Part shown: in pieces, positions 1-64,000 of the stretch
How the letters are laid out: each line of letters starts with the position of its first letter
Numbering within the stretch: position 1 is the stretch's first letter
Origin: a virus
Length of the DNA stretch: 64,000 nucleotides
Direction: 5' to 3' (one strand)
IMG/VR virus record: IMGVR_UViG_3300045020_000106
Coordinates: 6,287 to 70,286 of that record
Made by a program: the position numbers and the translations under genes
Notes under the pieces: model-generated
Told to the model about the DNA's origin: nothing
The model's input: only the letters and a program-made list of their open reading frames with translations
Database searches by the model: none

Positions 1-222
1 TCAAAGGCCGCGTCGCCGTACTCGTCTTCAAAGCCGGGCTGACACAGTTCGATAAGGCTGCTCAATGTGCTGATCTCCAGGGCTGTGATCAGCGGAGTGG
101 TAATGGGCTGCAGTTCTTTGCTGATGTACTTCCGGCCATCGTACTCGCGCTCCCACGGCTCGGACAGTTTCTTGCCGGTCGTGAGGATCAGTTCAATTCC
201 TTCCTTTGGTTAAATCTGCCAT
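1..222 (-). CDS. 5' part of a conserved phage protein (DUF2303/YfdQ-like partner of 370-708); apparent +1 indel near 205; runs off the window edge
   Basis: RBS AAAGGA and ATG at 222 give MADLTK, then a stop. Removing one T at 205-207 gives MADLTKEGIELILTTGKK...YDGRKYISKELQPITTP...LEISTLSSLIEL, open to the edge. Confidence 0.5.
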
Positions 223-369
223 CGGCGTTTCCTTTGGGAGTGGCGGCCCTCGCTGCGCGCGCGGCCACCGCCCGGTGTTGCACGCTCTTACGTTTCAGAG
301 ACTGACAGGCATACGCCAAGCCCCGGAACGTGCGCAGCGTGAGCACTCGTCCGTTTTAGGTAGAATGTG

Positions 370-708
370 TCACTGGGGTGGTGTCTGAACCTCCTCGCGC
401 TGGAAGAGTTCGGACTGTTTTGGATCTCTTGCATACCCCCGCACGGTGCCATCGGAGCGCCGCGCGATGAAGAAATTCCCCTTGGTTGGCTTGATAGAAG
501 CCAGTTTCGCTTCGCAGGTAAAACTCACTGTTCCGAGTTCGCGATTCTCCGCCGGCTCAAACTTCACTTTGATGACAAGCTCCCGTTTCTGCTCGGGCGC
601 CGTCGAAATGTCCACAATGTTTTTCAGGATCTTATCGAGCGTCTGATCGGCAGCTTTTAAAATATCTCCACCGCACAGATTCCCGAGGTTCATTGTTGGT
701 TGGTCCAT
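370..708 (-). CDS. Phage protein of the family often annotated 'replication terminator protein' (YfdP-like)
   Basis: RBS AGGAG; LDKILKNIVD...KRELVIKVKFEP...EAKLA pattern; C-terminal QSELF resembles a beta-clamp-binding motif. Confidence 0.6.
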   Translation of the reverse strand: MDQPTMNLGNLCGGDILKAADQTLDKILKNIVDISTAPEQKRELVIKVKFEPAENRELGTVSFTCEAKLASIKPTKGNFFIARRSDGTVRGYARDPKQSELFQREEVQTPPQ

Positions 709-824
709 GAAATCTCCTGGCGAAATACCTTCGGACGATTACCACACCCGTACATGTTTGTCTACAGTGAATATCTCGGAAAACTAGGGTAACCAGATTT
801 GCACACAGGTGCGGAAATTAACAG

Positions 825-852
825 TTGAACTCTACATTGATTCCTGTATCTT
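825..852 (+). promoter_or_regulatory. Sigma70-like promoter for the replication operon
   Basis: TTGAAC-16 nt-(TG)TATCTT; 22/28 identical to the promoter at 17601-17628. Confidence 0.55.
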
Positions 853-857
853 GTCCG

Positions 858-937
858 CTGAACCTGGGAACGGGCGGCTGTGGCAAACTCCCAAAGCACG
901 CTGCAGCCGTCCGGTATTCAGGTGGGTGCTTTGGGAG
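858..937 (+). ncRNA. Structured 5' leader with anti-RBS pairing
   Basis: Stem 871-880/904-913; loop CTCCCAAAGCAC (888-899) is the perfect complement of GTGCTTTGGGAG (926-937), which contains the RBS. Confidence 0.5.
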
Positions 938-946
938 CCCCTTCGT

Positions 947-2032
947 TTGCCAAGAATCCGCTCGATAAAATCTGAGTTTGGCCGCGACGAGAAGTTGCAG
1001 GACTTAGAAGTTGCCAATCCCGGCCAGCACTGTATGTTGGTTTTCGCCTGCCTTTGGCCTCACTGCGACCGGGAAGGTCGTTTTGTTTGGTCGCCCCGTG
1101 CTTTAAAGTTAGACATCCTCCCTTTTTTGCCATTCGAGATCGGGAAAACTCTAGAACTTCTCGCCTCTATCGGCTGTATTCAAAAATATAGTTGTGACGG
1201 CAAAACATACGGCTTAGTGACAAATTGGGGTCGTCACCAAATTCCAGGGCGCGACGAACCACCTAGTGAGATTCCTAGCCCATCGGGATTGACTACCCCA
1301 TATGACCGACCACCAAACGCCACGGTGCGCGCCCGGCTATATGACCGCGATAGGTATTGTTGCGCCTACTGTGCTCGAGATCTACGGAAAGATACTCGTG
1401 CAATCTGCTTAGACCATGTCGTTCCCTACTCGCGACGCGGGTCAAATCGCGATAAGAATCTGGTCACCTCTTGCAAGAAATGTAATGGGATAAAACGAGA
1501 CCGGACGCCGTTTGAAGCCGGTATGAAATGGCCTATTGGTTTCGGGGAAACACTTATTGACGGGGTGTATTGTGATATCGGACAACCCGTTAACGGGGTG
1601 TCGAGTACTGTTAACGGTACTGACTCGCTGCCGGACGCGGAAAGGGGTAAGGAATGGGATATGGGTAATGGGAATGGGAAGGGGGAAGTGCTTGAACCCG
1701 CCCCGGAACCGCAGCATCCACTCAATTACGCGCGGAAGATGGTTGAAATTTTAGCGATGCCTGAAACGACTGCAAACCTCCGCGCTATTGAAGCGGCGAT
1801 TACGGCCGAATCAAGTTTTACCGGCATGTCGCTGGAAGACACGTCCCAAGCGCTGGCAACTGCCGCAATGAATGCCCGTCGGCAGGGAGTAGAACTTAAC
1901 AAGTTTTGGTTTGAAGACACGAAATGGAGAAATGGCAATGGAAAACGAGCGTCCAGTAAAGCCCAGCAACATGTTGATGAAGTCGTCGCCAACTGCGAAG
2001 CAGCGAAGCGAATGGTTCGATTGGATCATTGA
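947..2032 (+). CDS. Phage replication initiator/replisome organizer with an internal HNH domain
   Basis: TTG start after GGGAG; N-terminal PRIRSIKSEF...DREGRF motif typical of phage replication proteins; RDRYCCAYC...LDHVVP...NLVTSCKKCN HNH motif. Confidence 0.75.
   Translation: MPRIRSIKSEFGRDEKLQDLEVANPGQHCMLVFACLWPHCDREGRFVWSPRALKLDILPFLPFEIGKTLELLASIGCIQKYSCDGKTYGLVTNWGRHQIPGRDEPPSEIPSPSGLTTPYDRPPNATVRARLYDRDRYCCAYCARDLRKDTRAICLDHVVPYSRRGSNRDKNLVTSCKKCNGIKRDRTPFEAGMKWPIGFGETLIDGVYCDIGQPVNGVSSTVNGTDSLPDAERGKEWDMGNGNGKGEVLEPAPEPQHPLNYARKMVEILAMPETTANLRAIEAAITAESSFTGMSLEDTSQALATAAMNARRQGVELNKFWFEDTKWRNGNGKRASSKAQQHVDEVVANCEAAKRMVRLDH
1556..1690. repeat. Candidate origin iterons inside the initiator gene
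   Basis: TTGACGGGGTGT, TTAACGGGGTGT and TTAACGG repeats; palindrome CCCGTTAACGGG at 1586-1597; followed by a purine-rich (ATGGG)n tract. Confidence 0.4.
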
Positions 2033-2771
2033 GCAGTTATCGCTGGTCGCGCTGGCGAAAGGGCAAACCTACTCACCAGAACGGCTGCGCATTAATGCCG
2101 AAGATTTAAGCGACCTCCCGCGAGAGGCGCTGGCGTCAGCCTTCCACCGCGCGCGCCGCGAGCTTAACTTTATGCCGCAAGTCTCAGAAATCCGTCGCTT
2201 GGCGGGCGCCGATCCCGCTACGCAACTGGATGGGGAGAAACGAGCAGCGTGGGATGTGCTCATCAAGTTTGTCGAAAAATATGTAGGCTGTGACGCCGAA
2301 GAGCACTTCGGACCCGAGTACGGCTCCCATAGTGCCTTTGGACCTTACGATGACCACGGCGTCCCCAAACACCCTGCCACCTACCCGCAACTCCCACCAC
2401 GGATTCTTGATTGCGTCCGGCGCACCGGCGGATGGAAGCAATACAAGCGCATGACCGAAGACGATCACCCATTTCAACAGAAGCGATTCTTTGAAGAGTA
2501 CGAGAACTGGGAAGCCACAGAGATTTCACTGCCAACCCTCGCGGCCTGCCTTCAGATCCCCGAAGCAAAAATCAAACTCCTGGCGAAGCCGATGGATGCG
2601 CCACGAAGAACTCCACCGCCGGACGGGGCGCACGCGAAACTGCAAATCGTATCCGGCCGAAACGCGCGGCCTTCGCTGAACATTCCTACCATTCAATTAA
2701 CTCCTGAACAAATTACTGCAAGACGAGCTGAGGAGTTGGCTGAGATAGAGAAGTACAAGGAAGCCAAATGA
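1932..2771 (+). CDS. Putative helicase loader/inhibitor-like replication protein
   Basis: Directly follows the initiator; LSDLPREALASAFHRARRELNFMPQVSEIR and VRRTGGW motifs; start codon uncertain. Confidence 0.55.
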   Translation: MAMENERPVKPSNMLMKSSPTAKQRSEWFDWIIEQLSLVALAKGQTYSPERLRINAEDLSDLPREALASAFHRARRELNFMPQVSEIRRLAGADPATQLDGEKRAAWDVLIKFVEKYVGCDAEEHFGPEYGSHSAFGPYDDHGVPKHPATYPQLPPRILDCVRRTGGWKQYKRMTEDDHPFQQKRFFEEYENWEATEISLPTLAACLQIPEAKIKLLAKPMDAPRRTPPPDGAHAKLQIVSGRNARPSLNIPTIQLTPEQITARRAEELAEIEKYKEAK

Positions 2772-3796
2772 ACGGAGTGACGATTCTTCAAGGAGACGCA
2801 TTGGAGATGCAGAAGTCGTTACCGGACGAATCTGTTAATTGCGTGCTTACTTCTCCACCGTATTGGCGTCAGCGGGATTACAAGATTGTCGGCCAGGTTG
2901 GGTTAGAAAAAACGCCCGAGGAATACACCGATTCGCTTGTGAAGGTGTTTCGTGAGTCTCGCCGGGTTCTTGCGGACGACGGGAGTTTTTGGCTCAACAT
3001 CGGCGAAAAGTGGGCATCCGGCGGAAACGGCGGCGGAGGCTCATTCATGGCGCAGCGCTCGGAAGCGTGGAGCCACGCGAAGGAATCGAAGGGTTGGCGT
3101 AACCCCCCACCCGGATACAAAGACAAAGACATCGTGGGAATCCCGTGGATGCTCGCGTTTGCCTTGCGCGCGGATGGCTGGTATCTACGCCAGTGCAATA
3201 TTTGGGCGAAGCCAAACTGCATGCCGGAATCGGTGACCGATCGCTCCACTGTTTCTCATGAGTACGTTTTCCATCTCACAAAGAGCAATGACTACTGGTA
3301 TGACGATGAACGGGCCCGCACACCTCCACCGCCAGCGACCGAGACGGAACTACGCCACAATTCGACAATCTCCCGTAATCTTCGCGCGAATCCAGACGCA
3401 AAGACAAGGCCAACCAAAGAGCGCAATGGCATTCGAGGACTCCGATCAGATAAGCAACGCGGGCATTCACGAAAGCATGCGGGCTTTAATGACCGATGGG
3501 ACGCCATGCCAGTGCAAGAGCAGCGCTCCAACGGCGCAAACCTACGATCCGTATGGTGGATCAGCCCGGCCAACACAACCGATGAGCATTATGCCGTGAT
3601 GCCCGAGAAGCTCGCCAAAATTTGCATTATCGCCGGCTGTAAGCCTGGCGGCACTGTCCTCGACCCATTCTTCGGCTCAGGAACTACGGCGCTCGTGGCA
3701 CGGGCAAACAACTGTAAGTGCATCGGCATCGAGCTTAATCCTGAGTACATAGAAATCGCAAAACGTCGTTTGAGTCAGGAAGTACTCCAGTTCTGA
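2768..3796 (+). CDS. DNA methyltransferase (N4-C/N6-A, beta class)
   Basis: TSPPY catalytic motif near the N-terminus, IWAKPN, HEYVF, HYAVMP, and DPFFGSGTT SAM-binding motif near the C-terminus. Confidence 0.93.
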   Translation: MNGVTILQGDALEMQKSLPDESVNCVLTSPPYWRQRDYKIVGQVGLEKTPEEYTDSLVKVFRESRRVLADDGSFWLNIGEKWASGGNGGGGSFMAQRSEAWSHAKESKGWRNPPPGYKDKDIVGIPWMLAFALRADGWYLRQCNIWAKPNCMPESVTDRSTVSHEYVFHLTKSNDYWYDDERARTPPPPATETELRHNSTISRNLRANPDAKTRPTKERNGIRGLRSDKQRGHSRKHAGFNDRWDAMPVQEQRSNGANLRSVWWISPANTTDEHYAVMPEKLAKICIIAGCKPGGTVLDPFFGSGTTALVARANNCKCIGIELNPEYIEIAKRRLSQEVLQF

Positions 3797-3806
3797 AAGG
3801 ACATCC

Positions 3807-4076
3807 ATGAAAGCTCATCTAAAAATAAGCAACTCTCCCATAAGTTCAAAATCTCCAGTTCTCGCCGAGTGTGGAGCGGAAGTAAAAAATCCCGTCTTCG
3901 CCATTGAGTTAGACACCGCTTTCACCGTAGGCCACAAAGTCGCGGAGATTCTAAGCATCAATACGCTGTTGTTCTGTAAGCGATGTATCTCCTCGACTAC
4001 CCACGGACTCGAAGGGCAATACATTTACGTTCTGCATGAAGGGCAAGAGGCACGCGATGAAACTCAAAGCGAATGA
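3807..4076 (+). CDS. Hypothetical protein (possible Zn binder)
   Basis: RBS AAAGGA; CG...CKRC. Confidence 0.55.
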   Translation: MKAHLKISNSPISSKSPVLAECGAEVKNPVFAIELDTAFTVGHKVAEILSINTLLFCKRCISSTTHGLEGQYIYVLHEGQEARDETQSE

Positions 4077-4464
4077 GCGCTGTCCGATTCACAGGTCGAA
4101 GACGTGCTGCGGGCGCCAGGACCGGTTAGCGCGTTCTGCGATCAAAAAGCCGCTGTGGAATTACATTGGGCCAGGGGTGAAACTGTATCCCGATGGGCAC
4201 ATCGAGCGTTCGCAGTCAGCCCTGAAGCGAGTCAAAGACGACCTGCTGAGACGCGGGTATAAGTGTGCGGCGTGCGGGCAGGCGTTCGATGACTACGAGC
4301 AAGTGGAGTTAGCCCATGTACGCTCGAAGGGATTCTCTGGATCGCGGCGCAACGACGCCACGGAGAATCTCGTGTTAATGCACCGGGGAAGCAACCGCGC
4401 GCAAGGCTCCCTCGATCTCGACACGTACCTAGGTGACTACTGGAAGCCGGAACATTGCAAATAG
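4057..4464 (+). CDS. HNH-family nuclease-like protein
   Basis: CAACG...ELAHVRSKG...ENLVLMHRGSN. Confidence 0.65.
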   Translation: MKLKANERCPIHRSKTCCGRQDRLARSAIKKPLWNYIGPGVKLYPDGHIERSQSALKRVKDDLLRRGYKCAACGQAFDDYEQVELAHVRSKGFSGSRRNDATENLVLMHRGSNRAQGSLDLDTYLGDYWKPEHCK

Positions 4465-4479
4465 GCTAATAGAATTCTC

Positions 4480-4508
4480 TTGACAATTTAATATCTTAAG
4501 AACATAGT
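4480..4508 (+). promoter_or_regulatory. Sigma70 promoter, nearly leaderless transcript
   Basis: TTGACA-17 nt AT-rich spacer-CATAGT, 9 nt upstream of ATG 4518. Confidence 0.6.
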
Positions 4509-4517
4509 AACACTCGT

Positions 4518-4715
4518 ATGGCAATCGGGATCGAGTTCAGGAAGAGCGAGAACGTGCAGACCATGCTCACGCGCGCGGAGCTGGATCGCGTCGAGGCGAT
4601 GCGAAAGTCTGAAGGGTATTCGCTCAGCGGCATGGTGCGAGTGCTCATTTTGGAATCGCTGAAAGTCTGGGAAGAATCCCAGGCAGGCCGGAAGCGAAAA
4701 AAGAGCGTGATCTGA
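4518..4715 (+). CDS. Ribbon-helix-helix (CopG/Arc-like) regulator
   Basis: VQTMLTRAELDRVEAMRKSEGYSLSGMVRVLI beta-alpha-alpha pattern. Confidence 0.7.
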   Translation: MAIGIEFRKSENVQTMLTRAELDRVEAMRKSEGYSLSGMVRVLILESLKVWEESQAGRKRKKSVI

Positions 4716-4719
4716 ATTG

Positions 4720-5334
4720 TGAGCGAGGACACAAAAATGCGCAGCAAGCAAGTCACTGTTTTTGAAGGCGAGCCGCTTGGACCGATAGATTGGTCCTACG
4801 ATTTTAATGCGCATTCTTGGGATGGGCACGGCGGCGTAAACCCAGAATTCATCTCTAAAGCAGTAGAAATGCTACGCGAGATCGAGCATGGTGACTGGCT
4901 GGCTACGACTGACGGGGGATGGCCCAAAGTAGGGTGGAAACGAGTTATTGCCGTGCAGATGTACGATGGATGGCCGCATTGGAAACCTGTGCCAAGTTTC
5001 TGTATCGCTGGCACGTGCGGCCCAGAATGGCACCCGTTCTATAGTCTGGCCGCAATTGAAAAGGTTTAACTTCAGGTGAGCGAGGACACTCCAAATGACC
5101 GCTGATGAGTTGCTGATCGAAGCCGACGACGAGGTTTTCGAAACCATACAATGGCTTAGGCGCTATGTGGATAACTACCTCGTTCATGTTCCAGTATCAG
5201 ATGGCCAGAGAGTTATCAATGGCTTCGCCGCAGTGCAGATTCCAGACTGGAGCGTAAAACAGAGAATTGATGCACTTGAAGCTTACCGATTAAAGATTCA
5301 TCGCTTTAGAGGCGAATTAACTGAGCGAGGACAC
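4720..5334 (+). repeat. Three copies of TGAGCGAGGACAC, each before a small gene
   Basis: Exact 13-mer at 4720-4732, 5077-5089 and 5322-5334. Confidence 0.85.
4737..5069 (+). CDS. Hypothetical Trp-rich protein
   Basis: GAGG RBS within the repeat; intact ORF. Confidence 0.65.
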   Translation: MRSKQVTVFEGEPLGPIDWSYDFNAHSWDGHGGVNPEFISKAVEMLREIEHGDWLATTDGGWPKVGWKRVIAVQMYDGWPHWKPVPSFCIAGTCGPEWHPFYSLAAIEKV

Positions 5335-5337
5335 TGA
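5095..5337 (+). CDS. Hypothetical protein
   Basis: RBS within the repeat. Confidence 0.6.
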   Translation: MTADELLIEADDEVFETIQWLRRYVDNYLVHVPVSDGQRVINGFAAVQIPDWSVKQRIDALEAYRLKIHRFRGELTERGH

Positions 5338-5341
5338 CCCA

Positions 5342-5512
5342 ATGACACCGACCAAGATTAAAAATCTTATCTACTCGTTCTGGCTTGTCATGTGCACGAT
5401 TGATATCGTGCTCGGAACCGCATCCATGATTCACAGGCATTACGACTTAGCAGCCTGCATGTTCATCTGGGCAGTATTTGCCAAGGTATCAGCGGCGGAA
5501 TGGCAGCGTTGA
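5342..5512 (+). CDS. Small 2-TM membrane protein (56 aa, not in ORF track)
   Basis: MTPTKIKNLIYSFWLVMCTIDIVLGTASMIHRHYDLAACMFIWAVFAKVSAAEWQR; RBS within the repeat. Confidence 0.6.
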   Translation: MTPTKIKNLIYSFWLVMCTIDIVLGTASMIHRHYDLAACMFIWAVFAKVSAAEWQR

Positions 5513-5546
5513 CGGGGCAGGCTTAATCCAGCACGGGAGAGAAGTC

Positions 5547-5804
5547 ATGGCAGATTACAGGATGCTTGCGAAGTTGCAGGAGATACGGCGGAGGATTTTC
5601 GATGAACTGTGGCTCCCGACCTGTGATAGCGCCCAATTGGAGAGATTCCACGCGATCGAGAGCCTGCTAAACGAAGCTATCGACTTGGACAATCAGATGT
5701 CTCGCGAAAAGCTAGGCCTTGACCCGGTACCCCCAGAAGCCAACGCGGGAAGTTTTGAGCAGCACCAGCACATCAAAGCGCAACACGTTAAACGACCAGC
5801 GTGA
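5547..5804 (+). CDS. Hypothetical helical protein
   Basis: GGGAG RBS; MADYRMLAKL... Confidence 0.55.
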   Translation: MADYRMLAKLQEIRRRIFDELWLPTCDSAQLERFHAIESLLNEAIDLDNQMSREKLGLDPVPPEANAGSFEQHQHIKAQHVKRPA

Positions 5805-5979
5805 AAGGAAATAAGCCATGGTGTTAGTCGCTTTCATCGGGGTTGAGGTAGCGGCACTGTTTTGCTTCTTCGAACTTGTGGTGCATGGGCATTATTTTGC
5901 CGCGATCATCCCGGCATTGTTGATGCTCAGCCTGAAAGCCAGTTACAAAAAGTAGATTTTTGTGAAAGGAAATAAGCCA
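5801..5979 (+). repeat. 18-bp direct repeat GTGAAAGGAAATAAGCCA bracketing a small gene
   Basis: Copies at 5801-5818 and 5962-5979. Confidence 0.85.
5818..5955 (+). CDS. Small membrane protein (45 aa, not in ORF track)
   Basis: MVLVAFIGVEVAALFCFFELVVHGHYFAAIIPALLMLSLKASYKK. Confidence 0.55.
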   Translation: MVLVAFIGVEVAALFCFFELVVHGHYFAAIIPALLMLSLKASYKK

Positions 5980-6210
5980 ATGACGACAGCACCAGCCAAG
6001 AAGGGTTGTCAGCATGAAGTTCCCGAATCCCGCTCGGGCGCATGCGATGGGCAATTGTGCGGGAATTCCGACTCGGCCAGGGCATGTTTTGATTGTGGGA
6101 AGATGCTCTGCCGGCGTCACAGCTTTCTCTGCTGTGATAACTACTACTGCGATTTCTGCTTGGAAACTCATGAGCTAGAATCGCATCCTGTTGTTGAATT
6201 GATCGCGTAA
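5980..6210 (+). CDS. Cys-rich Zn-finger protein
   Basis: CFDCGKMLCRRH...CC...CDFC..H. Confidence 0.6.
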   Translation: MTTAPAKKGCQHEVPESRSGACDGQLCGNSDSARACFDCGKMLCRRHSFLCCDNYYCDFCLETHELESHPVVELIA

Positions 6211-6237
6211 GAATCGGCGTGGAGGCCGACACAAATC

Positions 6238-7446
6238 ATGGCGACAGCTACTATGGAACAACCAACCAACGCACAAGTGAAACCGCAAGCAATCGTTCCC
6301 ATCAAGATCGGCTGGTACGGCGGTCAGGGTTCGGGAAAGACTACATCATCGGCGCTTCTGGCGCTGGCGCTATCGAAAGAAGTCTATGGCGGAGCTCCGG
6401 TAGCCGTCACCGATACCGAGCCTGGCTGGCAGTTCTTAAAGCCCATCTTCGCAATGGAAGGCGTCGAACTCATCCAGACCACAACGCCAACGTTTAAGGC
6501 CATGCTGAAAGATTTGCGCGATGCCGAGAAGCGCGGCTGCTGCGTGTGGGCGATCGACTCCTTAACGATCATTTGGCAGGAAATCATGAAGTCCGCGCAG
6601 GGCAAGCGCAGCTCAATTCAGATCCAGCAGTGGGGCGACATTAAAGCCGTGTGGGGTGAATACACCACGGCATTCCTGAACTCAGGCATGTGTACCTTTG
6701 CTCTCGGGCGGCTCGGCAACGAGATGGAAGAACAGCAGGACGACGAAGGCAAGACCAAACTGGTGAAGGTAGCCACAAAGTTCAAGGCTGGCGGTTCGGA
6801 ATCGTTCGGCTACGAACCGCACCTGCTGCTTGAAATGTCGCTGGAGCGGAAAGCAAAGGTAAAGGCAGGTTCGCGGCTCGAAGGCGAGGGCCGCATGGTT
6901 CACCGCGTCGATGTTTTGAAAGATCGCACTTGGGCATTGAACGGCCTAGTGATGCGCTGGTCCGACAAGCCACGGTATGAAAAGGGTGGCTACCGTCAGG
7001 TTTGGAACTCTATCAAACCTCACTTCGACATGGTGCAGAAGACTATGGCGCGCGTGGAACTGCAGACCGGCACAAACAGCAATGATCTATTCCCCGGCGA
7101 AGAAGGCCGGTCCGAGTGGTATGAGAAGAAGCAGCGCAAAGAAGTCCTCTCCGCCGAACTGCACGCCACCATGGACATGCTCTGGGGCGGGACAGCCGTT
7201 GCTGCAAAGCAGATGCGAATGAAAGTCTTTGAGCATGTATTCGGCTTCAAATCAAAAGAAGCGGCCGATGCGGCGACACTGGATAAGATTGAGCGCGGTG
7301 TGCGCATCCTCCAGGCGTTCGAGCGGCGAAGCAAAGCAGACGCGAAACTGCTCGAGTCTGGAGAACTCAATATCCTTGCTAATCTGGATATTGACATTCA
7401 GGAATTCGATCAGGGCACGGCGGAGGAAGCCGACCTCCCATTCTGA
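6238..7446 (+). CDS. P-loop AAA ATPase (Sak4/AAA_24-like recombination protein) with an SSB-like acidic tail
   Basis: Walker A GGQGSGKT; DTE motif; Walker B WAIDS; C-terminal EEADLPF. Confidence 0.8.
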   Translation: MATATMEQPTNAQVKPQAIVPIKIGWYGGQGSGKTTSSALLALALSKEVYGGAPVAVTDTEPGWQFLKPIFAMEGVELIQTTTPTFKAMLKDLRDAEKRGCCVWAIDSLTIIWQEIMKSAQGKRSSIQIQQWGDIKAVWGEYTTAFLNSGMCTFALGRLGNEMEEQQDDEGKTKLVKVATKFKAGGSESFGYEPHLLLEMSLERKAKVKAGSRLEGEGRMVHRVDVLKDRTWALNGLVMRWSDKPRYEKGGYRQVWNSIKPHFDMVQKTMARVELQTGTNSNDLFPGEEGRSEWYEKKQRKEVLSAELHATMDMLWGGTAVAAKQMRMKVFEHVFGFKSKEAADAATLDKIERGVRILQAFERRSKADAKLLESGELNILANLDIDIQEFDQGTAEEADLPF

Positions 7447-7541
7447 AAGCTTCCCCTGCTGGCTTGGTCGGCCTCCAAAGCAGGGTAGGGCAGGGGGATC
7501 GTGGTCGGACATGGTTCCCCTGTAAGTTCGACAGGAGATGC

Positions 7542-7751
7542 ATGAGCAACGAAGAGCGCTACCGCTACAAAGTCACCTGGCGGATGGATCGAATCTTTGG
7601 CTCGGAAGAAGCCCGCAAGGCTATGGACAACGAAAGAACCCGAGAGAGAGATAAGTTACGCCGCGCAGGCAAGCGGAGTGGTAAAGTCAGGCAAGATGCC
7701 AAACAAAATATGGGTTCGGTGGTATCCGCGAAGAAACTGCAGCCAGTGTAA
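7542..7751 (+). CDS. Hypothetical basic protein
   Basis: AGGAG RBS. Confidence 0.45.
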   Translation: MSNEERYRYKVTWRMDRIFGSEEARKAMDNERTRERDKLRRAGKRSGKVRQDAKQNMGSVVSAKKLQPV

Positions 7752-7896
7752 CGGCTCCGGCTTTGTCGTGACCACGAATACTCGGGGCAATCGGGAAGCA
7801 AGAAAGTGTAACTGCTGGCGAAGATATTCCAATGAGCCTCGGGTAGTAAGACCTTATCGAGATGGGAAAGCGATGGCGACGGGAGAAGCGGAATGA
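7696..7896 (+). CDS. Small Zn-ribbon protein
   Basis: CSQCNGSGF...ARKCNC. Confidence 0.55.
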   Translation: MPNKIWVRWYPRRNCSQCNGSGFVVTTNTRGNREARKCNCWRRYSNEPRVVRPYRDGKAMATGEAE

Positions 7897-8225
7897 TTGA
7901 GCATGGCGATTACTTCGTGGTTCGGGCCGAAAAAGGGAATGTGTATCTCTGTGGCCCAGTGGGAGCCGTGGCTCTTACGCGAACAGCCGACATGAATCGC
8001 GGGTTCACGGTTCTCAATACGGCGAAGTATACATGCATCCCCAAGGCGGCCGTAAGGCGCATGTTGATGCACGGGCATCGGCGTGGCAGAATTCGGAATA
8101 ACAAGCACGTCCACTCTTTCAACTTCTCGCAGAATGGCACCGATGAAATGCTTGTGATTGGTTGCCAAACCTTCCACCAAGAAGCGATCAACATCATGCG
8201 GCAATGGACCAAGGTGTCACGATGA
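7893..8225 (+). CDS. Hypothetical protein
   Basis: ATGA-coupled to both neighbours. Confidence 0.55.
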   Translation: MIEHGDYFVVRAEKGNVYLCGPVGAVALTRTADMNRGFTVLNTAKYTCIPKAAVRRMLMHGHRRGRIRNNKHVHSFNFSQNGTDEMLVIGCQTFHQEAINIMRQWTKVSR

Positions 8226-8443
8226 GCTTACTGAGCCTCTTCGCCGACGTAACCCGAGCCCACGCGGCCCTGAATACAATCCGTGATGGTTGCTCACATG
8301 CCCGTTTAAGCTGGCCCCAGGGCGGAAAGAATCAGGAAGCCCGACAACGTTGTTTGGATTGCGGAGCCGTGCGGGAAGCGGCCATGGGACAAAATGGCTG
8401 GTACTTTGGGAAGTGGGAGAAGGAAGAAACGAGGCTGCTGTGA
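8222..8443 (+). CDS. Small Zn-binding protein
   Basis: CSH...WP...CLDCG. Confidence 0.55.
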   Translation: MSLLSLFADVTRAHAALNTIRDGCSHARLSWPQGGKNQEARQRCLDCGAVREAAMGQNGWYFGKWEKEETRLL

Positions 8444-8577
8444 GCAAGTATATCGACGGCGAACTCTTTCTCTGGATCATCGGCTTCGTGATCTTGGCCG
8501 TAGCCCTGGCGCTCTCCGTAGACTGGATGCTCGATAAGATCATGAAAGCTATGGAAGATTGGATGAACAATGAATGA
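8440..8577 (+). CDS. Small single-TM protein
   Basis: GTGA overlap; hydrophobic helix. Confidence 0.5.
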   Translation: MSKYIDGELFLWIIGFVILAVALALSVDWMLDKIMKAMEDWMNNE

Positions 8578-8797
8578 CAACAACTGCGTCATGGGTCTGA
8601 TGGGAAAGCTGATCGTTCTGTGCGAAGAGTCGGGGATGGATGTGCCCCGGCAAATCGCCGCCCTGAATGCCGCGCGCGTAGCATTGGAGGCGATGGAACT
8701 GGACAACGATATCTCGGAGAGCGATCTGGAAAGCGAAGTTCTGCGGAGCGTATTCCGGGATCTGATGAAGGCAGGAGTATTGCGAGGGGTAAATTGA
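8570..8797 (+). CDS. Hypothetical protein
   Basis: Coupled ORF. Confidence 0.5.
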   Translation: MNDNNCVMGLMGKLIVLCEESGMDVPRQIAALNAARVALEAMELDNDISESDLESEVLRSVFRDLMKAGVLRGVN

Positions 8798-9198
8798 GAA
8801 CTCTTGCCAATGAGCGCGAGACACAGAAGGCGATTCTGGATCTGCTGGCCGCCGAAGGAGTCTTCGCGTTCCGGCTCAACACCGCCGCATTCCGAGTCAT
8901 CAGTGACGGAAGGGGAAAAGAGAGATTTTTCAGATCGCACAGTCTAGGGGCAGGTGCGGCCGACATTCGCGCGGACGTGCGCGTGCATCGCGTGTTTTGG
9001 AAAGGCACGCCCCAAGAGTTGATCGTTGACAGCTTTGTGCCGCTGTGGCTCGAAGTGAAGAGCGCCAAAGGCGGGCAGAGCCCAGAGCAGGCAAGCTTCC
9101 AGGGCTTCGTCGAGAGCCACGGCCATGTGTACGCCGTCGTGCACTCGGTCGACGATGTGCTGGATGTGCTGTGGAGAATTCGCGGTAAGAAACCATGA
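8794..9198 (+). CDS. VRR-NUC / PD-(D/E)XK nuclease (resolvase-like)
   Basis: ERETQKAI...GAADI...LEVKSAKGGQSPEQ motif. Confidence 0.85.
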   Translation: MRTLANERETQKAILDLLAAEGVFAFRLNTAAFRVISDGRGKERFFRSHSLGAGAADIRADVRVHRVFWKGTPQELIVDSFVPLWLEVKSAKGGQSPEQASFQGFVESHGHVYAVVHSVDDVLDVLWRIRGKKP

Positions 9199-9209
9199 TC
9201 GGAGGGATT

Positions 9210-9449
9210 ATGCCAAAAGTAAGAAGCAACATGTTTTCTGACATCGACCACAACCCGGAAACCTCAACCATGACCATCCGATTCCACACCGGGAATCGCT
9301 ACACCATTCAACCTGTAACCGCAGAAGACTACAAAGAATTCATTGGAGCGTCTTCGATTGGGAAATATTACAACCTGCATATCAAAAACAATCCGCGATT
9401 CAAAGTGACGCCCCTGCCGGAAGAGGAAGGCGAAACAGCAGTCGCGTAA
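9210..9449 (+). CDS. KTSC domain protein
   Basis: VRSNMFSDI...IRFHTG..Y....V....Y.EFIGASSIGKYYN.HIK. Confidence 0.85.
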   Translation: MPKVRSNMFSDIDHNPETSTMTIRFHTGNRYTIQPVTAEDYKEFIGASSIGKYYNLHIKNNPRFKVTPLPEEEGETAVA

Positions 9450-9464
9450 AACTGGAGGTGAGAC

Positions 9465-10082
9465 TTGGACGGCTTTGAAGCAGTAAAGGAAATCGCCAAA
9501 GCGTGCGACGGTAAAATTACAGAAGTGGGCATTTTGCCCGACAATTCCGGCTTCGCGATCATGTCGATGCCGCTGCGTAAAGATCATTGGATTTACGGGG
9601 AACGCGGGGCGGAGCGAAAGGTGTGCGACTCACCGGAAGACTGCTACCACGAACCACCACCGATGCCATTTCGCATGGGCGTAGGTGATTTCGCGGTAGT
9701 GTCGCGGTTCCCTGATAAGGATGTGGTCGACAGACATCTCCCGCCGGGATCGACTCCTGAGTCGGCGGCAAACTATCAGCGCATGACGCGCCAGGAATTC
9801 GCCGATCGTATTCGAATAGCTGGCAAGTACGCGATTCGGGCCTCGACGATGAAGGGCAAGGAGATGGATTTCGATCCAGACGCCATGCTGCAAAATCTGG
9901 TGGTCGGTCTGCTTGGCTACTGGACGGATGATGGCTTAACGAACGACGAATGGGCCAACCCCGAGTCTCGAACTCGCTGGTGCTGCAACGGGGACGGACA
10001 GGGTAATCATTCTTCGAGATGTCGTCACTCACAACCGAATAACGACGCGAGTCCACCCATACAACCAACGGTGGGCGGATAA
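9465..10082 (+). CDS. Conserved hypothetical phage protein
   Basis: GGAGG RBS with TTG start; SMPLRKDHWIY, KYAIRASTM, DFDPDAMLQN. Confidence 0.65.
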   Translation: MDGFEAVKEIAKACDGKITEVGILPDNSGFAIMSMPLRKDHWIYGERGAERKVCDSPEDCYHEPPPMPFRMGVGDFAVVSRFPDKDVVDRHLPPGSTPESAANYQRMTRQEFADRIRIAGKYAIRASTMKGKEMDFDPDAMLQNLVVGLLGYWTDDGLTNDEWANPESRTRWCCNGDGQGNHSSRCRHSQPNNDASPPIQPTVGG

Positions 10083-10084
10083 AA

Positions 10085-10183
10085 CTTTGGCGGTGCTCGC
10101 GCTTCCCTCAAGAAGTGTCCCAAAAGTAGCACTGCCGAAGCAGCGCGGGGTGTAGCTGGGGAAAGGCGGTCATCCCGCGCTGT
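10085..10183 (+). ncRNA. Tandem long hairpins in an intergenic region
   Basis: CTTTGGCGGTGCT/AGCACTGCCGAAG and CAGCGCGGG/CCCGCGCTG stems. Confidence 0.45.
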
Positions 10184-10200
10184 AACTTAAAAGGAGAAAC

Positions 10201-10464
10201 ATGCGCAACTTGCTGATTCGCGGATTACTTGCAGTGTTAAACAGTCGATGGTTGAACCAAACGCCATGCCGCTACGACTTCGTGGGCAACATCGACAACT
10301 TCAGTCGACAGGACATCGAATCGAGTTTGCGGCAAGATCCCGCAATGACACTGCAGCAATACCTGGAATTGGCGAACCGGTTCAAAGCGTGCCCGATTTC
10401 GCGTGTAGGCGTGACGGCAATCGAAGCGGATGGATCGTACACGCAAAACGTAGACTTCAGATGA
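10201..10464 (+). CDS. Hypothetical protein
   Basis: AAGGAG RBS. Confidence 0.6.
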   Translation: MRNLLIRGLLAVLNSRWLNQTPCRYDFVGNIDNFSRQDIESSLRQDPAMTLQQYLELANRFKACPISRVGVTAIEADGSYTQNVDFR

Positions 10465-10475
10465 AAGGAAACGAA

Positions 10476-11513
10476 ATGAAGTATTTGATCTGGATCGGCT
10501 TGGGCATGGCGCTGTTGGCGGTTCTCACAGTCCGCGATCCGCTTTGGTGGACACTGCTGGGTATCGGGATTGGTGCCAATGGGTTGGTGTGCGCCGCGAA
10601 TGACTGGAAGATGCCGGTCCGCGGAAGACATGCAGAAGGCCCGCGCCACACTCCGATGACGCAGTTCACGCGCTACAAATGGCTTGGCGACGTGATTCCG
10701 ACCGGATTCGGGAAGGCGTCTGTAGGGGATTTCTTCATCTGTGCCGGGTTTCTCGGCTCATGGGTACATCTGACCGACGTGACCTACGTGGCGACCGTTG
10801 TGATTGGCGGGTATCTGATTTGGACATTCGGATGGTCGCAGGGATTTGGATTGCGCGACAAGTTGGACACCAGCGCCGTCGCCGATACCAAAAAAAATAT
10901 CCCCATCATGGTCACGCTCATGCTTGTGGGGAACTTAATCGGCTTTCACGGGTGCAGCGTGAAGGAAATAGCCGCGTCGTTCGAAAACATCCGTGATGTT
11001 TTGCCCGCGCCAAAGGTGTCAAGCGTGCCGCTGAGCGAAATGCATTCGCTCGGGAAACTCGTGGAGCCGGAATTCATCACTCAGACTCGACAGAAGGCAG
11101 AAACAGGCAAGCAGGCTGTGGAGCGTTCGATAGCCGCAGCATTAGACAGGTTCAAGCCGCTGACGATCACTTCCGCATCTGGGCAGACCGTTACCGTCGC
11201 GTTTACGCTGACCGGAACGAGGACGATGAAGGCGGCGCGAAGCGGCCCATTCTGCCGCATGACGTGCACTGCGCATCATGGCGGAATGTACGACGTGGAA
11301 ACCCTGCCAGAAGCCTGCCGGGCGAATTGGATTCCTCCGACAGCCGAGTACGTTCCTGGGTGGTACTCGATGTCGGACACAATGGAAATAACCAACCCGT
11401 GGCCGGGCCCCGCACAAAAAGGATTCGAGAGCTACAAACTTTATTGGTCCGACAGACAGAGCGAAGCAAAAGTCTTACACCCAGGCACAACTGAAAACCA
11501 GAAAGGAAACTAA
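10476..11513 (+). CDS. DUF5317-like multi-TM protein with a C-terminal soluble extension
   Basis: ANGLV..AN..KMPV...H...T...LGDVIP...SVGD motif. Confidence 0.65.
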   Translation: MKYLIWIGLGMALLAVLTVRDPLWWTLLGIGIGANGLVCAANDWKMPVRGRHAEGPRHTPMTQFTRYKWLGDVIPTGFGKASVGDFFICAGFLGSWVHLTDVTYVATVVIGGYLIWTFGWSQGFGLRDKLDTSAVADTKKNIPIMVTLMLVGNLIGFHGCSVKEIAASFENIRDVLPAPKVSSVPLSEMHSLGKLVEPEFITQTRQKAETGKQAVERSIAAALDRFKPLTITSASGQTVTVAFTLTGTRTMKAARSGPFCRMTCTAHHGGMYDVETLPEACRANWIPPTAEYVPGWYSMSDTMEITNPWPGPAQKGFESYKLYWSDRQSEAKVLHPGTTENQKGN

Positions 11514-11518
11514 ACAAA

Positions 11519-11713
11519 ATGCTCCACTTAGTCATCCAGCAACTCAAACAGGCAAAGGTTGAAGCAGGGAAAGAACTCTCCCGCATCGATCAAGCCATCA
11601 AGGCACTCTCACCCCAAAAGCGCGCGCGACTCTCCAAGGACGCAATCCGGCGAATCGCGGAGGCGCAAAAGAAGCGATGGGCCAAGTTTCACAGGCAGAA
11701 AAGAGCGGCGTGA
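11519..11713 (+). CDS. Small basic coiled-coil/DNA-binding protein (Acidobacteria-type)
   Basis: ELSRIDQAIKAL coiled coil followed by LSKDAIRRIAEAQKKRWAK. Confidence 0.7.
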   Translation: MLHLVIQQLKQAKVEAGKELSRIDQAIKALSPQKRARLSKDAIRRIAEAQKKRWAKFHRQKRAA

Positions 11714-11908
11714 AGCGCTGCGCAGCTCTTTACTCGCAGGGATTGCTCAAGGGAACCCAATGCCGAGCGGCAGCAATACGGGACGATCTCTGCGGGAACC
11801 CATTTTCACCAGGAACTAAACTGGCTGTATGGAAAAACCAGGCATGCGGTAGAAATCGTGAAGCGGAGACTTTATGTGGAACAGGTTCATGATACTTCTC
11901 GGCTTTAG
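11710..11908 (+). CDS. Small CCCH Zn-finger protein, apparent +1 indel at 11799-11801
   Basis: RCAA...GTQC...LCGN(H); the His is restored by removing one C. Confidence 0.45.
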
Positions 11909-12101
11909 GGATCAGGACTTCAACCCAAAACTACCCTCCGGTGAGTGCAATCGGGTGATCGAGCGCGGTGACGACGGCTGGATCACCTGTGGCACTTTAA
12001 CGAACCACCGCCGGCCAGGCGAAGGGTATATCTGCACGCGGCATTGGGTGGACCCATCTCCGAAGAAGCCGGTGGGGCATGTTGTGGATGTGTGGGCATG
12101 A
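11874..12101 (+). CDS. Hypothetical Zn-binding protein
   Basis: GGAG RBS; C...C...CTRH. Confidence 0.5.
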   Translation: MWNRFMILLGFRDQDFNPKLPSGECNRVIERGDDGWITCGTLTNHRRPGEGYICTRHWVDPSPKKPVGHVVDVWA

Positions 12102-12691
12102 CGCGTTGTTGCAATCGATGTGGCGAATTAAAAGATGAGTCCGAGTTTTACCGCAACAATAGTTTAAGTGACGGACTCATGCGGAAGTGTAAAGTGTGCC
12201 ATAACCTTCAATGTGGGGAATGGAAAAAAGCGCATCCGAAAAAAAAGAACGGCCGCGCAGTGTGTGTGCAGTGCGGAAAGAGGTTTGGCTTTGTGGTGAA
12301 TGTAACGTTGGGCAGACCACGATTTTGCAGCCGGACGTGTCAGCATACCGCCAGACATGCTGGGGGTAAATACGGCGTCACAGAGGAAAAGTTCCGCGAA
12401 CTATTCAATGCCGGTAAGTCGTACAGGGAGATCGCTTCCGTGTTCGGCATCAAGAACAATTCAGTTATAGGTTATTATATCAAGAAATTCAAACTCTGGC
12501 GCCCAGAACCACTGAGGGACAATCTAAGGCTGGACGGGGAATATTATTTGGCCAAAGTTGTGCGCATGTATAACTCCGGCATGTCAGCCAACGCGATAGC
12601 GAAAGCGTTCAAGCAAGGGCACTCCCACGGCTACATTAGGACGCTTCTGATAAGGGCTGGGGTTTGGCGCGGGCGGAATAGACATGCGTAG
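12098..12691 (+). CDS. Zn-finger plus HTH DNA-binding protein (homing-endonuclease-associated modules)
   Basis: CNRCGELK..SEFY...CKVC; CVQCG...FCSRTC; two HTH-like segments. Confidence 0.7.
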   Translation: MTRCCNRCGELKDESEFYRNNSLSDGLMRKCKVCHNLQCGEWKKAHPKKKNGRAVCVQCGKRFGFVVNVTLGRPRFCSRTCQHTARHAGGKYGVTEEKFRELFNAGKSYREIASVFGIKNNSVIGYYIKKFKLWRPEPLRDNLRLDGEYYLAKVVRMYNSGMSANAIAKAFKQGHSHGYIRTLLIRAGVWRGRNRHA

Positions 12692-13334
12692 GCTTTCAAG
12701 TGAACAGATCGAAAGGCTGAGGGAGATATTATCTCGGCCTGGAACAAGCGTGCGGGAAGCCGAAAAGCTCAGCGGGCATAACAGGAACACGATAATGCAC
12801 TATCGGCGTTCGTTTAGCTTGCCGAATTGCCCATGCGGGGAAGTGGCTGGACACAAGGGATGGTGTAAATGGCGATACGACAAGAGTGAAGCGAGGCAAG
12901 CGTATCAGGCATCGCGGCGAGTATTTGCCGTCGCGAGCTACGATCCCTTAAGGGTAAACAATTTTAGATTCCAGTTCACCGATTATGTGCCTACGATGTT
13001 CCGTAACCCGGCAGATGACCGTTGTGCTATAGCGGCATGTGCGTTTCCGGTACGCAAGAATAGGCTTTGTTATCAACACTTGCACTTCTTCGATTTTTCC
13101 GAGTCGATGCATACTGGGCAGTTGTCACCAGAAGACATGTTCGATAACGAAGACCCGAACAGTCCGGTGTTATACGTAGCTACGCAACGGGAGCTGGAAG
13201 ATTTAGAGAAGTCCGTGACGGTGACTTATGCGGATGAGCGGAAGCGCCGCGCTGATTTACAGGGAAGAAAGTCAATATCAAAATTGTTGGCTTACAGCGG
13301 ATGGAGGTATGCAGCACGGGCCGTCGATGGGTGA
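12684..13334 (+). CDS. HTH and Zn-finger protein, possible transcription regulator
   Basis: SVREAEKLSGHNRNTI HTH; CPCG..HKGWC; CAIAAC...CYQH. Confidence 0.6.
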   Translation: MRRLSSEQIERLREILSRPGTSVREAEKLSGHNRNTIMHYRRSFSLPNCPCGEVAGHKGWCKWRYDKSEARQAYQASRRVFAVASYDPLRVNNFRFQFTDYVPTMFRNPADDRCAIAACAFPVRKNRLCYQHLHFFDFSESMHTGQLSPEDMFDNEDPNSPVLYVATQRELEDLEKSVTVTYADERKRRADLQGRKSISKLLAYSGWRYAARAVDG

Positions 13335-13388
13335 GTAGGAACTCGAAGCGTTGCATGTGTGGGCGTAGAAAATTAAACGGAGGAACCT

Positions 13389-13616
13389 ATGGAACTGGAA
13401 TTCACGGTAGTAGCGATCAAGCTGGGCGATGACTCATTCGTCCAGACACCGGACCAATTGCGGGATACGGCAGACGTAAGCCTGCGCAGCTTTGGCGTCG
13501 AGGACGACCCTGTCGGTCAAAAAGTCCCAAACGGCTACGCCAACATAAGTTGCAGCGGGGAGGTAGCGCGAAGCATAAGGCTCGGTGCCAAATTCAAACT
13601 GGTGAGCGTGGAATAG
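13389..13616 (+). CDS. Hypothetical beta-rich protein
   Basis: GGAGG RBS. Confidence 0.6.
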   Translation: MELEFTVVAIKLGDDSFVQTPDQLRDTADVSLRSFGVEDDPVGQKVPNGYANISCSGEVARSIRLGAKFKLVSVE

Positions 13617-13619
13617 TCG

Positions 13620-13721
13620 CGCGAGGGAGCGAACGGCGTCGAAACGGAATTCGAGATTCCGGCCAAGTCGGAGAATTCTGCAGAGACATGCATCGCTCTC
13701 TCGCGGGGCTATTGAAGCCCT
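13620..13721 (+). ncRNA. Multi-branched structured intergenic RNA
   Basis: 13-bp closing stem 13620-13632/13693-13705; inner CGGAAT/ATTCCG hairpin; following GGGC/GCCC hairpin. Confidence 0.5.
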
Positions 13722-13744
13722 TAAACCAGCAACACGGAGAAACC

Positions 13745-14167
13745 ATGAACCACACAGTAGAAGACGAAACCCTAAACGCGCATCAACCCAAAGACATCCT
13801 GCAGCCTGGAAGGGAGCGGGAACAAGCTGAAAACACCATCGCAGTTGAGAATGAAGCACAGAAGCGCGGTAGTTACATCGGCGGCGCGGTTGGAACGCAA
13901 AGCGCCGGCAGAATCACGGAAGTCCCAGACCGCCGGGAAACGGTTCGCGGGCAAATCGATCCACTGTTCAAAGGCATTCCATTGAACGAAACAGGGCTGG
14001 CAAAGGCCTTAAATGTCCGCCTGATGTTTACCGACCTGAAGAACGGCCTGGAGCATCAATTGGGCATAGGAGATGGCCGTTCATGGTCCATCATCAAAAC
14101 CAAACTGGAAGAAGCCTGCATGTTCGCCGTGAAAGCGGTCAGTCTCGATCCATCGAATCAGGAGTAA
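13745..14167 (+). CDS. Acb2/Tad1-like helical-hairpin protein (putative immune-signal sponge) with an N-terminal extension
   Basis: LNETGLAKA...GRSWSIIKTKLEEACMFAVKAVS.DP.NQ. Confidence 0.6.
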   Translation: MNHTVEDETLNAHQPKDILQPGREREQAENTIAVENEAQKRGSYIGGAVGTQSAGRITEVPDRRETVRGQIDPLFKGIPLNETGLAKALNVRLMFTDLKNGLEHQLGIGDGRSWSIIKTKLEEACMFAVKAVSLDPSNQE

Positions 14168-14199
14168 GAGCGAATTTTCGAGAAAGAATTATCAAGTTG

Positions 14200-14280
14200 G
14201 GCCGAGAGGACGCTGGGCGTAAATCTGGCTGGATTCTTTGCAGGATCAGCAACGCACGGAGGGGCTCGGCCCCTATTTCA
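14200..14280 (+). terminator. Long stem followed by a U-rich tract (attenuator/terminator-like)
   Basis: GGGCCGAG/CTCGGCCC closing stem, nested stems, then TATTTC. Confidence 0.4.
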
Positions 14281-14416
14281 TTAGGAGGGGATTTTATGTG
14301 GATGATCGTCACGGCGCCGTTCTGGGTTGCCGCTTTACTCGGAATGGCCGCATTGTTTGAGAACTACAGCTTAGGGAATGGAACCCAGGAAGTCTCTGAG
14401 CTGTAAACGAGGGACC

Positions 14417-14971
14417 ATGGAAACTCCCGTACTCGATAGCCGCTTAGTTTTGCCGCGCTTCACGCTGAACGATGTGGAACGCGCATACGACGAGTGGGGC
14501 TGTAATTGTGGGCCCGCCGCAATAGCCGCAATGAATGGGCTCACTCTCGAAGAGCTACGCCCGCATCTTGGGGATTTCGAGCAAAAGCGTTATACAAACC
14601 CTACTCTCATGTGGGACATCTTGACAAAGATCAGGGCGCGATGGAGAACTCGGCCAGTCAGAGAGATTAAGGCATCGCCGCAAACTTCGTGGCCTATTTA
14701 TGGCTTGGCGCGTGTGCAGTGGGAAGGTCCGTGGACAGCTCCGGGTGTCCCTATTGCCGCGAGATACCGTCACACGCATTGGGTTGGCGCTATGCTGGCA
14801 GCCGGCAGTGATGAGCACAGCATTTTTGACATCAATTGTATTTGTGTCGGCGGATGGGTTCCTCTGGCTGAGTGGTCATCGTATGTCGTTCCTTGGCTAC
14901 TGAAGCAAGTCGAGCCAAAAGCCAGCGGGGCGTGGCACCTGACGCATGTCGTTGAGATTGAAAGGGGCTAG
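14417..14971 (+). CDS. Papain-fold (C39-like) peptidase-like protein
   Basis: NCGPAAIA Cys motif, HTHWV His, IFDIN Asp. Confidence 0.6.
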   Translation: METPVLDSRLVLPRFTLNDVERAYDEWGCNCGPAAIAAMNGLTLEELRPHLGDFEQKRYTNPTLMWDILTKIRARWRTRPVREIKASPQTSWPIYGLARVQWEGPWTAPGVPIAARYRHTHWVGAMLAAGSDEHSIFDINCICVGGWVPLAEWSSYVVPWLLKQVEPKASGAWHLTHVVEIERG

Positions 14972-15041
14972 TGTAGCGAAGTACTGGCTCCCTTGAATTA
15001 AACTGTTTTGCACAGGCCATCGGAATGCTAGCGTGGCGGGA

Positions 15042-15236
15042 ATGGATCGCACGCGAGACAAGATGTGTCTGAACAAAAGGCGTTTCGCCACTGAGGCAGA
15101 AGCGTTGAAAGATGCCGAGGAGCGTCTCAGGACCGGCTATTGCTTCGTCCCGCTGCGGGCTTATTTCTGTCCGTTCTCCCAAGATACGGACCCACACTTC
15201 CATCTCACGAAGAAGTTTATACCGCAAAGTGCTTGA
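15042..15236 (+). CDS. Small phage Zn-binding protein
   Basis: CLNKRRF...A...RAYFCP...FHLTK. Confidence 0.6.
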   Translation: MDRTRDKMCLNKRRFATEAEALKDAEERLRTGYCFVPLRAYFCPFSQDTDPHFHLTKKFIPQSA

Positions 15237-15337
15237 CCAAAGAGGTATATTTGGGGGACCGGGGGGAAGCCTTCCAACAAAGCCAATTAATTCACAGTTC
15301 TCCACAGCAACTTTTGTGATACAAGAGGCAACGGCAG

Positions 15338-15736
15338 ATGTTCCTTCTTTCGATAGTGATAGTAATCGCAGCGCTGGCTGTGATTATCGAAGGCATTGTT
15401 CAATTGACGGCGGGCGGAGCAAGAGGTAACGAGATGACAGACGGCGGTCCATACTACAATCCCAAGGAATTATCCTATTCCCCGCGCGGCGATCGCGTCG
15501 TAGTCAAACAACTCCCCAAACCTGAGGCGAAACCAGGCGAGATGTTCATCCCTGATTCTCAAACCAGACCACCAGACGAAGGAATCGTCATAGCGGTTGG
15601 CCCCAGCGAGAAGTGTGCGGACATCAAAGTCGGGGACCATGTATATTTTTTGGAGCAGGCCGGCTCGCCTGTGATTATTAAAGGCGAGCGATTCCTTGGG
15701 ATGCGGGAAAGCGAGATTCATGGAATTGACAAATGA
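15338..15736 (+). CDS. groES: Co-chaperonin GroES; internal start at 15434, upstream start adds a TM helix
   Basis: PRGDRVVVK, IPD...EGIVIAVGP, IKVGDHV, MRESEIHG. Confidence 0.92.
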   Translation: MFLLSIVIVIAALAVIIEGIVQLTAGGARGNEMTDGGPYYNPKELSYSPRGDRVVVKQLPKPEAKPGEMFIPDSQTRPPDEGIVIAVGPSEKCADIKVGDHVYFLEQAGSPVIIKGERFLGMRESEIHGIDK

Positions 15737-15751
15737 CATTTTGCACAAGTG

Positions 15752-15856
15752 GGCGGGGTTCGAACCCCGCAATGACTGTAAGCCTCCTGGTGGCCCTGTC
15801 CGTGCGGTATCAAACCCGCGCGGGTAAGTCAGTCTGACAGCCGGGAAAGACCGGCA
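15752..15856 (+). ncRNA. Structured groES-groEL intergenic RNA
   Basis: Palindrome GCGGGGTTCGAACCCCGC; GACTG/CAGTC-closed junction with two arms; GCCGG-GAAAGA-CCGGC hairpin. Confidence 0.5.
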
Positions 15857-15879
15857 ACTTATCAGCAAGAAAGGCCGAA

Positions 15880-17574
15880 ATGCCGAAACAAACCCTAAGC
15901 TCGAACGATGCCCGCTCTGCCCTCCTCCGCGGCATCAATGCAGTCGCGGACCCGGTAAAGACCACACTGGGTCCGCGCGGCCGCAACGTGATGCTGGAAG
16001 ATGTCATCCAGCCCAAATCGACGCGAGATGGAGTCACAGTCGCAAAGTTCGCGTCGAGTCTTGCCGACCCATTCGAGAACATGGGAGCACTGCTGGCCCG
16101 GGAAGTTGCGGACGCGGCTGTCGTGGAAGCTGGCGACGGGACCACTACGGCCACAGTGATCTTTCAAGCCATTGTCACGGCGGGAATGAAAGCCATCCAG
16201 GAAGGCGCGGAACCCCTGCAATTGGCCGATGGGATTCGTGCGGCGGCCGAGGCGTGCGCCAAATCTGTAGAGCAAATGGCGACCCCTGCCACAGATGAGT
16301 TGGTCCAGCAATGCGCCATCATCTCAACGCATGGCGATGTTGAGTTGGGATCGATTATCGCGAAGGCAACCTGCCGAGTAGGCGCAACTGGCGTCCTGGA
16401 ACTTCAAGAATCACGCGATGAGTCGACCACGATCGAGCATCTTGAGGGATTCTACTTTGAACGTGGCTGGCGTGGGCCGAATGGATCGAACCACTTCTTT
16501 GTGAATGACAAGTCTGGGCAGAAGTGCGTCTTGAAGAACCCGTTTATTCTAATCTCCGAGCGTGTCATCGTCGGTGGGGCGCGCGGCATTGCCGGGGACC
16601 ACCTGTGGAATATCCTCGAAGCCTGTGTGAAAGCTCGGCGCCCACTGCTGATCATTGCTGACGACTTGATTGGGGATGCCTACAACCTGTTCACGGCTAA
16701 TATCACTGCCGGCGGATTGGCGGGGATTGGCGGATGCTTCGTGAAACTGCCAGGGTTCGGTGATCATCGCATGGAGGCGATCAAGGATCTGGCGATCGCC
16801 GTGGGAGCCAGACGGGTTCATTCGATGGCGTCGACGCGTGGGGACGATGTTCTATCGTCGTTCAGCTTGGACGACCTGGGAAATTGCAAACAAGCCGTTG
16901 TTTCACCCATGCGCACGGTTCTGATCGAAGGCGCCGCGTCCGGCAATGCTCTTGCAAACCGCATTGCGCAATTATCCAAACAGCAGTTTGACGCCGCACA
17001 TCCCATGGAGAAAGAACAACTTGAGCATCGCATCGCTCGTTTAACGGGAGGCGTCGCGGTATTGCGCGTGGGCGGGTATTCCGAGCCGGCCATGCTGGAA
17101 AAGAAGGCTCTGGCGGAAGATGCGATTCATGCCTGCCGTGGCGCGTTGCAGGAGGGAGTAGTAGCAGGTGGAGGGGTGGCGCTGTTGAGAGCGGCAAAAG
17201 ATTGCGATGGAGAACTGTGGGGAAGGACGGATATAACCGACGTTAGCTATTACACATTGGGACAGGCGTTACTGCTAAATGGCATCCAGGAGCCCGCCAA
17301 GCAAATCATGCGAAACGCCGGGAAGAACGAGGAAACCATCGCCTCGGTGATCTTAGCTGCAATAAACCAGCCCAATCGGACACACGGCTACAATTCCGCA
17401 ACTGGTGAATTTGGCGACCTGATGAGAATGGGCATCGTCGACCCCTGCAAAGTCGTCACAACCGCACTACGAAAAGCCGCATCCGTGGCAGCTCTTACCC
17501 TGACAACCGAGGTTCTGATCACGGAGATTCCGCAGCCCAAGAATCAGGCGCCTATGCCTCAGCCGATGTACTGA
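15880..17574 (+). CDS. groEL: Chaperonin GroEL (divergent, phage-encoded)
   Basis: TLGPRGRNV, TRDGVTVA, AGDGTTTATV, RIARLTGGVAVLRVG, EDAIHA, GVVAGGG, GIVDPCKV; no GGM tail. Confidence 0.97.
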   Translation: MPKQTLSSNDARSALLRGINAVADPVKTTLGPRGRNVMLEDVIQPKSTRDGVTVAKFASSLADPFENMGALLAREVADAAVVEAGDGTTTATVIFQAIVTAGMKAIQEGAEPLQLADGIRAAAEACAKSVEQMATPATDELVQQCAIISTHGDVELGSIIAKATCRVGATGVLELQESRDESTTIEHLEGFYFERGWRGPNGSNHFFVNDKSGQKCVLKNPFILISERVIVGGARGIAGDHLWNILEACVKARRPLLIIADDLIGDAYNLFTANITAGGLAGIGGCFVKLPGFGDHRMEAIKDLAIAVGARRVHSMASTRGDDVLSSFSLDDLGNCKQAVVSPMRTVLIEGAASGNALANRIAQLSKQQFDAAHPMEKEQLEHRIARLTGGVAVLRVGGYSEPAMLEKKALAEDAIHACRGALQEGVVAGGGVALLRAAKDCDGELWGRTDITDVSYYTLGQALLLNGIQEPAKQIMRNAGKNEETIASVILAAINQPNRTHGYNSATGEFGDLMRMGIVDPCKVVTTALRKAASVAALTLTTEVLITEIPQPKNQAPMPQPMY

Positions 17575-17600
17575 TTCAAGATATCCACAGAACTTCATGC

Positions 17601-17628
17601 TTGACATCTAGATTGAATCCTGTACCCT
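17601..17628 (+). promoter_or_regulatory. Sigma70-like promoter, candidate late-operon promoter
   Basis: TTGACA-16 nt-(TG)TACCCT; spacer matches the 825 promoter at 14/16. Confidence 0.6.
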
Positions 17629-17750
17629 AATGGCGTAAATCCAGCCACGCAGGTTGTATCTGCTTTGCCCGCTACACCATAGGTAGTGCCTTGGGGTGCC
17701 GACAAGAGAAACGGCGCACACCCTGTGCAAAAGCACCCTTCAGAGTCCCT

Positions 17751-18080
17751 TTGCCTAAAACTGACCTAGTACCCTGCTATTACGCTGGTTCCGACCGGAC
17801 CGGAGAGCCCGACTTCTGCGAAACCCGAGATAAACTCTGGGGCTATCGCGATGAAGGTGCGGGCAACTTCGTAGACCATGGAACCGTCTTCCAGATGAGC
17901 CGCCCGAAGGAGCAGGAGCGCGGCGCGAGCAGCAAGACGGCGGTAGTCGCCTTCAGTAAGGTTCAGAACAAGATGCAGCATCCAAGTCGAATCAATTATC
18001 CGGTGCCGGCGTGTGGCGACCATCGGTTGCGTTGGCTCATGCGCTTCATGATCACGCGGAGGACGGCTGAACTTGTTTAA
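17751..18080 (+). CDS. Hypothetical protein
   Basis: ORF after the structured leader; start uncertain. Confidence 0.45.
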   Translation: MPKTDLVPCYYAGSDRTGEPDFCETRDKLWGYRDEGAGNFVDHGTVFQMSRPKEQERGASSKTAVVAFSKVQNKMQHPSRINYPVPACGDHRLRWLMRFMITRRTAELV

Positions 18081-18312
18081 GTTTCTTGCTGCGCGAAGAA
18101 CTGGGTCCGTGGGGCAATCCAGCGCACGGGACAACGATGTCTCCAGCCATCACGGCTGCTTACCTAGCTCCGACCCCGCGGAGTCAGAAGGCAGCGCAGC
18201 CGGGAGCCCCACACACGGCATGTTTTTCTACGCGATGGTGGTTTGCGCCTGCTTGGTATTGGCAGCGATTATTTTCATCGGCTGGCTGTCCTTCACCGAT
18301 GTAACTCCATGA
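18073..18312 (+). CDS. Small protein with a C-terminal TM helix
   Basis: Hydrophobic C-terminus; coupled to neighbours. Confidence 0.45.
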   Translation: MFKFLAARRTGSVGQSSARDNDVSSHHGCLPSSDPAESEGSAAGSPTHGMFFYAMVVCACLVLAAIIFIGWLSFTDVTP

Positions 18313-18728
18313 GAGCGCCCCGCTATCGCAAAGCCCGACGCGACAATCTACGAGCGCAGGGGATCACTGCCTGCAACCTGGCGCGGGTCGTATGTTTTCA
18401 GGTAGGAAACACCGCCGTTCTGCCAAAGTGGCTGGATAAATACATCGTCCACGGTTTGAAACCTCTTCCTGGGCAGTTCTGGATTACACCCAATGGCGTG
18501 TTTCATTTGAGCGTTTGGCTGAAGGCGATTTATGTGCCATTCAGCTTCACTAAGACTGTGTTGAAGCGCTGTGAAAGTTGCAATCGTCCGACGATCGCCA
18601 ATGAAGCCTACGCCCTGCAGGCCAAGTACGAAACCGCCAAAGATCGGTCGACGGTCGAGTGCGGACCAAGCTGCAGGCGGGATCGAGACACGGGGATATG
18701 GGAGCGCTTGGGTCGTGTAGCCGCATGA
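18309..18728 (+). CDS. Hypothetical Zn-binding protein
   Basis: CESC...CGPSC; ATGA overlaps. Confidence 0.55.
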   Translation: MRAPRYRKARRDNLRAQGITACNLARVVCFQVGNTAVLPKWLDKYIVHGLKPLPGQFWITPNGVFHLSVWLKAIYVPFSFTKTVLKRCESCNRPTIANEAYALQAKYETAKDRSTVECGPSCRRDRDTGIWERLGRVAA

Positions 18729-18976
18729 ACCAACAAGCCGTAGCTTACCCTCCTATCGCTCAGTCGTCCCGTACGCGTGAGTCTTACCGCATCGCCAGGC
18801 GCGTTGTGTTTGACGTAAAAGGGCACAGCATGGATGGAACATGTGAACGCGACCGATGGGTTGAATTGATCGCTAAAGCGATACGCGACGGATGGGATGG
18901 TGTCTGTCCGTACCCATCGCCCAACTTGAAGCTACGCCCGTGGACACCAGCCGAGCTGGCAGATAACGCCGCATGA
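18725..18976 (+). CDS. Hypothetical protein
   Basis: ATGA overlaps on both sides. Confidence 0.5.
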   Translation: MNQQAVAYPPIAQSSRTRESYRIARRVVFDVKGHSMDGTCERDRWVELIAKAIRDGWDGVCPYPSPNLKLRPWTPAELADNAA

Positions 18977-21900
18977 AACTATTCGCTAAGTCTTTTGCTC
19001 TTATTCTCCTGCTTGTAGGTCTATCCTTCGGGCAAACGCCCAACCCCTACGTCAACCTGACAGGAACGCTCCAAGGGCCGAACGGCCAGCCGATTGTGAA
19101 CGGCATCATCAACATGACGCCGACCCAGCAGTTCTTTGTTGGGGGATTAGGATCTTCCACCTGCTCGGGCTACATCTTTCAAGTCACAGGGTTTCCTTTC
19201 AACTGCGGTGATATTGTTGACTTCAACAACGTCACGCCAGGTCCGCCGGCCAATGGGCTGAATATCGCATGGCAGTCTCAAACGATCAATGGCGTTGATC
19301 TGGTGAGCGCGGCGCTGGTAGGGAATGGGAACGCCGCTACCTGTCTCAGTGGAATTGGCACATGGGTCTCCTGCGGTGGTGGCGGCGGCGGCGGAACAGT
19401 CACGCAGATCAATGCAGGAAATGGTCTCACCGGTGGCCCGATCACCGGCGTTGGAACATTAAGTTTATTTCAGTGTCCTACGGCTCAGATTCTTCTGAGC
19501 ACAGGCACGGGATACGTTTGCGCTGCGGCGGGCACGGGCAATGTCAACACGGCGCCAGCGGCCGCCCAACCGATCGTGCAACCGCTCGGCACGGCATTCA
19601 CGGCGAACATCGACAACAACATTCGCTATGTGACATCGAGCTTCAATTGGTCCTACGTCGATTCCGGCGGAAGTTTAGGGAATGCGACCGTCCCCGGAGC
19701 AATTACTTTCACGTTGCCCTGCACGACGAGCAAGCCTTGCCCTCTCGGCATAGATACTGCATCGGCTTCGCATAACTACGTTTACGCGCTGTATATCTCA
19801 GGAACTGGCACCGCCGAGGCTGCGACAGTCACGGGCGGAACCTGCACGCCTGGCGCAACCGCATCGTGTACGCTTCTCGTCACCACTCTGAATGCTCATC
19901 CCAATGGATACACAATTGGCTCAGCCTCGCAGGGTATTCAAGAAGCCTTCAATGATCCGTGGATTTCCGATACTAGCGCCGCCGGGCAGAGCCAGCCTCC
20001 AACCATCAAGCTCTTAGCCAATACCCAATATTTTGTGCGCGCCACCGTCTACACGCGTGGTCGGAATAACACTCTCGACGGATCAGGATCATCCATGATC
20101 TGCTCGACGCGCTCGAAGTGCATCAAGATCGGCTCTTCCACGGCGCAAAATGGCGGCCACATCTTCAACCTGCAAGGGTTGACGACGCTGGCGAATGCCG
20201 GGGTACAGGCGTCAAGTCTGAGCGCCACTTCCGGGACATACACGATTACCACGGTCCAGAATCATTCGTTCGTGGCAGGGGATTTTGTCGATTGCGAGAA
20301 TCACTACACCACCACGGAGTCTCATTGGGTGGCACAGGTGATTTCAACAGGCCTGACAGCGACGCAGTTCGAAGTAACGTTTGGCTCTTCCACGATTGCC
20401 GCGGGCACAGGTTGGGGCTGGTGCAACCTGGAGAATGCCTTCATTGAAGATGGCTCATCGAACGCAGTGGTCGAAGATGTCATCATCGACCAGCTTGGCG
20501 GCCTTGCTACAGGGACGTTCACCTATCCAATTGTGGACGACAACGACCAGACGTTTAACATCAACCGTGTGCGCAGCGGCGGGTCCGGGATTGTAAGTAG
20601 TAGCGCCAACTGGCCGATTGGGGCGATGTTCTACTCCCGCACCGATCAGGGAAATTCCGGCATCATGTTCATCAGCCACTCCGATGCCACAAATAACAAC
20701 TTCTTCACCGGAGCCTCTAACGGAGTCATCATCAAGGATTCCGTCTGCCAGGGAGAGCCTGTCTTTTGCGTGCGTTACTTCGGAGCGCTTCAACCCGCCG
20801 TCATCGACTCGATGTATCAGGACTCAGGCGGGACGAACCCACTTTATAACCAAGTCGTGCAAATGGGATTGCTGACTTCCGGTTCGCGGGGCACGACCAT
20901 TCATGGAAACCTTCCTCTGACTGCCGCGGCTCCTGTCTTTGTTTCTGGCGGATCGACCACGAATCAGCGCAATTACTTCGTGGCACCTCGAAGTTCGGTG
21001 TTTGGCTACTTCATGCCGCTGTTCATCGGCACCGCCCTACCAACTTCCGGCTCAGTCAGTATCCCTCTGACGTGGCCTTCGATTGAGATGCAGGATGGAT
21101 TTAGCCATGACTCCATCGGGACTCTAACGTGGGACATTCTTGTCACCATCGGGCAGGCGTCATTTGGAACGCCGAGCGCACCCTATGGGACTGGAACTTA
21201 CGCCATTGCCACGAATCAAGGCAGTCTGTGCTCGCAGGGCATGTGTACGTTCACCGATACACAGCCTTCCCTGTCGTCTTATACGGTTGGATCATCGGCG
21301 TGGTATCCGCAGTTCTGGTTCTGGCCCGCTGTCGTAGTGAATAACAACACTGAGAACCTTGGCCCGACTTTCATGGATGCGGCCAATCAGGGCGGCGCTT
21401 ACATCTCCGCTTCAGGAACGGCTTCTGGTGGCGGTGGGCCGGCAGTCGTGGCGCAGCAATGCTTTAATACAGGCAGTCCCTCGGCCTACACGAATGCTTT
21501 TGTCTGGTGTCCGACGGGCACGGGATCGAACTCAGCTCTGAATTTCTTTCAGGTAGCCACACAGACGGCGAACTCGAAGGGCTTGGAGAACTACGGAGTC
21601 GCCATCACGGCCCCGAACGATCTACTTACGTTAGAAGACTCGAACCCGGCAAAAACCAAAGCTACGGCTGGCGGGCGGCCTCTCGCTGATGCGAATGACA
21701 TGGCGATTGGCAAAGATCAGTCGGGTGGGATGAGCGAGAGAGCAGCCACTTCGATCAGCGATTACATCGGAACACTGAACAACGGTACCTCGTGGCAGCG
21801 TCGTCTGACGGCCACGGCGGAAAACTATGCAACCAACGTCGCCATCGCCGGACCCCGCCCGTGGATTGACGTTACCGGGCCTGGATACGCAGCGGACCCG

Positions 21901-23733
21901 ACAGGTGCAGCGGATTCTACTACAGCTCTAAATGCCGCGTTCGCAGCCTGCAACGGCGGTACGGTTTTCCTTCCTCCAAACACCGGAAGCGGATTCTACA
22001 AGCACACTGGCCAACTGACGATCAGCAGCGCCGGATGCACCGTTAAATCTTTTCAGCAGGGCGCGATCATCAAGAAAGGCTACAACTCAACCAATGGCGT
22101 ACCCTCCGGATCCGCTGGCAGTGTGCTCATTACCGCCAGCAATGTCACCATCGACGGCATCACTTATGACGGCAACAACGGGAGCTTCACGGGCGGCTGC
22201 TTCTCGTTCGCGGGGAATATCTCGCAGGTAATATTCCAGAACAATTACGTTCACAACTGCGATGGAAACTCTCTTGTCTTCACCGGAACGAGCACGGGTG
22301 CACAAGGGCCGACGAACTTCAAGGTACTGAATAACTACATCGTGGAAGGCGAAAATGGATTTGGTTTAACGTTCTCGCAAAATATCAGCGGCTTCGATGT
22401 GGAAGGAAACCGTTTCGATTGCTCTCCCAGCACAGCGAATCCCAACCCCGGATCGGCCTGCCTGCAACTGGAATCCCAAGGTCTGACAACCTCCATCTCG
22501 CACGGCAAGATCGTCAACAATACGATCATCACCCCGTCGTGCAGCGGGGGAGAATGCTGGGGCACGCAGTTAGGCCAGTTCAATGCCTACGCTTCGACCG
22601 ACATCGTGTTTGGACAAAATCACACCATCATCTCCGGCCCGTCCGCGAATTGCGGATCGTTTCAGGGGCTGGCCAACTCCCGGCTAGACCTTGGCGTGTG
22701 CGAAGAAGCGGGTAACACGGCCAACTATGCCGCGTGGGAGTTCATCATGAACAACGGGATCAACGTCACAGGCGGGGAGCTTGACGATGAGGGACCGGGC
22801 AATGCCATTGGCATTATCATTGAGAGCACGTCGAACAGCAACTTTAGCGGTTTAACGGTCGTTGGTTTCGGGGAAAGCCCGACCGGAGGCGTGACGGCCG
22901 GATTGGAAATTACCTCTGCCGCTTCGGGAGGTTCGCAGGCTATCGCGTCCTGTACGGAGACGGGAAATATCGCCACGTACACGGTTTCATCCCCGCCATT
23001 GAATGCCAATTTCCAGCCGCCCGCAGCGGTGTTTTTGGGTGGATCGTACACACCCGCAGGATTCGGCGGCGGCCCTTACACGATCACCAATACTAATTAC
23101 AACCGCATCTCAGGCACGTTCTCGGTGATTCTGCCTGTAACCGGATTGGGTACGTCTTGTTCGGGAACCTCGCTCATTGTCCAGGCGGTCACCAGCAATA
23201 ATAACTTCTCCAACATCGTGCTCAACTTCCCCACAGGGCAGTATGGGGCGCTGGGGTCGGTTCTGTATGGTATCCAGATTCGTTCGAACGTAACCCAGGC
23301 CATCGTCTCCAATAATCACTTCAGCGACATCAACATCAACGGCACACCGGGAGCCTCGATCAACGAAGATGCCATCAGCATCCAGTCCCCCGGCACGAAT
23401 GTGACGACAGACTCGAACACCTTCGACGGCATCAAGATTAACAATGTCAACATAGGACTCAATCTTGTCGCTGGGACAACCAGTTACTTTCGCAACATCG
23501 AATTCAACGGAGGAGTAACGACGCCTGTTAGCCTGAGCGCTCCAACATTCGCCGAGACGGATTTCCCTGTTCCATTTGCCGATCTCGTAGCTTGCAGCTC
23601 GTCTCTTCAGGACAAGCGAGCGGTTGTGAATAATAGCTCGGTATCGACTTTTGGGGGGACAGCGAACGGCAGCGGATCGACGCAGGTAGCGGTAAGATGC
23701 AACGGCACGAATTGGACGGTAGTGGGAAACTAA
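18973..23733 (+). CDS. Tail spike/fibre-like protein with beta-helix (pectate-lyase-like) domains and an N-terminal Sec signal peptide
   Basis: MKLFAKSFALILLLVGLSFG|Q; VNLTGTLQGPNGQPIVNG resembles the Stf-type fibre N-domain; GTVTQINAGNGLTGG; ADPTGAADSTTALNAAF...GTVFLPP; C-terminal VRCNGTNW. Confidence 0.8.
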   Translation: MKLFAKSFALILLLVGLSFGQTPNPYVNLTGTLQGPNGQPIVNGIINMTPTQQFFVGGLGSSTCSGYIFQVTGFPFNCGDIVDFNNVTPGPPANGLNIAWQSQTINGVDLVSAALVGNGNAATCLSGIGTWVSCGGGGGGGTVTQINAGNGLTGGPITGVGTLSLFQCPTAQILLSTGTGYVCAAAGTGNVNTAPAAAQPIVQPLGTAFTANIDNNIRYVTSSFNWSYVDSGGSLGNATVPGAITFTLPCTTSKPCPLGIDTASASHNYVYALYISGTGTAEAATVTGGTCTPGATASCTLLVTTLNAHPNGYTIGSASQGIQEAFNDPWISDTSAAGQSQPPTIKLLANTQYFVRATVYTRGRNNTLDGSGSSMICSTRSKCIKIGSSTAQNGGHIFNLQGLTTLANAGVQASSLSATSGTYTITTVQNHSFVAGDFVDCENHYTTTESHWVAQVISTGLTATQFEVTFGSSTIAAGTGWGWCNLENAFIEDGSSNAVVEDVIIDQLGGLATGTFTYPIVDDNDQTFNINRVRSGGSGIVSSSANWPIGAMFYSRTDQGNSGIMFISHSDATNNNFFTGASNGVIIKDSVCQGEPVFCVRYFGALQPAVIDSMYQDSGGTNPLYNQVVQMGLLTSGSRGTTIHGNLPLTAAAPVFVSGGSTTNQRNYFVAPRSSVFGYFMPLFIGTALPTSGSVSIPLTWPSIEMQDGFSHDSIGTLTWDILVTIGQASFGTPSAPYGTGTYAIATNQGSLCSQGMCTFTDTQPSLSSYTVGSSAWYPQFWFWPAVVVNNNTENLGPTFMDAANQGGAYISASGTASGGGGPAVVAQQCFNTGSPSAYTNAFVWCPTGTGSNSALNFFQVATQTANSKGLENYGVAITAPNDLLTLEDSNPAKTKATAGGRPLADANDMAIGKDQSGGMSERAATSISDYIGTLNNGTSWQRRLTATAENYATNVAIAGPRPWIDVTGPGYAADPTGAADSTTALNAAFAACNGGTVFLPPNTGSGFYKHTGQLTISSAGCTVKSFQQGAIIKKGYNSTNGVPSGSAGSVLITASNVTIDGITYDGNNGSFTGGCFSFAGNISQVIFQNNYVHNCDGNSLVFTGTSTGAQGPTNFKVLNNYIVEGENGFGLTFSQNISGFDVEGNRFDCSPSTANPNPGSACLQLESQGLTTSISHGKIVNNTIITPSCSGGECWGTQLGQFNAYASTDIVFGQNHTIISGPSANCGSFQGLANSRLDLGVCEEAGNTANYAAWEFIMNNGINVTGGELDDEGPGNAIGIIIESTSNSNFSGLTVVGFGESPTGGVTAGLEITSAASGGSQAIASCTETGNIATYTVSSPPLNANFQPPAAVFLGGSYTPAGFGGGPYTITNTNYNRISGTFSVILPVTGLGTSCSGTSLIVQAVTSNNNFSNIVLNFPTGQYGALGSVLYGIQIRSNVTQAIVSNNHFSDININGTPGASINEDAISIQSPGTNVTTDSNTFDGIKINNVNIGLNLVAGTTSYFRNIEFNGGVTTPVSLSAPTFAETDFPVPFADLVACSSSLQDKRAVVNNSSVSTFGGTANGSGSTQVAVRCNGTNWTVVGN

Positions 23734-25154
23734 TGCGCATTCTCGTTCGTCTTCTCATCGTCGCGGCTCTCGTTGGTATGGCTCATGCCCAGCTTGTCGT
23801 AGCGCCCATGACAGCGACGTGCGCAACCAGTGTCGACGGGTCAGTCGTGGGCCTACCGAATCCCTTGCGCGGGCCGACGCTCTCGGAAGTTTACAGCGGA
23901 GGAACGCTACCTGCTGGTAACTACTTTGTGCAAGTGGCATGGTATGACTCCGCCAATCATGTGACCTTGGTCAGTCCAGAAGTCCAAGGGCAGATGACTG
24001 CGACTGGGACTTTGAATGTTACTCGACCCTCCGGCATGCCTTCCGCGGCGAGTGGGATGCAGGTATTTATTGGAACTTCATCGGGCGCTGAGACGCTGCA
24101 GGGCACGACCAGCGGAAGCGCAGTCTACAGTCAGGTGGCACCACTCAATAGCGGCACCGCCGTGCCAGCTCTGAATACGACGATTTGCAAGATTATCGCC
24201 AATGATTCTGGATGGCCGACGGGAACCGGATATGACACGACGCTAGTCGCCACCAATGGGCAGACTTATCCGGGCTATCCAGTGCGCGCGCAATTCCTTG
24301 GGCCGGGGAACAATATAAACCTCGGTCAAGGATTCCCGCGGTACAACGGAGTGGTGAATTACCCTGTCCCGATTCTGGCCCAGCCTTACGGGCACGGTCC
24401 GCAATCGATTTCCGGCCCACTGAGTCTTGGGTCGGGAGGATCAAACTACAACCTCACCAGCGTCGGAAGAATTGGAATTCTCACCGCAACCCCGGCGTGG
24501 GGCGTGGATGCGGAAGGTGCGGGATTAAGTGGAGCGATCAATGCCAATGTTGGTTATCTGTTCAACGGTTCCGCGCCGCTCAATCACTTACTCGTTGGCA
24601 ATGGTAGTTATTATGTGGATTCGGCAACCATTCCTGGGTCGGCGCTCAACCTGTTCTATCAGACTGTTGCTCTAAATGGGACCGCGCAAACCCAAAGACC
24701 TACGCTGAATTTCAGTTCCTACTTCACTGCAACAGATTCCGCGAGTCCAGCCGAGACGACGATCGCGCCAGTCACCACGGGATCTGAAACGAAACTGGTG
24801 ACGGCCGCATCCGCAGGGACGAGCGGCGACTGTGCGCAATGGGACTCAAGTGGTGGACTCGGAGCGGCTTCAGCACCCTGCCAAACGGGCGTAACCCATG
24901 GCGGGAGTGCGACAGGATGTTTGTCGAGCGGCAGCCCCTGCAGCACGACCATTACATGGAACGGCGGTGGTTTTACCAGCAGCACATATTCTGCGGTGTG
25001 CTGGGGATCGGGACTAAACTCGGGCGGCTCCCAGGCGGCCTTTGTATATGAAACGTCACAGACCGCTACGCAAATTGTAGTCACAACTTCCAACGTCGGC
25101 ACAACAAACCCCGGCGGCTTCGCAACGATTATCTGCATTGGAACTTCGAATTAA
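23733..25154 (+). CDS. Tail fibre-like protein with a signal peptide and an FN3-like module
   Basis: MRILVRLLIVAALVGMAHA|Q; GGTLPAGNYFVQV; GTSGDCAQWDSSG; C-terminal fibre-tip-like domain. Confidence 0.7.
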   Translation: MRILVRLLIVAALVGMAHAQLVVAPMTATCATSVDGSVVGLPNPLRGPTLSEVYSGGTLPAGNYFVQVAWYDSANHVTLVSPEVQGQMTATGTLNVTRPSGMPSAASGMQVFIGTSSGAETLQGTTSGSAVYSQVAPLNSGTAVPALNTTICKIIANDSGWPTGTGYDTTLVATNGQTYPGYPVRAQFLGPGNNINLGQGFPRYNGVVNYPVPILAQPYGHGPQSISGPLSLGSGGSNYNLTSVGRIGILTATPAWGVDAEGAGLSGAINANVGYLFNGSAPLNHLLVGNGSYYVDSATIPGSALNLFYQTVALNGTAQTQRPTLNFSSYFTATDSASPAETTIAPVTTGSETKLVTAASAGTSGDCAQWDSSGGLGAASAPCQTGVTHGGSATGCLSSGSPCSTTITWNGGGFTSSTYSAVCWGSGLNSGGSQAAFVYETSQTATQIVVTTSNVGTTNPGGFATIICIGTSN

Positions 25155-25167
25155 GGGAGGGCTGACG

Positions 25168-25572
25168 ATGCCTCATAAATATGGAGATGTCGTTACACTC
25201 GTACAAGCATCTGCCGATGGGACAGTCTCACGGACAAACGCGCTCGTGCTGGTCGCAAGTGTCCAGCCGGCAGACCTCAACCCACATCCACGCAATGAAC
25301 AAGGCGTGTCATTGAACATAGTCTTACTGAAAGACGGCCAGGGCAAGCCTCTGGCTGGCGGAGAGTATCTCGATGTCCTGTATCTAACTCCATTACCGGG
25401 ACGCGGGGTGCACGCCACGGCCATCGATCAACTCGTACGGCGCGCGCAGTTGGTGCCGGAGTGGAAAGAAGGCGCGCGGATCGGATGGGAAATTGCGCCG
25501 ACACGCGAACACATCCAGGCATTGCGTCTCGAAGTAAAGAACCTGAAAGCTAAAGCCGACAAGGCGAAATAA
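25168..25572 (+). CDS. Hypothetical protein
   Basis: GGAGG RBS. Confidence 0.6.
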   Translation: MPHKYGDVVTLVQASADGTVSRTNALVLVASVQPADLNPHPRNEQGVSLNIVLLKDGQGKPLAGGEYLDVLYLTPLPGRGVHATAIDQLVRRAQLVPEWKEGARIGWEIAPTREHIQALRLEVKNLKAKADKAK

Positions 25573-25589
25573 AGATCGGAGCATCGCCC

Positions 25590-26660
25590 GTGGCATCCAT
25601 GATTCGCCCGTCCCATCATGTCCCCAGACTCGCAATCGCTTACAAGAATTTCGCGGCGAACAAAGGCCTCAGCCATATTGGCTTGGGTGTTTCTGCGATG
25701 CAGAACGCGAAAGCTTTGCGCGCCGCCGAATACATCGCGGAAGTGTGGCCGATCATCGGCTTTGAAGATCTCGCCAGTAAACTCCAGCAGGACCGCGCTA
25801 CAGCGATCAACGCTCATCACAACCCGGTCACCCATGTTGTCATCTCGGCGCCATGGATTCCTACGCAAAGCATCGCGCAGTTGGTCCATAGTTATCCCGA
25901 CATTGAATTCGCCGTCGTATCTCACTCGAATATCGGATTCCTACAAGCAGATCCTCGAGCGATTGATCTATTGCGCAGTGGCGCGGAACTCGCGCATGCT
26001 TGCCCCAACTTTCACATCGGAGGAAACTCGGACAAGTTCTGCACATGGTGGCGGGCGGCCTATGGCAGTGAAATCCTGCTACTTCCGAATATGTACCCCT
26101 TCGCATCCATCCGCCACAAACCTCTTTGGAGTGGAGGATTGCTGCGCATCGGATGCTTCTGCGCGATTCGCGCCTACAAGAATGTACTCACGGCGGCGGC
26201 CGCTGCGCTCGAGACCGGAGTACGATTGCGCGCTTCCGAACTGGAGTTTTACATCTCCGGAGGACGCTCAGAAGGCGGGGCGGGCATTCGGCAGGCAATT
26301 ACGGAGATGTACAAAGGGCTGCTGCGCTCCAGGGTTATCGACAATAACTGGCAATCGTGGCCGCAGTTTGTCACCACAGTCGGGGAAATGGATTTGTTGC
26401 TGCAGCCGTCCTACACGGAAGGATTCAATATGGTTACCGCGGACGGCATCTCGAAAGGCGTGCCATCCGTCGTTGGGGAAGCGATTGGATGGGTGCCGTC
26501 GAATTGGGTGGCGTCGACCGACGCAGCGTGCGACATCGCGAACCGCGCCATTGCCCTATTGCACGATCCGGGCGCGATCAATGAAGGCGTAACCGCCTTG
26601 ATTCGGCATAACACGAACGCTCTTTCCGAGTGGAAGAGTTTTTTAACGCTGTACCCGTAG
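25590..26660 (+). CDS. Glycosyltransferase (GT-B, GT4-like)
   Basis: IRAYKNV and DLLLQPSYTEGFNMVTADGISKGVPSV (EX7E-type motif, second acidic residue is D). Confidence 0.85.
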   Translation: MASMIRPSHHVPRLAIAYKNFAANKGLSHIGLGVSAMQNAKALRAAEYIAEVWPIIGFEDLASKLQQDRATAINAHHNPVTHVVISAPWIPTQSIAQLVHSYPDIEFAVVSHSNIGFLQADPRAIDLLRSGAELAHACPNFHIGGNSDKFCTWWRAAYGSEILLLPNMYPFASIRHKPLWSGGLLRIGCFCAIRAYKNVLTAAAAALETGVRLRASELEFYISGGRSEGGAGIRQAITEMYKGLLRSRVIDNNWQSWPQFVTTVGEMDLLLQPSYTEGFNMVTADGISKGVPSVVGEAIGWVPSNWVASTDAACDIANRAIALLHDPGAINEGVTALIRHNTNALSEWKSFLTLYP

Positions 26661-26672
26661 CGGAGGAATTCT

Positions 26673-27602
26673 GTGATTGACCAGGTGTTGAATGATCGCC
26701 TAACCGCACTATCCGGGAAACTGGATCGCGTTCTGACGCGCGAAGCGACCCTATACCAAAAAGACAATGACGTTCTTGCGCGCATCGCGCGCATCGAACA
26801 GGCTTTACAACTCGCGCATCCAGCGGCATTCCCGCGCAAGCTTGGACGAAAGACGAAGCGCGTCGATGAGCGCACGCTTAAGCTTTCCAAGTACCTGTCA
26901 ACCACTTTACCGCCAGTACCTGTCGCCTGCGATTGGACATCCGGCATTACCAGTTGGGGGATGATGGAGAACGATACCCTGGGCGATTGCACGATCGCAG
27001 CCGCCGGCCATCTCGTGATGGCGTGGACTGCAGCCGTAAGTTCAGGGGAAACGGTGCGGCAATTACCCGATTCCGTGATTCAGGATTATTACTCTGCCTG
27101 GTGTGGTTACGTGCCCGGGGATTCTTCGACCGACAATGGCGGTGTGGAGATTGACATCCTGAATAACTGGCGCAAGTACGGTTTCGGATTACGCGCGAAC
27201 CGGCAAGGGCAGGACCGGTTGGCAGCTTATGTCAGCGTCAACCCGGGGAATCTGGACGAAGTCAAGCAAGCTATCGCCCTGTTTGGGGGGCTCTATATCG
27301 GCCTTCAATTGCCAACTACGGCGCAGGGTCAACTGGTGTGGGATGTGGTAGGAGACGGCAGCGGGGATTCCGCGCCCGGCAGTTGGGGCGGCCATGCGGT
27401 CCCGATCACCAAGTATTCACAGACACGGTTGACGTGTGTGACGTGGGGCGCATTGCTGGATATGACCAACGAGTTCTGGGCGAAGTACGTGGACGAGTGC
27501 TACGCCCTGCTCTCTTTTGACTTCCTGAACAAGAACGAAATCAGTCCAGGCGGAATTGATTTTGATACGCTTCGCAACGATCTGCAGCAAGTCACCGCTT
27601 AA
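26673..27602 (+). CDS. Papain-like (C1A-related) cysteine peptidase with an N-terminal coiled coil
   Basis: DWT...NDTLGDCTIAA (Cys), WGGHAV (His), VTWG. Confidence 0.75.
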   Translation: MIDQVLNDRLTALSGKLDRVLTREATLYQKDNDVLARIARIEQALQLAHPAAFPRKLGRKTKRVDERTLKLSKYLSTTLPPVPVACDWTSGITSWGMMENDTLGDCTIAAAGHLVMAWTAAVSSGETVRQLPDSVIQDYYSAWCGYVPGDSSTDNGGVEIDILNNWRKYGFGLRANRQGQDRLAAYVSVNPGNLDEVKQAIALFGGLYIGLQLPTTAQGQLVWDVVGDGSGDSAPGSWGGHAVPITKYSQTRLTCVTWGALLDMTNEFWAKYVDECYALLSFDFLNKNEISPGGIDFDTLRNDLQQVTA

Positions 27603-27634
27603 CTCAAGCATTGTCCTTCAAGGAGACAACCATC

Positions 27635-29335
27635 ATGAACCGTATCGTAAAAGCGGCCTTGGCCGCAATCGCGCTTCTCTGCTCTCTGGCTTTCGCGCAG
27701 GGGCCATCGTCTTATCCACCGACGTGGGTCTATGCCCGCGCCTACAACGGCTGGAATCTTGTGGGTCAAACGGCCAGCACCTATACGTTCAATGGTGGTG
27801 TCTGTAACTACTCACCATACAACAACGGCAATACGCCTTCGTTCTTCGACTTCTCCGGCTTCCAGGGATCGACGCAGGTCTACAACCCGGTTCTGATCAC
27901 CGATACCAACCCTGCGCTGAGTGAAATTGTCACGCCGACCTCGACCACGCAAACTTCTGCCTCGTGCGGTTTTGCGGCGACGACAGTGAACTCGCACACC
28001 AGTTTCACCTTGAGTTCCGGCACCATTGGACTGCAGGAAGCCATTACCAATCAGTTGCAGTCGACGCCAGCCTTCGTGGTAGTTCTCGACAAATACTGGT
28101 ATCAACTCGTGGCGGCCCTCCCCGGCTATCCCAACACGGTCAATGCTCAAACAATCATCGCGGCAGCGACCGGCACAGCCAACGTCTATATCGTGGACAC
28201 GACAACCGCGCCGTGGACGTTTTACTCATGGAACGGCTCGAAGTATGTTGCAGACTCTTCCACCGGTGGAATTCCCTTCACCAGTTTGACGGTGCTGGCG
28301 GCTCCGGTGGCTCCCACGACCGTCGCGGCCACTTGCGCAACCAACGGCGGCGGTTGTATCACCACAGCGACCACGGGCGGGACCATCCCAGCCTCGGGTG
28401 CTTATACCGTCGGCCAAACCTACGTCACAGCCCTGGGCGGTGAGACGGTGATGTCGACCGACACAGCTTCAGGCGCTACGGTGACCGTTGGTTCGACGGC
28501 GACAAATACCATCACCGTAACCTCTCCGGCAGCGGAAACGGGTGCTGTAGGATGGCGTTTGTATCTGACGGCGGCTTCAGGAGCGACTGGCACGGAAATC
28601 CTCTACGCTTCGTCCTGTGTTGCTCCGTCGTCCACGTCGTCTGGTTATTCCAGCGGCCAGATCGTACTGAACGGTGTCTGTGCCATCGGAGCCAACGCCA
28701 CGATTACGGCTATCGTGACGGGCACGGCTGCGGCTCCGGTGTTGCCATCTGTTGGTGGAACCTATTCAGCCCCCAACACGGCGTTCCCTGTGGCGTCAGG
28801 ATCAACTTCTCCGCTGCAGAACATCGTGAGCTATCCTCCGTTCACCAACGTAGCAACCATTGCTGCGGCTGCGACCGGAAACCTGGGATATGTCAACTTC
28901 CCCACCGGATTCCTGAATAGCCTAGGGCGGCATATTAAAGTCCACGGCACGGGATTTGGGACGACCAACGCTACCACCGGGACTCTGACTCTTGCGACGC
29001 TGTTGTATAGCGTTCCGGGAGTAACTTCCATCACACCGTTCACCGCAGTCAGCGGAACGACCTCGGCGTCGGCCGTCGTAAACTTCACCTTTGACATCGA
29101 CTACACCACGACAGTTGTGGGAACGTCGGGCAAACTCGAAGCGCACGGAACCGTATGTTACAACCTGGCTGGCACCGCTGTTTGCACGCCAGCACAGGAT
29201 TTGATCACTGCTGCTTCTTCCGCGATCGATCTCACCAAGCAGGATCAGCTTGCGATCACACTGAAGCCAACGACGACCGCCATCACCACCGGCGGCGCGC
29301 AGTTGCGTCAATTGACCGTGCAGGTGCTGCAGTAG
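27635..29335 (+). CDS. Thr/Ser-rich virion appendage/decoration-like protein with a signal peptide
   Basis: AAGGAG RBS; MNRIVKAALAAIALLCSLAFA|Q; FN3-like TGGTIPASGAYTV..TYVTALGGET...GAVGWRLY. Confidence 0.7.
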   Translation: MNRIVKAALAAIALLCSLAFAQGPSSYPPTWVYARAYNGWNLVGQTASTYTFNGGVCNYSPYNNGNTPSFFDFSGFQGSTQVYNPVLITDTNPALSEIVTPTSTTQTSASCGFAATTVNSHTSFTLSSGTIGLQEAITNQLQSTPAFVVVLDKYWYQLVAALPGYPNTVNAQTIIAAATGTANVYIVDTTTAPWTFYSWNGSKYVADSSTGGIPFTSLTVLAAPVAPTTVAATCATNGGGCITTATTGGTIPASGAYTVGQTYVTALGGETVMSTDTASGATVTVGSTATNTITVTSPAAETGAVGWRLYLTAASGATGTEILYASSCVAPSSTSSGYSSGQIVLNGVCAIGANATITAIVTGTAAAPVLPSVGGTYSAPNTAFPVASGSTSPLQNIVSYPPFTNVATIAAAATGNLGYVNFPTGFLNSLGRHIKVHGTGFGTTNATTGTLTLATLLYSVPGVTSITPFTAVSGTTSASAVVNFTFDIDYTTTVVGTSGKLEAHGTVCYNLAGTAVCTPAQDLITAASSAIDLTKQDQLAITLKPTTTAITTGGAQLRQLTVQVLQ

Positions 29336-29363
29336 CGTGCTTTCTCCTTTGAGGGTTGCAACC

Positions 29364-30827
29364 ATGAAGCGCTTATTGCTTTCACTCTTTTGTCTCTGCC
29401 TGCCCGCTCTGGCCCAGCGGGCAGGTCCATTTTCTCTCAACGCGGTTGGAACTTCGGGAGTCTCGTCATGTGCGACGATCTCCGTAAACTTCCAATCCAA
29501 TTCCACGGTTTACATTGATGTCAGCGGGACATTTTCCGCCACACTTCAGCCGGCGATCGTGCGGGCCGCGCCCGGTACCGCGCGTAACGTGCAAGTCACG
29601 CCAGTCAACTCAACCACCCAACAGTCGACCATTACCACGGGTGGCGGGTATTGGGCGACGGTCACAGGCGCGGATACCTTTCAAGCCTGTGTCAGTTCTT
29701 ATGCCAGCGGGACCGCCGTTGTTTACCTGACAGTTTCAAATGGCAGTGCGCGCTCGCCGGGAACAGGTGGTAGTGGTGGCGGGGTGACCAGCGTGGCGCA
29801 GACTGTGCCCTCATGGCTCACGGTGACAGGCTCGCCGGTAACTACGAGTGGGACGCTGGCAATTGCTCCTACGACGGCGCAAACATCGCATCAGGTTATT
29901 GGGACATGCGGCACAGCGACTACCTTCGCTCCTTGCGCGCTTGTGGCGGGAGATATGCCAACCGCCATTCCCATCGCTAACATAGGCAGCGCTGGGCTGA
30001 GCGGCTCCACGGGCATCTCAATTGCCTCGACGGGAGCCATCAGCCAAGCGCTGACCTTCGATAGCACTAGTACGGGCCTGACGACCCCAGCAGGCAACGC
30101 TTCATGGACCTTCCCCACCACTAACTCTTTAACCATTGGACAGGGGACGCCGGTAGCTTCGACGCCGAATGTAACCATCAGCGGAGCGCCGTTTACCACC
30201 GGCAATGCCACGACCAACTTTCCAATGTTTTATCTGAACTGCAGTGGTTCCTCTGGCCCAACCACTTTAGGGACTTCGGGAACGATTTTTGGTATCAATA
30301 CCTGTTCGGGATTTGCCGGGAACTTTATCGATTACCACATCAACGGCGGGCCAACAAAATTTCTCGTGGGCAACAGCGGCAACATCAACATGGCCGCCAG
30401 AATCACCAACTACAACGGCTTGGTTGGCGTAGGGGAGAGTTTTTGCTTAATCGTGGGATCGACTTCGCAGAAGGCGGAAACCGGCGCGGATACATCTTTG
30501 CTGACGATTACTCCACCCGCCACAGCCGGAGGCTATAAGGCTCACATCGTAATGTCGGTTTCAGCCGCCAGCGCGGCGGTTCTGGGATGGACGGCGACTT
30601 ATACCGATTCCAACGGCAACGCGCAGACGCCAACCAATCTCGCATTGCTGCAAAATGGCACCGCAGTTCCAGCATTGACCTTCACGGTTGCCTCGGGAAC
30701 GTCGAATCTGTATGGCGACTTTTATTTCGACATCAACAACGCCGCAGCGGCAATCACTATCAAGACTACGTTTACGGGAACATCGGTGGCCTATAAGGCT
30801 TCAGCGACGATCTGTGAGCAGCAGTAA
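29364..30827 (+). CDS. Tail fibre-like protein with a signal peptide
   Basis: MKRLLLSLFCLCLPALA|Q; GGGVTSVAQTVPSWLTVTGSPVTTSGTLAI fibre repeat; ALVAGDMP. Confidence 0.72.
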   Translation: MKRLLLSLFCLCLPALAQRAGPFSLNAVGTSGVSSCATISVNFQSNSTVYIDVSGTFSATLQPAIVRAAPGTARNVQVTPVNSTTQQSTITTGGGYWATVTGADTFQACVSSYASGTAVVYLTVSNGSARSPGTGGSGGGVTSVAQTVPSWLTVTGSPVTTSGTLAIAPTTAQTSHQVIGTCGTATTFAPCALVAGDMPTAIPIANIGSAGLSGSTGISIASTGAISQALTFDSTSTGLTTPAGNASWTFPTTNSLTIGQGTPVASTPNVTISGAPFTTGNATTNFPMFYLNCSGSSGPTTLGTSGTIFGINTCSGFAGNFIDYHINGGPTKFLVGNSGNINMAARITNYNGLVGVGESFCLIVGSTSQKAETGADTSLLTITPPATAGGYKAHIVMSVSAASAAVLGWTATYTDSNGNAQTPTNLALLQNGTAVPALTFTVASGTSNLYGDFYFDINNAAAAITIKTTFTGTSVAYKASATICEQQ

Positions 30828-30850
30828 ATTTCGAAACGGAGGGCAATAGC

Positions 30851-31039
30851 ATGAATCCAACATTCAAAGCATGGGCCATCGCGGCCATGAACGCACTTCT
30901 CAGTGGCGCATTTGCCGCCATGGGTTCGCTAGCTGCGGGGCTTACGGTAAAGCAGGCAGTGATCGTAGTCGGGTTTGCCGCGGTGGGCTCGTTCGGAAAA
31001 TGGTACGCGCAGCACCCTATTCCCGGCGGCGAGCAGTAA
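30851..31039 (+). CDS. Holin-like 2-TM protein
   Basis: 62 aa, two hydrophobic helices, GGAGG RBS, lies before the lysis-like genes. Confidence 0.55.
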   Translation: MNPTFKAWAIAAMNALLSGAFAAMGSLAAGLTVKQAVIVVGFAAVGSFGKWYAQHPIPGGEQ

Positions 31040-31085
31040 GCGTATTATTGTAGCGCCACTTTGTACTCTAGAGAGGCGAGGCACT

Positions 31086-31364
31086 GTGAATGACAACCCT
31101 TTGCTTGCTATGTTTCTCGACGCCGATTTGGGAAAGTGGGAGTTTAGAACATACGGTATTCTCCTGGTTGCTGCGCCTGTGCTTTTTAAGCTTGTTGCTG
31201 ATCGCGTGCTCAACCGTCTTATCCGCTATTGGGATAATTTCCAAAGGACACGACGGGCTGACCACCTCCGGCTCTGGCAGCACGACGCAGAACTGGTGGA
31301 GAAAGTTCGCGGTGGTAAACCTTTTCCTAACCTGGCGGCAGAAGAGAGAGACGCGGAGAATTGA
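31086..31364 (+). CDS. Membrane protein (may be the 5' part of 31417-31848)
   Basis: GTG start after GAGG; TM helix; (GA)n run at 31343-31351 near the frame switch. Confidence 0.45.
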   Translation: MNDNPLLAMFLDADLGKWEFRTYGILLVAAPVLFKLVADRVLNRLIRYWDNFQRTRRADHLRLWQHDAELVEKVRGGKPFPNLAAEERDAEN

Positions 31365-31416
31365 AGCCTTGCGCGAATACCGTTCGCATCTGGAAAAGTT
31401 TATTCCTCCGCGCGGC

Positions 31417-31848
31417 ATGGCGCGCTTCTGGAGCACGATCTTTTCCGTCGTTATCGCCATGTGGGCTGCGACCGGAATATGGGCAGTGCAGGACCATAAG
31501 CGCGTACAGCAGCAGGAGCAGCAGATTCAGGAATTGCAGGCGGAAATTGCTCACTACCGCGCAGGCGAAGTCACGGAATATAATCTTACGGTTCTGGGGC
31601 GCGACTCCGACGGGGATTATGACTTCATCAGCGATCAGGAGCCGCACGGCGGATCGTTTCGTCCCTGTCGAGCGGACATTCAAAACGGTGTCAATGTCTA
31701 CGCTATTCTTGATGCTGCAATCCACTACGGACGCAAGATTCCTCGCGTGGTTTGGGAGGAGCGCGGGGACTGCAAGAGCATCCTACGCGACGGCTTAGGT
31801 TTTTGGTTCAAAGACAAAAGCAATTTCCATCTCACAGGGGGCGACTGA
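31417..31848 (+). CDS. TM plus coiled-coil periplasmic protein
   Basis: TM FSVVIAMWAATGIWAV followed by QQQEQQIQELQAEI. Confidence 0.55.
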   Translation: MARFWSTIFSVVIAMWAATGIWAVQDHKRVQQQEQQIQELQAEIAHYRAGEVTEYNLTVLGRDSDGDYDFISDQEPHGGSFRPCRADIQNGVNVYAILDAAIHYGRKIPRVVWEERGDCKSILRDGLGFWFKDKSNFHLTGGD

Positions 31849-32066
31849 TGGCGAACGGAAACACACCACCGAACAAGTGGTCTGAAGCCTTTTCAACGCA
31901 GGGCATGACTAAACCTTCAGACTTCTCCGATGCGATCAACGCGCTGGCGGCGAAGGGATTCACCGGGCCAGTGGCAATTAGTCCGGCACCCAGGAGCGCG
32001 CCGGACTACGGTCTGGGCAACTGGGTATCGGTTGGCGGTTACGACGACGATCCACACGAATCCTAA
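31848..32066 (+). CDS. Hypothetical protein
   Basis: AGGGGG RBS; TGATG overlap. Confidence 0.5.
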   Translation: MANGNTPPNKWSEAFSTQGMTKPSDFSDAINALAAKGFTGPVAISPAPRSAPDYGLGNWVSVGGYDDDPHES

Positions 32067-32070
32067 CAAT

Positions 32071-32395
32071 GTGTTCCTTGCTGAGGATGGCTTCCCATTT
32101 GAAAAAGTTCCTGGGTACGCGATTCTTGTCGCTGCTACCTGCTGGGGCGTGGCGCAAGTGGTCAAAGTACTCAGGAACGGGAAGTCAGACCCGGATCCCA
32201 AGCGCCCTTCAGCGGGTGAACTCGATCCGGCCGAATGGGAAAAAAGAATTGCCGACATCTTCGACCGGCGATTATCGCGGCGCAATCTGGAAATTGCAGA
32301 AGTCTTTCGTGCTCTGATTAACGAAGAGCATAGCAGTCATGTGGATGAAATCCGCAGGGCTGTGCGCGAAGTTCTGAAAGAAAAAAAATCTGTGA
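32071..32395 (+). CDS. Single-TM protein (holin-like), read fused to the next gene through an A8 run
   Basis: TM helix; with A7 at 32381 it would end EKNL* in a GTGA overlap. Confidence 0.45.
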
Positions 32396-32811
32396 TCTCA
32401 CGTCAGTCTATTCGTTGTCCGCATTGCAAATTGATGCAGTTCAAGCGCAAGAGCGAGATTTGCGTGCGCTGTAAGCAGAGTTACGCGCCGCGGATCGAAC
32501 CTGTTGCTCCTGTGGTTGCGATTGATCGAGTGACTCGCTTTACGCCTCACCAGTTGCATTCGTTTGAGTTCTGGATTGGCGTGGTGATGTGCTGGTTGCG
32601 TGTTCGCCGTGGACTCGGGGCGCTGGACTTAACGGAGCGAGCGGGGCTCAGTAGGCAATATGTCTGCAAGGTGGAAATGGGTAGGGCCGTCCCGAGCATC
32701 ACGCCACACAGGGGAAAGATGAAGTGGAGCTTTGATCGTTACTGCGAAGCCCTAAACACCACGCCTCTGCATGTACTTCGCATGACCGAATTTCTGGTGA
32801 CCGGGCAATGA
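32392..32811 (+). CDS. Zn-ribbon plus XRE HTH transcription regulator (Acidobacteria-type)
   Basis: IRCPHCKLMQF...CVRC; LRVRRGL...LTERAGLSRQYVCKVEMG..VPS. Confidence 0.75.
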   Translation: MISRQSIRCPHCKLMQFKRKSEICVRCKQSYAPRIEPVAPVVAIDRVTRFTPHQLHSFEFWIGVVMCWLRVRRGLGALDLTERAGLSRQYVCKVEMGRAVPSITPHRGKMKWSFDRYCEALNTTPLHVLRMTEFLVTGQ

Positions 32812-33182
32812 GCTGGAAGTACTCGCAGTCCTCTGGAGCGATCTCGAAGGACGGCATCACGGTAGGCTCCGGTTACTCCGGCTATCAGGAGGGACTGGAT
32901 AACCCGCAAATGGAGCAGACGGTTGGGATAGGGCCAATTCCGCAAGGCTTGTGGACGATCTCCGGGCCGCCCTTCGACAACCCCGAGCATGGGTCCTATT
33001 GTTTGCGGCTCTCTCCGCAGGCAGGAACTTTCACCTTTGGCCGCGATGGATTTCTGATTCACGGGGATGAAGTAGAGCATGCGGGCGAGCACTTAGCTTC
33101 CCGTGGCTGCATTGTGACGGATCGCGTAACCCGCACGCGGATTTATCAAAGCGGAGACACTACTTTGGAGGTAACACCATGA
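32808..33182 (+). CDS. Tlde1/DUF2778-like L,D-transpeptidase-fold enzyme (endolysin candidate)
   Basis: GYSG...N......GPIPQG...RDGFLIHGD...ASRGCIV (YkuD-type His...Cys motif). Confidence 0.85.
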   Translation: MSWKYSQSSGAISKDGITVGSGYSGYQEGLDNPQMEQTVGIGPIPQGLWTISGPPFDNPEHGSYCLRLSPQAGTFTFGRDGFLIHGDEVEHAGEHLASRGCIVTDRVTRTRIYQSGDTTLEVTP

Positions 33183-33694
33183 AGACTCTCTTGTTGGCCG
33201 TTTGCATCGTCCTGATGACCGCAGTTTGCTTTTGCCAGACAACACCCACTACGCCGCCGAGCGCATTTCAGGACACCACGATCAGCTTCAATTTGACGCC
33301 CATCACTCTTCCGCGGACAGGCACGACTTTGGCCGGCGCTGAGACGGATGCCTTGATTGCCTTCACGCCCAATAACGCCATCGGCGAGACGACTTTGATC
33401 AGCGCGGAGCCGTTCATCGGCGCCCGCTATGAGCGAACCTTTCCATCAATCGCGAAGTGGCTGCAAAATCACACCTCGCTGACTGGCGGTAACTTCGAAG
33501 CGGGAATTACGATCAGCGGCGGAGTAGTCAAGGCCAACAAGGAGTATTGGGGGGAGCGCGCCGGAATCTTCCTCAAGTACGCTCCCAATGGGGCGACCAA
33601 CTTCAATATCGGCGTCGATGCGGAATGGAACAACCTTCCGGGCATCGCGCACAATATCCCGAGCATTGCTGTCGGCCCGAATTTCCGTTTCTAG
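33179..33694 (+). CDS. Outer-membrane beta-barrel-like protein with a signal peptide
   Basis: MKTLLLAVCIVLMTAVCFC|Q; alternating beta strands; C-terminal GPNFRF. Confidence 0.6.
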   Translation: MKTLLLAVCIVLMTAVCFCQTTPTTPPSAFQDTTISFNLTPITLPRTGTTLAGAETDALIAFTPNNAIGETTLISAEPFIGARYERTFPSIAKWLQNHTSLTGGNFEAGITISGGVVKANKEYWGERAGIFLKYAPNGATNFNIGVDAEWNNLPGIAHNIPSIAVGPNFRF

Positions 33695-33697
33695 TTT

Positions 33698-33892
33698 ATG
33701 GCTTGCGCGACTCTTCAACCCCGCTGCTTGGTCTGTGGGCACTACGGCCACAGACCGGGCAAACGTTGTCCCTTGAACAACCTCGTCGACACCCGCAAGG
33801 TCGTATCGGCGAAAGAATTATTTCCGCACAATCCCGATCTGGCGGCCATGCTAGATCGGATGAGAAAGTCATGGACGCCACAGTTCGCATAG
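33698..33892 (+). CDS. Small Zn-knuckle protein
   Basis: CLVCGHYGH....CP. Confidence 0.45.
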   Translation: MACATLQPRCLVCGHYGHRPGKRCPLNNLVDTRKVVSAKELFPHNPDLAAMLDRMRKSWTPQFA

Positions 33893-34180
33893 AAAACCGT
33901 CGAAGCCCGAGAGACTTCGACGGTGGTTGTTTGTGGTTACGCAGCGATGCGAGATGCTTCCACGGGAGCGACAATATGCGCAAGGCATTGGCTATGGACG
34001 TAGCCCTTGCCTTTCGGGTTGTCTTGATGGAAGCGCGCACTGTAGCCAATCGTCTTCTGGCAAAAGCGACAGTGCGACACAGCGATGGCGTGCCGTTGGC
34101 GGCAGGCATCGTGCTCGCAGTTGTTCAGGCAGAGGATAAATTCGCTGCCCGTTTCTGACGTGACGTTCAGAGTTGCCAAC

Positions 34181-34423
34181 ATGCGCGAGATGCTACCAGT
34201 GGCGCACATGGGAAATCTGTTCAATTTTGCTCACCATTCAATTGCTATTGAAACCGCACGCTGTAAGACGAAAGCTTGTGTATGGCCTCCGGTCGAAGGA
34301 ATGGGATTATGCGCTCACTGCCTGAAGGATTTGACGTTGGAAGTTTCTCCCATCCCCGCGATTGACCTGCTGGAAATCATTCCCAGAGCGGGGAAGATCG
34401 ATCGAGGGTACGTACGAGCGTAG
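34181..34423 (+). CDS. Small Zn-finger protein
   Basis: CKTKAC..P.....LCAHC; start uncertain. Confidence 0.4.
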   Translation: MREMLPVAHMGNLFNFAHHSIAIETARCKTKACVWPPVEGMGLCAHCLKDLTLEVSPIPAIDLLEIIPRAGKIDRGYVRA

Positions 34424-34425
34424 AT

Positions 34426-34704
34426 ATGCTGCTATCTGGCCTAAGCCGAAGGGCATTCTTCTCGAAACTGCTAATCGGTATTCCGGTTCTGGCGATGGGC
34501 CAGAAGGCCGTCATGAGCGGGAATCGAGCGGTGATTTGTGACAGTGAATCGGTGCTCTGTCCCAATGGTCATAAAACCTGCCGCATCATCGACGCGCCCT
34601 TGGTGGTGGGAAATGACAATCGAGAATATCCGGATCAGGCGCAACTGTTTGGCTTTCATGTGCTGAGATGCAGTGAGTGCCACGTCTTGTTTACCCGTGA
34701 GTAG
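34426..34704 (+). CDS. Tat-signal small Zn-ribbon protein
   Basis: SRRAFFSK twin-arginine motif, hydrophobic core, AMG|Q; CPNGH...CSEC. Confidence 0.6.
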   Translation: MLLSGLSRRAFFSKLLIGIPVLAMGQKAVMSGNRAVICDSESVLCPNGHKTCRIIDAPLVVGNDNREYPDQAQLFGFHVLRCSECHVLFTRE

Positions 34705-34713
34705 AGAGGGCTT

Positions 34714-35106
34714 ATGACTCAGGTCAATCCAAAGGTATCGAACATTGCTCTGAACGCCAAAGGTGGGGCGCTGACCAACATCACCCTAACCATCATGGCG
34801 TCCAAGGTCGAAGTCATCGAAGACCCCAACTTCAACGGCGGAGTGCAGCAAGGGCTGACCGGCTTCTACATTGACACACAACCCCCACAGTCCACTCTGA
34901 TTCCAAGCCCGGCACAACAGCAAACCTGGCTACCAGCCAACAACGGGCAAACCGGACACGCCTATGAGCCCATCATCTTCGGCGGAACCGACGGGCGCGT
35001 GCATGGCGGAGAAGGCAATTACGTCGGCGCACAGGGAACCGTCATCCTGCAGTTGACGACGAATTCCGAAAACCCTGGCGGCGTGCTTTTGGTCGAGTGG
35101 CCTTAG
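34714..35106 (+). CDS. Putative virion structural protein
   Basis: GAGGG RBS; beta-rich. Confidence 0.55.
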   Translation: MTQVNPKVSNIALNAKGGALTNITLTIMASKVEVIEDPNFNGGVQQGLTGFYIDTQPPQSTLIPSPAQQQTWLPANNGQTGHAYEPIIFGGTDGRVHGGEGNYVGAQGTVILQLTTNSENPGGVLLVEWP

Positions 35107-35110
35107 AGTT

Positions 35111-35371
35111 ATGAGATTCCCCTTTGTATCTCGCGGCCGTTACGACGAACTGAAGCAGCGCCTGGATGCCAGCGAAGCCGAGCGCGCGAAACTCCTCGAA
35201 GCCCTTCTATTGAAACCGGAAGAGAAGCGAGAAGAGAAGAAAGAAACTTCGCGAGAATCCACCGCGGATTACTCTGACGCGGACCCGTTCAGCCGCGCCG
35301 AACGGCGATTTTATAACGCGGTGAAAAGGGGCCCAATCCCCGATAAGTTCAAGGTTCGACTCCACGGATGA
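35111..35371 (+). CDS. Hypothetical coiled-coil protein upstream of the portal
   Basis: MRFPFVSRGRY; ATGA overlap with the portal. Confidence 0.6.
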   Translation: MRFPFVSRGRYDELKQRLDASEAERAKLLEALLLKPEEKREEKKETSRESTADYSDADPFSRAERRFYNAVKRGPIPDKFKVRLHG

Positions 35372-37932
35372 GCGCTCCAAGCGTAATGCCAAATCTCGGG
35401 GCAGAAGATCCCGCCAAAAGTGTGACTGCCACCAACCCGGATAATCCCTCGCAATATGGGCCGGAGGAACAGTCTCCCTTCTCCATGAGCGGCGTGTCGG
35501 AGGCTGACGCCAAAAGACTCGTCGACATCATTACCGACTACCGCAATAGCTGGGCCCAGGATCGGTTGGAACGCATTCAGCAGTGGACGCAAAACGTATT
35601 CTACTGGCGCGGCATTCAAGTCATCGGCTGGGACTCAACCACGAATTGCTGGTATGACGCGTTGGCCTTCTCCCGTAGCCAGGGCGACTCCGGCGAAGAT
35701 ACCGATCTGGAACGCTGGATCAATCCTCTGACGTTAATGTTTTGCAATGTCTTCACCGGGCAGATGGGCCGCGTCATTCCCAAGACCGTTGTCAAACCGC
35801 AAAACGCCGATCCGGGATTAAAAGACACGGTGACGGCCAAAGCGGCTCGCGAGGCTCTGGAAATCATCGAGCGAGAGAATCAGATGCGCAAACTGATTCG
35901 CTCCATATGGGAGATGCTCTACCTCTTCGGATCGTATTTCCGTCATACACGCGCGGTCATTGACGGCAACATGTTTGGCTACGATGAAGAGGCAGTCTTT
36001 GAGGACATGGAGATTGCCACCGGGCCGCATTACAAGTGCCCGAACTGCGGCATGGAATCCCCAGCGACAAGTTCTGAGGGTACAACGTGTCCGAATTGCG
36101 GGGCGTTCCTGGGACAAGAAAGCTTCTACGCCGCCGGCGAGGGAAATCGATTAAGCCTGAAGCAATCCGGCACCAAGAAAATTCCGCGCGCCGGAGTGAA
36201 ATGGACCCTGCACTCTCCGCTGGAAATTGACTGCGACCCCAAAGCAGCGGGCGATAACCCACTAAGTAAGACGCCGATTCTCTGCAAAGATATCGAAATT
36301 GACTTCGGCGAAGCCTGCCGGATGTTTCCCAAGTTCCGCGACAGTATCCAGCCGGGCGCGGAAACCAGCACTACACCGAATGCCGCAGTAGAAAAGATCG
36401 CCCGCCTGGATACAGTCAGTGCCTTGGGTGGGATTACCGCCGATAATAGTTTAGCGAACCCCACTTACTCTGAAGTGTGGATGACGGTCAACTCTTTCTA
36501 TCACCCATTGAGTAACTCTAATACAGACTGGGCTTTTGCCGAGAGGATGGAAAAACAATTCCCCGATGGATTAAAGCTTTCCATGGTAGGGGAAATTACC
36601 GTAGATATCCGTGAGGCAAGTCTCACCAAGGAATGGAGTCACTCTGCCCTGTACATCAATCAGGGTGTGTATTGCAACGCGTTAGCCAATACCGCCGTCA
36701 GTTTTAATGCGCGATTCAACCGCACGATGTGGATTCTCGACGATTGGGCTTCACGCGCGGCTCTGGGGCTGAACCTGGCAGATGCGGCTTGCGTTGACAC
36801 CGAGAAGATGAGTGGCAAGAGGGTTCCAGCGGGAACCTTAACCCCTGTGCCTATGAAGGTCAACGGGGAACCTCGTCCGATGTCGGAAAAGATCATGCAC
36901 GCCGATCTCCCGATTAACCCGGCTCTGTGGAATTACCCGATGATGCTGCTGACGTTTGCCGAGTTGATCATGGGCATCCCTCGCCAGTTGGCCGGACAAG
37001 GGACACAGGACGATGTCGAGACTTTGGGTGGTCAACAACTTCAATTATCACGGGCGTCGACGACCCTGAAACCGTATTTCGAGAACGTGAAAGATGAGCA
37101 CGCCTGTGCCAGTTCAAACGCAATCTACTGGCTCAAGAAATTGATGGAAACCGGGGCGGTCAAAAAGATCAGCCAAGTAATCGAAGAGCGCGGCGGAGCC
37201 TTCCAGAACAAGGAAGTCGATTGGTCGGAGATGGACGGCAACGTCTCCATCTATCAGGATGAAGATCAAGACTTACCAGTTTCCCCAGAAGAGTTACGCA
37301 CGGCCGTGCAGATGATCTTCCAGGAAGTCAGCAAGAACAATCCAGCGGCGATTGCCTGGATGGATGTACCGGAGAATCAAAACCTTGCTGTCAGTGCGTT
37401 GGTGCCGGGAAGCATTATCCCTGACGAAGCGCAGCAGTTGAAAACCGAGAACGACTTCCAGACCATCGTGGACCAGGGGATGCAGTTGAAACAAGGGCCG
37501 AACGGTTCTCTCTCAATGCAGTTACCGGTTCACCCGGAGAAGTACGAGAACTTCCCGATTGCAAAACAAATCTGGCAGCGCTCGATGTTAACGCACTACG
37601 AATTGAGAATCGAGCAGGCCGACAAGTGGATCGCCCTCAATGCCTATTGGGAAGCATTGAACGATGCCGATACAGCGGTCGGACAGGATCAAGCCCAGCG
37701 GCAAATGAAAGTCACGGCTGCGGGTCAACCTACCAAGCCTGGGCCTGACCCACAGGTACAAGGCGAGATGCAGGAAGTGATGCAAGCAGCTCGCATCGCA
37801 CTTGCGAAACTCGTCCAGTTCACGAATGTCGATCCTGCCCTGACCGGCGGATTGAAAGATCAAGTGGCATCCGCCAAGGAAGTGGTGGATACGGCGGTAG
37901 ATGCCGCGAAGTTAATGAATGGAGGAAAGTAA
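35368..37932 (+). CDS. Portal protein (P22-like) with a Zn-ribbon insertion
   Basis: 854 aa; YWRGIQ, IN....CNVF, VKPQNAD..DTVTAKAA, ETLGGQQL; CPNCG x2; precedes scaffold and capsid. Confidence 0.8.
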   Translation: MSAPSVMPNLGAEDPAKSVTATNPDNPSQYGPEEQSPFSMSGVSEADAKRLVDIITDYRNSWAQDRLERIQQWTQNVFYWRGIQVIGWDSTTNCWYDALAFSRSQGDSGEDTDLERWINPLTLMFCNVFTGQMGRVIPKTVVKPQNADPGLKDTVTAKAAREALEIIERENQMRKLIRSIWEMLYLFGSYFRHTRAVIDGNMFGYDEEAVFEDMEIATGPHYKCPNCGMESPATSSEGTTCPNCGAFLGQESFYAAGEGNRLSLKQSGTKKIPRAGVKWTLHSPLEIDCDPKAAGDNPLSKTPILCKDIEIDFGEACRMFPKFRDSIQPGAETSTTPNAAVEKIARLDTVSALGGITADNSLANPTYSEVWMTVNSFYHPLSNSNTDWAFAERMEKQFPDGLKLSMVGEITVDIREASLTKEWSHSALYINQGVYCNALANTAVSFNARFNRTMWILDDWASRAALGLNLADAACVDTEKMSGKRVPAGTLTPVPMKVNGEPRPMSEKIMHADLPINPALWNYPMMLLTFAELIMGIPRQLAGQGTQDDVETLGGQQLQLSRASTTLKPYFENVKDEHACASSNAIYWLKKLMETGAVKKISQVIEERGGAFQNKEVDWSEMDGNVSIYQDEDQDLPVSPEELRTAVQMIFQEVSKNNPAAIAWMDVPENQNLAVSALVPGSIIPDEAQQLKTENDFQTIVDQGMQLKQGPNGSLSMQLPVHPEKYENFPIAKQIWQRSMLTHYELRIEQADKWIALNAYWEALNDADTAVGQDQAQRQMKVTAAGQPTKPGPDPQVQGEMQEVMQAARIALAKLVQFTNVDPALTGGLKDQVASAKEVVDTAVDAAKLMNGGK

Positions 37933-38285
37933 TGCCGATAGAAAATGAAGTTACTGCGAAATGGGGAGGTCATATCTATCAAGTTAATCCTCCCATGACT
38001 CGCGAGGAAATGGCCGATATGCGTAAGCGCTGCGGCCTTGTTCCTGCAACGTTCCACTATCAAGACCCGACGCCGGACATGCAAACCGATGCCTTGTGGA
38101 ATGCCATCTGGAACGAAATCAAGACGTGGGACATCAACGTCCCAACGGAGTACCAAGGATATTGCGGGGCGACTGGGAATCACGCTACTGCGATCTACCT
38201 GGCAGTCCGTGAGCATATCGAACGCCAAATCACGCAAGTAGCAGAGCAAATCGCACCCCGTTTTGTTGCCAAGGAGAATGAATAG
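37932..38285 (+). CDS. Hypothetical protein inserted between portal and scaffold
   Basis: TAATG overlap; WNAIWNEIKTWDINVP.EYQGYCGATGNH. Confidence 0.65.
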   Translation: MPIENEVTAKWGGHIYQVNPPMTREEMADMRKRCGLVPATFHYQDPTPDMQTDALWNAIWNEIKTWDINVPTEYQGYCGATGNHATAIYLAVREHIERQITQVAEQIAPRFVAKENE

Positions 38286-38287
38286 TC

Positions 38288-39883
38288 ATGCCTGAAACCG
38301 TAGCGCCTGTCACACCCGCAGCTCCAGCAGCACCCGCACCAGCGGCTCCTGTCAGTGCCGCACCCGTAGCACCAACTCCCGTTACCCCTGCGGCTCCCGC
38401 AGCCCCAGCGGTTTACGATGCAAAGTCCTCTGCGACTCCACCGAAGAACACCGACTATCCCGATAACGCCGATGGTCAGGCTTCTTTCATGGAAGCCAAT
38501 GCAGAGTGGGAACTATCTCATCCCGAAGAAGCGTCCAAACTTCGAAAGCCGGTAGACGCCGAAGCAGCCGCAGAGCCTGTGGCCGAACCCGCTAAGGTCG
38601 AGGAGCAAAAGACCGAACCGGAGAAGGTTGTTGCAACTCCCGCAGCGATTGATTCCTGGTTATCCGACACTCCGGAACTCAAAGCAGTATTCGACCAGCA
38701 CCCAGAGAAACTGTCGCAGATTATGGAGATGGCGCGCAGCGTCGAAGCGGCTAAACCCATTCTGGACATTGTCGGCACCAAGGAAGAAGCGGAATTCGCC
38801 GTCGATCACGCGAATCGATTGGTTTCCCTTCAGAGCAATTGGATGCTGGCTGCGGAAGATCCTGAAATGGCGACAGCCGCATGGGATCAGACTGTCGAGA
38901 TGTTCAAGGAACGGGACGCGGAAGGAAAAGAAGTCCTCGAAAACGGCAAGCCGAAACTGGCCGCCGACTTCAAGCCGTTTGTCACGGCGGCCGCGAACGC
39001 TGCGATCGGCCCTCTGGTAGAAGCCGCAAAATCGAGGATGGATGCCCTGAAGGCCAAACTCGCCGGAAGTTATCCGAACGACGAAGCGCGGCAGGTGGAT
39101 GAAGACGCGCTTGAGCAAGCCGACTACGCGATGAAAGGCTTCCAGTTTGTGTTGGCGGAATTGTCGCATACCGACGACGGCCCACAACTGCCCGTCCTTC
39201 CACCGGATGCCACAGAACAGCAAAAGGCATTTCAGAAGCACCTGGAGGAAGAGCAGAAGAAAGTCGACGCCAACAAGGGCAAGCAGTCCACGGCAGAGCG
39301 CAAAGCCGCGCAAGCGAAGCTCGACCGGGAAGTCGATGGAGAATGGTCAAACTCGATTCGCAACTATATCGAGACCAACATTCAGGCCATGGAAGACCGT
39401 GGGGAATACATTCCACGGATTGTGATTGAAGATAAGTGGATCAATCCCAATACGGGGCAAGCCGGGAAGAACACCGCCTTTGGCATGAAACTGTACTTAC
39501 AGTTGAATGACAAAATCTATGGCAACCCGGTCCATCGCGCAAAACTCGCCAACTTGCAGGCCCAGAGAGCGAACGGCAAGGCGGCGCGCATCGCAGAATT
39601 GACTCGCCTGCAAAGTCTTTACCTTCCGGCACTGTTCAATGCGGAAGTGAAGCGGATTCAGGATAGTGTGCGCGGGAGTGGCAAAAAGAAACCAGCGCCG
39701 ACGACAGCTCGGGTTGAGCCGACCACGTCTGCTACAGTAGTTCCATCGGCAATGGATGACAAGCAAGTCCGTGCCTGGGCGGAAGGGGAAGCCAAGAAAG
39801 ACCCGAGCTTCGCTTCCATGTCCGTATCCCAGCGCGAAGAGACGATTTTAGACTTCATGCTCCGCAGGCAATTCAAAGGGTAA
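38288..39883 (+). CDS. Scaffolding-like protein
   Basis: Pro/Ala-rich acidic N-terminus, helical, directly upstream of the capsid gene. Confidence 0.65.
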   Translation: MPETVAPVTPAAPAAPAPAAPVSAAPVAPTPVTPAAPAAPAVYDAKSSATPPKNTDYPDNADGQASFMEANAEWELSHPEEASKLRKPVDAEAAAEPVAEPAKVEEQKTEPEKVVATPAAIDSWLSDTPELKAVFDQHPEKLSQIMEMARSVEAAKPILDIVGTKEEAEFAVDHANRLVSLQSNWMLAAEDPEMATAAWDQTVEMFKERDAEGKEVLENGKPKLAADFKPFVTAAANAAIGPLVEAAKSRMDALKAKLAGSYPNDEARQVDEDALEQADYAMKGFQFVLAELSHTDDGPQLPVLPPDATEQQKAFQKHLEEEQKKVDANKGKQSTAERKAAQAKLDREVDGEWSNSIRNYIETNIQAMEDRGEYIPRIVIEDKWINPNTGQAGKNTAFGMKLYLQLNDKIYGNPVHRAKLANLQAQRANGKAARIAELTRLQSLYLPALFNAEVKRIQDSVRGSGKKKPAPTTARVEPTTSATVVPSAMDDKQVRAWAEGEAKKDPSFASMSVSQREETILDFMLRRQFKG

Positions 39884-39956
39884 CTCCTCGTCCGCGCCCT
39901 TCGTTGGCGCGCAACCGTAAAGCAGGGCCAATCTAACCATTTATTGCGGAGAGGAG
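39884..39956 (+). promoter_or_regulatory. RBS-sequestering structure upstream of the capsid gene
   Basis: CTCCTC(G)TCCGC (39884-39895) pairs with GCGGAGAGGAG (39946-39956). Confidence 0.55.
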
Positions 39957-39963
39957 CTAACCC

Positions 39964-41259
39964 ATGCCCGCACCCAATTTCACGACTGCGCAGAGTCAAC
40001 TACCCATTATGTTGCAGGTGGTTGATAGCGCAGTGGCAAAATCCCAGAATCTTGATAAAGGGATCGATAAGCGCTTTCAGGCGGCTTCGACCAAAGATAT
40101 GGGCAAAGAGAAATATCGTCACCCGATTCAGTTCGATGAAGGTGGTCAGCCTGGTTCCTACGATCCTGATGGCGGACCTTACTTCACCGGTACGGGACCG
40201 GAATACAACCAGTTCCTTGTGGTCCCCATTCCTATCCTGATGTCGTTCGGCGCCACGGAACTATTGGAGCGCATCGAAAAGTCGGATGGCCTGGAGATCA
40301 TCAAACCGATCAGTCGCATGGTCGCTGGAGCCAAAGGGAAGATGGCGCACGTCCGCTGCGCACTCGCTCAAGGCTATAACCAGTTCCTGTTGGCAACAGT
40401 AGACACCAGCTACGTTGGCGGAAACACCGTTCAACTCGCCAATTCGCCGTTTGGAAATCGGCTGCTGGACATCAACAATCAGGTGTTGGCAACCGACGCC
40501 AGCGGAAACTACAACGCGATCGGCACCCCGACGATCCTGGAAAAGTCGAACTCCACTGGCGCGCAGGTCGATACGGTGACCCTGGATGTCGTCCCCGCAG
40601 GATTGGTGGCGGGTTCGTCGTTCCTGTTGAACAACGCTACCTCTGGCGCCCCTCTGGGTCCGCAGGGCATGCAGTACCTCATTTCCACGGCCAACACCCT
40701 GGATCTGGACGGTATCTCGCGTTCTCTTTCCCAGATGCAGGCGGCAGGCGTGAATGCGAATAACGCGACTCTGACCCTGGGAGTCATTACCGCCCTGAAT
40801 ATGCGGCAAAAACAGAATGCGGGCCCGGATGAGGATTCCGGCTCACGCTTCTATTACACGCACATCATCCAGCAGGCAACCGCGCAGCAGCTTGGCTTTT
40901 CCAAGACCATGCTGATTTCGAGCGACGGCAATCAGAAGAACTTCGATATCGCGCCGGATCGCGATGCGAAATGGTACATCGGCAAGCAGGAAGTCGAGAT
41001 GGATACCATGGCTGCGATCAACACCCTGTATGACGTGTGCGGCATGTATCTACGCAAAGTCCGGTATCCCGGCAGCCAGAAGTTCCTGCCTGGGATGATT
41101 AACGGACTCTGGTGGCCCCGCACCACGGCCGGCAATCAGTGGACCTCAGAGCGAGATGTTTATTATCAGGACGCATACAACAACTATTGTTCGTTTCCGT
41201 GGAGTAACGCGGTTGCCAACAATCTTGGTATCAGTCCCTCAATGGCGGTAGCGATTTAA
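39964..41259 (+). CDS. Major capsid protein (HK97 fold, inferred)
   Basis: 431 aa after the scaffold; strong RBS; GMQYLI...GISRS motif common in podovirus-like MCPs. Confidence 0.75.
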   Translation: MPAPNFTTAQSQLPIMLQVVDSAVAKSQNLDKGIDKRFQAASTKDMGKEKYRHPIQFDEGGQPGSYDPDGGPYFTGTGPEYNQFLVVPIPILMSFGATELLERIEKSDGLEIIKPISRMVAGAKGKMAHVRCALAQGYNQFLLATVDTSYVGGNTVQLANSPFGNRLLDINNQVLATDASGNYNAIGTPTILEKSNSTGAQVDTVTLDVVPAGLVAGSSFLLNNATSGAPLGPQGMQYLISTANTLDLDGISRSLSQMQAAGVNANNATLTLGVITALNMRQKQNAGPDEDSGSRFYYTHIIQQATAQQLGFSKTMLISSDGNQKNFDIAPDRDAKWYIGKQEVEMDTMAAINTLYDVCGMYLRKVRYPGSQKFLPGMINGLWWPRTTAGNQWTSERDVYYQDAYNNYCSFPWSNAVANNLGISPSMAVAI

Positions 41260-41266
41260 AGTAACA

Positions 41267-41320
41267 TCATCTACTATGGTGGATGGGTTATGTATTATTA
41301 CCTATCCACCAATTAGATGA
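41267..41320 (+). promoter_or_regulatory. Hairpin overlapping the HNH gene start region
   Basis: TCATCTA/TAGATGA and TGGTGGATGGGT/ACCTATCCACCA stems with an AT-rich loop. Confidence 0.55.
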
Positions 41321-41328
41321 GGTTGCCT

Positions 41329-41976
41329 ATGTGGGATTCGGAAGACGTTAAACAGTTGTGGCAAAACCCGGAGTACAGGAAGAAGCAAGTAGAAGTTGAT
41401 AAAGAAAGAAAACGCAAAGCTTCAATTGCATTAAAGAAGCACTGGGCTGATCCAGAGAATCGTGCACGTCGTATAGCGGTGATGACATCTCCACATGTAC
41501 AACGTAGACAAGCTGCTGCGATGGCGATCCGTTCAAAGGAGCTATGGAAAGATCCGACGTACCGAGCCGCGCAGGGCGCTCACCGTTCGGCATTCGCCAA
41601 AACAAGAAGTGGGATAACGGCGCCAGGATTCAAGCACGGTCTGTCGCGCACGCCTGAATACCGTGCTTATCATCAAGCCAAGGCGCGGTGTACCAAGATA
41701 GATCACCAACATTATTCCGAGTACGGCATGCGCGGTATCAAGTTCCTTTTTGCCTCTTTCGAGCAGTTTATTGCTCACATAGGTATGCGACCATCCGCAA
41801 AGCATTCGCTCGACAGAATCAACAACGACGGACATTACGAAATTGGTAATGTCGCTTGGCGGACGGCGACCGAGCAAGTTATCAATCGCCGAAAAGCGAA
41901 TAGCAACTGCCGTGCATGCGGCAAGCTTCTATCGTGTTCCTGTATGGAACCAGAATACGGCTTATCGGCCTGCTGA
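41329..41976 (+). mobile_element. Free-standing HNH homing endonuclease with NUMOD-like basic repeats
   Basis: W.NPEYR repeats; HGLSRTPEY...RC; YGMRGI; HSLDRINNDGHYEIGNVAWRT..EQ..NRR. Confidence 0.88.
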
Positions 41977-42002
41977 TTGTAAAACTGAACTACCTGGGAT
42001 AG

Positions 42003-42035
42003 CGCCCGGAGTCGAAAGATTCCGGGCGTATTTTT
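42003..42035 (+). terminator. Rho-independent terminator
   Basis: CGCCCGGAGTC-GAAA-GATTCCGGGCG followed by TATTTTT. Confidence 0.85.
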
Positions 42036-42221
42036 ATGGCTGAAGACACGTTAGTCCAGCTAACCACAACCACAGTCGTGAACTATAAAGCGAAAGACGG
42101 CTCCATCAAAGAGTTGCGAGTCATTCAACCGCTCGACCCAACTAAGCGGCGCATGGATATTGATGACATCCGGCTACTCGCCAAAGAGATCTCGAAAGTG
42201 TTAAAGGAAGACGCGCTCTGA
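42036..42221 (+). CDS. Hypothetical protein
   Basis: Coupled to the next gene. Confidence 0.5.
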   Translation: MAEDTLVQLTTTTVVNYKAKDGSIKELRVIQPLDPTKRRMDIDDIRLLAKEISKVLKEDAL

Positions 42222-42961
42222 TGTACGAATCCCGCCCCGAAAAAGACACACCCGAGAATATTCTGACGGCTCTTTCCGACTACGGTGGATTAAGTCCGAC
42301 AGGAAAGCCCATCTGGCAGTTGGTCTTGGCGGAGAACTGCAAAACCCTGTGCCATGGCCGCATGAATTACATCGCCAAAGGACGAACGGAAGCGCACCAG
42401 TACGACGGCGAATGGAACCTTGAAAACAAGACACCAGAATTCACAGTGGCGGGCAATGCTGTGATTGAGCCGGACCGCATTGAGGAAGGATCGTTCTGGA
42501 TTCCGACCTATTCAAACACGAGTGGATGGATTCTCAGGCGATGGCTCCCCGCATCCTCGTGGGGATCGAGAGATCAATGGGAAGGGGAGCGTGCGCAGGA
42601 CGGCCGCACGAGGCTATTGGCAGCCTACCCGCAGCATGGGGATTACATGGCGATGCCGGGGTGCGAATGGAGTGTCATTCCGCCTCTTGACCTTTTGTTT
42701 ACATGTATCCGCTCGTACAACATTCAACAGCGGGCCAACCCGGTCAATTGGCCGAACTACATTCAAGCGATTGGAACCGTAGAGCAGTTACGCCGCCAGC
42801 AAGCGGCGGATACTTACGCGGAAGAGTTGGAAGCCCAATACCGGGAAGGGTTCAGCGCAACCTTCCGCTCGGCTAGCTCGTCGGCTCAGATAGTTAGAAA
42901 CATCATGGCACGAGAAGTAGGCGGCGTGAATCTTGGCGCCGCCGATAAGTGGGGATCGTAA
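42221..42961 (+). CDS. Hypothetical protein in the head/tail module
   Basis: 246-aa ORF in operon context. Confidence 0.65.
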   Translation: MYESRPEKDTPENILTALSDYGGLSPTGKPIWQLVLAENCKTLCHGRMNYIAKGRTEAHQYDGEWNLENKTPEFTVAGNAVIEPDRIEEGSFWIPTYSNTSGWILRRWLPASSWGSRDQWEGERAQDGRTRLLAAYPQHGDYMAMPGCEWSVIPPLDLLFTCIRSYNIQQRANPVNWPNYIQAIGTVEQLRRQQAADTYAEELEAQYREGFSATFRSASSSAQIVRNIMAREVGGVNLGAADKWGS

Positions 42962-42984
42962 GTGATCGACAAAGGAGAACTGGA

Positions 42985-44082
42985 ATGCCTGAAACGCAGG
43001 AGTTAGAAGTATCTGTACCGCAAGCGCAGTCGCACATCGAAACTCCGGTTACTGCCCTTCAGCAGAAGATGGGCAAGTCCGCGAGAGCACGCGTGGAAGC
43101 CCGGCGGCGCAAGCGGAAAGAATTAATGGAAAGCACGCGCTTTGACGGGCAACGCTATTGGGGTCCATGCGCCCCAGCCACAATTGTCAACCTTAATCCT
43201 ATCGCGCTTACGCTCTCGGGAGGATTGGAGCGCTATACCGTCCCGATCGCGGGAGAAGGCAATAATCTCCCCATCAAGATCAAATACAAAGGCCGGGAGT
43301 TTAAGGCGAGTTATGTGACCTTCACAGAGCCATTCCTCTACGACATCATGCGAGACTTTGAAGAGAGCGGCTCAGATGTGTACGTGAAAACCGATGTAGG
43401 CTATGTGCCTCCCGTGGGACTAGTGCACCAGTTCTATGCGCATTACGTGATAGGCGCGGTCGACTACCAGCGCATGGGCGGCATCATCATCTTCGAAGGC
43501 GGCGTCCATACCCTCGAGCATTTACACAAAAATGCCGACATGATTCGCGTGCCTAGCGTGGAAAGCCAACTCGACAGCCAAAAGCGGTTTGTGTACGCGT
43601 CGGTCGAGCGCAAGTTTGCCGATGTGGTGGCGGAAACGCTGATGATGCAGCGCGAGTTCGCAAATGGAGTCATCGCGCGCGGCCATCAGTACTACACCAG
43701 CCAATCCGACATGGAGCGGCAAAGGCTTACGAGTTATCACATCCTCTGGCACAACTGGGCAATGGATCAAGGCTACAAACGGGAGCCAGAAGAGTGGGCC
43801 TCGGAGCGCCTCGAAGACTCTCCTGACATCCAAGCCGTACATTGCCCGAGTTGCTACGAGCGGCAAAAGAATCCCGCGCAGTACTTTTGCTCGAACTGCA
43901 ACACAGCCTTTGACGCGTGTGAAGCGTTTCTCGCCGGCAAGCCGGTGCCGGATGACCAATTATCGATCTACCCGCAAGGCTCGAAACAATTCGACGCCAT
44001 TCTGGTGGAAAAGAAGCGGCGGCGCGAAAACATGGCCCTGTTGCAAACTCCGGAAGACGTAAGGAAAAAGAAATCGGAATAG
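42985..44082 (+). CDS. Hypothetical protein with a C-terminal Zn ribbon
   Basis: AAGGAG RBS; CPSC...FCSNC. Confidence 0.7.
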   Translation: MPETQELEVSVPQAQSHIETPVTALQQKMGKSARARVEARRRKRKELMESTRFDGQRYWGPCAPATIVNLNPIALTLSGGLERYTVPIAGEGNNLPIKIKYKGREFKASYVTFTEPFLYDIMRDFEESGSDVYVKTDVGYVPPVGLVHQFYAHYVIGAVDYQRMGGIIIFEGGVHTLEHLHKNADMIRVPSVESQLDSQKRFVYASVERKFADVVAETLMMQREFANGVIARGHQYYTSQSDMERQRLTSYHILWHNWAMDQGYKREPEEWASERLEDSPDIQAVHCPSCYERQKNPAQYFCSNCNTAFDACEAFLAGKPVPDDQLSIYPQGSKQFDAILVEKKRRRENMALLQTPEDVRKKKSE

Positions 44083-44838
44083 ATGCCGCAAGCCACTGTA
44101 GTTCCCAACACGCTGGGTGATGTGAAACAACGCGTCCGCTCCCTGATGGGCGACCCGAGGGGATCATGGATCACGGACGCGTATGTGACGCCGCTGATTC
44201 AACAGGCGTATGAAGACATCACCCAGCAATTAAAGAACGGCAGTGGTAAGAACCTGGAAGCGGTCATCGAAGCCTTAGACATAGATGCAGGTACTTCCGA
44301 TCTTTCCTACCTGCAATCCTACGGAGATCCAACCGCAGACCCTATCGTTGAACCCGGAGAATGGGTAGGACTCGCTGACCCGATTAAGCTTTGGGTTAAG
44401 ATGGCCGGACAACTCCCGGCATATTACTCGGAAGCTCGTGGACCAAGAGATACCTTGCCGCATGGCAACCCTCCTGGCGTCACTCCGGGCTTTTTCTCGC
44501 CGCGGGTAACATGGGCGTGGATTGGTAATAAGATTTCAATTACGCCGGTTGCGGGTGCGATCGACGCGCAGTTATATGGCAGATTCAACCCACCGCCCTT
44601 GCAGCAGGATACCGACCCACTGGTGATCTATCCCAAAGCCACGGCTCCGGTAGCTTATGCGACGGCGTCATTAGTCGGAGTAGAACGGTCCAATCCTCAG
44701 GTTCTTCAAGGCTACATCGAGCGGGCCCAGGCGACAGTCGACAACATCATTGCAGACATTATCCGGCAGTCGCAAGGCAATCCCAGACGGCTGGGCACGA
44801 TTGGCGGCAGTTATGGAAACGGATGGGGATGGCGCTAA
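44083..44838 (+). CDS. Head-tail adaptor (gp4/gp11-like)
   Basis: TLGDVKQRVRSLMGD N-terminal helix pattern; position after the capsid. Confidence 0.7.
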   Translation: MPQATVVPNTLGDVKQRVRSLMGDPRGSWITDAYVTPLIQQAYEDITQQLKNGSGKNLEAVIEALDIDAGTSDLSYLQSYGDPTADPIVEPGEWVGLADPIKLWVKMAGQLPAYYSEARGPRDTLPHGNPPGVTPGFFSPRVTWAWIGNKISITPVAGAIDAQLYGRFNPPPLQQDTDPLVIYPKATAPVAYATASLVGVERSNPQVLQGYIERAQATVDNIIADIIRQSQGNPRRLGTIGGSYGNGWGWR

Positions 44839-44862
44839 AGACTTTCACAAGGAGAAACGATC

Positions 44863-45255
44863 ATGATTAACTTGGCATATCAGAGCGAAGGGGAATACAA
44901 CAACAACAAAATCGCCATCTTTAAGGCGACCTTCTCCAAAAACTACGGCGTGAATGGAGTTGGCGACTTACTCAACTTCGAACCCTCCCAAAACAACGGC
45001 GTCGATGGAGGAGTGACCGACCCAAGTCAGGCGTACTTCCACATCCTCACGCAGCCCACGGCTAATATATTTGTGAGTGACAACCTAGGCGGGTCGTACA
45101 CGCAGGTAAAGCCCAATGCCGTGCCTACCCTGAACAACTGTGGGCTGCAAATGTTCGAACCTGGCGGCGCGGAAAAAGCCACCAACGCCGCTTATACAGC
45201 GACGGAACTCGCAGGATACACGCTGCTCATGGTTCTTATTCCGGCATTGCAGTAA
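44863..45255 (+). CDS. Putative virion structural protein
   Basis: AAGGAG RBS; beta-rich. Confidence 0.6.
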   Translation: MINLAYQSEGEYNNNKIAIFKATFSKNYGVNGVGDLLNFEPSQNNGVDGGVTDPSQAYFHILTQPTANIFVSDNLGGSYTQVKPNAVPTLNNCGLQMFEPGGAEKATNAAYTATELAGYTLLMVLIPALQ

Positions 45256-45284
45256 CAACGCATTGCCAAGGGGGAGAGTCTAGC

Positions 45285-48200
45285 GTGCTCTGGTTTGGAA
45301 GGCCAGTCCCACAGAACAGGATGCTCGGGGAAGTGTGTCAAGACGACCCCACCAATCTTCCTGTTGGGCTGGCGGCTCTATGTCAAGAGATCGAATTCAC
45401 CCGTGACTCAGGCGGGCCGACGTGTGCCACGACACGCGCCGGAGTCAATCTCGCCATGCAGGGCACCGACCCCGGTGCGGCCGTCACAGGCTTGGACGGC
45501 TTTCTATACTCCCCGATAAACGCCACAGATCCCTTCTTTCAAATGCCACTGATTTATCAGCCGACCGTAGGCTCGGAATATGAATCTCCGGTCGGCACCG
45601 GCAGAATGGTGAACTTCCCACAAACCAACTTCTCGGAGATGACCAGCGCAGAGTTGGAAGGCACTCTTGTTCATGCGATTCGTGCGGTAGCAGGGAACCA
45701 GGTATTCACCGCTTACAGCGACTTAAATGTTCCAGTAAGTGGGCTGTCTACTATGGACCCCAAGGCGAAGACGTTGAACCCATTCGGCATTAAACCTTTC
45801 GGGTTTTATTGGCAGGCGAACCTACCCGTCCTGCAAGGAGAAATCTGCTGTCCTCCCACTCCTGCCAGTGGGAATGGTCATACTTATCAGGCGCAAAACT
45901 CAGGAACCACCGGAGCTACTGCTCCCGCCTTCCCGACCGGCGACGGCGCGACGGTCGACGACAATGGGATCATCTGGCAAGAACAGACGATAGTCATTGC
46001 CAATCGCCTACCTCCTCCCGCTTCGCCAGTCATAGCGGCGGAAGGCGCGGGCAGCGGACTTCCTGCCAATAAAGACGTTTACGTCGTCATCACGTTGGTA
46101 AATGCGCAGGGCGAATCTCTGGCTTCTGTTCCTGTATTCGCGACGACAGTCCTCAATCCATCTATAGTTGCAGTCCTGATTCCGTCGTTAGCCTCCATGA
46201 TGCGATGGATTCAAAATCTTCCCTCGCAGTATGTTCCTACCACAGCGAATGTGTATGCGGCGATTGTGGCGCATGGCAGCGCCGCACCTCCGCTCTCCTC
46301 GTACTTATTCATCAATTCGGCTGCGCTTGGCGGCGGAGTCAATATTGCCGCAGCGGGATCTGGGAATGCTCCGCCAACCTTCAACAGCGCCCGTGTAACT
46401 CCTGGACAGTTGCCCACTCCGACCACGTCCCCGGACATTCAACGGGTTCCTGCCGGAAGTCTTGTGCCGCCTCCGGGAGCGCCAAGTCTCACCGAAGTGC
46501 CGGGTGCAGGATCGACTCTGGCCGGTGGGTATTACGTTACCTTGACTTTGGTGAATGCAGCCGGTCAAACCAGCATCGGTGGAATAAGTTACATCGTCAT
46601 CGCCTCTGGGAGCGCGATTCAAGTGAATCTCGCCAGCTCCTACGGACCTTCGGTAACAGGAGTGAATGTGTGGTTTGTTGGGGCGGGCGGCGGGCCGACG
46701 ACCTATCTAGCGAATGCTTCCCCGGAAGCGCTCGGATCAAGCCCGCAATTTATTGCTCTGGGAATTGCGACTGCACTTCCACCGAATACAGCCGCGCTTC
46801 CCTCTGGAGGATTTACAGCCGGCCGCGATGTCTACGTAGCACAGACCTTCAAGAATGCCAACGGCGAAACACCGCTTGGACCCACGGCGAATGCGATCAT
46901 CAACACCAACGCCAACGATGCCGTATTCGTGCAGGTGCAAACCCCCACGGGACCGGACAACGAGCAACTCTACAGCATCACGCAGGTAGGCATTTACGAA
47001 GCGGACGTGCCCACAGGCTCACCGGCACCGCCCCCATCTGCCTTTGCGCTTGTTGGATATTTCAACAACCTGGCAACACCGTTTATTTTGGATAGCGCCA
47101 GCGGTCCCAATCCTCCGATCACCAACGGGACAGGTCCGGGCGGAGCCATTGCCGCGGATACGACGACAGGTGGACCGAATGGAACGCAAGGCATGCGTTA
47201 CGCCGCCTGCATGTGGATGAACCAGATTGAGACAGTCTCAGGGTTCACCTTGGCGAGCGTCGTCTCAACCATCATCGATGAAGGTGGATGGGAGATTGGA
47301 GTCTTCAATCTTCCCATAGGGATGCCGAACGTTATTGCGCGCATTGTCGCGTTAACCGTTGCTGACGGTGTGCAGGCAGGTCCATTCAACTGGATTGGAT
47401 TGGTCGACATCGATGTTCCCGCCCAAAATATCGTCTACCCACAGCAAACCCTTGTGGATCAGGTTGAGCAAAGCGCCACAGTATTTCTGGATAACACAAC
47501 CACGCAAGGCACATTCAACTTTACCGACACTTTCCTGCTCTCGGCGAATAACGTCGATGACCGACTGAGAATCACAATTCCACCGCAGGGCGTGCGCGTC
47601 GATTACCTCGAAGGCCTGGGTAGACTGGCGATCTCAGGCGTCCCCGGATTAAACAGCGGAGTTTATATCAGCTTAGGTGGGGAGGACTTCGAGAGCTTCT
47701 ATGGGGATACAAGTCCAGTCCCAATTTCCAGTGCGGGCGATCGGTGTTTTGGAATCACCGACCGATATAAAGGAATTCCCTTTGTTCTGATGGCCTCGGG
47801 AGGATTTACGCTCAGTCCCAATACCGGAGATCCTTCGAGTTGGTCCCCACTTCGCCGTTGGGGAGGAATCGATCAGGCGCAGCAGTTAGGGCCATGCGGT
47901 TTTCGGGCATGGTCGGCGTGCGGCAAATTCATCATCTTCGCCCATCGTACTGGCCTTTATAAGTACGACATGGCCGACCCTGACATGATGTCGAAAGAAG
48001 TTCCCAAGCGGTGGGCGCAAATCAACTGGGCGGCCGCGGAAACCATTTGCGTCACGATTGATGAAGATACCCACACCGTGCGCGTTTTGGTTCCGACAGG
48101 AGAGAGTACAGTCCCGAACGCGGAATACGTTCTCAGTTACATTGAAGGCTGGAATAATCCGATCCACTTTTCCACCTTCTCAGGCAAAGAAATCTCGATG

Positions 48201-48791
48201 GATGCCGCGCGGCGGTGGTCCTTCAACATGAGCGTTTCCGCATTTGTATGCGCCCGCCTGGCGAGAACTCTTCCACCCGGTGGGCAAGCGTTTCTGGATG
48301 GGCCGACATTTGAAACGCTTCCTGATTCCAGTTTCGGTATCTCACAACTGCTCTATGCCGACTCCGCACCAGACGGGGGAGTGCAGGCGCGAACGCCGGG
48401 AGTATTTTCGGACAATGGCGGATATATTGATTATCAGTACGAGACCATGAGCACGGGCATGATGCAGGCCGTGTGTAAGCCGGAAGGATTCAATCTGAAT
48501 GCAGCGGGAGGAGGGACTTGCATTGCATCGTTTATCGCCAGCCGGGCGCAAACCACGGATACCGGCGGTGACCCGGAGTTGGTTGACGAGTTAGAGGAGT
48601 TATTCTGCGATCCCATTCCACTTACCGCGCGACAAATCTCAGGTATTACCCGGAAGGTTCCACCGAGCATCAATGAATTCTGGCGGTTAAGATTTGTTAG
48701 CAACGCGCAACCGGGAGACTGGGTAAGCCTGAAAGCGGTGACGGTTTATGTGATTCCGTTCACGTCCGGGAGAGACCCAGGAGACCGATGA
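45285..48791 (+). CDS. Tail nozzle/stabilization protein (P22 gp10/T7 gp12-like) with FN3-like inserts
   Basis: 1168 aa after the adaptor; beta-propeller-like GPCGFRAW..FIIFAHRTGLY; three G..L.AG.YV..T.VNA.GE modules. Confidence 0.7.
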   Translation: MLWFGRPVPQNRMLGEVCQDDPTNLPVGLAALCQEIEFTRDSGGPTCATTRAGVNLAMQGTDPGAAVTGLDGFLYSPINATDPFFQMPLIYQPTVGSEYESPVGTGRMVNFPQTNFSEMTSAELEGTLVHAIRAVAGNQVFTAYSDLNVPVSGLSTMDPKAKTLNPFGIKPFGFYWQANLPVLQGEICCPPTPASGNGHTYQAQNSGTTGATAPAFPTGDGATVDDNGIIWQEQTIVIANRLPPPASPVIAAEGAGSGLPANKDVYVVITLVNAQGESLASVPVFATTVLNPSIVAVLIPSLASMMRWIQNLPSQYVPTTANVYAAIVAHGSAAPPLSSYLFINSAALGGGVNIAAAGSGNAPPTFNSARVTPGQLPTPTTSPDIQRVPAGSLVPPPGAPSLTEVPGAGSTLAGGYYVTLTLVNAAGQTSIGGISYIVIASGSAIQVNLASSYGPSVTGVNVWFVGAGGGPTTYLANASPEALGSSPQFIALGIATALPPNTAALPSGGFTAGRDVYVAQTFKNANGETPLGPTANAIINTNANDAVFVQVQTPTGPDNEQLYSITQVGIYEADVPTGSPAPPPSAFALVGYFNNLATPFILDSASGPNPPITNGTGPGGAIAADTTTGGPNGTQGMRYAACMWMNQIETVSGFTLASVVSTIIDEGGWEIGVFNLPIGMPNVIARIVALTVADGVQAGPFNWIGLVDIDVPAQNIVYPQQTLVDQVEQSATVFLDNTTTQGTFNFTDTFLLSANNVDDRLRITIPPQGVRVDYLEGLGRLAISGVPGLNSGVYISLGGEDFESFYGDTSPVPISSAGDRCFGITDRYKGIPFVLMASGGFTLSPNTGDPSSWSPLRRWGGIDQAQQLGPCGFRAWSACGKFIIFAHRTGLYKYDMADPDMMSKEVPKRWAQINWAAAETICVTIDEDTHTVRVLVPTGESTVPNAEYVLSYIEGWNNPIHFSTFSGKEISMDAARRWSFNMSVSAFVCARLARTLPPGGQAFLDGPTFETLPDSSFGISQLLYADSAPDGGVQARTPGVFSDNGGYIDYQYETMSTGMMQAVCKPEGFNLNAAGGGTCIASFIASRAQTTDTGGDPELVDELEELFCDPIPLTARQISGITRKVPPSINEFWRLRFVSNAQPGDWVSLKAVTVYVIPFTSGRDPGDR

Positions 48792-49045
48792 GATGTCATG
48801 TAGTTCAATGGCATGCGAAAGTGCCTATTATTCGGGCACATCTCGTGAAAATACCAGAGATCACCATCCTTCGGCGGGAGCGCATACTCTGAGTGCAGAA
48901 TCACGGTCTCCGCGCACCGTGAGCAGTATAGCGCGATCACGGCACCATCAGCGGGTTGCGATAGTTTAGTGATGAAGATTCCGCGTTCCGGGGAAAGAAC
49001 AGCGTTAGAGGCGGTCGGTCCAGATAGTAAACCTTCATATTCCAT
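48746..49045 (-). CDS. Antisense moron gene, 99-aa Zn-binding protein
   Basis: MEYEGLL...CSRC...HEMC; own promoter; fills the gap between tail genes. Confidence 0.55.
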   Translation of the reverse strand: MEYEGLLSGPTASNAVLSPERGIFITKLSQPADGAVIALYCSRCAETVILHSEYALPPKDGDLWYFHEMCPNNRHFRMPLNYMTSHRSPGSLPDVNGIT

Positions 49046-49052
49046 GCCGAAA

Positions 49053-49081
49053 AGCCTACTCCGATGAGCCAAACAATTCAA
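49053..49081 (-). promoter_or_regulatory. Sigma70 promoter for the moron (leaderless)
   Basis: TTGAAT-17 nt-TAGGCT, 7 nt before ATG 49045. Confidence 0.5.
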
Positions 49082-49894
49082 GCTAATCCCAGAGCACTCG
49101 TGGAATCGATTGCTCGGAGACTTCCTCCCAGCGCCTCCGATGACTTCCGTAACTTGATGAACGAAGTCATCCTTGCGAACCTCACGTATCTCGCGCCAGG
49201 CGGGAACCTGATTCAACCGGGCGGGACGCCAGCCAATTCCGCAGCGGCCCCGGCAGGCGTAAGCCATACAGTCACAGGAGGGAGCGGAGTCGCTACAGTA
49301 GCGATTCAAAATCCGACGAACTACCCCGGCCAACAGTTATGGCATGAAGTCAGCTATGGACCATTGAGCAGTTTTACCAAAGGCGTGACCACACTGGAGC
49401 CGACAACTTCGACGAATATCACCATCCCGAATTCGGGAGTCAGCGCGTACTACCGGCTGCGATCTAGCTTCGACAAAGTCAATTGGAGTCCTTACCAGAG
49501 AGCGCAATTGACTCCGGTGGATGCGGGTTTAGTGGAAGCGGATGCGATGTCAGCCGCAGGTGCTTTTAACCAGACCAATTTCGCGCAAATTAATTCTCCT
49601 GGAGCGGGAGTCGATTCCCTGATTACTATCAGCGGCCCCGGCGGGCCTTTTACGCCCTACACGGCCATCCGGGGAACAACGCAGAGTTCGAGACCTTCGG
49701 CGACCATTGTAGGGAGCCTTTCCAGTTTCAGCGCGTTTGTGGGATGGGATGGCTCGCAGTACCAAATAAAGCCCACGCTGGCGAATGTGCTCGCGGATAA
49801 TCTGGAGCCGGTCGGGAAGGTTGTCATCGGGAATCCGCCCGCTGGTGGCGGTGGCGTGAATGGATCGAACGGCGGGAGACTTACAGCCGTATGA
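49064..49894 (+). CDS. Tail-associated structural protein (FN3-like)
   Basis: YYRLRSSF...WS.Y FN3-type strand; operon context. Confidence 0.6.
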   Translation: MSQTIQANPRALVESIARRLPPSASDDFRNLMNEVILANLTYLAPGGNLIQPGGTPANSAAAPAGVSHTVTGGSGVATVAIQNPTNYPGQQLWHEVSYGPLSSFTKGVTTLEPTTSTNITIPNSGVSAYYRLRSSFDKVNWSPYQRAQLTPVDAGLVEADAMSAAGAFNQTNFAQINSPGAGVDSLITISGPGGPFTPYTAIRGTTQSSRPSATIVGSLSSFSAFVGWDGSQYQIKPTLANVLADNLEPVGKVVIGNPPAGGGGVNGSNGGRLTAV

Positions 49895-50160
49895 GCTGGA
49901 AAGAAGCCGAAGAATTCATCGATCTTGCGACCTCGCGCCATGTGCAGGTTTACAAGAATGCGGACACCGGCGATGTGCATCACCTGATTCACTACTTCCA
50001 GATCCCGAAATGCGAAACGTGCGGAGCGATCCACGGGCCCGCATCATTTGAGGATTTCCAGAAGAAGAAAGACGAAACTTTGGCCGCTTTGAACGCTCAC
50101 CACAGACAGGTATTGCAGTATGCCGAGAAGCATCCGCGAGTTCGAAAGGTTTCGAAGTGA
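49891..50160 (+). CDS. Small Zn-ribbon protein
   Basis: CETCG; ATGA/GTGA overlaps. Confidence 0.6.
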   Translation: MSWKEAEEFIDLATSRHVQVYKNADTGDVHHLIHYFQIPKCETCGAIHGPASFEDFQKKKDETLAALNAHHRQVLQYAEKHPRVRKVSK

Positions 50161-50642
50161 GAACCCGTCTGAGGGAGATGCGGCCAGCCGATGTACCTGT
50201 AGTAATGGATCGCCTCGCCGAGCAAAATGCGCGCGACAAGACCAGTTACACCCTGCCACAGATATTCGACGAGCAGGGTCACAGGCTGGCACGAATCGCG
50301 CTCGCCCTCGTCGCCGTAGATGACGAGGGAGTTGTTCAACAAGGGCATATCTGGGAGAAGACCCTGGAGCAGACCAGTTACGGGATCAGCGCGAAATCGA
50401 CTGTCTGTTCCATGCGGGAGCAGTATGCGATTTTTTATATTCTCAACTCCCGTGGATATGAAGATTTTCATCTCTTCGTGCCGAAGGAGCGCGTGGAGGA
50501 TATGCAGCATGGTCTCGAAACGATTTATGGGTTGAGCGCCACAGGGTTAACGCACTTTTACCGCCGGCTGGACCCCGCTGAGAACGCGGCATTGCAGGAG
50601 TTTTATAAACGCCAGTTGGAAAAAGAAGGAGTTAGCCAATGA
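50157..50642 (+). CDS. GNAT-like protein (P22 gp14/T7 gp13 position)
   Basis: LREMRPADVP..., LVAVDDEGVV; lies before the ejection genes. Confidence 0.6.
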   Translation: MRTRLREMRPADVPVVMDRLAEQNARDKTSYTLPQIFDEQGHRLARIALALVAVDDEGVVQQGHIWEKTLEQTSYGISAKSTVCSMREQYAIFYILNSRGYEDFHLFVPKERVEDMQHGLETIYGLSATGLTHFYRRLDPAENAALQEFYKRQLEKEGVSQ

Positions 50643-51490
50643 GCCGCGGCCAACAGGGTACAGTGTTTTCTACAGGTGCTTCTCAGAACAAAAACCTCAA
50701 TAACCTGTCCAATAGTTCCTTCAACGCCGCGCAAACTGACCTAGGTCAAACCGAAGGCGACATCAACTCCTTTGGCGATGAACTCTCGCAATTCAAAGCC
50801 AACAACCCCTACACCGCAGGGGGAGCATTTCAAACCGCCTCGAATCAGGAAGCGGCAGATACCTCAGCGGCTACCGCAGAGCGAACCGGACAGATGCTGC
50901 AAAGCGCGGCGGTGCGCGGCGGCCAGAATCCCAATGCCGCTATTCAGGCCACGGAAGATACGGCGATTGCCGGACAACGCGAACAGGCAGGCGAAGAAGC
51001 GGAAGCCACAAAACAACGCTTGGGATTGGACACCGGATACGGTCAGGAAGTCCTGGGAGCCACCGGCCAGAAAGAGCAGATGCAGCAGGCTCTCACGAAC
51101 GAGCAGGCAGGCATTGCGGGCAAAGAGGGGGAACTCGCCGAGGGCGCATTGAGCGAAGAAGAGAAAGCCGCACAAACCCCAAGCTTCCTGGATGAGTTAG
51201 GGCAGGGCGCGATCAATGCGGGCGTAGCGTTTGCGGGAGGAGCCGGGAAGGCGATTGGCTGTTGGATCGCGGCTGCCTGCTTTGACGGTTGGGACGATCC
51301 CCGCACAATCATGGTTCGCGGGTATATCTTTGGACCATTTGCACAGTCGTGGATTGGCGCGAAGATTTCTCAAGCCTATCTACGCTACGGCGAGCGCATC
51401 GCCGCAAGAATAACTCACTCCTCGTCACTCAAATGGCTAATGACCAAAGTGTGTAACATCGCGCTAAAGCAGGCGGTGAAGCGTGGCTAA
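50639..51490 (+). CDS. Ejection/internal virion protein with a CFI-box-CTERM-like C-terminus
   Basis: Ala/Gln-rich helical body; GCWIAAACF...YLRYGERIA. Confidence 0.65.
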   Translation: MSRGQQGTVFSTGASQNKNLNNLSNSSFNAAQTDLGQTEGDINSFGDELSQFKANNPYTAGGAFQTASNQEAADTSAATAERTGQMLQSAAVRGGQNPNAAIQATEDTAIAGQREQAGEEAEATKQRLGLDTGYGQEVLGATGQKEQMQQALTNEQAGIAGKEGELAEGALSEEEKAAQTPSFLDELGQGAINAGVAFAGGAGKAIGCWIAAACFDGWDDPRTIMVRGYIFGPFAQSWIGAKISQAYLRYGERIAARITHSSSLKWLMTKVCNIALKQAVKRG

Positions 51491-53096
51491 CGAATATAAA
51501 ACCGGTCTCGACGATCAGGACGAACTCAGTCAATTTCCCAGCGCTTCCTCGCCCCTGACGGCGATGGGGATTGATCCAGATGAAGTCGCCAAAAATCCTG
51601 ACACTCTGAATAAGTTGAGTGGCGTGTATCCACTGGCGTATAACGCCCCGAAGCAGACCGAATCCCCAGACAAGCAACAGGCGGGCATGGCTGGCGGAGC
51701 GGGCGCCACTCCTACGACTGATCCAACCGAAACTCCTGAGTCCTATGGCGTGGAAGGGTTGGGGATGCTGAAGAAGAACCTCGAATCCGCCACGGAAGCG
51801 GCCAATGAAGTTCCCACCAAAGAGCCGGATAAGATTGCCCAACTCACCACCGAGCGCGAGAAGTTAGCCAAACCGGCACAACGCTTCGACCCCACAACAG
51901 GCAAGCAGCTTACTCAGACCCAAGAGTATGACCCCGACAAAGGGCAGATGGTCACCATCAACCCCAAGGAAGGGACTGGCGGGAAGGTATGGCGCGGGAT
52001 TCGTGGAGGACTGCAAGGTCTGGCGATCGGCGGAATTCCGGGCGCGGTCACCGGCGCGCTGTCTCCTGAAAAAGTTGGCGGCACAGCCTACAGCGCCCCA
52101 AGCAAAGCCTACCAGAAGGGTGAAGAACGCCGCGAACAAGCTTTGGGCGCCACAGATGAAGAATTGAAACAGGCAAGAGAAAGCTGGAAACAAGCGGTCG
52201 ACGCTTCGAAAGCGAAAGCGGGAGAGTATCGTTCAAACGCAGCAATCGGGAAAGATATCACTACTGGCGCAACAGGGTTAATCAATGCGGAGAACAAACC
52301 CGCACCCGAGGACAAAGCCCAACTCTCGCAAAAACTATGGGAACAACGCCGTCAGCAACTAACGGACCCCTCTCTCGCGAAACTCTCTCCACTGCAAAAA
52401 GCACTTTATATGGCGAATGGGAAAGTCCCTGACCCACGGGAACCCAATGAAGCCGATGTGCAGGCCGCAAATATGGCGAGGGCTCTGACGATCTGGAAAG
52501 GGAGTCATGGAGGGAAATCCCCGGCTACCGTGGAAGAGTTTAACGAGGTCATGCAATCGGCGAAAGGCGAACTTGGAAAAGGGAAGGCTGCGGGCCAGCC
52601 TACCCCGCAGCAGTCCAAAGCCATCTCGGACAAGAAGGCTGCGGCCATTGAGAAAGCTAATCGAGACTTCGCCAACGCCGACGGTGGAAAAGATGCGCTG
52701 GCGGAGTATCAACGCCAACTGCAGGAAGCGCAAAACGCTTACGAAGAAGACATTGGCGACATGGGCCAAGGAACCACACACCAAGTCGTTACCGTGGATA
52801 ACAAGGGGCAAGTTACATGGACGCCGCAAGCAACTCCAGCACCACAGGCACCAGTGGGCGGTCCATCCCCGCAGGTCGCACAGCCTGCGACTCCACAACC
52901 GACGACCCCCCAACCCACACAACCGCAGCAACCACCACGCAAGAATCAACCACTGGTTAAGCCGGGGAGTGAAATCAGTTTTGATGGGAAACCCACAAAA
53001 GTCACTGAAGTTCGGCGGAATCCTCAGACCGACGAGTACGCCTATAACATCGGCGGAAAGTGGTATACCGACAAAGAGATGAAACCCTCCAAGTAA
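51483..53096 (+). CDS. Ejection/internal virion protein
   Basis: Helical, Gly-zipper RGGLQGLAIGGIPGAVTGAL; position in the operon. Confidence 0.65.
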   Translation: MANEYKTGLDDQDELSQFPSASSPLTAMGIDPDEVAKNPDTLNKLSGVYPLAYNAPKQTESPDKQQAGMAGGAGATPTTDPTETPESYGVEGLGMLKKNLESATEAANEVPTKEPDKIAQLTTEREKLAKPAQRFDPTTGKQLTQTQEYDPDKGQMVTINPKEGTGGKVWRGIRGGLQGLAIGGIPGAVTGALSPEKVGGTAYSAPSKAYQKGEERREQALGATDEELKQARESWKQAVDASKAKAGEYRSNAAIGKDITTGATGLINAENKPAPEDKAQLSQKLWEQRRQQLTDPSLAKLSPLQKALYMANGKVPDPREPNEADVQAANMARALTIWKGSHGGKSPATVEEFNEVMQSAKGELGKGKAAGQPTPQQSKAISDKKAAAIEKANRDFANADGGKDALAEYQRQLQEAQNAYEEDIGDMGQGTTHQVVTVDNKGQVTWTPQATPAPQAPVGGPSPQVAQPATPQPTTPQPTQPQQPPRKNQPLVKPGSEISFDGKPTKVTEVRRNPQTDEYAYNIGGKWYTDKEMKPSK

Positions 53097-53099
53097 TCC

Positions 53100-56000
53100 A
53101 TGCCCACCGTTGCCGAGCCGGACACTACCGATGAATCCGTCAGCGTCCGGAGTGCGCCTCCGTCTGGATTTACGGAGTCCCTATCAGCATCTGAGACCGG
53201 CGACCGCAGCAAACCTCCCACTGGCTTCAGTGAAGTCCACGATGCCTCCGCTCCGCCTCCAGGCTTTACCGAAGATGTAGGGGCGCAACAGAACGTCGAT
53301 CAGGCGCTCGCAGGCGCACCCAAGCCACAGGTAAACATGCAACCCGTGGCTGTGACATCGGGCCGTCCCGTGGGTAGTCCCGCAGCTGTGGCACCCGCTC
53401 CCGGAACGGAACTGGAGCATTTTGGTGCGCTCGTGCCGCAAGCCGCTGTCCCGGCCCTGCAGTCCATTCAGACACATGTCAATGAGCCTCTGAATAAAGC
53501 CGCGCAGGCTGGCGCGGAATTTGGCAAAGAGGTTGGTCAAGAAGCCGTCACCGGAGCGACGATTCTTTCGCACCCCGCAGAATCGCTCAGCGCGGCCCTG
53601 TCATCGCCTTACGGACCAAAGCCAGCCACAGAAACGCCAGAGCAGACCGCCCAGCGCGAGCACCCGGTAGCAATGGTAATTGCGAGTGGCGTGGGTGAAG
53701 CAGCTGGCGGCGCTGCGGCCGATCCGCGCAACTGGCCCTTCTTTGCTTCTGGCGGAGCCCGCCCGGTCCTGCAGAAAATCATCAGCTTAGGGTTCAGCGG
53801 CATGATGGCCAAAGATGCCACGGACGCCGCTGTCGACCTGCACGCCAATTGGGATAAATACACACCACAGCAACGTGCGGAGATTGCGGCGAAGGGCGGC
53901 ATTTCCGGCGTGATGGCGGCGATGGGTGCCTATCACGCGGCCACATCCAAGCTTCCGCCTCCAGCCCCACTCCGCCCCGAGCCGGAAAGCCTTACGGCGC
54001 TTCATAACGAAGCGCGAGACATCGTCAACTCGGCTGGACTGGAATATCCCTACAACCCGACGCCGGAAGATCTGAAAACAAGCTATCGCCAATTCCAGGC
54101 GCGTGCCGCGAACGCCGCGGAAGCCGATCAGCCAGCGATGAAGGAAAAGGCCAATCGACTCCAGGAAATCTATGACAAGTTGAGCAAGGGAGCGCCAACC
54201 GAGAAGCCAGTTCATCACACATCGAACGACGTTAAGGCTCTGCGAGAAAGCGCCGAAGCACAATCCGGCAAGATTGGCGATGCCGTCGCGAAAGCCGCGG
54301 AACCCGTAGAGGGCGCAAAAGTCGAAGCCGTCCGCGATGCGAAAGACTCCGACCGGATCGAAGATAAAGCCAAACGGCAGAACGTGCAACCCTCACAGAT
54401 CGGGGATATTGCCGGCGCCAAGGTCTCGGTCCCAGATCAGGAAGCGGCGAATGAAGTCCTGAAAAATCTGCACCAAGAAATGCCGGTGGAATCGGCAAAT
54501 GGGACGGTTACGGGTGAGCCGCAGAATAACGCCGTGCGGCAGACGCAGGCCATTGTCGACACCGAGGCACCACCAGAGGAGCCGATAAAGCATGCTGAGA
54601 TCATGTTGCAGACCCCAGAGATGCACGCCGCAACCGATCGCACCCACGACCAATATCGCGAGGCGCAAGAACTTCGTGCTCAGGGTAAAGAAGCCGAAGC
54701 CCAGGCCATCGAGTCTGAAATTGCAAAGACACACGAAGCGGCAGAGCAAGCCGCTAGATCACGCCAAGGAGAATCCGATGCCCTTTCGCAGCGAGGCCCA
54801 GCAACGGTTCATGGAGGCGCACAAAAAGAAAATGGCGCGTCAGGGCGTGAACCTGAAAGAGTGGGAGCAGGCAACGGACTTCAAGAAACTCCCACCCCGA
54901 GCGCCCAAGCCGCCGAAAAAGAAAAGCTCCCCGACCACCTAGGAGATAAACGCGTTCAGGTGAAAGACGCGAAAACCGGGGAATGGAAAGATGGAACGGT
55001 AATCGCCGATGTCATGCGCTCCGGGCCGACGACGCGCGGCGAAGCAACCCTACGAAAACTTCGCGGGCAATTTGATGATGGTGGAAGATTCGATGTAGGC
55101 CCAGAGAGTATCCGCCTTCCCCAAAGTAAGCGGGTAGGCGTCGACTTCGATGGAACGCTGGTCAAAGAAAATGCCGACGGTTCAATAGGCGAACCAATCC
55201 CAGAGCGTATTGCCAGTCTGAAGCAAAGAATTGCGGCAGGGGATGATGTCATCATCGAAAGCCACAGAGCAAAAGACCCGCAGCAAATCGCGAATATTCA
55301 AGAGGTACTGATCTCCCAAGGCCTTCCAAGGCTCCCCGTCACTGCAAAGAAAACAGCCGCCGGAGAATTGATTGACGACAAGCAGGGGAAGACACCGGGA
55401 GTCGATGTCGACCGTGTAGCCACAAATGCGAATGCTCCACTCCCAGATAAACCCTTTGCCCTCTCAGAGCATGAAAAAGAACTCTCCAAACCCTATGGTC
55501 CTCCCAAAGCAGATTTTGGAGGAAGAGTCCCGGATGAATCGTTAGGACTCAATCCGAATCCGGCAGAAGATTTCGGCAACAAAGCCCGCGCCGAAGTGGA
55601 GCGGAGAATGGGCGGAGCCTTACCACGAGGAGCCACAGAGCGGCGCGTAGAACCCCAGACCGACGATGAGAAACTAAAAGCCGCTTTCGCCGGATCACGT
55701 AGTGTAGGGAACAAAGAAGGGGGCTTATTCACTCAAGCAAAGTCTGAGTTATTCCCTGGTAAGCGGGAGTTATCCAATGACGAAATTGCGAAAGTTGAGA
55801 CGCGCGCGCGCGAACTCAGCTCACAAAAGACAGCAACGTCTGAAAAGACGAGTCAACCTGTGGGAGGTTCTGATGCTGGAAAAGAGCGTGGGAGTCCAGC
55901 CAAGGAAACGCGCAAAGAAGTAGCTCCCGGCAAAGTCGGAGAGATGAAAGTATCCGACCTTCGAGTCGCACCGAATAAGTTCCAGTATAAGTTAGGCACG

Positions 56001-59000
56001 GATGCCGCTGGCACTTCCACTCTTCTCAAGGAAGCCAGGGCGTTTAATCCCGATCTCGCAGGGACAATATCGGTATGGAAAGACCCATCCGACGGCAAGA
56101 CCTATGTCGTGAACGGCCACCATCGCTATGAGCTGGCAGTTCGTAAAGGACAAGATGAAATCGCCGTAAGGCATGTCGTTGCCGATGACGCGGAAACTGC
56201 GCGAGCGATTGGAGCGATGCAGAATATCGCCGAAGGCCGCGGCACTGCGGTGGATGCTGCAAAGTTCTTACGCGATTCCGGCATGACACTCGCAGACTTT
56301 CAGGCAAAGGGTATTTCATTGGGCGAGGCCACGGCGGCGAAAGGCCTGGCGCTCGCCAATCTTGACGATTCGCTTTTCAATAAAGTAGTACAGGGCGATC
56401 TGCGCGAAGGCCGCGCGGTCGCCATCGGTGAAGCGACGAAAGACCCGGCAGAGCAGAAAGCTATTCTCTCGCTGGTGGAAAAGAAAGAATCGCGAGGCAC
56501 AAGAGTCAGCGACGACACGCTCTCGGAACTCATTCGCTTGGTCAAGGGAAGCGAACAGACTACCGAGACCACGCAAAACCTATTCGGAACGCAGGAGATT
56601 AGTCGCTCGCTGGCACTGGAGAAAGCAGAAATATCCGCGCACATCAAGCAGCAATTGGCAAAGGATAAGAAACTGTTCGGCTTTGTCGCCAAGGCGGATC
56701 GCGCAACCGAGTTGGAACGCGGCGGCAACAAGATTGATGTAGGCAAATCGAAGGAAATTTCTACTGGCGCGGCTCAGGCCGAAGAGGTTTATAATAAGCT
56801 TAGTGAGCGCGGAGGTCCGATTGCATCCATCCTCGACGAAAGCGCCAGAAAACTCGCAGAGGGTGACAGCCCCGCGACCGTTAAATCGGAAGCCTACACC
56901 CGCGTCCGCTCCGAAATATCCAAAACTCTCGGGCCACCAGAAGGAACAAGTGCTGGACGATCTGAAGAAGCACGCGAAGAAAACCTAGAACCTACCCTCC
57001 CCGGCATGGAGCACGTTCCCACCGAACGCGCCGAAGCCAACGCGGAGCATCAAGGCAAAGAACTCACCGAAAAACTCACTGAGCCGCCCAAGTCCATCGA
57101 AGCCAAAGCGGGCGAGATTGAGCAAAAATCCCCGCTATTCCGCGACACGGAAGCCAACCCACAGAAAGGCTTATTCGGCTCCGATCTTCTCTCCGGGGAA
57201 TCTGGCAGCTTTGAACCAGGCAAGGTAGGCGAAGCGGCAAAGGCAGTCGGCGATTATATCGGTGGCGTCCGTCACAGCACAGAGATCGCTCGTGATCTTC
57301 AGCGCAGCCTTGAAACCTTAGATACACAAAAACAGGCGGACATCCTCGAAGGCATCAACGTGATGAAGGTAATGAAGTCGGCAGGATTAAAGCATGCCGA
57401 CGATGAAGCCATCTACCATCACCTCGAAGATCCGAATGCCAAGCTTTCAGACGATCAGCAGAAGTGGCTCGACGATATCGTTACGCCGCTCCAGAAAATG
57501 AACACGGAGTTTTATGAGGAATTAAAAAAGGGCGGGGTGCCCATCGAGAACTATGTACATCGAGTCGTGCAGGGGAAGGGCGGGGTTCTCGACCGCATTG
57601 CGCAAGGGGCGAAGGCAATGGGCTCACGCGCAACCCTCTCGAAATCCGCGCCGCAAACCAAGCAGCGTACCTATATGGCGCTGGATAATGACAAAGGTGA
57701 ACGCCAGGTAGTCTCCATCAAGAATGGTCAGGTGACGGCATGGAAAGATGGAACCCCGGAAAATCTCGGTGGCCTTAGCGCTTCGGAAGAGGGCAAGCAG
57801 TTTGAGGATAAAGACGGCCAGACGTGGAAACTTAAACAGGCCACCACGAAAGAAATAGAAGCGAATACAGATACGAAGTACTACCACTCAGCCATCGCCA
57901 GCACGGTTGTTTCGAATATCCAACTAGGCTCCGCTGTGCGCGCGCTGCGATTCCTTGAGGAATACAAAAAGAGTCCTGAGTTCAAAGAATCGGCGGTCCC
58001 GCAAAGTTCCGGCAATCCCCCGAAAGGCTGGAGGACCACCAACCTCCCACAATTCACGGGATACTATTTCGAGCCCCGTACCGCTGAAGTGTTGGATCAG
58101 TACTACGACCGGATGCGGCAAGGGAACATTGGAGCACTGGATAAAGTAGGTGCGCTGATGCGAGCCACCATGCTCCTGAATCCGATCATGCACCCGATGA
58201 ACGTCGCCGCCTCATGGGCGATGGAAAAAGGCGCTACCGGCTTATTTATGACGCCATTCAACCGGGCCACGTGGCGGGCGGGGAACAAGGCAGTCAAGGC
58301 AGTGTTAAGCAAGAACGATGACTTCCTCGCAGCGCTGGACGCGGGCGCGGCCGTACAATCCCACCGGGCGATCATTCAAGATATTACGCGGTTGTTCTTT
58401 AATCAGCTCTCGGAAGCGCTGGACAAGAAAGAAACATGGGCCACGAAGATCGCGGATGCAACTGGGCTCCGTGGAACCAATGTCATCACGGCTTATCCTC
58501 GACTGGTGCATCAGATCGCATTCTCTGCCGGCGACATTTTCTATCTCCAGTCGGCCTATCAGTATCAGATGGAACACCCCGGCGTCTCGCTGGAAGATGC
58601 ATTGAAAGAGTCCGGGCGAATCAACCCTGAGTACCGGATACCCACTCGCATTGCCGATGTTCCACAACTTTCGAAGTTGATGACGAACCGATGGGCAACG
58701 ATTTTCGGACCCTATCACTACTCACTATTAAAATCCTTCGGCGAAGTCGCCAAGTCCGCGCTGGGTGCGCAGGAGCCCGCGCCAGGAAGGACGAAGGCGC
58801 AAGAGGTCTCCAAGGGGTGGGACAGATTGGCGGCCCTCGGTATTATCACCATGATGCTCTACCCGGCGCTGGATGAACTGGCGAAACACTTCACCGGAGA
58901 CAAGCACGCAAAAGTCAGACGCGCAGGACCATTCGGATTGATCGACTCCGCACTGCAGGTAGCTAGTAAGCAGCAATCGGTCAGTACAGCCGCACAGAGG

Positions 59001-59585
59001 GTCGTGACTCCAGCGCCACAAACCAAAGCGGCGGCAGAGTTGGCATTCAATCGGGACTTCTATTCCGGGCACCAAATCTACGATCCACATGCCGACTGGA
59101 AAACGGAAGGCCATCAGATCGGGAGATACTTGCTGGATGAAACTCTCGGCCAGCCCGGACAATTTGCCAAGGCGGAAACCTCGGAGCAAAAGCATCGCTT
59201 CGCCCTGCAGCAAATTGGGATCACAATGGCGAAGACGCCGGCGGAAAAAGTTGCTGCGGATATTGCCATGTCAAAAGTTGGAACAGAAGCCGAAGACCCA
59301 GAGGATCACGAGAATCGCGTGGAGCGCCGAGAAATCCTCAATCAGCTACGCAAAGGGAACCGGCAACCCTTACAGGATGCAATCGACAAGCACGAGATCA
59401 CCGGCAAGCAGGCGCACGCTCTGGAGCGGCGATCAAGACTCACCCCGCTTCAGGATACTGTGCATGGCTTCAGCTATAAAGAAGCGAAGAAGGTGTACGA
59501 CGTGGCCGATGCGGATGAGAAAAAAGAATTAGAGACGATTCTCGCTCAAAAAGAACGACGCGCTCACATGAATTACTGGCAGTAA
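53100..59585 (+). CDS. Giant polyvalent ejection protein: J-like, RelA/SpoT-like, SH3-like, HAD phosphatase, ParB-like and C-terminal helical domains
   Basis: PPxGFxE x3; PEDLKTSYR; KDSDRIEDK..DIAGAK..AEIMLQT..HDQY; VDFDGTL..IDDK; YVVNGHHRY. Confidence 0.8.
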   Translation: MPTVAEPDTTDESVSVRSAPPSGFTESLSASETGDRSKPPTGFSEVHDASAPPPGFTEDVGAQQNVDQALAGAPKPQVNMQPVAVTSGRPVGSPAAVAPAPGTELEHFGALVPQAAVPALQSIQTHVNEPLNKAAQAGAEFGKEVGQEAVTGATILSHPAESLSAALSSPYGPKPATETPEQTAQREHPVAMVIASGVGEAAGGAAADPRNWPFFASGGARPVLQKIISLGFSGMMAKDATDAAVDLHANWDKYTPQQRAEIAAKGGISGVMAAMGAYHAATSKLPPPAPLRPEPESLTALHNEARDIVNSAGLEYPYNPTPEDLKTSYRQFQARAANAAEADQPAMKEKANRLQEIYDKLSKGAPTEKPVHHTSNDVKALRESAEAQSGKIGDAVAKAAEPVEGAKVEAVRDAKDSDRIEDKAKRQNVQPSQIGDIAGAKVSVPDQEAANEVLKNLHQEMPVESANGTVTGEPQNNAVRQTQAIVDTEAPPEEPIKHAEIMLQTPEMHAATDRTHDQYREAQELRAQGKEAEAQAIESEIAKTHEAAEQAARSRQGESDALSQRGPATVHGGAQKENGASGREPERVGAGNGLQETPTPSAQAAEKEKLPDHLGDKRVQVKDAKTGEWKDGTVIADVMRSGPTTRGEATLRKLRGQFDDGGRFDVGPESIRLPQSKRVGVDFDGTLVKENADGSIGEPIPERIASLKQRIAAGDDVIIESHRAKDPQQIANIQEVLISQGLPRLPVTAKKTAAGELIDDKQGKTPGVDVDRVATNANAPLPDKPFALSEHEKELSKPYGPPKADFGGRVPDESLGLNPNPAEDFGNKARAEVERRMGGALPRGATERRVEPQTDDEKLKAAFAGSRSVGNKEGGLFTQAKSELFPGKRELSNDEIAKVETRARELSSQKTATSEKTSQPVGGSDAGKERGSPAKETRKEVAPGKVGEMKVSDLRVAPNKFQYKLGTDAAGTSTLLKEARAFNPDLAGTISVWKDPSDGKTYVVNGHHRYELAVRKGQDEIAVRHVVADDAETARAIGAMQNIAEGRGTAVDAAKFLRDSGMTLADFQAKGISLGEATAAKGLALANLDDSLFNKVVQGDLREGRAVAIGEATKDPAEQKAILSLVEKKESRGTRVSDDTLSELIRLVKGSEQTTETTQNLFGTQEISRSLALEKAEISAHIKQQLAKDKKLFGFVAKADRATELERGGNKIDVGKSKEISTGAAQAEEVYNKLSERGGPIASILDESARKLAEGDSPATVKSEAYTRVRSEISKTLGPPEGTSAGRSEEAREENLEPTLPGMEHVPTERAEANAEHQGKELTEKLTEPPKSIEAKAGEIEQKSPLFRDTEANPQKGLFGSDLLSGESGSFEPGKVGEAAKAVGDYIGGVRHSTEIARDLQRSLETLDTQKQADILEGINVMKVMKSAGLKHADDEAIYHHLEDPNAKLSDDQQKWLDDIVTPLQKMNTEFYEELKKGGVPIENYVHRVVQGKGGVLDRIAQGAKAMGSRATLSKSAPQTKQRTYMALDNDKGERQVVSIKNGQVTAWKDGTPENLGGLSASEEGKQFEDKDGQTWKLKQATTKEIEANTDTKYYHSAIASTVVSNIQLGSAVRALRFLEEYKKSPEFKESAVPQSSGNPPKGWRTTNLPQFTGYYFEPRTAEVLDQYYDRMRQGNIGALDKVGALMRATMLLNPIMHPMNVAASWAMEKGATGLFMTPFNRATWRAGNKAVKAVLSKNDDFLAALDAGAAVQSHRAIIQDITRLFFNQLSEALDKKETWATKIADATGLRGTNVITAYPRLVHQIAFSAGDIFYLQSAYQYQMEHPGVSLEDALKESGRINPEYRIPTRIADVPQLSKLMTNRWATIFGPYHYSLLKSFGEVAKSALGAQEPAPGRTKAQEVSKGWDRLAALGIITMMLYPALDELAKHFTGDKHAKVRRAGPFGLIDSALQVASKQQSVSTAAQRVVTPAPQTKAAAELAFNRDFYSGHQIYDPHADWKTEGHQIGRYLLDETLGQPGQFAKAETSEQKHRFALQQIGITMAKTPAEKVAADIAMSKVGTEAEDPEDHENRVERREILNQLRKGNRQPLQDAIDKHEITGKQAHALERRSRLTPLQDTVHGFSYKEAKKVYDVADADEKKELETILAQKERRAHMNYWQ
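54778..54942 (+). CDS. Nested +1-frame small basic protein (54 aa)
   Basis: AAGGAG RBS 6 nt before ATG; MPFRSEAQQRFMEAH...EWEQAT.FKKLP. Confidence 0.65.
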   Translation: MPFRSEAQQRFMEAHKKKMARQGVNLKEWEQATDFKKLPPRAPKPPKKKSSPTT

Positions 59586-59611
59586 GATTAGATTCACCCG
59601 AGAGGCCCGCA

Positions 59612-60313
59612 GTGCCCAGAAAGCGAAAAGATAAATTCCTCGCGCCCAAAGAGCGGGAACAATGCTTCATTCAGGCACACATCAAGACCGGGGCCGACCC
59701 AGCAAAAATCGCCGCATGCGAGAAGCGGGCAGGCATGGTACCGGGCGACGGCCTGGAACTTCTCAAACGGCGTTCGGTTCAAAAACAAATCGATCAGGCA
59801 TTAGCCGGGATTCGTGCCGAGCAAATGCGTCAGGCGGTGGTATCCGAAGCAGCCCAGGAAGCCAAAATTCAATTCAAGCAGGAAGTTGTTGCCACTGTAG
59901 AAAAAGCCAAGCTCATGGGATTAAACCGGGAACTCCTGATCGACCAGTTGATGCAGTGTGCGATCGGGATCAACATGCACCTGTTCCCAAAAGAGAAACT
60001 GGACTACATCAAAGCCGGGTTGGTTCTCGAGGGAATCATAGAAAGCGGGCAGACGAAACGCGTAGCTCCGTTAGAAAGCGGACTCAAAGAGTCGTCGGGG
60101 GGCATTTACACGAACCACTTCGACCGCCTCGCCCAAGGGTCAACCGGTGTCGAATCGTCGCCAGAATCAAGCGCTAGCCCACCGCAAGATGATGCTTACG
60201 AGCTAATCCCGCCAGAGCAAAAAGTAAAACTCCCTCCTCCCGGCGAACCTATTCATGAAAACCGACCCACAGAACCCTCCCGCGGCCGGGTCATCACGGT
60301 TGAGGTTGGATGA
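59612..60313 (+). CDS. Terminase small subunit (putative)
   Basis: N-terminal KEREQCFIQAHI...AG...GLELLKR HTH-like pattern; coupled to terL. Confidence 0.7.
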   Translation: MPRKRKDKFLAPKEREQCFIQAHIKTGADPAKIAACEKRAGMVPGDGLELLKRRSVQKQIDQALAGIRAEQMRQAVVSEAAQEAKIQFKQEVVATVEKAKLMGLNRELLIDQLMQCAIGINMHLFPKEKLDYIKAGLVLEGIIESGQTKRVAPLESGLKESSGGIYTNHFDRLAQGSTGVESSPESSASPPQDDAYELIPPEQKVKLPPPGEPIHENRPTEPSRGRVITVEVG

Positions 60314-61911
60314 GCCTCAGCCCGTACCCTCCCCTGGAACCACCCCCACGCGGTTTTGAGCCTGTATGGTGGCCGATCAACGCCGCGCAGCAGGCTTATC
60401 TCAACTCCAAGGCCGAACTGTTGTTAGGAGGTGGGGCCTCAGGTGGTGGCAAAACGCAGGTTCTCGCAGCCGACGCCGTTCAGGAATACAGAAACCCTGC
60501 CTTGCGCGCACTCTTACTCCGCACGACGCTCGAGGAGATGTCGGAGTTGGAAGATATTCAGCAGAAAATGTATGAACCGTTGGGTGCACGATGGACGCGG
60601 AAACGCTCTATCGCCGCCTGGAGGTTCCCTTCGGGGGCGACGATCCGGCCCGGTTACCTTGCCCACGACAAACATTTGAAGCGCTATCAGGGAAATCCGT
60701 ACACCTGGCTCGGCATTGATGAGAGCGGGCAACACCCTGAAAATCGCATCCGGTTCATGCTCGGCTGGTTAGTGGCGCCCAAAGGATCTGGCCTGCGGGC
60801 CCGCGCAAGATTCACCAGTAATCCGGGCGGGGACGGGCATGGCTGGCAGATGCGGGTATTCCTGCGCAACCGTTGCCCGGTGCATTGCGCCGCCGACTTC
60901 GCGGACGATCGGCCATTTGAAACCAGCGTTTACCCTGGGAGAGTGTACCGAGGAGCCTGTTGGACGGACGACTCTCCGGTGCATATGACCACGGCATTCA
61001 TCCCGGCCAAACTGATTGATAACCCATTTTACGGAGAAGATAAGCGAAAGCGACTTCTGACGCAAACGAAGGCGCTGCAGCAGCAGCTTCTTCATGGCTG
61101 CTGGTGTATGGCAGAAGGACTCTATTTCGATTGTCTTCGTCCCGAGATGGTCGTCCCCTATGCCACGATTGGAGACTCCTGGTGGTGGCAGCATTTCATC
61201 GCGATCGATTACGGCTTTGGGAACTCATCTGCGGCCGCCGGCATGTACGCAATCAATCCCAGCGGGACGGTGTTTAAGACGAGGGAGCGAGTGGAAGCAA
61301 AGATGTACGCCAACAAATTTGCGCTGGCGATCTGCAAGAAAGGCTTTGCCGCGACCGACAACCCTCGTCAGGGGCCGCAGGAGAACTGGCTCAAGAAGCT
61401 CAAGGCACGAGATCCTGAAAGCCCACGCATGGCGTTTTGCGTGATGGATGAAGCGATGGATCAGCATCGGGGAACCGGGGAAAGTGTGTACGATGTAATC
61501 GCGAAAATTATGGGAGACCACGGCATCGGCTCAATCAAAGCGGCACATGATCCGATGGGCAACGCGCAAGTTCTCTACAACGGCCTGGCAAATAACCTCC
61601 TCGTGCTGACGCGGGACTCCGCAGATCTGCCGCTCACCTATCGCTCTCTGAGTAGCCGAGTCATCGACAAACGAAAAGCCATCAAAAAAATCCACGGCGC
61701 ATGGGAGGATGACTGTCATGACGAAACGTCCTACGGGTTTAACACCTGGCGGGAAAACTCCCAGAAACCCGAACGCACAGCCCTGGCGGAAGAAATAGCA
61801 GAACTAAGAAAGCAGGGCATGGATGAAACCAGCATCGCTAGAATTGCATGGAAGAAGGAGCAGGAAATTCAACAGAAAGAACACAAGCAGGCCAAGGGAG
61901 TGAGACTTTAG
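60310..61911 (+). CDS. terL: Terminase large subunit
   Basis: NAAQQAY, Walker A GGASGGGKT, Walker B LGIDES, TSNPGG, DNP, nuclease IDYG and DDCHD. Confidence 0.95.
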   Translation: MSLSPYPPLEPPPRGFEPVWWPINAAQQAYLNSKAELLLGGGASGGGKTQVLAADAVQEYRNPALRALLLRTTLEEMSELEDIQQKMYEPLGARWTRKRSIAAWRFPSGATIRPGYLAHDKHLKRYQGNPYTWLGIDESGQHPENRIRFMLGWLVAPKGSGLRARARFTSNPGGDGHGWQMRVFLRNRCPVHCAADFADDRPFETSVYPGRVYRGACWTDDSPVHMTTAFIPAKLIDNPFYGEDKRKRLLTQTKALQQQLLHGCWCMAEGLYFDCLRPEMVVPYATIGDSWWWQHFIAIDYGFGNSSAAAGMYAINPSGTVFKTRERVEAKMYANKFALAICKKGFAATDNPRQGPQENWLKKLKARDPESPRMAFCVMDEAMDQHRGTGESVYDVIAKIMGDHGIGSIKAAHDPMGNAQVLYNGLANNLLVLTRDSADLPLTYRSLSSRVIDKRKAIKKIHGAWEDDCHDETSYGFNTWRENSQKPERTALAEEIAELRKQGMDETSIARIAWKKEQEIQQKEHKQAKGVRL

Positions 61912-61989
61912 GGCGTGGCTTCATCGGTCATTGGGATGCTCCCCCGAACTCTTTTTCTCTACGCTTTCATTCTCCGAACTGAGTCCCGA

Positions 61990-62275
61990 TGGGATGGGTC
62001 CCTACCCACCGACCGTTTGCTGCTGGACAGGATGGGAAAGTAATTTCTCCTCGTGCCATGCCGCATCGGCGTGCTTCAACAGCAATCGTGCGAATTGCCG
62101 CGCCTGTCGCGCTGAAAACACGATGTGCCCAACGCCGTTCTCATCCGGCTTAAGATCGGGATGATTGACTATCACTTCACCGTTCCCGTTGGTGCCTACT
62201 TCTAAGACGCCTGCTACTTTCTCTGCCATATTTGGCCACCTCCACTCTGAGATTTTAGGGTAGGGACCCATCCCA
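61990..62275. repeat. Perfect 18-bp inverted repeats flanking one gene
   Basis: TGGGATGGGTCCCTACCC (61990-62007) / GGGTAGGGACCCATCCCA (62258-62275). Confidence 0.9.
62002..62229 (-). CDS. Hypothetical protein within the inverted repeats
   Basis: GGAGG RBS; MAEKVAGVLEVG...HIVFSARQARQFARLL. Confidence 0.7.
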   Translation of the reverse strand: MAEKVAGVLEVGTNGNGEVIVNHPDLKPDENGVGHIVFSARQARQFARLLLKHADAAWHEEKLLSHPVQQQTVGG

Positions 62276-62311
62276 CTGCTCTATTTTAGGCTATACTTCG
62301 TAGCAAATAGG

Positions 62312-63079
62312 TCATGCTTTCCCCTCCGGCTGCGGCGCGTCAGCATCTGTCTTCGGCGCACGAGCTAGCCCCCATCCTTCCCGGAATCCGTCATAGTAGG
62401 TAGCGCTGTGATCGGGATTCATCTTAGCTAATGCATCTTCCATCTGCTTCTCGGCTTCGGCAGACCAAAATGGCGGCTGAGCAGCTTCGCCGAGAGAAGG
62501 ATGCGCCCCATTCAATACGTCTGCTACTTTCTGATACGCGATGGCGACTGGATGAGAAGCGTCTGCATCTTCTGGAGTGAGTTCGTCGAGAACGTTTAGA
62601 ATTCGGTCTTTCAGTTGGCTTATATCGGCCACGACTCGTGCATGTTCTCCTTGCCAAAAATCCACTTCGCGCAGCATTTGTTGCCTCAACGCTTGATACG
62701 CGGATTCGGTATAGTCATCGGTTGGCTGAGGATGCGTCCCGGCCAGCGCCCGCCTATCCACACTGAGAAGTGTATTGATCCTCGCAGCCACGCGGTTTAC
62801 GAGCCAGCCTGGGTCTTTCCCCGATAGCGCGTCCGCAATGATCGTAACCGCGCAGTCGTCTACTAGGGAGTCCGCATTCCCGCTTCGCTCCCCGGCAGTT
62901 GATTCGGGCACGGCGCTCGGCTCTGCTATTTCTTTACCAGCTACAACCGAAGCATCGCACACGGGAAGGCACCCAGCTTTCGCGCACCAGTCATCCTCTC
63001 GATGCACTTCGTTGAAGTTTGGATATGCCGCATTCTTCGGGAGAATCATCCATCGGCGTGGCGCTGCTTCATGGCTCAT
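62312..63079 (-). CDS. Mosaic hypothetical early protein
   Basis: 255-aa ORF, coupled. Confidence 0.6.
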   Translation of the reverse strand: MSHEAAPRRWMILPKNAAYPNFNEVHREDDWCAKAGCLPVCDASVVAGKEIAEPSAVPESTAGERSGNADSLVDDCAVTIIADALSGKDPGWLVNRVAARINTLLSVDRRALAGTHPQPTDDYTESAYQALRQQMLREVDFWQGEHARVVADISQLKDRILNVLDELTPEDADASHPVAIAYQKVADVLNGAHPSLGEAAQPPFWSAEAEKQMEDALAKMNPDHSATYYDGFREGWGLARAPKTDADAPQPEGKA

Positions 63080-63303
63080 CGGGTCACCCGGCTTTCATCT
63101 TGCACGCGCCGTATCTCTTTCACGGCTTCGGATTGGCTTTCTACTAAATCGCGGAACTCATCGGACCACGGCTCATCAAAGTCCTGCGTCTGAAACGTTG
63201 CGATAAATAATTCTTCGTGACAGTTGGGACACATCCCGTCTGAGAACTTTGTGCCACAATCCTCGCAATACATCCCATGTGCGCCCCTCGATTCAGTGCT
63301 CAT
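63076..63303 (-). CDS. Small Zn-ribbon protein
   Basis: CEDCG...CPNC. Confidence 0.65.
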   Translation of the reverse strand: MSTESRGAHGMYCEDCGTKFSDGMCPNCHEELFIATFQTQDFDEPWSDEFRDLVESQSEAVKEIRRVQDESRVTR

Positions 63304-63608
63304 CGAACCCTCCACTCTGCGTCAGCGCAGCACGCCTTTAGCCACGCAATGGCCTGCTTTGATGTGCATCGCTTGAATCCCTCTCTAAGACCTAATCCAT
63401 GCGCTATACACCAAATCTCCTGAGCGCTCAATCCTCCGCGCTCCGCCAGCTCGTAGAGACTCTGCGCGTGATTGTTTTGCGCTTGCATAGCAAATGGTTC
63501 TACAAAGACCCACGAGATCGAGGACGGATATTCCTCCCCGCGCTCGACATCATCACGGCCACCTAAAACCGGAAATCGCGCTCCGGTGCGCGGCGATTCA
63601 GTGCTCAT
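63300..63608 (-). CDS. Conserved hypothetical phage protein
   Basis: QAQNNHAQSLYELAERGGLS motif. Confidence 0.7.
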   Translation of the reverse strand: MSTESPRTGARFPVLGGRDDVERGEEYPSSISWVFVEPFAMQAQNNHAQSLYELAERGGLSAQEIWCIAHGLGLREGFKRCTSKQAIAWLKACCADAEWRVR

Positions 63609-63898
63609 CGGCATGCCTCTCGCAGTTCCTTCAGTATCAAGTCCCACCCGCAAGTGCAGTCAGGCCGAGACAGGCATCCGTCCTTGTGATTTCCATACTT
63701 ACGGAGCAGGCTATCGTATCTTCCCGCAGTGGCGATAGCGTGCTCTATTTTCTCGGTGCGATGCGCAAATCCTCCGAGAGCTGGCCGTCGCGCCAGAATG
63801 CTGTCAATAGTTTGCAGTTCCATGTTGGCAAGGTCCAACTTTAGGGCTAAATCTTGCAACAAATCTTCTCGTTTGGTGCGCGGTGAGTCACTTGGCAT
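63605..63898 (-). CDS. Hypothetical protein
   Basis: GGGAG RBS; H...C....CTCG. Confidence 0.6.
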   Translation of the reverse strand: MPSDSPRTKREDLLQDLALKLDLANMELQTIDSILARRPALGGFAHRTEKIEHAIATAGRYDSLLRKYGNHKDGCLSRPDCTCGWDLILKELREACR

Positions 63899-64000
63899 CG
63901 CTCAACTCCCCAGACTCGTAGCGCAAGTGAATCTCTTCCGCCAACGCCGCTAAAGCACCAGACAGAGTATTTGAGTTGAATCCGAATATCTCATCCTCTC

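Follow-up and report, generated by a model that had tools for sequence, protein, structure and literature searches.

The late region of an uncultured short-tailed phage opens with a cassette encoding four consecutive large proteins that look like receptor-binding proteins and carry Sec-type leaders. The best reading of this cassette, to which we give an even chance, is that the proteins are Sec-exported fibers or spikes that join the phage particles at lysis. These large proteins of host-recognition type probably mature outside the cytoplasm, and that they are parts of the virion is plausible from their likeness to proteins of two cultured phages of the same design. The general view is that all parts of tailed phages are made in the cytoplasm. 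We propose, with a little less than even confidence, that tailed phages of at least two Gln-start phyla, the Acidobacteriota and the Bacteroidota, assemble in two compartments: head and tail would be cytoplasmic, and the Sec-exported fibers or spikes would mature in the periplasm (trimmed, capped with pyroglutamate and disulfide-bonded) and dock only at the holin break.

The window, that is, the whole stretch of 64,000 nucleotides that was analyzed (positions 6,287 to 70,286 of IMG/VR record IMGVR_UViG_3300045020_000106), covers the greater part of the genome of an uncultured short-tailed phage that infects soil Acidobacteria (Acidobacteriaceae). It encodes an SU10-type head-to-tail adaptor of short-tailed phages at 44083..44838 (PF24175, E 4.5e-9, 37.5 bits against a cut-off of 27; this and the other genes given as start..end lie on the plus strand). 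The 854-aa product of 35368..37932 gave no family match and is presumed to be the portal from its position and conservation only; its homologs adjoin the cassette in 33 viral and 37 bacterial loci, which links the cassette with the head genes. The cassette itself spans 12 kb, about 17% of the genome, and is co-oriented with, and directly upstream of, the lysis and head genes. No other fiber-like genes were recognized in the genome. Among the related loci from genomes, 61 of 66 lie in Acidobacteriaceae/Terracidiphilus MAGs. The 18 proteins of the genome arms gave no Pfam match to an integrase or other lifestyle marker. In a tblastn search of 50,697 deposited phage records, the presumed portal and the 566-, 487- and 1586-aa proteins of the cassette found no match, and the lineage therefore has no deposited relative there. 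The genome also encodes a large nozzle of 1168 aa, and the 276-aa Ser/Thr/Gly-rich protein that follows it (49064-49894) is a candidate for a needle or fiber of the conventional kind.

Six ORFs of the window share one leader design, consisting of a basic n-region, a hydrophobic stretch, small residues at positions -3 and -1, and then Gln. They encode the four consecutive large proteins, of 1586, 473, 566 and 487 aa, and two small ones, and the predicted cuts (marked here by a slash) are SFG/Q for 18973, AHA/Q for 23733, AFA/Q for 27635, ALA/Q for 29364, CFC/Q for 33179 and AMG/Q for 34426. By eye and by rule, the first five fit what is expected for Sec and signal peptidase I, namely a core of 7-15 residues and small uncharged residues at -3/-1. 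Gln thus stands at +1 in all six leaders of the window and also in a seventh, AFG/Q, on a 269-aa protein encoded on the minus strand just beyond the window. The leaders were called by eye and with home-made crude rules rather than by a trained predictor; the crude rule scored 17 of 91 ORFs as having a leader with another residue at +1 and made a probably false Gln call for three small ORFs, and a loose leader rule picked eight of the 91 greedy ORFs of the genome, all four large proteins included. Judged from sequence, the leader-plus-Gln pattern exceeds chance. The mature parts of the large proteins are rich in Ser, Thr and Gly and contain 34 (1586 aa), 8, 8 and 8 Cys residues, all even numbers. 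The preliminary description had noted Sec-type leaders followed by Gln on the four large proteins, the same Gln pattern on the two small ones, and Cys/Ser/Thr-rich mature parts; each of these was seen again, the large-protein leaders both by eye and by rule.

The 566-aa protein (27635..29335) is composed of a leader (residues 1-21), an N-terminal module (N-module, about residues 30-205), a middle part and a C-terminal jelly roll (residues 397-566). In the AF2 model of this protein (mean pLDDT 81.5), the jelly roll is of the TNF-like/lectin type, with Z scores of 9.4 to Pgp3 and 8.7 to the PLTL lectin, and also resembles phage heads (cyanophage A4 tail, Z 7.5; PRD1 P5, 7.2; lactococcal phage 1358 RBP, 6.8). 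Matches in BFVD included phage tail spikes and depolymerases (E 1e-9 to 1e-6), and the Atlas gave no usable feature match. The N-module did not match known fiber anchors, with Foldseek E values above 0.5 and a best Z score of 6.2 where the bar of the tool is 8; the top scores, all below that bar, were to the K1 lyase spike (6.2), the GP4 tail (5.7) and the JBD30 baseplate (5.6). An Stf-like N-terminal domain, as earlier suggested, was not borne out, since hhalign against lambda Stf aligned 34 columns with E 0.012 and a probability of 3.5%. A complex prediction with three N-module copies and the adaptor (44083-44838), run without controls, returned a score of 0.00 (mark 0.32) and gave no answer. 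The 566-aa family retains 42-82% identity over its whole length, unlike a typical fast-changing receptor binder, and contains the invariant or near-invariant Cys pairs C57/C111 and C328/C349. In related phages, one N-module is combined with swapped C-termini in two to six leader-bearing paralogs per phage, which reach 1879 aa. Taken with the TNF-like/lectin head and relatives that contain BppL_N, the shared N-module, swapped C-termini and paralogs make the cassette proteins look like receptor-binding proteins.

Leaders are conserved together with these modules. For the 566-aa protein, leader and Gln are kept in 111 of the 120 relatives listed (231 relatives in all). The N-module profile matches 863 clusters; in the best 150 of these, the module starts at or before residue 59 in 149, and leader plus Gln is present in 140. 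Across 68 viral loci we examined 111 N-module segments, 96 of which have leader plus Gln by rule and three more by eye; two are cut and ten do not have leader plus Gln. The leader sequences vary among hundreds of relatives while the leader feature is kept. A sister group (10 loci) encodes a 507-aa homolog without a leader between TerL and portal, and the fold can therefore function without export. In four relatives, 90-190 residues precede the hydrophobic segment, which would therefore be a membrane anchor there and not a leader. In the bacterial loci, head or packaging genes stand alongside the N-module family in 39 of 65, which are therefore prophages, and most of the remaining loci share a contig with a head-gene locus. 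No free-standing cellular copy of the family was found among the 65; it was found only beside phage genes. As far as sequences can tell, conserved leaders on modular proteins of receptor-binding type look genuine and lineage-wide, and export is therefore the natural reading.

The other three large proteins, like the 566-aa protein, have no family in Pfam (even at E 10), PHROGs or NCBIfam, and PDB sequence searches with the profiles A1 and A2 (A2 being the N-module) and with the 1586-aa protein gave nothing significant. The spike-like 1586-aa protein (18973..23733; leader MKLF...SFG/Q; 34 Cys in the mature part) belongs to a mosaic family with 29 relatives at 24-100% coverage; 25 of them have a leader, which in 12 is followed by Gln. 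Among 26 relatives, BppL_N was found in five and PF12708 in one, neither of which occurs in the window protein itself. Its residues 290-370 resemble the N-module of the 27635 protein (E 0.02), and its feature neighbors in the Atlas are P22-type tailspikes (0.76-0.83), which we take as a lead only. The 473-aa protein (23733..25154; leader MRIL...AHA/Q; 8 Cys) is encoded by a gene whose start overlaps the stop of the preceding gene by one base. Homologs were found in 33 of the 68 viral loci, two of them cut by the edge; all 31 assessable relatives have a leader, before Gln in 26 and before another residue in five. The 487-aa protein (29364..30827; leader MKRL...ALA/Q; 8 Cys in the mature part) has homologous pieces in six viral loci. 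The fiber repeats that had been noted found no counterpart, as tblastn of a 76-aa piece of this protein (residues 125-200) matched none of the 50,697 phage records. Beta-helix domains, likewise proposed, gave no Pfam match even at E 10, leaving language-model leads and, by eye, a cap-like motif.

The two small exported candidates lie further downstream. The 171-aa protein (33179..33694), with a leader ending CFC/Q and a C-terminus ending NFRF, is by eye a possible small outer-membrane barrel; the beta-barrel of the preliminary description comes down to the leader and the C-terminal Phe, both seen by eye. The 92-aa Cys/His-rich protein (34426..34704) had no homolog in the fetched loci. By eye, its leader appears to be of twin-arginine type, with SRRAFFSK at residues 7-14 and a cut at AMG/Q. 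The Tat motif is S/T-R-R-x-F-L-K ahead of a hydrophobic core.

Three genes within the cassette encode proteins without leaders. An ORF for a 144-aa protein lies at 25138..25572, and in some relatives its homolog is fused in frame, via a hydrophobic segment, to a protein of the 27635 type. It is followed by a GT4-type glycosyltransferase gene (25590..26660), for which the earlier assignment was upheld by PF20706 (GT4-conflict, E 3.2e-7, 30.1 bits against a cut-off of 26); PF13692, at 20.5 bits, remained under its cut-off. A homolog lies within the same cassette in the relative locus L003. The next gene (26673..27602) encodes a possible papain-fold cysteine peptidase of 309 aa, with homologs in the relative loci L002 and L003. 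It matches phrog_19005 (E 6.5e-40), a family of unknown function, and is 34% identical to a protein of MW202816.1 that its depositor labeled 'cysteine protease' and that adjoins an amidase. The papain-like protease of the preliminary description is suggested by this labeled homolog and by GDC and GGHAV motifs seen by eye, and was not matched in Pfam, NCBIfam or by PDB sequence search. No link was found for the further idea that the two enzymes modify the fibers. Neither has a leader; both would work in the cytoplasm, while the substrates that Sec transports are unfolded chains. Downstream of the large proteins are a 62-aa holin candidate with two hydrophobic stretches seen by eye (30851..31039) and an endolysin candidate, a 124-aa cell-wall enzyme with a Tlde1 domain (32808..33182; PF10908, E 1.2e-8, 35.9 bits against a cut-off of 30.1; phrog_24118).

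Gln at +1, described for exported proteins of Bacteroidetes, is no pointer to that phylum here: the host belongs to the Acidobacteriaceae and has the same Gln habit. Of 24 leaders of host TonB receptors, about 20 end before Gln by eye, and in 400 kb of random host chromosome the rule picked 31 sites, 13 of them with Gln (expected, 12.9%). A plant-type glutaminyl cyclase (PF05096, E 1e-92 to 1e-94) is encoded in all three Acidobacteriaceae genomes with related prophages; it was also present in 3 of 14 control genomes and hence is not specific. A literature search for glutaminyl cyclase in Acidobacteria gave no paper. The Q-rule of Bacteroidetes, in which the leader is cut before Gln and a host glutaminyl cyclase is present, as here, is called exclusive to that group in the accessible parts of the papers describing it (PMC5837995, PMC10653852; also PMC10367356), and the 2018 Q-rule survey, in its accessible part, does not include Acidobacteria. 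The host habit works like the Q-rule but falls outside its published Bacteroidota range, and its occurrence in Acidobacteriaceae is a by-product of this analysis.

If the proteins are exported fibers or spikes, the following order of events can be proposed. The four large modular proteins, of receptor-binding, sugar-binding or depolymerase type, would pass the inner membrane as unfolded chains, and signal peptidase I would cut each Sec-type leader before Gln. Host glutaminyl cyclase would then probably cyclize the new N-terminal Gln, and oxidation of the many paired Cys residues would lead to folding and oligomerization in the periplasm. By analogy with the two cultured phages, particles of capsid and tail, assembled in the cytoplasm, would encounter these proteins only at lysis, once the holin and wall enzyme from the genes directly downstream have opened the envelope; the shared N-module could then dock the proteins on the tail.

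It is rather unlikely, in our estimate, that the proteins are instead free or envelope-bound lectins and depolymerases which an infected or lysogenic cell exports and which never enter the virion, with the large nozzle or a small tail-module protein as the true receptor binder. In such roles they could loosen the thick exopolysaccharide for the escape of progeny, hide receptors or destroy them (superinfection exclusion), or reshape the cell surface. Export is what the leaders and the host-type Gln indicate, and many of the relatives are prophages, where conversion genes are common; the needle or fiber candidate at 49064-49894 and the 1168-aa nozzle exist, and the N-module did not significantly resemble any known virion anchor. 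Exported tailspike-fold proteins also occur in bacteria: according to the accessible part of its description, WceF of Pantoea stewartii is a trimeric beta-helix protein that acts on exopolysaccharide and trims stewartan (PMC7949094). It differs from the proteins described here in that its gene is cellular and lies in an EPS cluster, its export is by Tat and not by Sec, and it does not belong to a phage. Phages of P. gingivalis copy the Q-rule habit of their host, and their Q-rule proteins, of unknown function (one example has 144 aa), are thought to alter the host surface, as stated in the available parts of the paper and its supplement (PMC10367356). Against an accessory role, however, the N-module family was found only beside phage genes, with head genes in 39 of 65 bacterial loci and most of the others on a contig with such a locus, and two to six late-operon proteins per phage, of up to 1.9 kaa, would cost a great deal for accessory functions. 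A conserved N-module joined to many different C-termini is what one sees in exchangeable parts attached to virions, some relatives of the 1586-aa protein carry BppL_N, and leader proteins of phage phi18:3 are annotated from virion MS/MS.

It is improbable that the hydrophobic N-termini are membrane anchors or assembly tethers, or are cut by a phage protease, and that the fibers join by a cytoplasmic route. In favor of this reading, the hydrophobic segment behind a 90-190-residue domain in four relatives would be an internal anchor, the cassettes of this phage and of L002 and L003 contain a leaderless protease-like gene, and for apparent signal peptides of P. gingivalis phage capsid proteins, cleavage by a prohead protease has been suggested in the accessible part of that work (PMC10367356). 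However, small residues at -3/-1 and Gln, matching host signal peptidase I sites, are kept in hundreds of relatives, which nothing would require of a simple anchor. An N-in topology would still leave the bulk of the protein in the periplasm, and the even Cys counts and conserved Cys pairs suit an oxidizing compartment.

That the leaders are an annotation artifact, being untranslated or chance sequence ahead of true starts further downstream, is hardly credible: starts were set by ORF logic only and a Shine-Dalgarno sequence is not obvious for three of the six leader ORFs, but AAGGAG lies 8-14 nt 5' of the 27635 ATG, the conserved N-module begins about nine residues past the predicted cut, the 1586-aa protein has no further Met before residue 48, which lies within conserved sequence, and a stop-free, in-frame hydrophobic segment of varying sequence is kept in the 111 of 120 listed relatives and in 140 of the best 150 clusters.

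Of the earlier proposal that exported appendages are joined to the virion, export thus holds as the natural reading of genuine-looking signals, and the virion part is plausible by analogy and from the phi18:3 MS/MS annotation. If the fibers or spikes do mature in the periplasm, tailed-phage assembly is not always purely cytoplasmic, and a route absent from textbook phage biology exists. Infectivity would then hinge on host functions for Sec export, signal peptide cleavage, disulfide formation and glutaminyl cyclization, which would be new points for host resistance and phage engineering, and the soil-exposed outer gear would be as hardy as the surface proteins of the host. Annotation pipelines in which a signal peptide counts against virion membership would give wrong labels to receptor-binding proteins in two large phyla of soil, gut and marine bacteria. 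The family is large, with 863 clusters for the N-module alone, and cultured systems for testing are available in Tunturi 1/2 on Tunturiibacter and phi18:3 on Cellulophaga.

The fibers and spikes of podophages such as T7 (gp17) and P22 (gp9) have a conserved N-terminal attachment part and exchangeable C-terminal receptor-binding or depolymerase parts; they are leaderless and join the particle in the cytoplasm, and some phages have several paralogs. The N-module described here showed no significant fold or sequence match to fibers of this type. To our knowledge, no tailed phage is known to assemble its fibers by an export route, and a literature search, which left most subscription journals outside its range, found no description of Sec-exported fibers of tailed phages. 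In the accessible part of the P. gingivalis phage supplement (PMC10367356), one 'tail fiber assembly' row is marked no_SP.

The two cultured phages of the same design were not found to have sequence similarity to the phage described here. Tunturiibacter phage Tunturi 1 (PP887698) is a cultured podovirus of Acidobacteriota with leaders on gp12, 13, 14, 16 and 17, which stand in fiber position and are rich in Cys (20, 10, 21, 2 and 32 residues); four of the five leaders precede Gln. The depositors labeled gp14 'tail spike' and gp17 'virion structural protein', and the accessible text of the accompanying paper (PMC11924767) does not contain the terms signal peptide, tail fiber/fibre, tailspike or mass spectrometry. 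The leader genes of Tunturi 1 come after the head and tail protein genes, whereas the cassette here is upstream of the portal. In Cellulophaga phage phi18:3 (NC_021794), three consecutive large proteins (gp085-087; 547, 785 and 559 aa) have leaders followed by Gln as here, with predicted cuts YS/Q, SA/Q and NA/Q, and no paper remarking on these leaders was found in the literature. The record describes gp085-087 as structural/tail proteins 'based on experimental MS/MS proteomics analysis', and none of the nine other MS-annotated virion proteins has a leader plus Gln. MS/MS of a virion preparation can include co-purified secreted protein. Phage phi18:3 differs in its Bacteroidota host and in that gp085-087 are nearly Cys-free (0, 1 and 3 residues), but its gene order, gp085-087, endolysin, GroES, TerL and portal, is like the order found here.

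The window spans bases 6287-70286 of a 70,286-bp IMG/VR virus record with a completeness rating of 97%, and nearly all of its genes lie on the plus strand. Four large proteins of 1586 aa (18973-23733), 473 aa (23733-25154), 566 aa (27635-29335) and 487 aa (29364-30827) form a cassette with the genes between them. As the preliminary description had proposed, these four, together with a 171-aa protein (33179-33694) and a 92-aa protein (34426-34704), start with leaders, each having a basic n-region, a hydrophobic core, small residues at -3 and -1, and Gln next. The predicted cut sites are SFG↓Q, AHA↓Q, AFA↓Q, ALA↓Q, CFC↓Q and AMG↓Q, and the last protein carries, by eye, the twin-arginine-type motif SRRAFFSK. 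Past the leader, the four large proteins contain 34, 8, 8 and 8 Cys and are rich in Ser and Thr, as described, and also in Gly. A seventh protein with a leader before Gln (269 aa, AFG↓Q; L190), for which no family was found, is encoded on the minus strand at genome bases 2078-2887, among early-looking minus-strand genes just left of the window and away from the cassette.

The leaders were followed through the relatives of these proteins. Among 8000 scored candidates, 231 are relatives of the 566-aa protein at E ≤0.001; in 111 of the 120 listed, a leader with a -3/-1 site precedes Gln, and the other nine are five fragments and four proteins with a long extension before the hydrophobic segment. 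Its conserved N-module (residues about 30-205) forms 111 segments in 68 related viral loci, with leader and Gln in 96 by rule and 3 by eye, 2 segments cut at the locus edge and 10 leaderless. Searched with a profile built from the module alone (A2, 61 sequences), 1.84 billion representatives yielded 863 clusters at E ≤0.001 (301 at ≤1e-30). Among the best 150 of the 863, the module begins no later than residue 59 in 149 and a leader with Gln is found by rule in 140, most of the ten exceptions appearing start-truncated or missed by the rule. For the 473-aa protein, relatives in 33 loci include 26 with leader and Gln, 5 whose leader precedes some other residue and 2 that are cut; the 1586-aa family is a mosaic (24-100% coverage), with a leader in 25 of 29 members, before Gln in 12. 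Since the leaders are kept although their sequences drift, they are real features.

Gln at +1 had been tied to Bacteroidetes, an attribution that the hosts contradict: 61 of 66 genome loci lie in Acidobacteriaceae or Terracidiphilus MAGs. Of the other five, two share a contig labelled Verrucomicrobia, and the remaining three bear the labels Opitutaceae, Ca. Angelobacter and Terriglobales, respectively. Head or packaging homologues in 39 of the 65 loci with any match identify these as prophages, and several of the remaining 26 share a contig with a locus carrying head genes. In the TonB-receptor genes of three host genomes, 24 leaders are visible, and by eye about 20 of them end before Gln. In twenty 20-kb stretches at round-number positions of one host genome, a rule blind to Gln versus other polar residues picked 31 sites; Gln followed at 13 of them, where composition predicts 12.9%, and when clear leaders are judged by eye the proportion with Gln comes closer to two thirds. 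A plant-type glutaminyl cyclase is present in all three host genomes, the family being unspecific and matching 3 of 14 control genomes too. As the host genomes themselves favour Gln at +1, the phage copies a host habit. The leader signals are real, go far back in this lineage and suit its acidobacterial host, and export of the proteins that bear them is very likely. Passages in PMC5837995 and PMC10653852 state that the Q-rule is exclusive to Bacteroidetes, and the 2018 survey, in its available text, covers Bacteroidetes, Chlorobi, Spirochaetes, Chlamydiae and Cyanobacteria, with Acidobacteria absent; the habit is therefore wider than published.

An AlphaFold2 model of the 566-aa protein with 58 relatives (mean pLDDT 81.5) comprises a leader helix (2-20), the well-defined N-module, a weaker middle and a C-terminal beta-sandwich (397-566). 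The modelled sandwich has the jelly-roll fold of TNF-like and lectin domains (Pgp3 C-domain, Z 9.4; IBDV VP2, 9.2; TNF-like lectin, 8.7), with phage heads lower among the matches (cyanophage A4 tail complex, 7.5; PRD1 P5, 7.2; lactococcal 1358 RBP, 6.8). Foldseek returned lectins and lyases in PDB (E about 1e-4) and viral proteins in BFVD (E 1e-9 to 1e-6), the phi15 tail spike and KP34 depolymerase among them. Modelled alone (pLDDT 90.7), the N-module contains a small barrel. Its highest-scoring fold matches, without exception phage tail proteins (K1 lyase spike, Z 6.2; GP4 tail, 5.7; JBD30 baseplate, 5.6; Chi tail tip, 5.5), are weak, falling short of the threshold of 8 that the tool sets, and Foldseek E is above 0.5; no tool linked the module to a known virion anchor. 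In the module (27698-28279), certain Asp, Cys, His, Ser, Thr, Gly and Gln residues never vary, and it has a SGTxGLQEAIN motif, echoed by SQGIQEAFN within the 1586-aa protein; it may provide a site for catalysis or a metal, or else cap the structure.

Related phages encode two to six leader-bearing proteins of up to 1879 aa, several of which share the N-module on differing C-termini, and the module was seen beside phage genes only. BppL_N, the N-terminal domain of a lactococcal phage baseplate receptor-binding protein, occurs in 5 of 26 relatives of the 1586-aa protein, and a pectate-lyase-type domain in 1 of 26. This is the architecture of exchangeable receptor-binding or depolymerase proteins. 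The 'Stf-like' domain, fibre repeats and beta-helix domains reported earlier were recovered by no tool. In four relatives (P0037, P0043, P0052, P0060), the N-module protein is preceded by a 90-190-residue domain joined to it in frame via the hydrophobic segment, which would give a membrane-spanning form; in all but P0043 this domain resembles the window's 144-aa protein (25138-25572).

Within the cassette, the GT4-like enzyme was confirmed in a GTG frame (25590-26660; PF20706, 30.1 bits, cut-off 26). The 'papain-like protease' (26673-27602) fared less clearly: it has GDC and GGHAV motifs by eye, and its best deposited homologue (34% identity; MW202816), whose gene adjoins an amidase, is labelled 'cysteine protease' by its depositors, but Pfam, NCBIfam and PDB sequences gave no match; it matches phrog_19005, of unknown function. 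In-cassette homologues of both occur in one related locus (L003) and of the protease-like protein in another (L002). Both lack leaders, and we saw no evidence for their proposed action on the exported proteins. A cytoplasmic GT4 would more plausibly act on lipid-linked or nucleotide-sugar pathways, and the protease-like protein, given the amidase neighbour in MW202816, may be a wall enzyme.

HNH, DNA methylase and AAA_24 genes occupy the left part of the window. A 205-aa protein (13550-14167) matches the Acb2/Tad1 hairpin domain at the Pfam cut-off (27 bits) and may counter host defence by sponging up signalling nucleotides. GroES-like (15338-15736; PF00166, E 2e-16) and GroEL-like (15880-17574) genes form a phage-encoded chaperonin pair (15338-17574); if its first ATG is the start, the GroES-like ORF has an additional, very hydrophobic N-terminal stretch. 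Downstream of the cassette follow a 62-aa holin candidate with two hydrophobic segments (by eye), a Tlde1-domain wall enzyme (PF10908, above cut-off), the 171-aa protein, which ends in Phe, the 92-aa Tat-type protein and an 854-aa portal (35368-37932), presumed from position and conservation only. An HNH endonuclease gene (41317-41976; phrog_3377, E 1.5e-24) lies within the head-gene block, and a SU10-type head-to-tail adaptor (44083-44838), a nozzle-sized 1168-aa protein and the large terminase (60310-61911) are also encoded. A 2161-aa protein (53100-59585) matches phrog_21 (labelled portal-associated, E 5e-65) and phrog_1238 (labelled phosphoheptose isomerase) and, weakly and below the cut-off, the RelA/SpoT-like family PF04607 in one stretch. 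This giant probably belongs to the virion, either inside it or ejected from it, and includes enzyme domains. By tblastn, the presumed portal and three cassette proteins had no match in 50,697 deposited phage records, which contain no relative of this uncultured lineage.

Architecture, genome economy and two cultured analogues give about an even chance that the exported proteins are phage fibres or spikes joined to particles at lysis. That they are exported yet stay outside the virion is a less probable but serious alternative. Several observations count against virion parts: conservation of the 566-aa family extends over its full length; four relatives place a cytoplasmic-looking domain, like that of 25138-25572, before the hydrophobic segment; a 276-aa Ser/Thr/Gly-rich protein after the nozzle is a candidate conventional needle or fibre; and exported tailspike-fold enzymes outside virions exist, as the available text on WceF (PMC7949094) records. 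A leaderless homologue in a sister group, encoded between TerL and portal, likewise counts against it; this 502-507-aa protein (L008-L015, L017, L019) corresponds to residues about 85-566 of the 566-aa protein and has a different N-terminus. An uncleaved anchor, or another route, is unlikely alongside the -3/-1 sites before Gln, and a start-site artefact is scarcely credible for leaders kept through sequence drift.

The reading as fibres or spikes can be compared with known systems. Within limited literature coverage, no paper found describes Sec-exported fibres of tailed phages; the nearest published parallel is the Q-rule proteins of P. gingivalis phages, of unknown function (PMC10367356), the single example in the portion of its supplement available being 144 aa. 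Tunturi 1, a podovirus isolated on Tunturiibacter (Acidobacteriota), has leaders on gp12 (1190 aa), gp13, gp14, gp16 and gp17, four of the five before Gln, with 20, 10, 21, 2 and 32 Cys, respectively; no other structural protein examined has one. The gp12-17 genes directly follow head and 'tail protein' genes, and gp14 and gp17 are labelled 'tail spike protein' and 'virion structural protein'; in the available text of the Tunturi paper (PMC11924767), 'signal peptide', 'tail fiber/fibre', 'tailspike' and 'mass spectrometry' never occur. In Cellulophaga phi18:3, gp085-087 all have a leader and Gln, as do none of nine other MS-annotated virion proteins examined. Their annotation is 'based on experimental MS/MS proteomics analysis', which, for a virion preparation, is compatible with co-purified secreted protein and silent on leader removal. 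The order gp085-087, endolysin, GroES, TerL, portal is like that of the window, and GroES copies are encoded near the leader-bearing proteins of phi18:3. Neither phage has sequence similarity to the window phage, so the leader design recurs independently, which by analogy raises the odds that proteins of this kind are parts of the virion.

Follow-up and report, generated by a model that had tools for sequence, protein, structure and literature searches.

A probable small gene nested in the +1 frame of giant polyvalent-type phage genes belongs to a widespread family of small proteins

The embedded spanin genes Rz and Rz1 of phage lambda encode the two subunits of one complex, the small gene lying entirely inside the larger one, in its +1 frame and with its own start. 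Viral overprinting is exemplified by the internal overlaps of phiX174, gene E within D and gene B within A, and, in the sections of PMC8227390 used here, the new frame of most known internal overlaps is at +1 relative to the old one, the nested +1 frame in classical overprinting being a young, taxonomically restricted gene. Polyvalent proteins have been described from phages and conjugative elements (Iyer et al. 2017, PMC5512222), in an article whose main text does not contain the words "frameshift", "overlap", "alternative frame" or "linker" and so gives no account of a second gene of the kind presented below, concealed within a linker of such a protein.

The window analyzed in this study is the whole stretch of 64,000 nucleotides taken from IMG/VR record IMGVR_UViG_3300045020_000106 (positions 6,287 to 70,286). 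It contains a giant ORF encoding P0002, hereafter the host ORF, two genes upstream of the terminase large subunit gene (60310-61911), and a small ORF encoding P0001 lies entirely within this host ORF, spanning host residues 560-615 (Table 1). The initial annotation labels the giant product an ejection protein, a role that would imply packaging in the virion and delivery into the host cell. Position 53100 is 0 and position 54778 is 1 modulo 3, which puts the small ORF at +1 relative to the large one. The initial annotation had described a complete nested gene here; its ribosome-binding site, ATG, stop and 54-aa peptide were exactly reproduced from the sequence, and the ORF has both its own ribosome-binding site and its own start. 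Read in the host frame, the AAGGAG site corresponds to a conserved "RQ[GE]E". In 10 kb of window DNA (55% GC), 94 ORFs of at least 40 aa were counted, and the +1 frame is open from 54589, so a 55-codon open alternative frame by itself is at chance level here; homology is what goes beyond chance. A longer form from ATG 54592 (P0003) is unsupported, since M1 of the 54-aa form is where family alignments start, and the length over which the frame is open ahead of it varies among relatives from 4 to 88 codons. A host-frame restart after the nested stop was rejected: the candidate codon of the window, GTG 54960 behind TAGGAG, lacks conservation across 16 loci. Taken with the analyses below, the 54-codon ORF is likely a real gene, internally initiated in the +1 frame of the giant gene, with the shared 165 bases serving as a linker in frame 0. 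As far as the sequence allows a comparison, the locus resembles Rz/Rz1 in its out-of-frame nesting, its own initiation signals and the double reading of one DNA stretch, with no sequence similarity to Rz/Rz1.

Table 1 Features of the host ORF and the nested ORF in the window
Feature	Position	Strand	Evidence and remarks
Giant host ORF P0002, 2161 aa, polyvalent-type multi-domain	53100..59585	+	No frame-0 stop throughout
RelA/SpoT-like domain (weak)	54342..54662	+	PF04607, E 5.3e-05, 23.9 bits vs cut-off 27, residues 415-521
Shine-Dalgarno-like AAGGAG	54766-54771	+	6-nt spacer to the nested ATG
Host-frame linker, P0002 residues 560-615	54777..54944	+	Predicted disordered
Probable nested small gene P0001, 54 aa, +1 frame	54778..54942	+	ATG 54778, TAG 54940-54942
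Small beta-rich domain, right after the linker	54951..55097	+	Strands at P0002 618-666 (model 219-267), pLDDT ~75-79
HAD-like domain, DFDGT motif	55107..55412	+	phrog_1238, E 1.8e-11, residues 670-771

Besides the domains in Table 1, P0002 matches phrog_21 (residues 930-1252) and the ParB-like phrog_723. Twenty-two further giant homologues (1571-3677 aa) were found, 12 of which share 52-63% identity with P0002 across at least 95% of residues 380-800. Among these homologues the RelA/SpoT-like region is strongly conserved, as are GVDFDGTL of the HAD-like domain and the motif "...G.WK.GTVLAD...RRLRG.F.DG..F" of the beta-rich domain, and some of them carry precomputed matches to PF18760 (ART-PolyVal), PF18763 (ddrB-ParB), PF04607, PF13563 and PF13871/PF13872. 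The order of domains is fluid among relatives of the giant protein. The host is of the type of the polyvalent proteins (PMC5512222) in that it is giant, seems to combine several domains, and has homologues with ART-PolyVal (PF18760) and ddrB-ParB (PF18763), two families that were defined for polyvalent proteins, and with RelA/SpoT and 2'-5' RNA ligase-like domains. In the AlphaFold2 model, P0002 residues 563-608 (model residues 164-209) are coil with pLDDT below 50, and the pLDDT of the linker is 30-33. The proposal that the host frame forms a linker between two domains over this stretch thus agrees with the model, in which coil separates the weakly matched RelA/SpoT-like domain from the beta-rich and HAD-like domains.

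A phmmer search with P0001 against 1.84 billion representatives retrieved 173 relatives at E<=1e-3 (clusters at 50% identity; best E 5.4e-13), the best match being 67% identical over residues 1-48. The relatives are mostly 44-120 aa long and share the start MP[FY]xSxxQ; among the 150 matches listed, 117 are no longer than 120 aa, 106 align from residue 1-3 and 79 do both. The initial annotation had likened the peptide to a widespread family of the form MPFKSxAQRRxM...EW...T...KLP, and the existence of such a family is borne out by these matches. P0001 is 31-60% identical to 52 aligned family members, in which P2, S5 and Q8 are invariant and M1, E28, W29, L38 and P39 nearly so; P0001 has M1, P2, S5, Q8, E28-W29 and L38-P39 as well as a Lys/Arg/Pro-rich tail (C-terminus PPRAPKPPKKKSSPTT). 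By these sequence features, the small protein is a member of a widespread uncurated family of about 45-60 aa, for which the predicted architecture is three short helices and then a tail rich in Lys, Arg and Pro. The AlphaFold2 model of P0001 likewise has three short helices (pLDDT 85).

No match to P0001 was found in Pfam, PHROGs or NCBIfam, and the 53 family members searched against the same databases gave stray single matches only (phrog_1375 at 4e-6 and phrog_5320, one member each, and TIGR04111 at 0.0037). A sequence-profile search of the PDB with P0001 gave no match; Foldseek with the P0001 model returned no match in the PDB and, in BFVD, matches to unnamed small phage proteins (best E 0.14). 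A word-index search with P0001 gave no candidate, and a viral scan using one single protein piece gave no relative. Against cultured phages, tblastn with P0001, P0047, P0055 and the L098 module gave nothing or a non-significant match in OBP (E 4), and blastn with the giant gene gave no match. A few database proteins contain the module in frame, either internally or at the C-terminus (from residue 329 in P0051 and residue 539 in P0148), and Pfam searches of 10 long family members identified DUF5872, a ferritin-like domain with DUF6321, and a glycine zipper as partners, with no coherent functional hint. DUF3008 (PF11450), a family of small proteins from phages and bacteria with a similar motif pattern, an MPxKSxxQ start and a "...LPEK"-like end, is the nearest named ESM Atlas cluster to P0001 (score 0.88, a lead only). 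Identity with DUF3008 was rejected: PF11450, with a cut-off of 24 bits, matches none of the 53 members at E<=0.1 and does not match P0001 at E<=1, nor does its model match at the module loci of the five MAG genomes carrying them.

The distribution of the module was then surveyed in 80 further viral loci, which represent 80 of 187 matching viral contigs and one subfamily and were retrieved with the closer alignment set A3; the family HMM was built from matches to P0001 and is circular for the window, not for its relatives. The gene is nested in ORFs of 867-3042 aa in 32 of the 80 contigs, bringing the nested loci to 39, from both GC-rich and AT-rich phages. In all 39, the host is in the -1 frame of the module and the start at family position 1 is ATG or GTG; in the further viral loci, ORFs in the other frame span at most 162 aa. 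The nested arrangement is far wider than supposed in the initial annotation. By BLAST, the sequences on either side of the 39 loci form at least 11 groups upstream and at least 15 downstream. The window giant has no phmmer similarity to six AT-rich hosts, and family matches are few or absent in the AT-rich hosts L077, L085 and L112. One module copy per genome was found in each of the five viral records searched.

In the other 48 viral loci no long ORF crosses the module, which is free-standing there. All 31 free-standing copies examined contain stops in the host-like frame (1-14 per copy; 4-14 in AT-rich and 1-3 in GC-rich copies). Stop-codon recoding in the free copies was rejected because these stops are of all three kinds (TAA 74, TGA 43, TAG 17). 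In addition, 24 loci lie in MAG chromosomes of Acidobacteriaceae or Verrucomicrobiae beside cellular genes (Ku, sulfatase, pseudouridine synthase); none of the 24 has a giant host ORF, and most have GGAGG upstream. Pfam searches of nine MAG neighbours gave no coherent functional hint except Ku, which adjoins the gene in L155. The family had been thought to be a stand-alone phage family; free copies do occur in uncultured phages, but it is also cellular, being present in MAG chromosomes of Acidobacteriaceae, the group that these MAG matches suggest as hosts of such phages.

Six relatives of the host with DNA available (L002-L007) share 42-56% identity with it, and their host ORFs are open for 2084-3675 aa. 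The nested gene is intact in the +1 phase in all six, and stops in the +1 frame, the outcome named beforehand as contrary to a gene, break it in none of them. The nested starts are ATG in five relatives and a GVG-type GTG in one, each gene has its own stop after 49-69 codons, and AGGAGG is found at the equivalent place in five of the six, the signal in L004 being weak. The pairwise difference at host codon positions 1, 2 and 3 is 0.240, 0.144 and 0.601 upstream of the overlap, where position 3 varies most, as host-frame coding would predict, and 0.449, 0.402 and 0.662 downstream of it; inside the overlap it is 0.453, 0.286 and 0.141, with position 3 the least variable. In the nested frame of the overlap, codon position 3 is the most variable (0.441 vs 0.288 and 0.167). 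The codon periodicity therefore changes over to the nested frame inside the overlap. Amino-acid identity in the overlap is 65% in the nested frame and 39% in the host frame. Moreover, nested-frame-synonymous differences exceed expectation in the GC-rich set (0.397 observed vs 0.190 expected) and in 22 AT-rich loci (0.478 vs 0.178), whereas host-frame-synonymous differences fall below it (0.168 vs 0.279 in GC-rich and 0.131 vs 0.254 in AT-rich loci).

The openness of the host frame was assessed by synonymous resampling (5000 trials). The frame stays open in 0-0.38% of resamplings in all 23 AT-rich loci and in 1.3-21% in nine GC-rich loci, and the figure for the window is 13.4%; in the window taken alone, an open host frame is not improbable. 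Together, the constraint on the nested frame, the openness of the host frame beyond chance and the stops in the free copies show that both frames are under selection, which conserves the amino-acid sequence of the small protein and, for the host frame, probably excludes stops while leaving the linker sequence itself free to vary. Maintenance of both frames by selection, which characterizes the Rz/Rz1 type, is thus found here as nested-frame constraint together with host-frame openness. Unlike Rz/Rz1, the embedded gene here has free-standing family members and is the more strongly constrained of the two readings, the other being a predicted disordered linker.

The host-frame peptide is also recognizably alike across phages ("[DNY]A[VI]QE[PR]S..VLQ...GGER.RVE"). 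This likeness probably results from the nested constraint and the avoidance of stops; a function of its own is the alternative source. Among 13 homologues known as protein only, P0010 and P0014 may have an altered nested start, judging from their host-frame sequences, and the segment is apparently missing from P0012.

Because its frame is the more constrained and its distribution the wider, the small gene is probably the older reading, and capture of an older gene is likely. The dual-coding segment acts as a cassette, present in the same phase in giant genes with differing flanking domains. The initial annotation had proposed that an existing gene was swallowed by read-through and kept, which may be a general way for polyvalent proteins to grow. 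In this form, free copies lying between two genes would have been swallowed repeatedly on loss of the upstream stop. Several observations are in its favour: AT-rich free copies begin 3-12 nt past the stop of a gene of 940-1650 aa, the upstream gene is in the host-like phase in L102, L119 and L122, GC-rich free copies have just 1-3 stops in the relevant frame, and nested and free copies interleave on a weak tree with nine changes. However, all 39 nested loci are in a single phase although the other is usually easier to keep open, and the usual ATGA/TAATG junctions place the upstream gene in the other phase (by our own frame arithmetic). With 4-14 host-like-frame stops in the AT-rich free copies, one stop loss could not fuse the genes. 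Two phages that have the same two flanking genes, separate around the module in one and fused in the other, were not found; when 10 nested hosts were compared by tblastn with 31 free loci, no locus had homology in both flanks of the module. What follows the module in L077 and L098 does match genes that precede the free copy in L102, L119 and L123. The tree, built from 97 module peptides over 45 columns, has only three well-supported (starred) branches; its nine nested/free changes are compatible with one origin, and the starred branches force only one change. Repeated capture as a common growth route is therefore unlikely, and of the initial proposal the capture of an existing gene remains likely, whereas the general route is not supported, given the single, usually harder phase of all 39 loci. 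From this constant phase, rather than from a resolved tree, we infer one cassette that was inherited and shuffled instead of captured again and again. Capture would have occurred probably once, most easily in a GC-rich genome, and the cassette would then have spread through the domain shuffling typical of polyvalent genes.

The reverse history, in which the small ORF was born inside the linker of the giant gene by overprinting and later escaped as a free-standing gene, has the phase on its side, since +1 is the phase of the new frame in most known internal overlaps in the part of PMC8227390 considered. The locus is also like the phiX174 overlaps, as that source presents them, in being internal, in the +1 phase and asymmetric in constraint between frames. 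It differs from classical overprinting as described there in the wide distribution and stronger constraint of the nested frame, the new reading being part of the long gene. Birth in the linker is highly unlikely: constraint falls on the nested frame, with the host reading a poorly conserved coil, the broad family spans 173 clusters at 50% identity, 24 of its loci lie among cellular genes in Acidobacteriaceae/Verrucomicrobiae MAG chromosomes, and a compact fold is predicted for P0001 with confidence (pLDDT 85).

As for the making of the product, a +1 ribosomal frameshift from the giant ORF would fuse a truncated N-terminal part to the module, so that the peptide would not be made alone. The 63 codons over which the +1 frame of the window is open upstream of the ATG would permit such a fusion, and the in-frame modules of P0051 and P0148 have this form. 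Yet all 39 nested loci have ATG or GTG as the codon for family position 1, a Shine-Dalgarno sequence precedes this codon in GC-rich loci, and in many loci the nested frame is shut 0-10 codons ahead of the ATG (directly before it in L079), leaving no space for a fusion there. No slippery motif common to the printed upstream sequences was seen by eye. Frameshifting is thus a very improbable source of the product. It is scarcely credible that the giant ORF is not one gene and that frame 0 is open by chance over an upstream, a small and a downstream gene: frame 0 stays open in 13.4% of synonymous resamplings of the window alone, but it contains no stop over its whole length, is open in all six relatives and 32 more loci at a chance of at most 0.4% per AT-rich locus, and has no conserved start after the nested stop. 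Under the preferred reading of internal initiation, translation from the nested gene's own Shine-Dalgarno sequence and ATG would yield the small protein, and reading of the same DNA in frame 0 would join two domains of the giant protein as a disordered linker.

Based on composition, predicted fold and neighbours, the product could tentatively be viewed as a small, basic protein with an accessory role that is synthesized alongside the giant protein and possibly binds nucleic acid or resides inside the virion. A bolder and fairly unlikely proposal is that the cassette, a segment of 150-200 nt travelling among otherwise unrelated giants of GC-rich and AT-rich phages, supplies a flexible joint together with a small basic protein that acts on its giant host. 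If so, the small protein could serve the folding of the giant, its processing at the joint or its packaging into the capsid, and the nesting would be a device of functional coupling, more than a relic of gene capture.

Gene callers skip fully nested genes on the same strand, so that dozens of uncultured phage lineages are annotated without the small protein. With the family model, viral contigs can be re-annotated and a system for functional tests picked, and the AT-rich loci, at each of which chance would leave the host frame open in fewer than 1 of 250 cases, provide material for studying two-frame coding. The usual picture of overprinting is inverted at these loci, since the nested frame looks old and constrained and the linker of the long gene looks like the new reading. 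The linkers of polyvalent proteins can hide genes, and one route by which such linkers may originate is suggested.

In the window, a small ORF encoding 54 residues (P0001) lies in the +1 frame of the giant polyvalent-type ORF P0002, covering host residues 560-615, and its start, stop, ribosome-binding site and translation are identical to those in the initial annotation. The source viral record is 70,286 bp long with an estimated completeness of 97%, the window being a 64-kb part of it. Because 10 kb of window DNA contains 94 ORFs of 40 aa or more, many ORFs of such length arise by chance and the nested ORF alone is no proof of a gene; the case is made by homology and conservation. Nine of the ten neighbouring large ORFs tested had no PHROG match, indicating that known families cover this phage very poorly.

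Features in the window around the nested small ORF, and two further very long ORFs on the same strand
Feature	Coordinates	Strand	Remarks
Further very long ORF	18973-23733	+	1586 aa
Further very long ORF	45285-48791	+	1168 aa; PHROG match not found
Giant enclosing ORF (P0002)	53100-59585	+	2161 aa
Shine-Dalgarno-like AAGGAG	54766-54771		six bases before ATG 54778
Nested small ORF (P0001)	ATG 54778 to TAG 54940-54942	+	54 residues
ORF between giant gene and terminase	59612-60313
Terminase large subunit	60310-61911		phrog_979, E 1.5e-30; two genes 3' of the giant gene

Searches with P0001 in Pfam, in PHROGs and by word index returned nothing. By phmmer against 1.84 billion cluster representatives, 173 relatives were found at E ≤ 1e-3 (best 5.4e-13); among the 150 matches listed, 117 are no longer than 120 aa, 106 are aligned from their own residue 1-3 and 79 combine the two properties. 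When 53 short members were aligned, the consensus was MPYKSxAQxxYFxANxxKLExQGVxVxEWxxASxGKKLP with a basic tail after it; P2, S5 and Q8 are invariant, and these 53 members gave no meaningful match in Pfam and only stray single matches in PHROGs and NCBIfam. Judged by sequence similarity, P0001 is a member of a real, widespread and uncurated small-protein family. AlphaFold2 with the family alignment predicted three short helices for P0001 (mean pLDDT 85), for which no match was found in the PDB by sequence or by fold, the fold search giving weak matches only, to small unnamed phage proteins. The nearest labelled Atlas cluster was DUF3008 (score 0.88), an identity that was rejected because the Pfam DUF3008 model fails to recognise the family. 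Among the matches listed, the family module is N-terminal in 18 proteins of 200-628 aa and internal or C-terminal in two. It precedes ferritin-like and DUF6321 domains in P0158, DUF5872 in P0171 and a weak glycine-zipper match in P0142, and is internal in P0051, with Ala replacing the initiator Met.

Besides the query, 22 giant homologues share the region surrounding the small gene, and in 12 of them at least 95% of this region aligns at 52-63% identity. Across the homologues the "linker" shows an unexpected conserved pattern, [ND]A[IV]QKPS...RV, which results from shifting the reading of MPFKS... back by one base. Six distinct relatives (L002-L007) yielded DNA; their host ORFs are open for 2084-3675 aa, and their modules start with ATG in five loci and GTG in one, and end at their own stop after 49-69 codons (6/6). 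AGGAGG stands 6-7 nt before the start in five of the six, the signal of L004 being weak. The initial proposal that the nested ORF is a real gene of a real family is borne out, since homologues exist and the module is intact in the +1 frame of the host ORF in all six relatives. Over the same 147 bases, mean pairwise amino-acid identity is 65% in the nested frame versus 39% in the host frame. In a codon alignment spanning the host gene, pairwise differences at host codon positions 1/2/3 are 0.240/0.144/0.601 in the upstream domain, 0.453/0.286/0.141 in the overlap and 0.449/0.402/0.662 in the region downstream of it, the flanks showing the normal host-frame coding pattern and the overlap the nested-frame pattern. 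The synonymous share of differences in the nested frame is 0.397 observed versus 0.190 expected for the GC-rich set and 0.478 versus 0.178 for 22 AT-rich copies; the corresponding host-frame values are 0.168 versus 0.279 and 0.131 versus 0.254.

In an AlphaFold2 model of P0002 residues 400-799 (7-sequence alignment, mean pLDDT 62), residues 563-608 have a pLDDT of 30-33 and no secondary structure, with a long helix closing the upstream domain on one side and a small beta domain followed by a HAD-like domain on the other, in agreement with the initial description of the host reading as an interdomain linker. When the small gene was synonymously recoded with the host's own codon usage, the host frame stayed open in 13.4% of recodings for the window, in 1.3-21% at the other eight GC-rich loci and in 0 to 0.38% of 5000 recodings at all 23 AT-rich nested loci, 14 of which gave 0/5000. 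No conserved host-frame start codon was found after the nested stop, so the domains beyond it depend on read-through of the host frame. Both overlapping readings are under selection, the nested one for amino-acid sequence and the host one for openness.

The nested arrangement is far wider than the single case in the window. An IMG/VR scan with 12 close family members matched 187 contigs, and at 32 of the 80 loci retrieved the module is nested in ORFs of 867-3042 aa, the host being in the module's -1 frame in every case (32/32); in the other frame, no ORF spanning the module exceeds 162 aa. Many of the nested-module phages have 32-39% GC and an A-rich leader without a Shine-Dalgarno sequence. 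The hosts are varied: grouping the 39 nested loci on the 250 aa upstream gives at least 11 groups and on the 250 aa downstream at least 15, the position of the module ranges from host residue 44 to 1666, and phmmer detected no similarity between P0002 and six AT-rich hosts. Five viral records searched whole carry one module copy each. In four AT-rich loci (L092, L105, L127 and L146), the host ORF begins 44-55 codons upstream of the module. Its N-terminal part is a short conserved segment, ...Y.I.G..YTE.ELK.YL..GG.D..., that leads directly into the dual-coding linker, and two genes, of 164-178 aa and 980-1414 aa, are found upstream.

At 48 loci no ORF spans the module; 31 of them were analysed, 15 near-duplicates and two with an unclear start being omitted, and all 31 free-standing copies contain 1-14 stops, of all three kinds, in the host-like frame. 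At seven loci (L099, L102, L104, L119, L122, L123 and L129), the free-standing module lies 3-12 nt past the stop of the preceding gene, which encodes 940-1650 aa in six and 171 aa in L123, and is followed by two or three 171-184-aa genes and, after these, by one exceeding 1077 aa. L099 is held by G007, a 66-kb AT-rich viral record annotated with inverted terminal repeats and rated 100% complete. In L102, L119 and L123, the gene upstream of the free copy shows homology to the post-module part of the nested L077 host (24-26% identity, E 1e-49 to 1e-56), so the same domain precedes the module in these phages and follows it in L077.

The same subfamily occurs free-standing at 24 prokaryote loci, almost all in Acidobacteriaceae MAGs, usually preceded by GGAGG and next to cellular genes (Ku, sulfatase, pseudouridine synthase). 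In three of these loci, all from Acidobacteriaceae MAGs (L155, L156 and L157), a 274-279-aa ORF lies about 225-250 nt 3' of the small gene, at about 5226-6072 of the locus, where the module is at 5001. The one in L155 encodes a Ku protein (PF02735, E 3e-40), possibly hinting, from three related loci only, at a DNA-end or DNA-binding context. In two further MAG loci (L177 and L178), the module match, near 5000, is split across two frames, pointing to a copy that has decayed or undergone a frameshift.

The small gene is probably the older of the two readings, being more widely distributed and more strongly constrained, with a predicted fold that is compact. The initial annotation had proposed that a gene was swallowed by read-through, perhaps a general way in which polyvalent proteins grow. 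Repeated read-through as such a mechanism is not supported, given the constant and harder phase and the failure to find a split and a fused locus with homologous flanks on both sides of the module. The cassette would rather have a single origin, since its phase never varies, although keeping the other phase open is usually easier and ordinary overlapping junctions would favour that other phase. A tree of the 45-residue module, with three well-supported branches, needs nine nested/free changes and is compatible with one origin. Host-like-frame stops number 1-3 in GC-rich free copies versus 4-14 in AT-rich ones, making a GC-rich origin of the cassette more plausible.

The small protein would be produced by internal initiation, as suggested by the start codon at family position 1 in 39/39 nested loci, the Shine-Dalgarno sequence in phages that use one, the stop that lies in the nested frame 0-10 codons upstream of the ATG at many loci, and the lack, in a by-eye check, of a slippery motif common to the loci. 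No carrier of the small gene was found among cultured phages. Given its basic Pro/Lys tail, its predicted small helical fold and its expected co-expression with a giant polyvalent-type protein, our best guess, albeit a doubtful one, is that the small protein has an accessory role, either binding nucleic acid or acting inside the virion.

Among known embedded gene pairs, lambda Rz/Rz1 and phiX174 D/E are the closest analogues of the small gene within its giant host. Passages of a review (PMC8227390) describe internal overlaps as typically +1, with the +1 frame typically the de novo one; compared with these, the phase here is the same but the roles appear reversed. The giant host protein can probably be placed among the polyvalent proteins described by Iyer et al. 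2017 (PMC5512222), whose main text makes no mention of overlaps, frameshifts or linkers. In the literature searched, no account of a gene lying inside polyvalent proteins was found, although one may exist. Embedded overlaps as such are already known, and this one is notable for how widely the arrangement occurs and how strong its dual-coding signal is.
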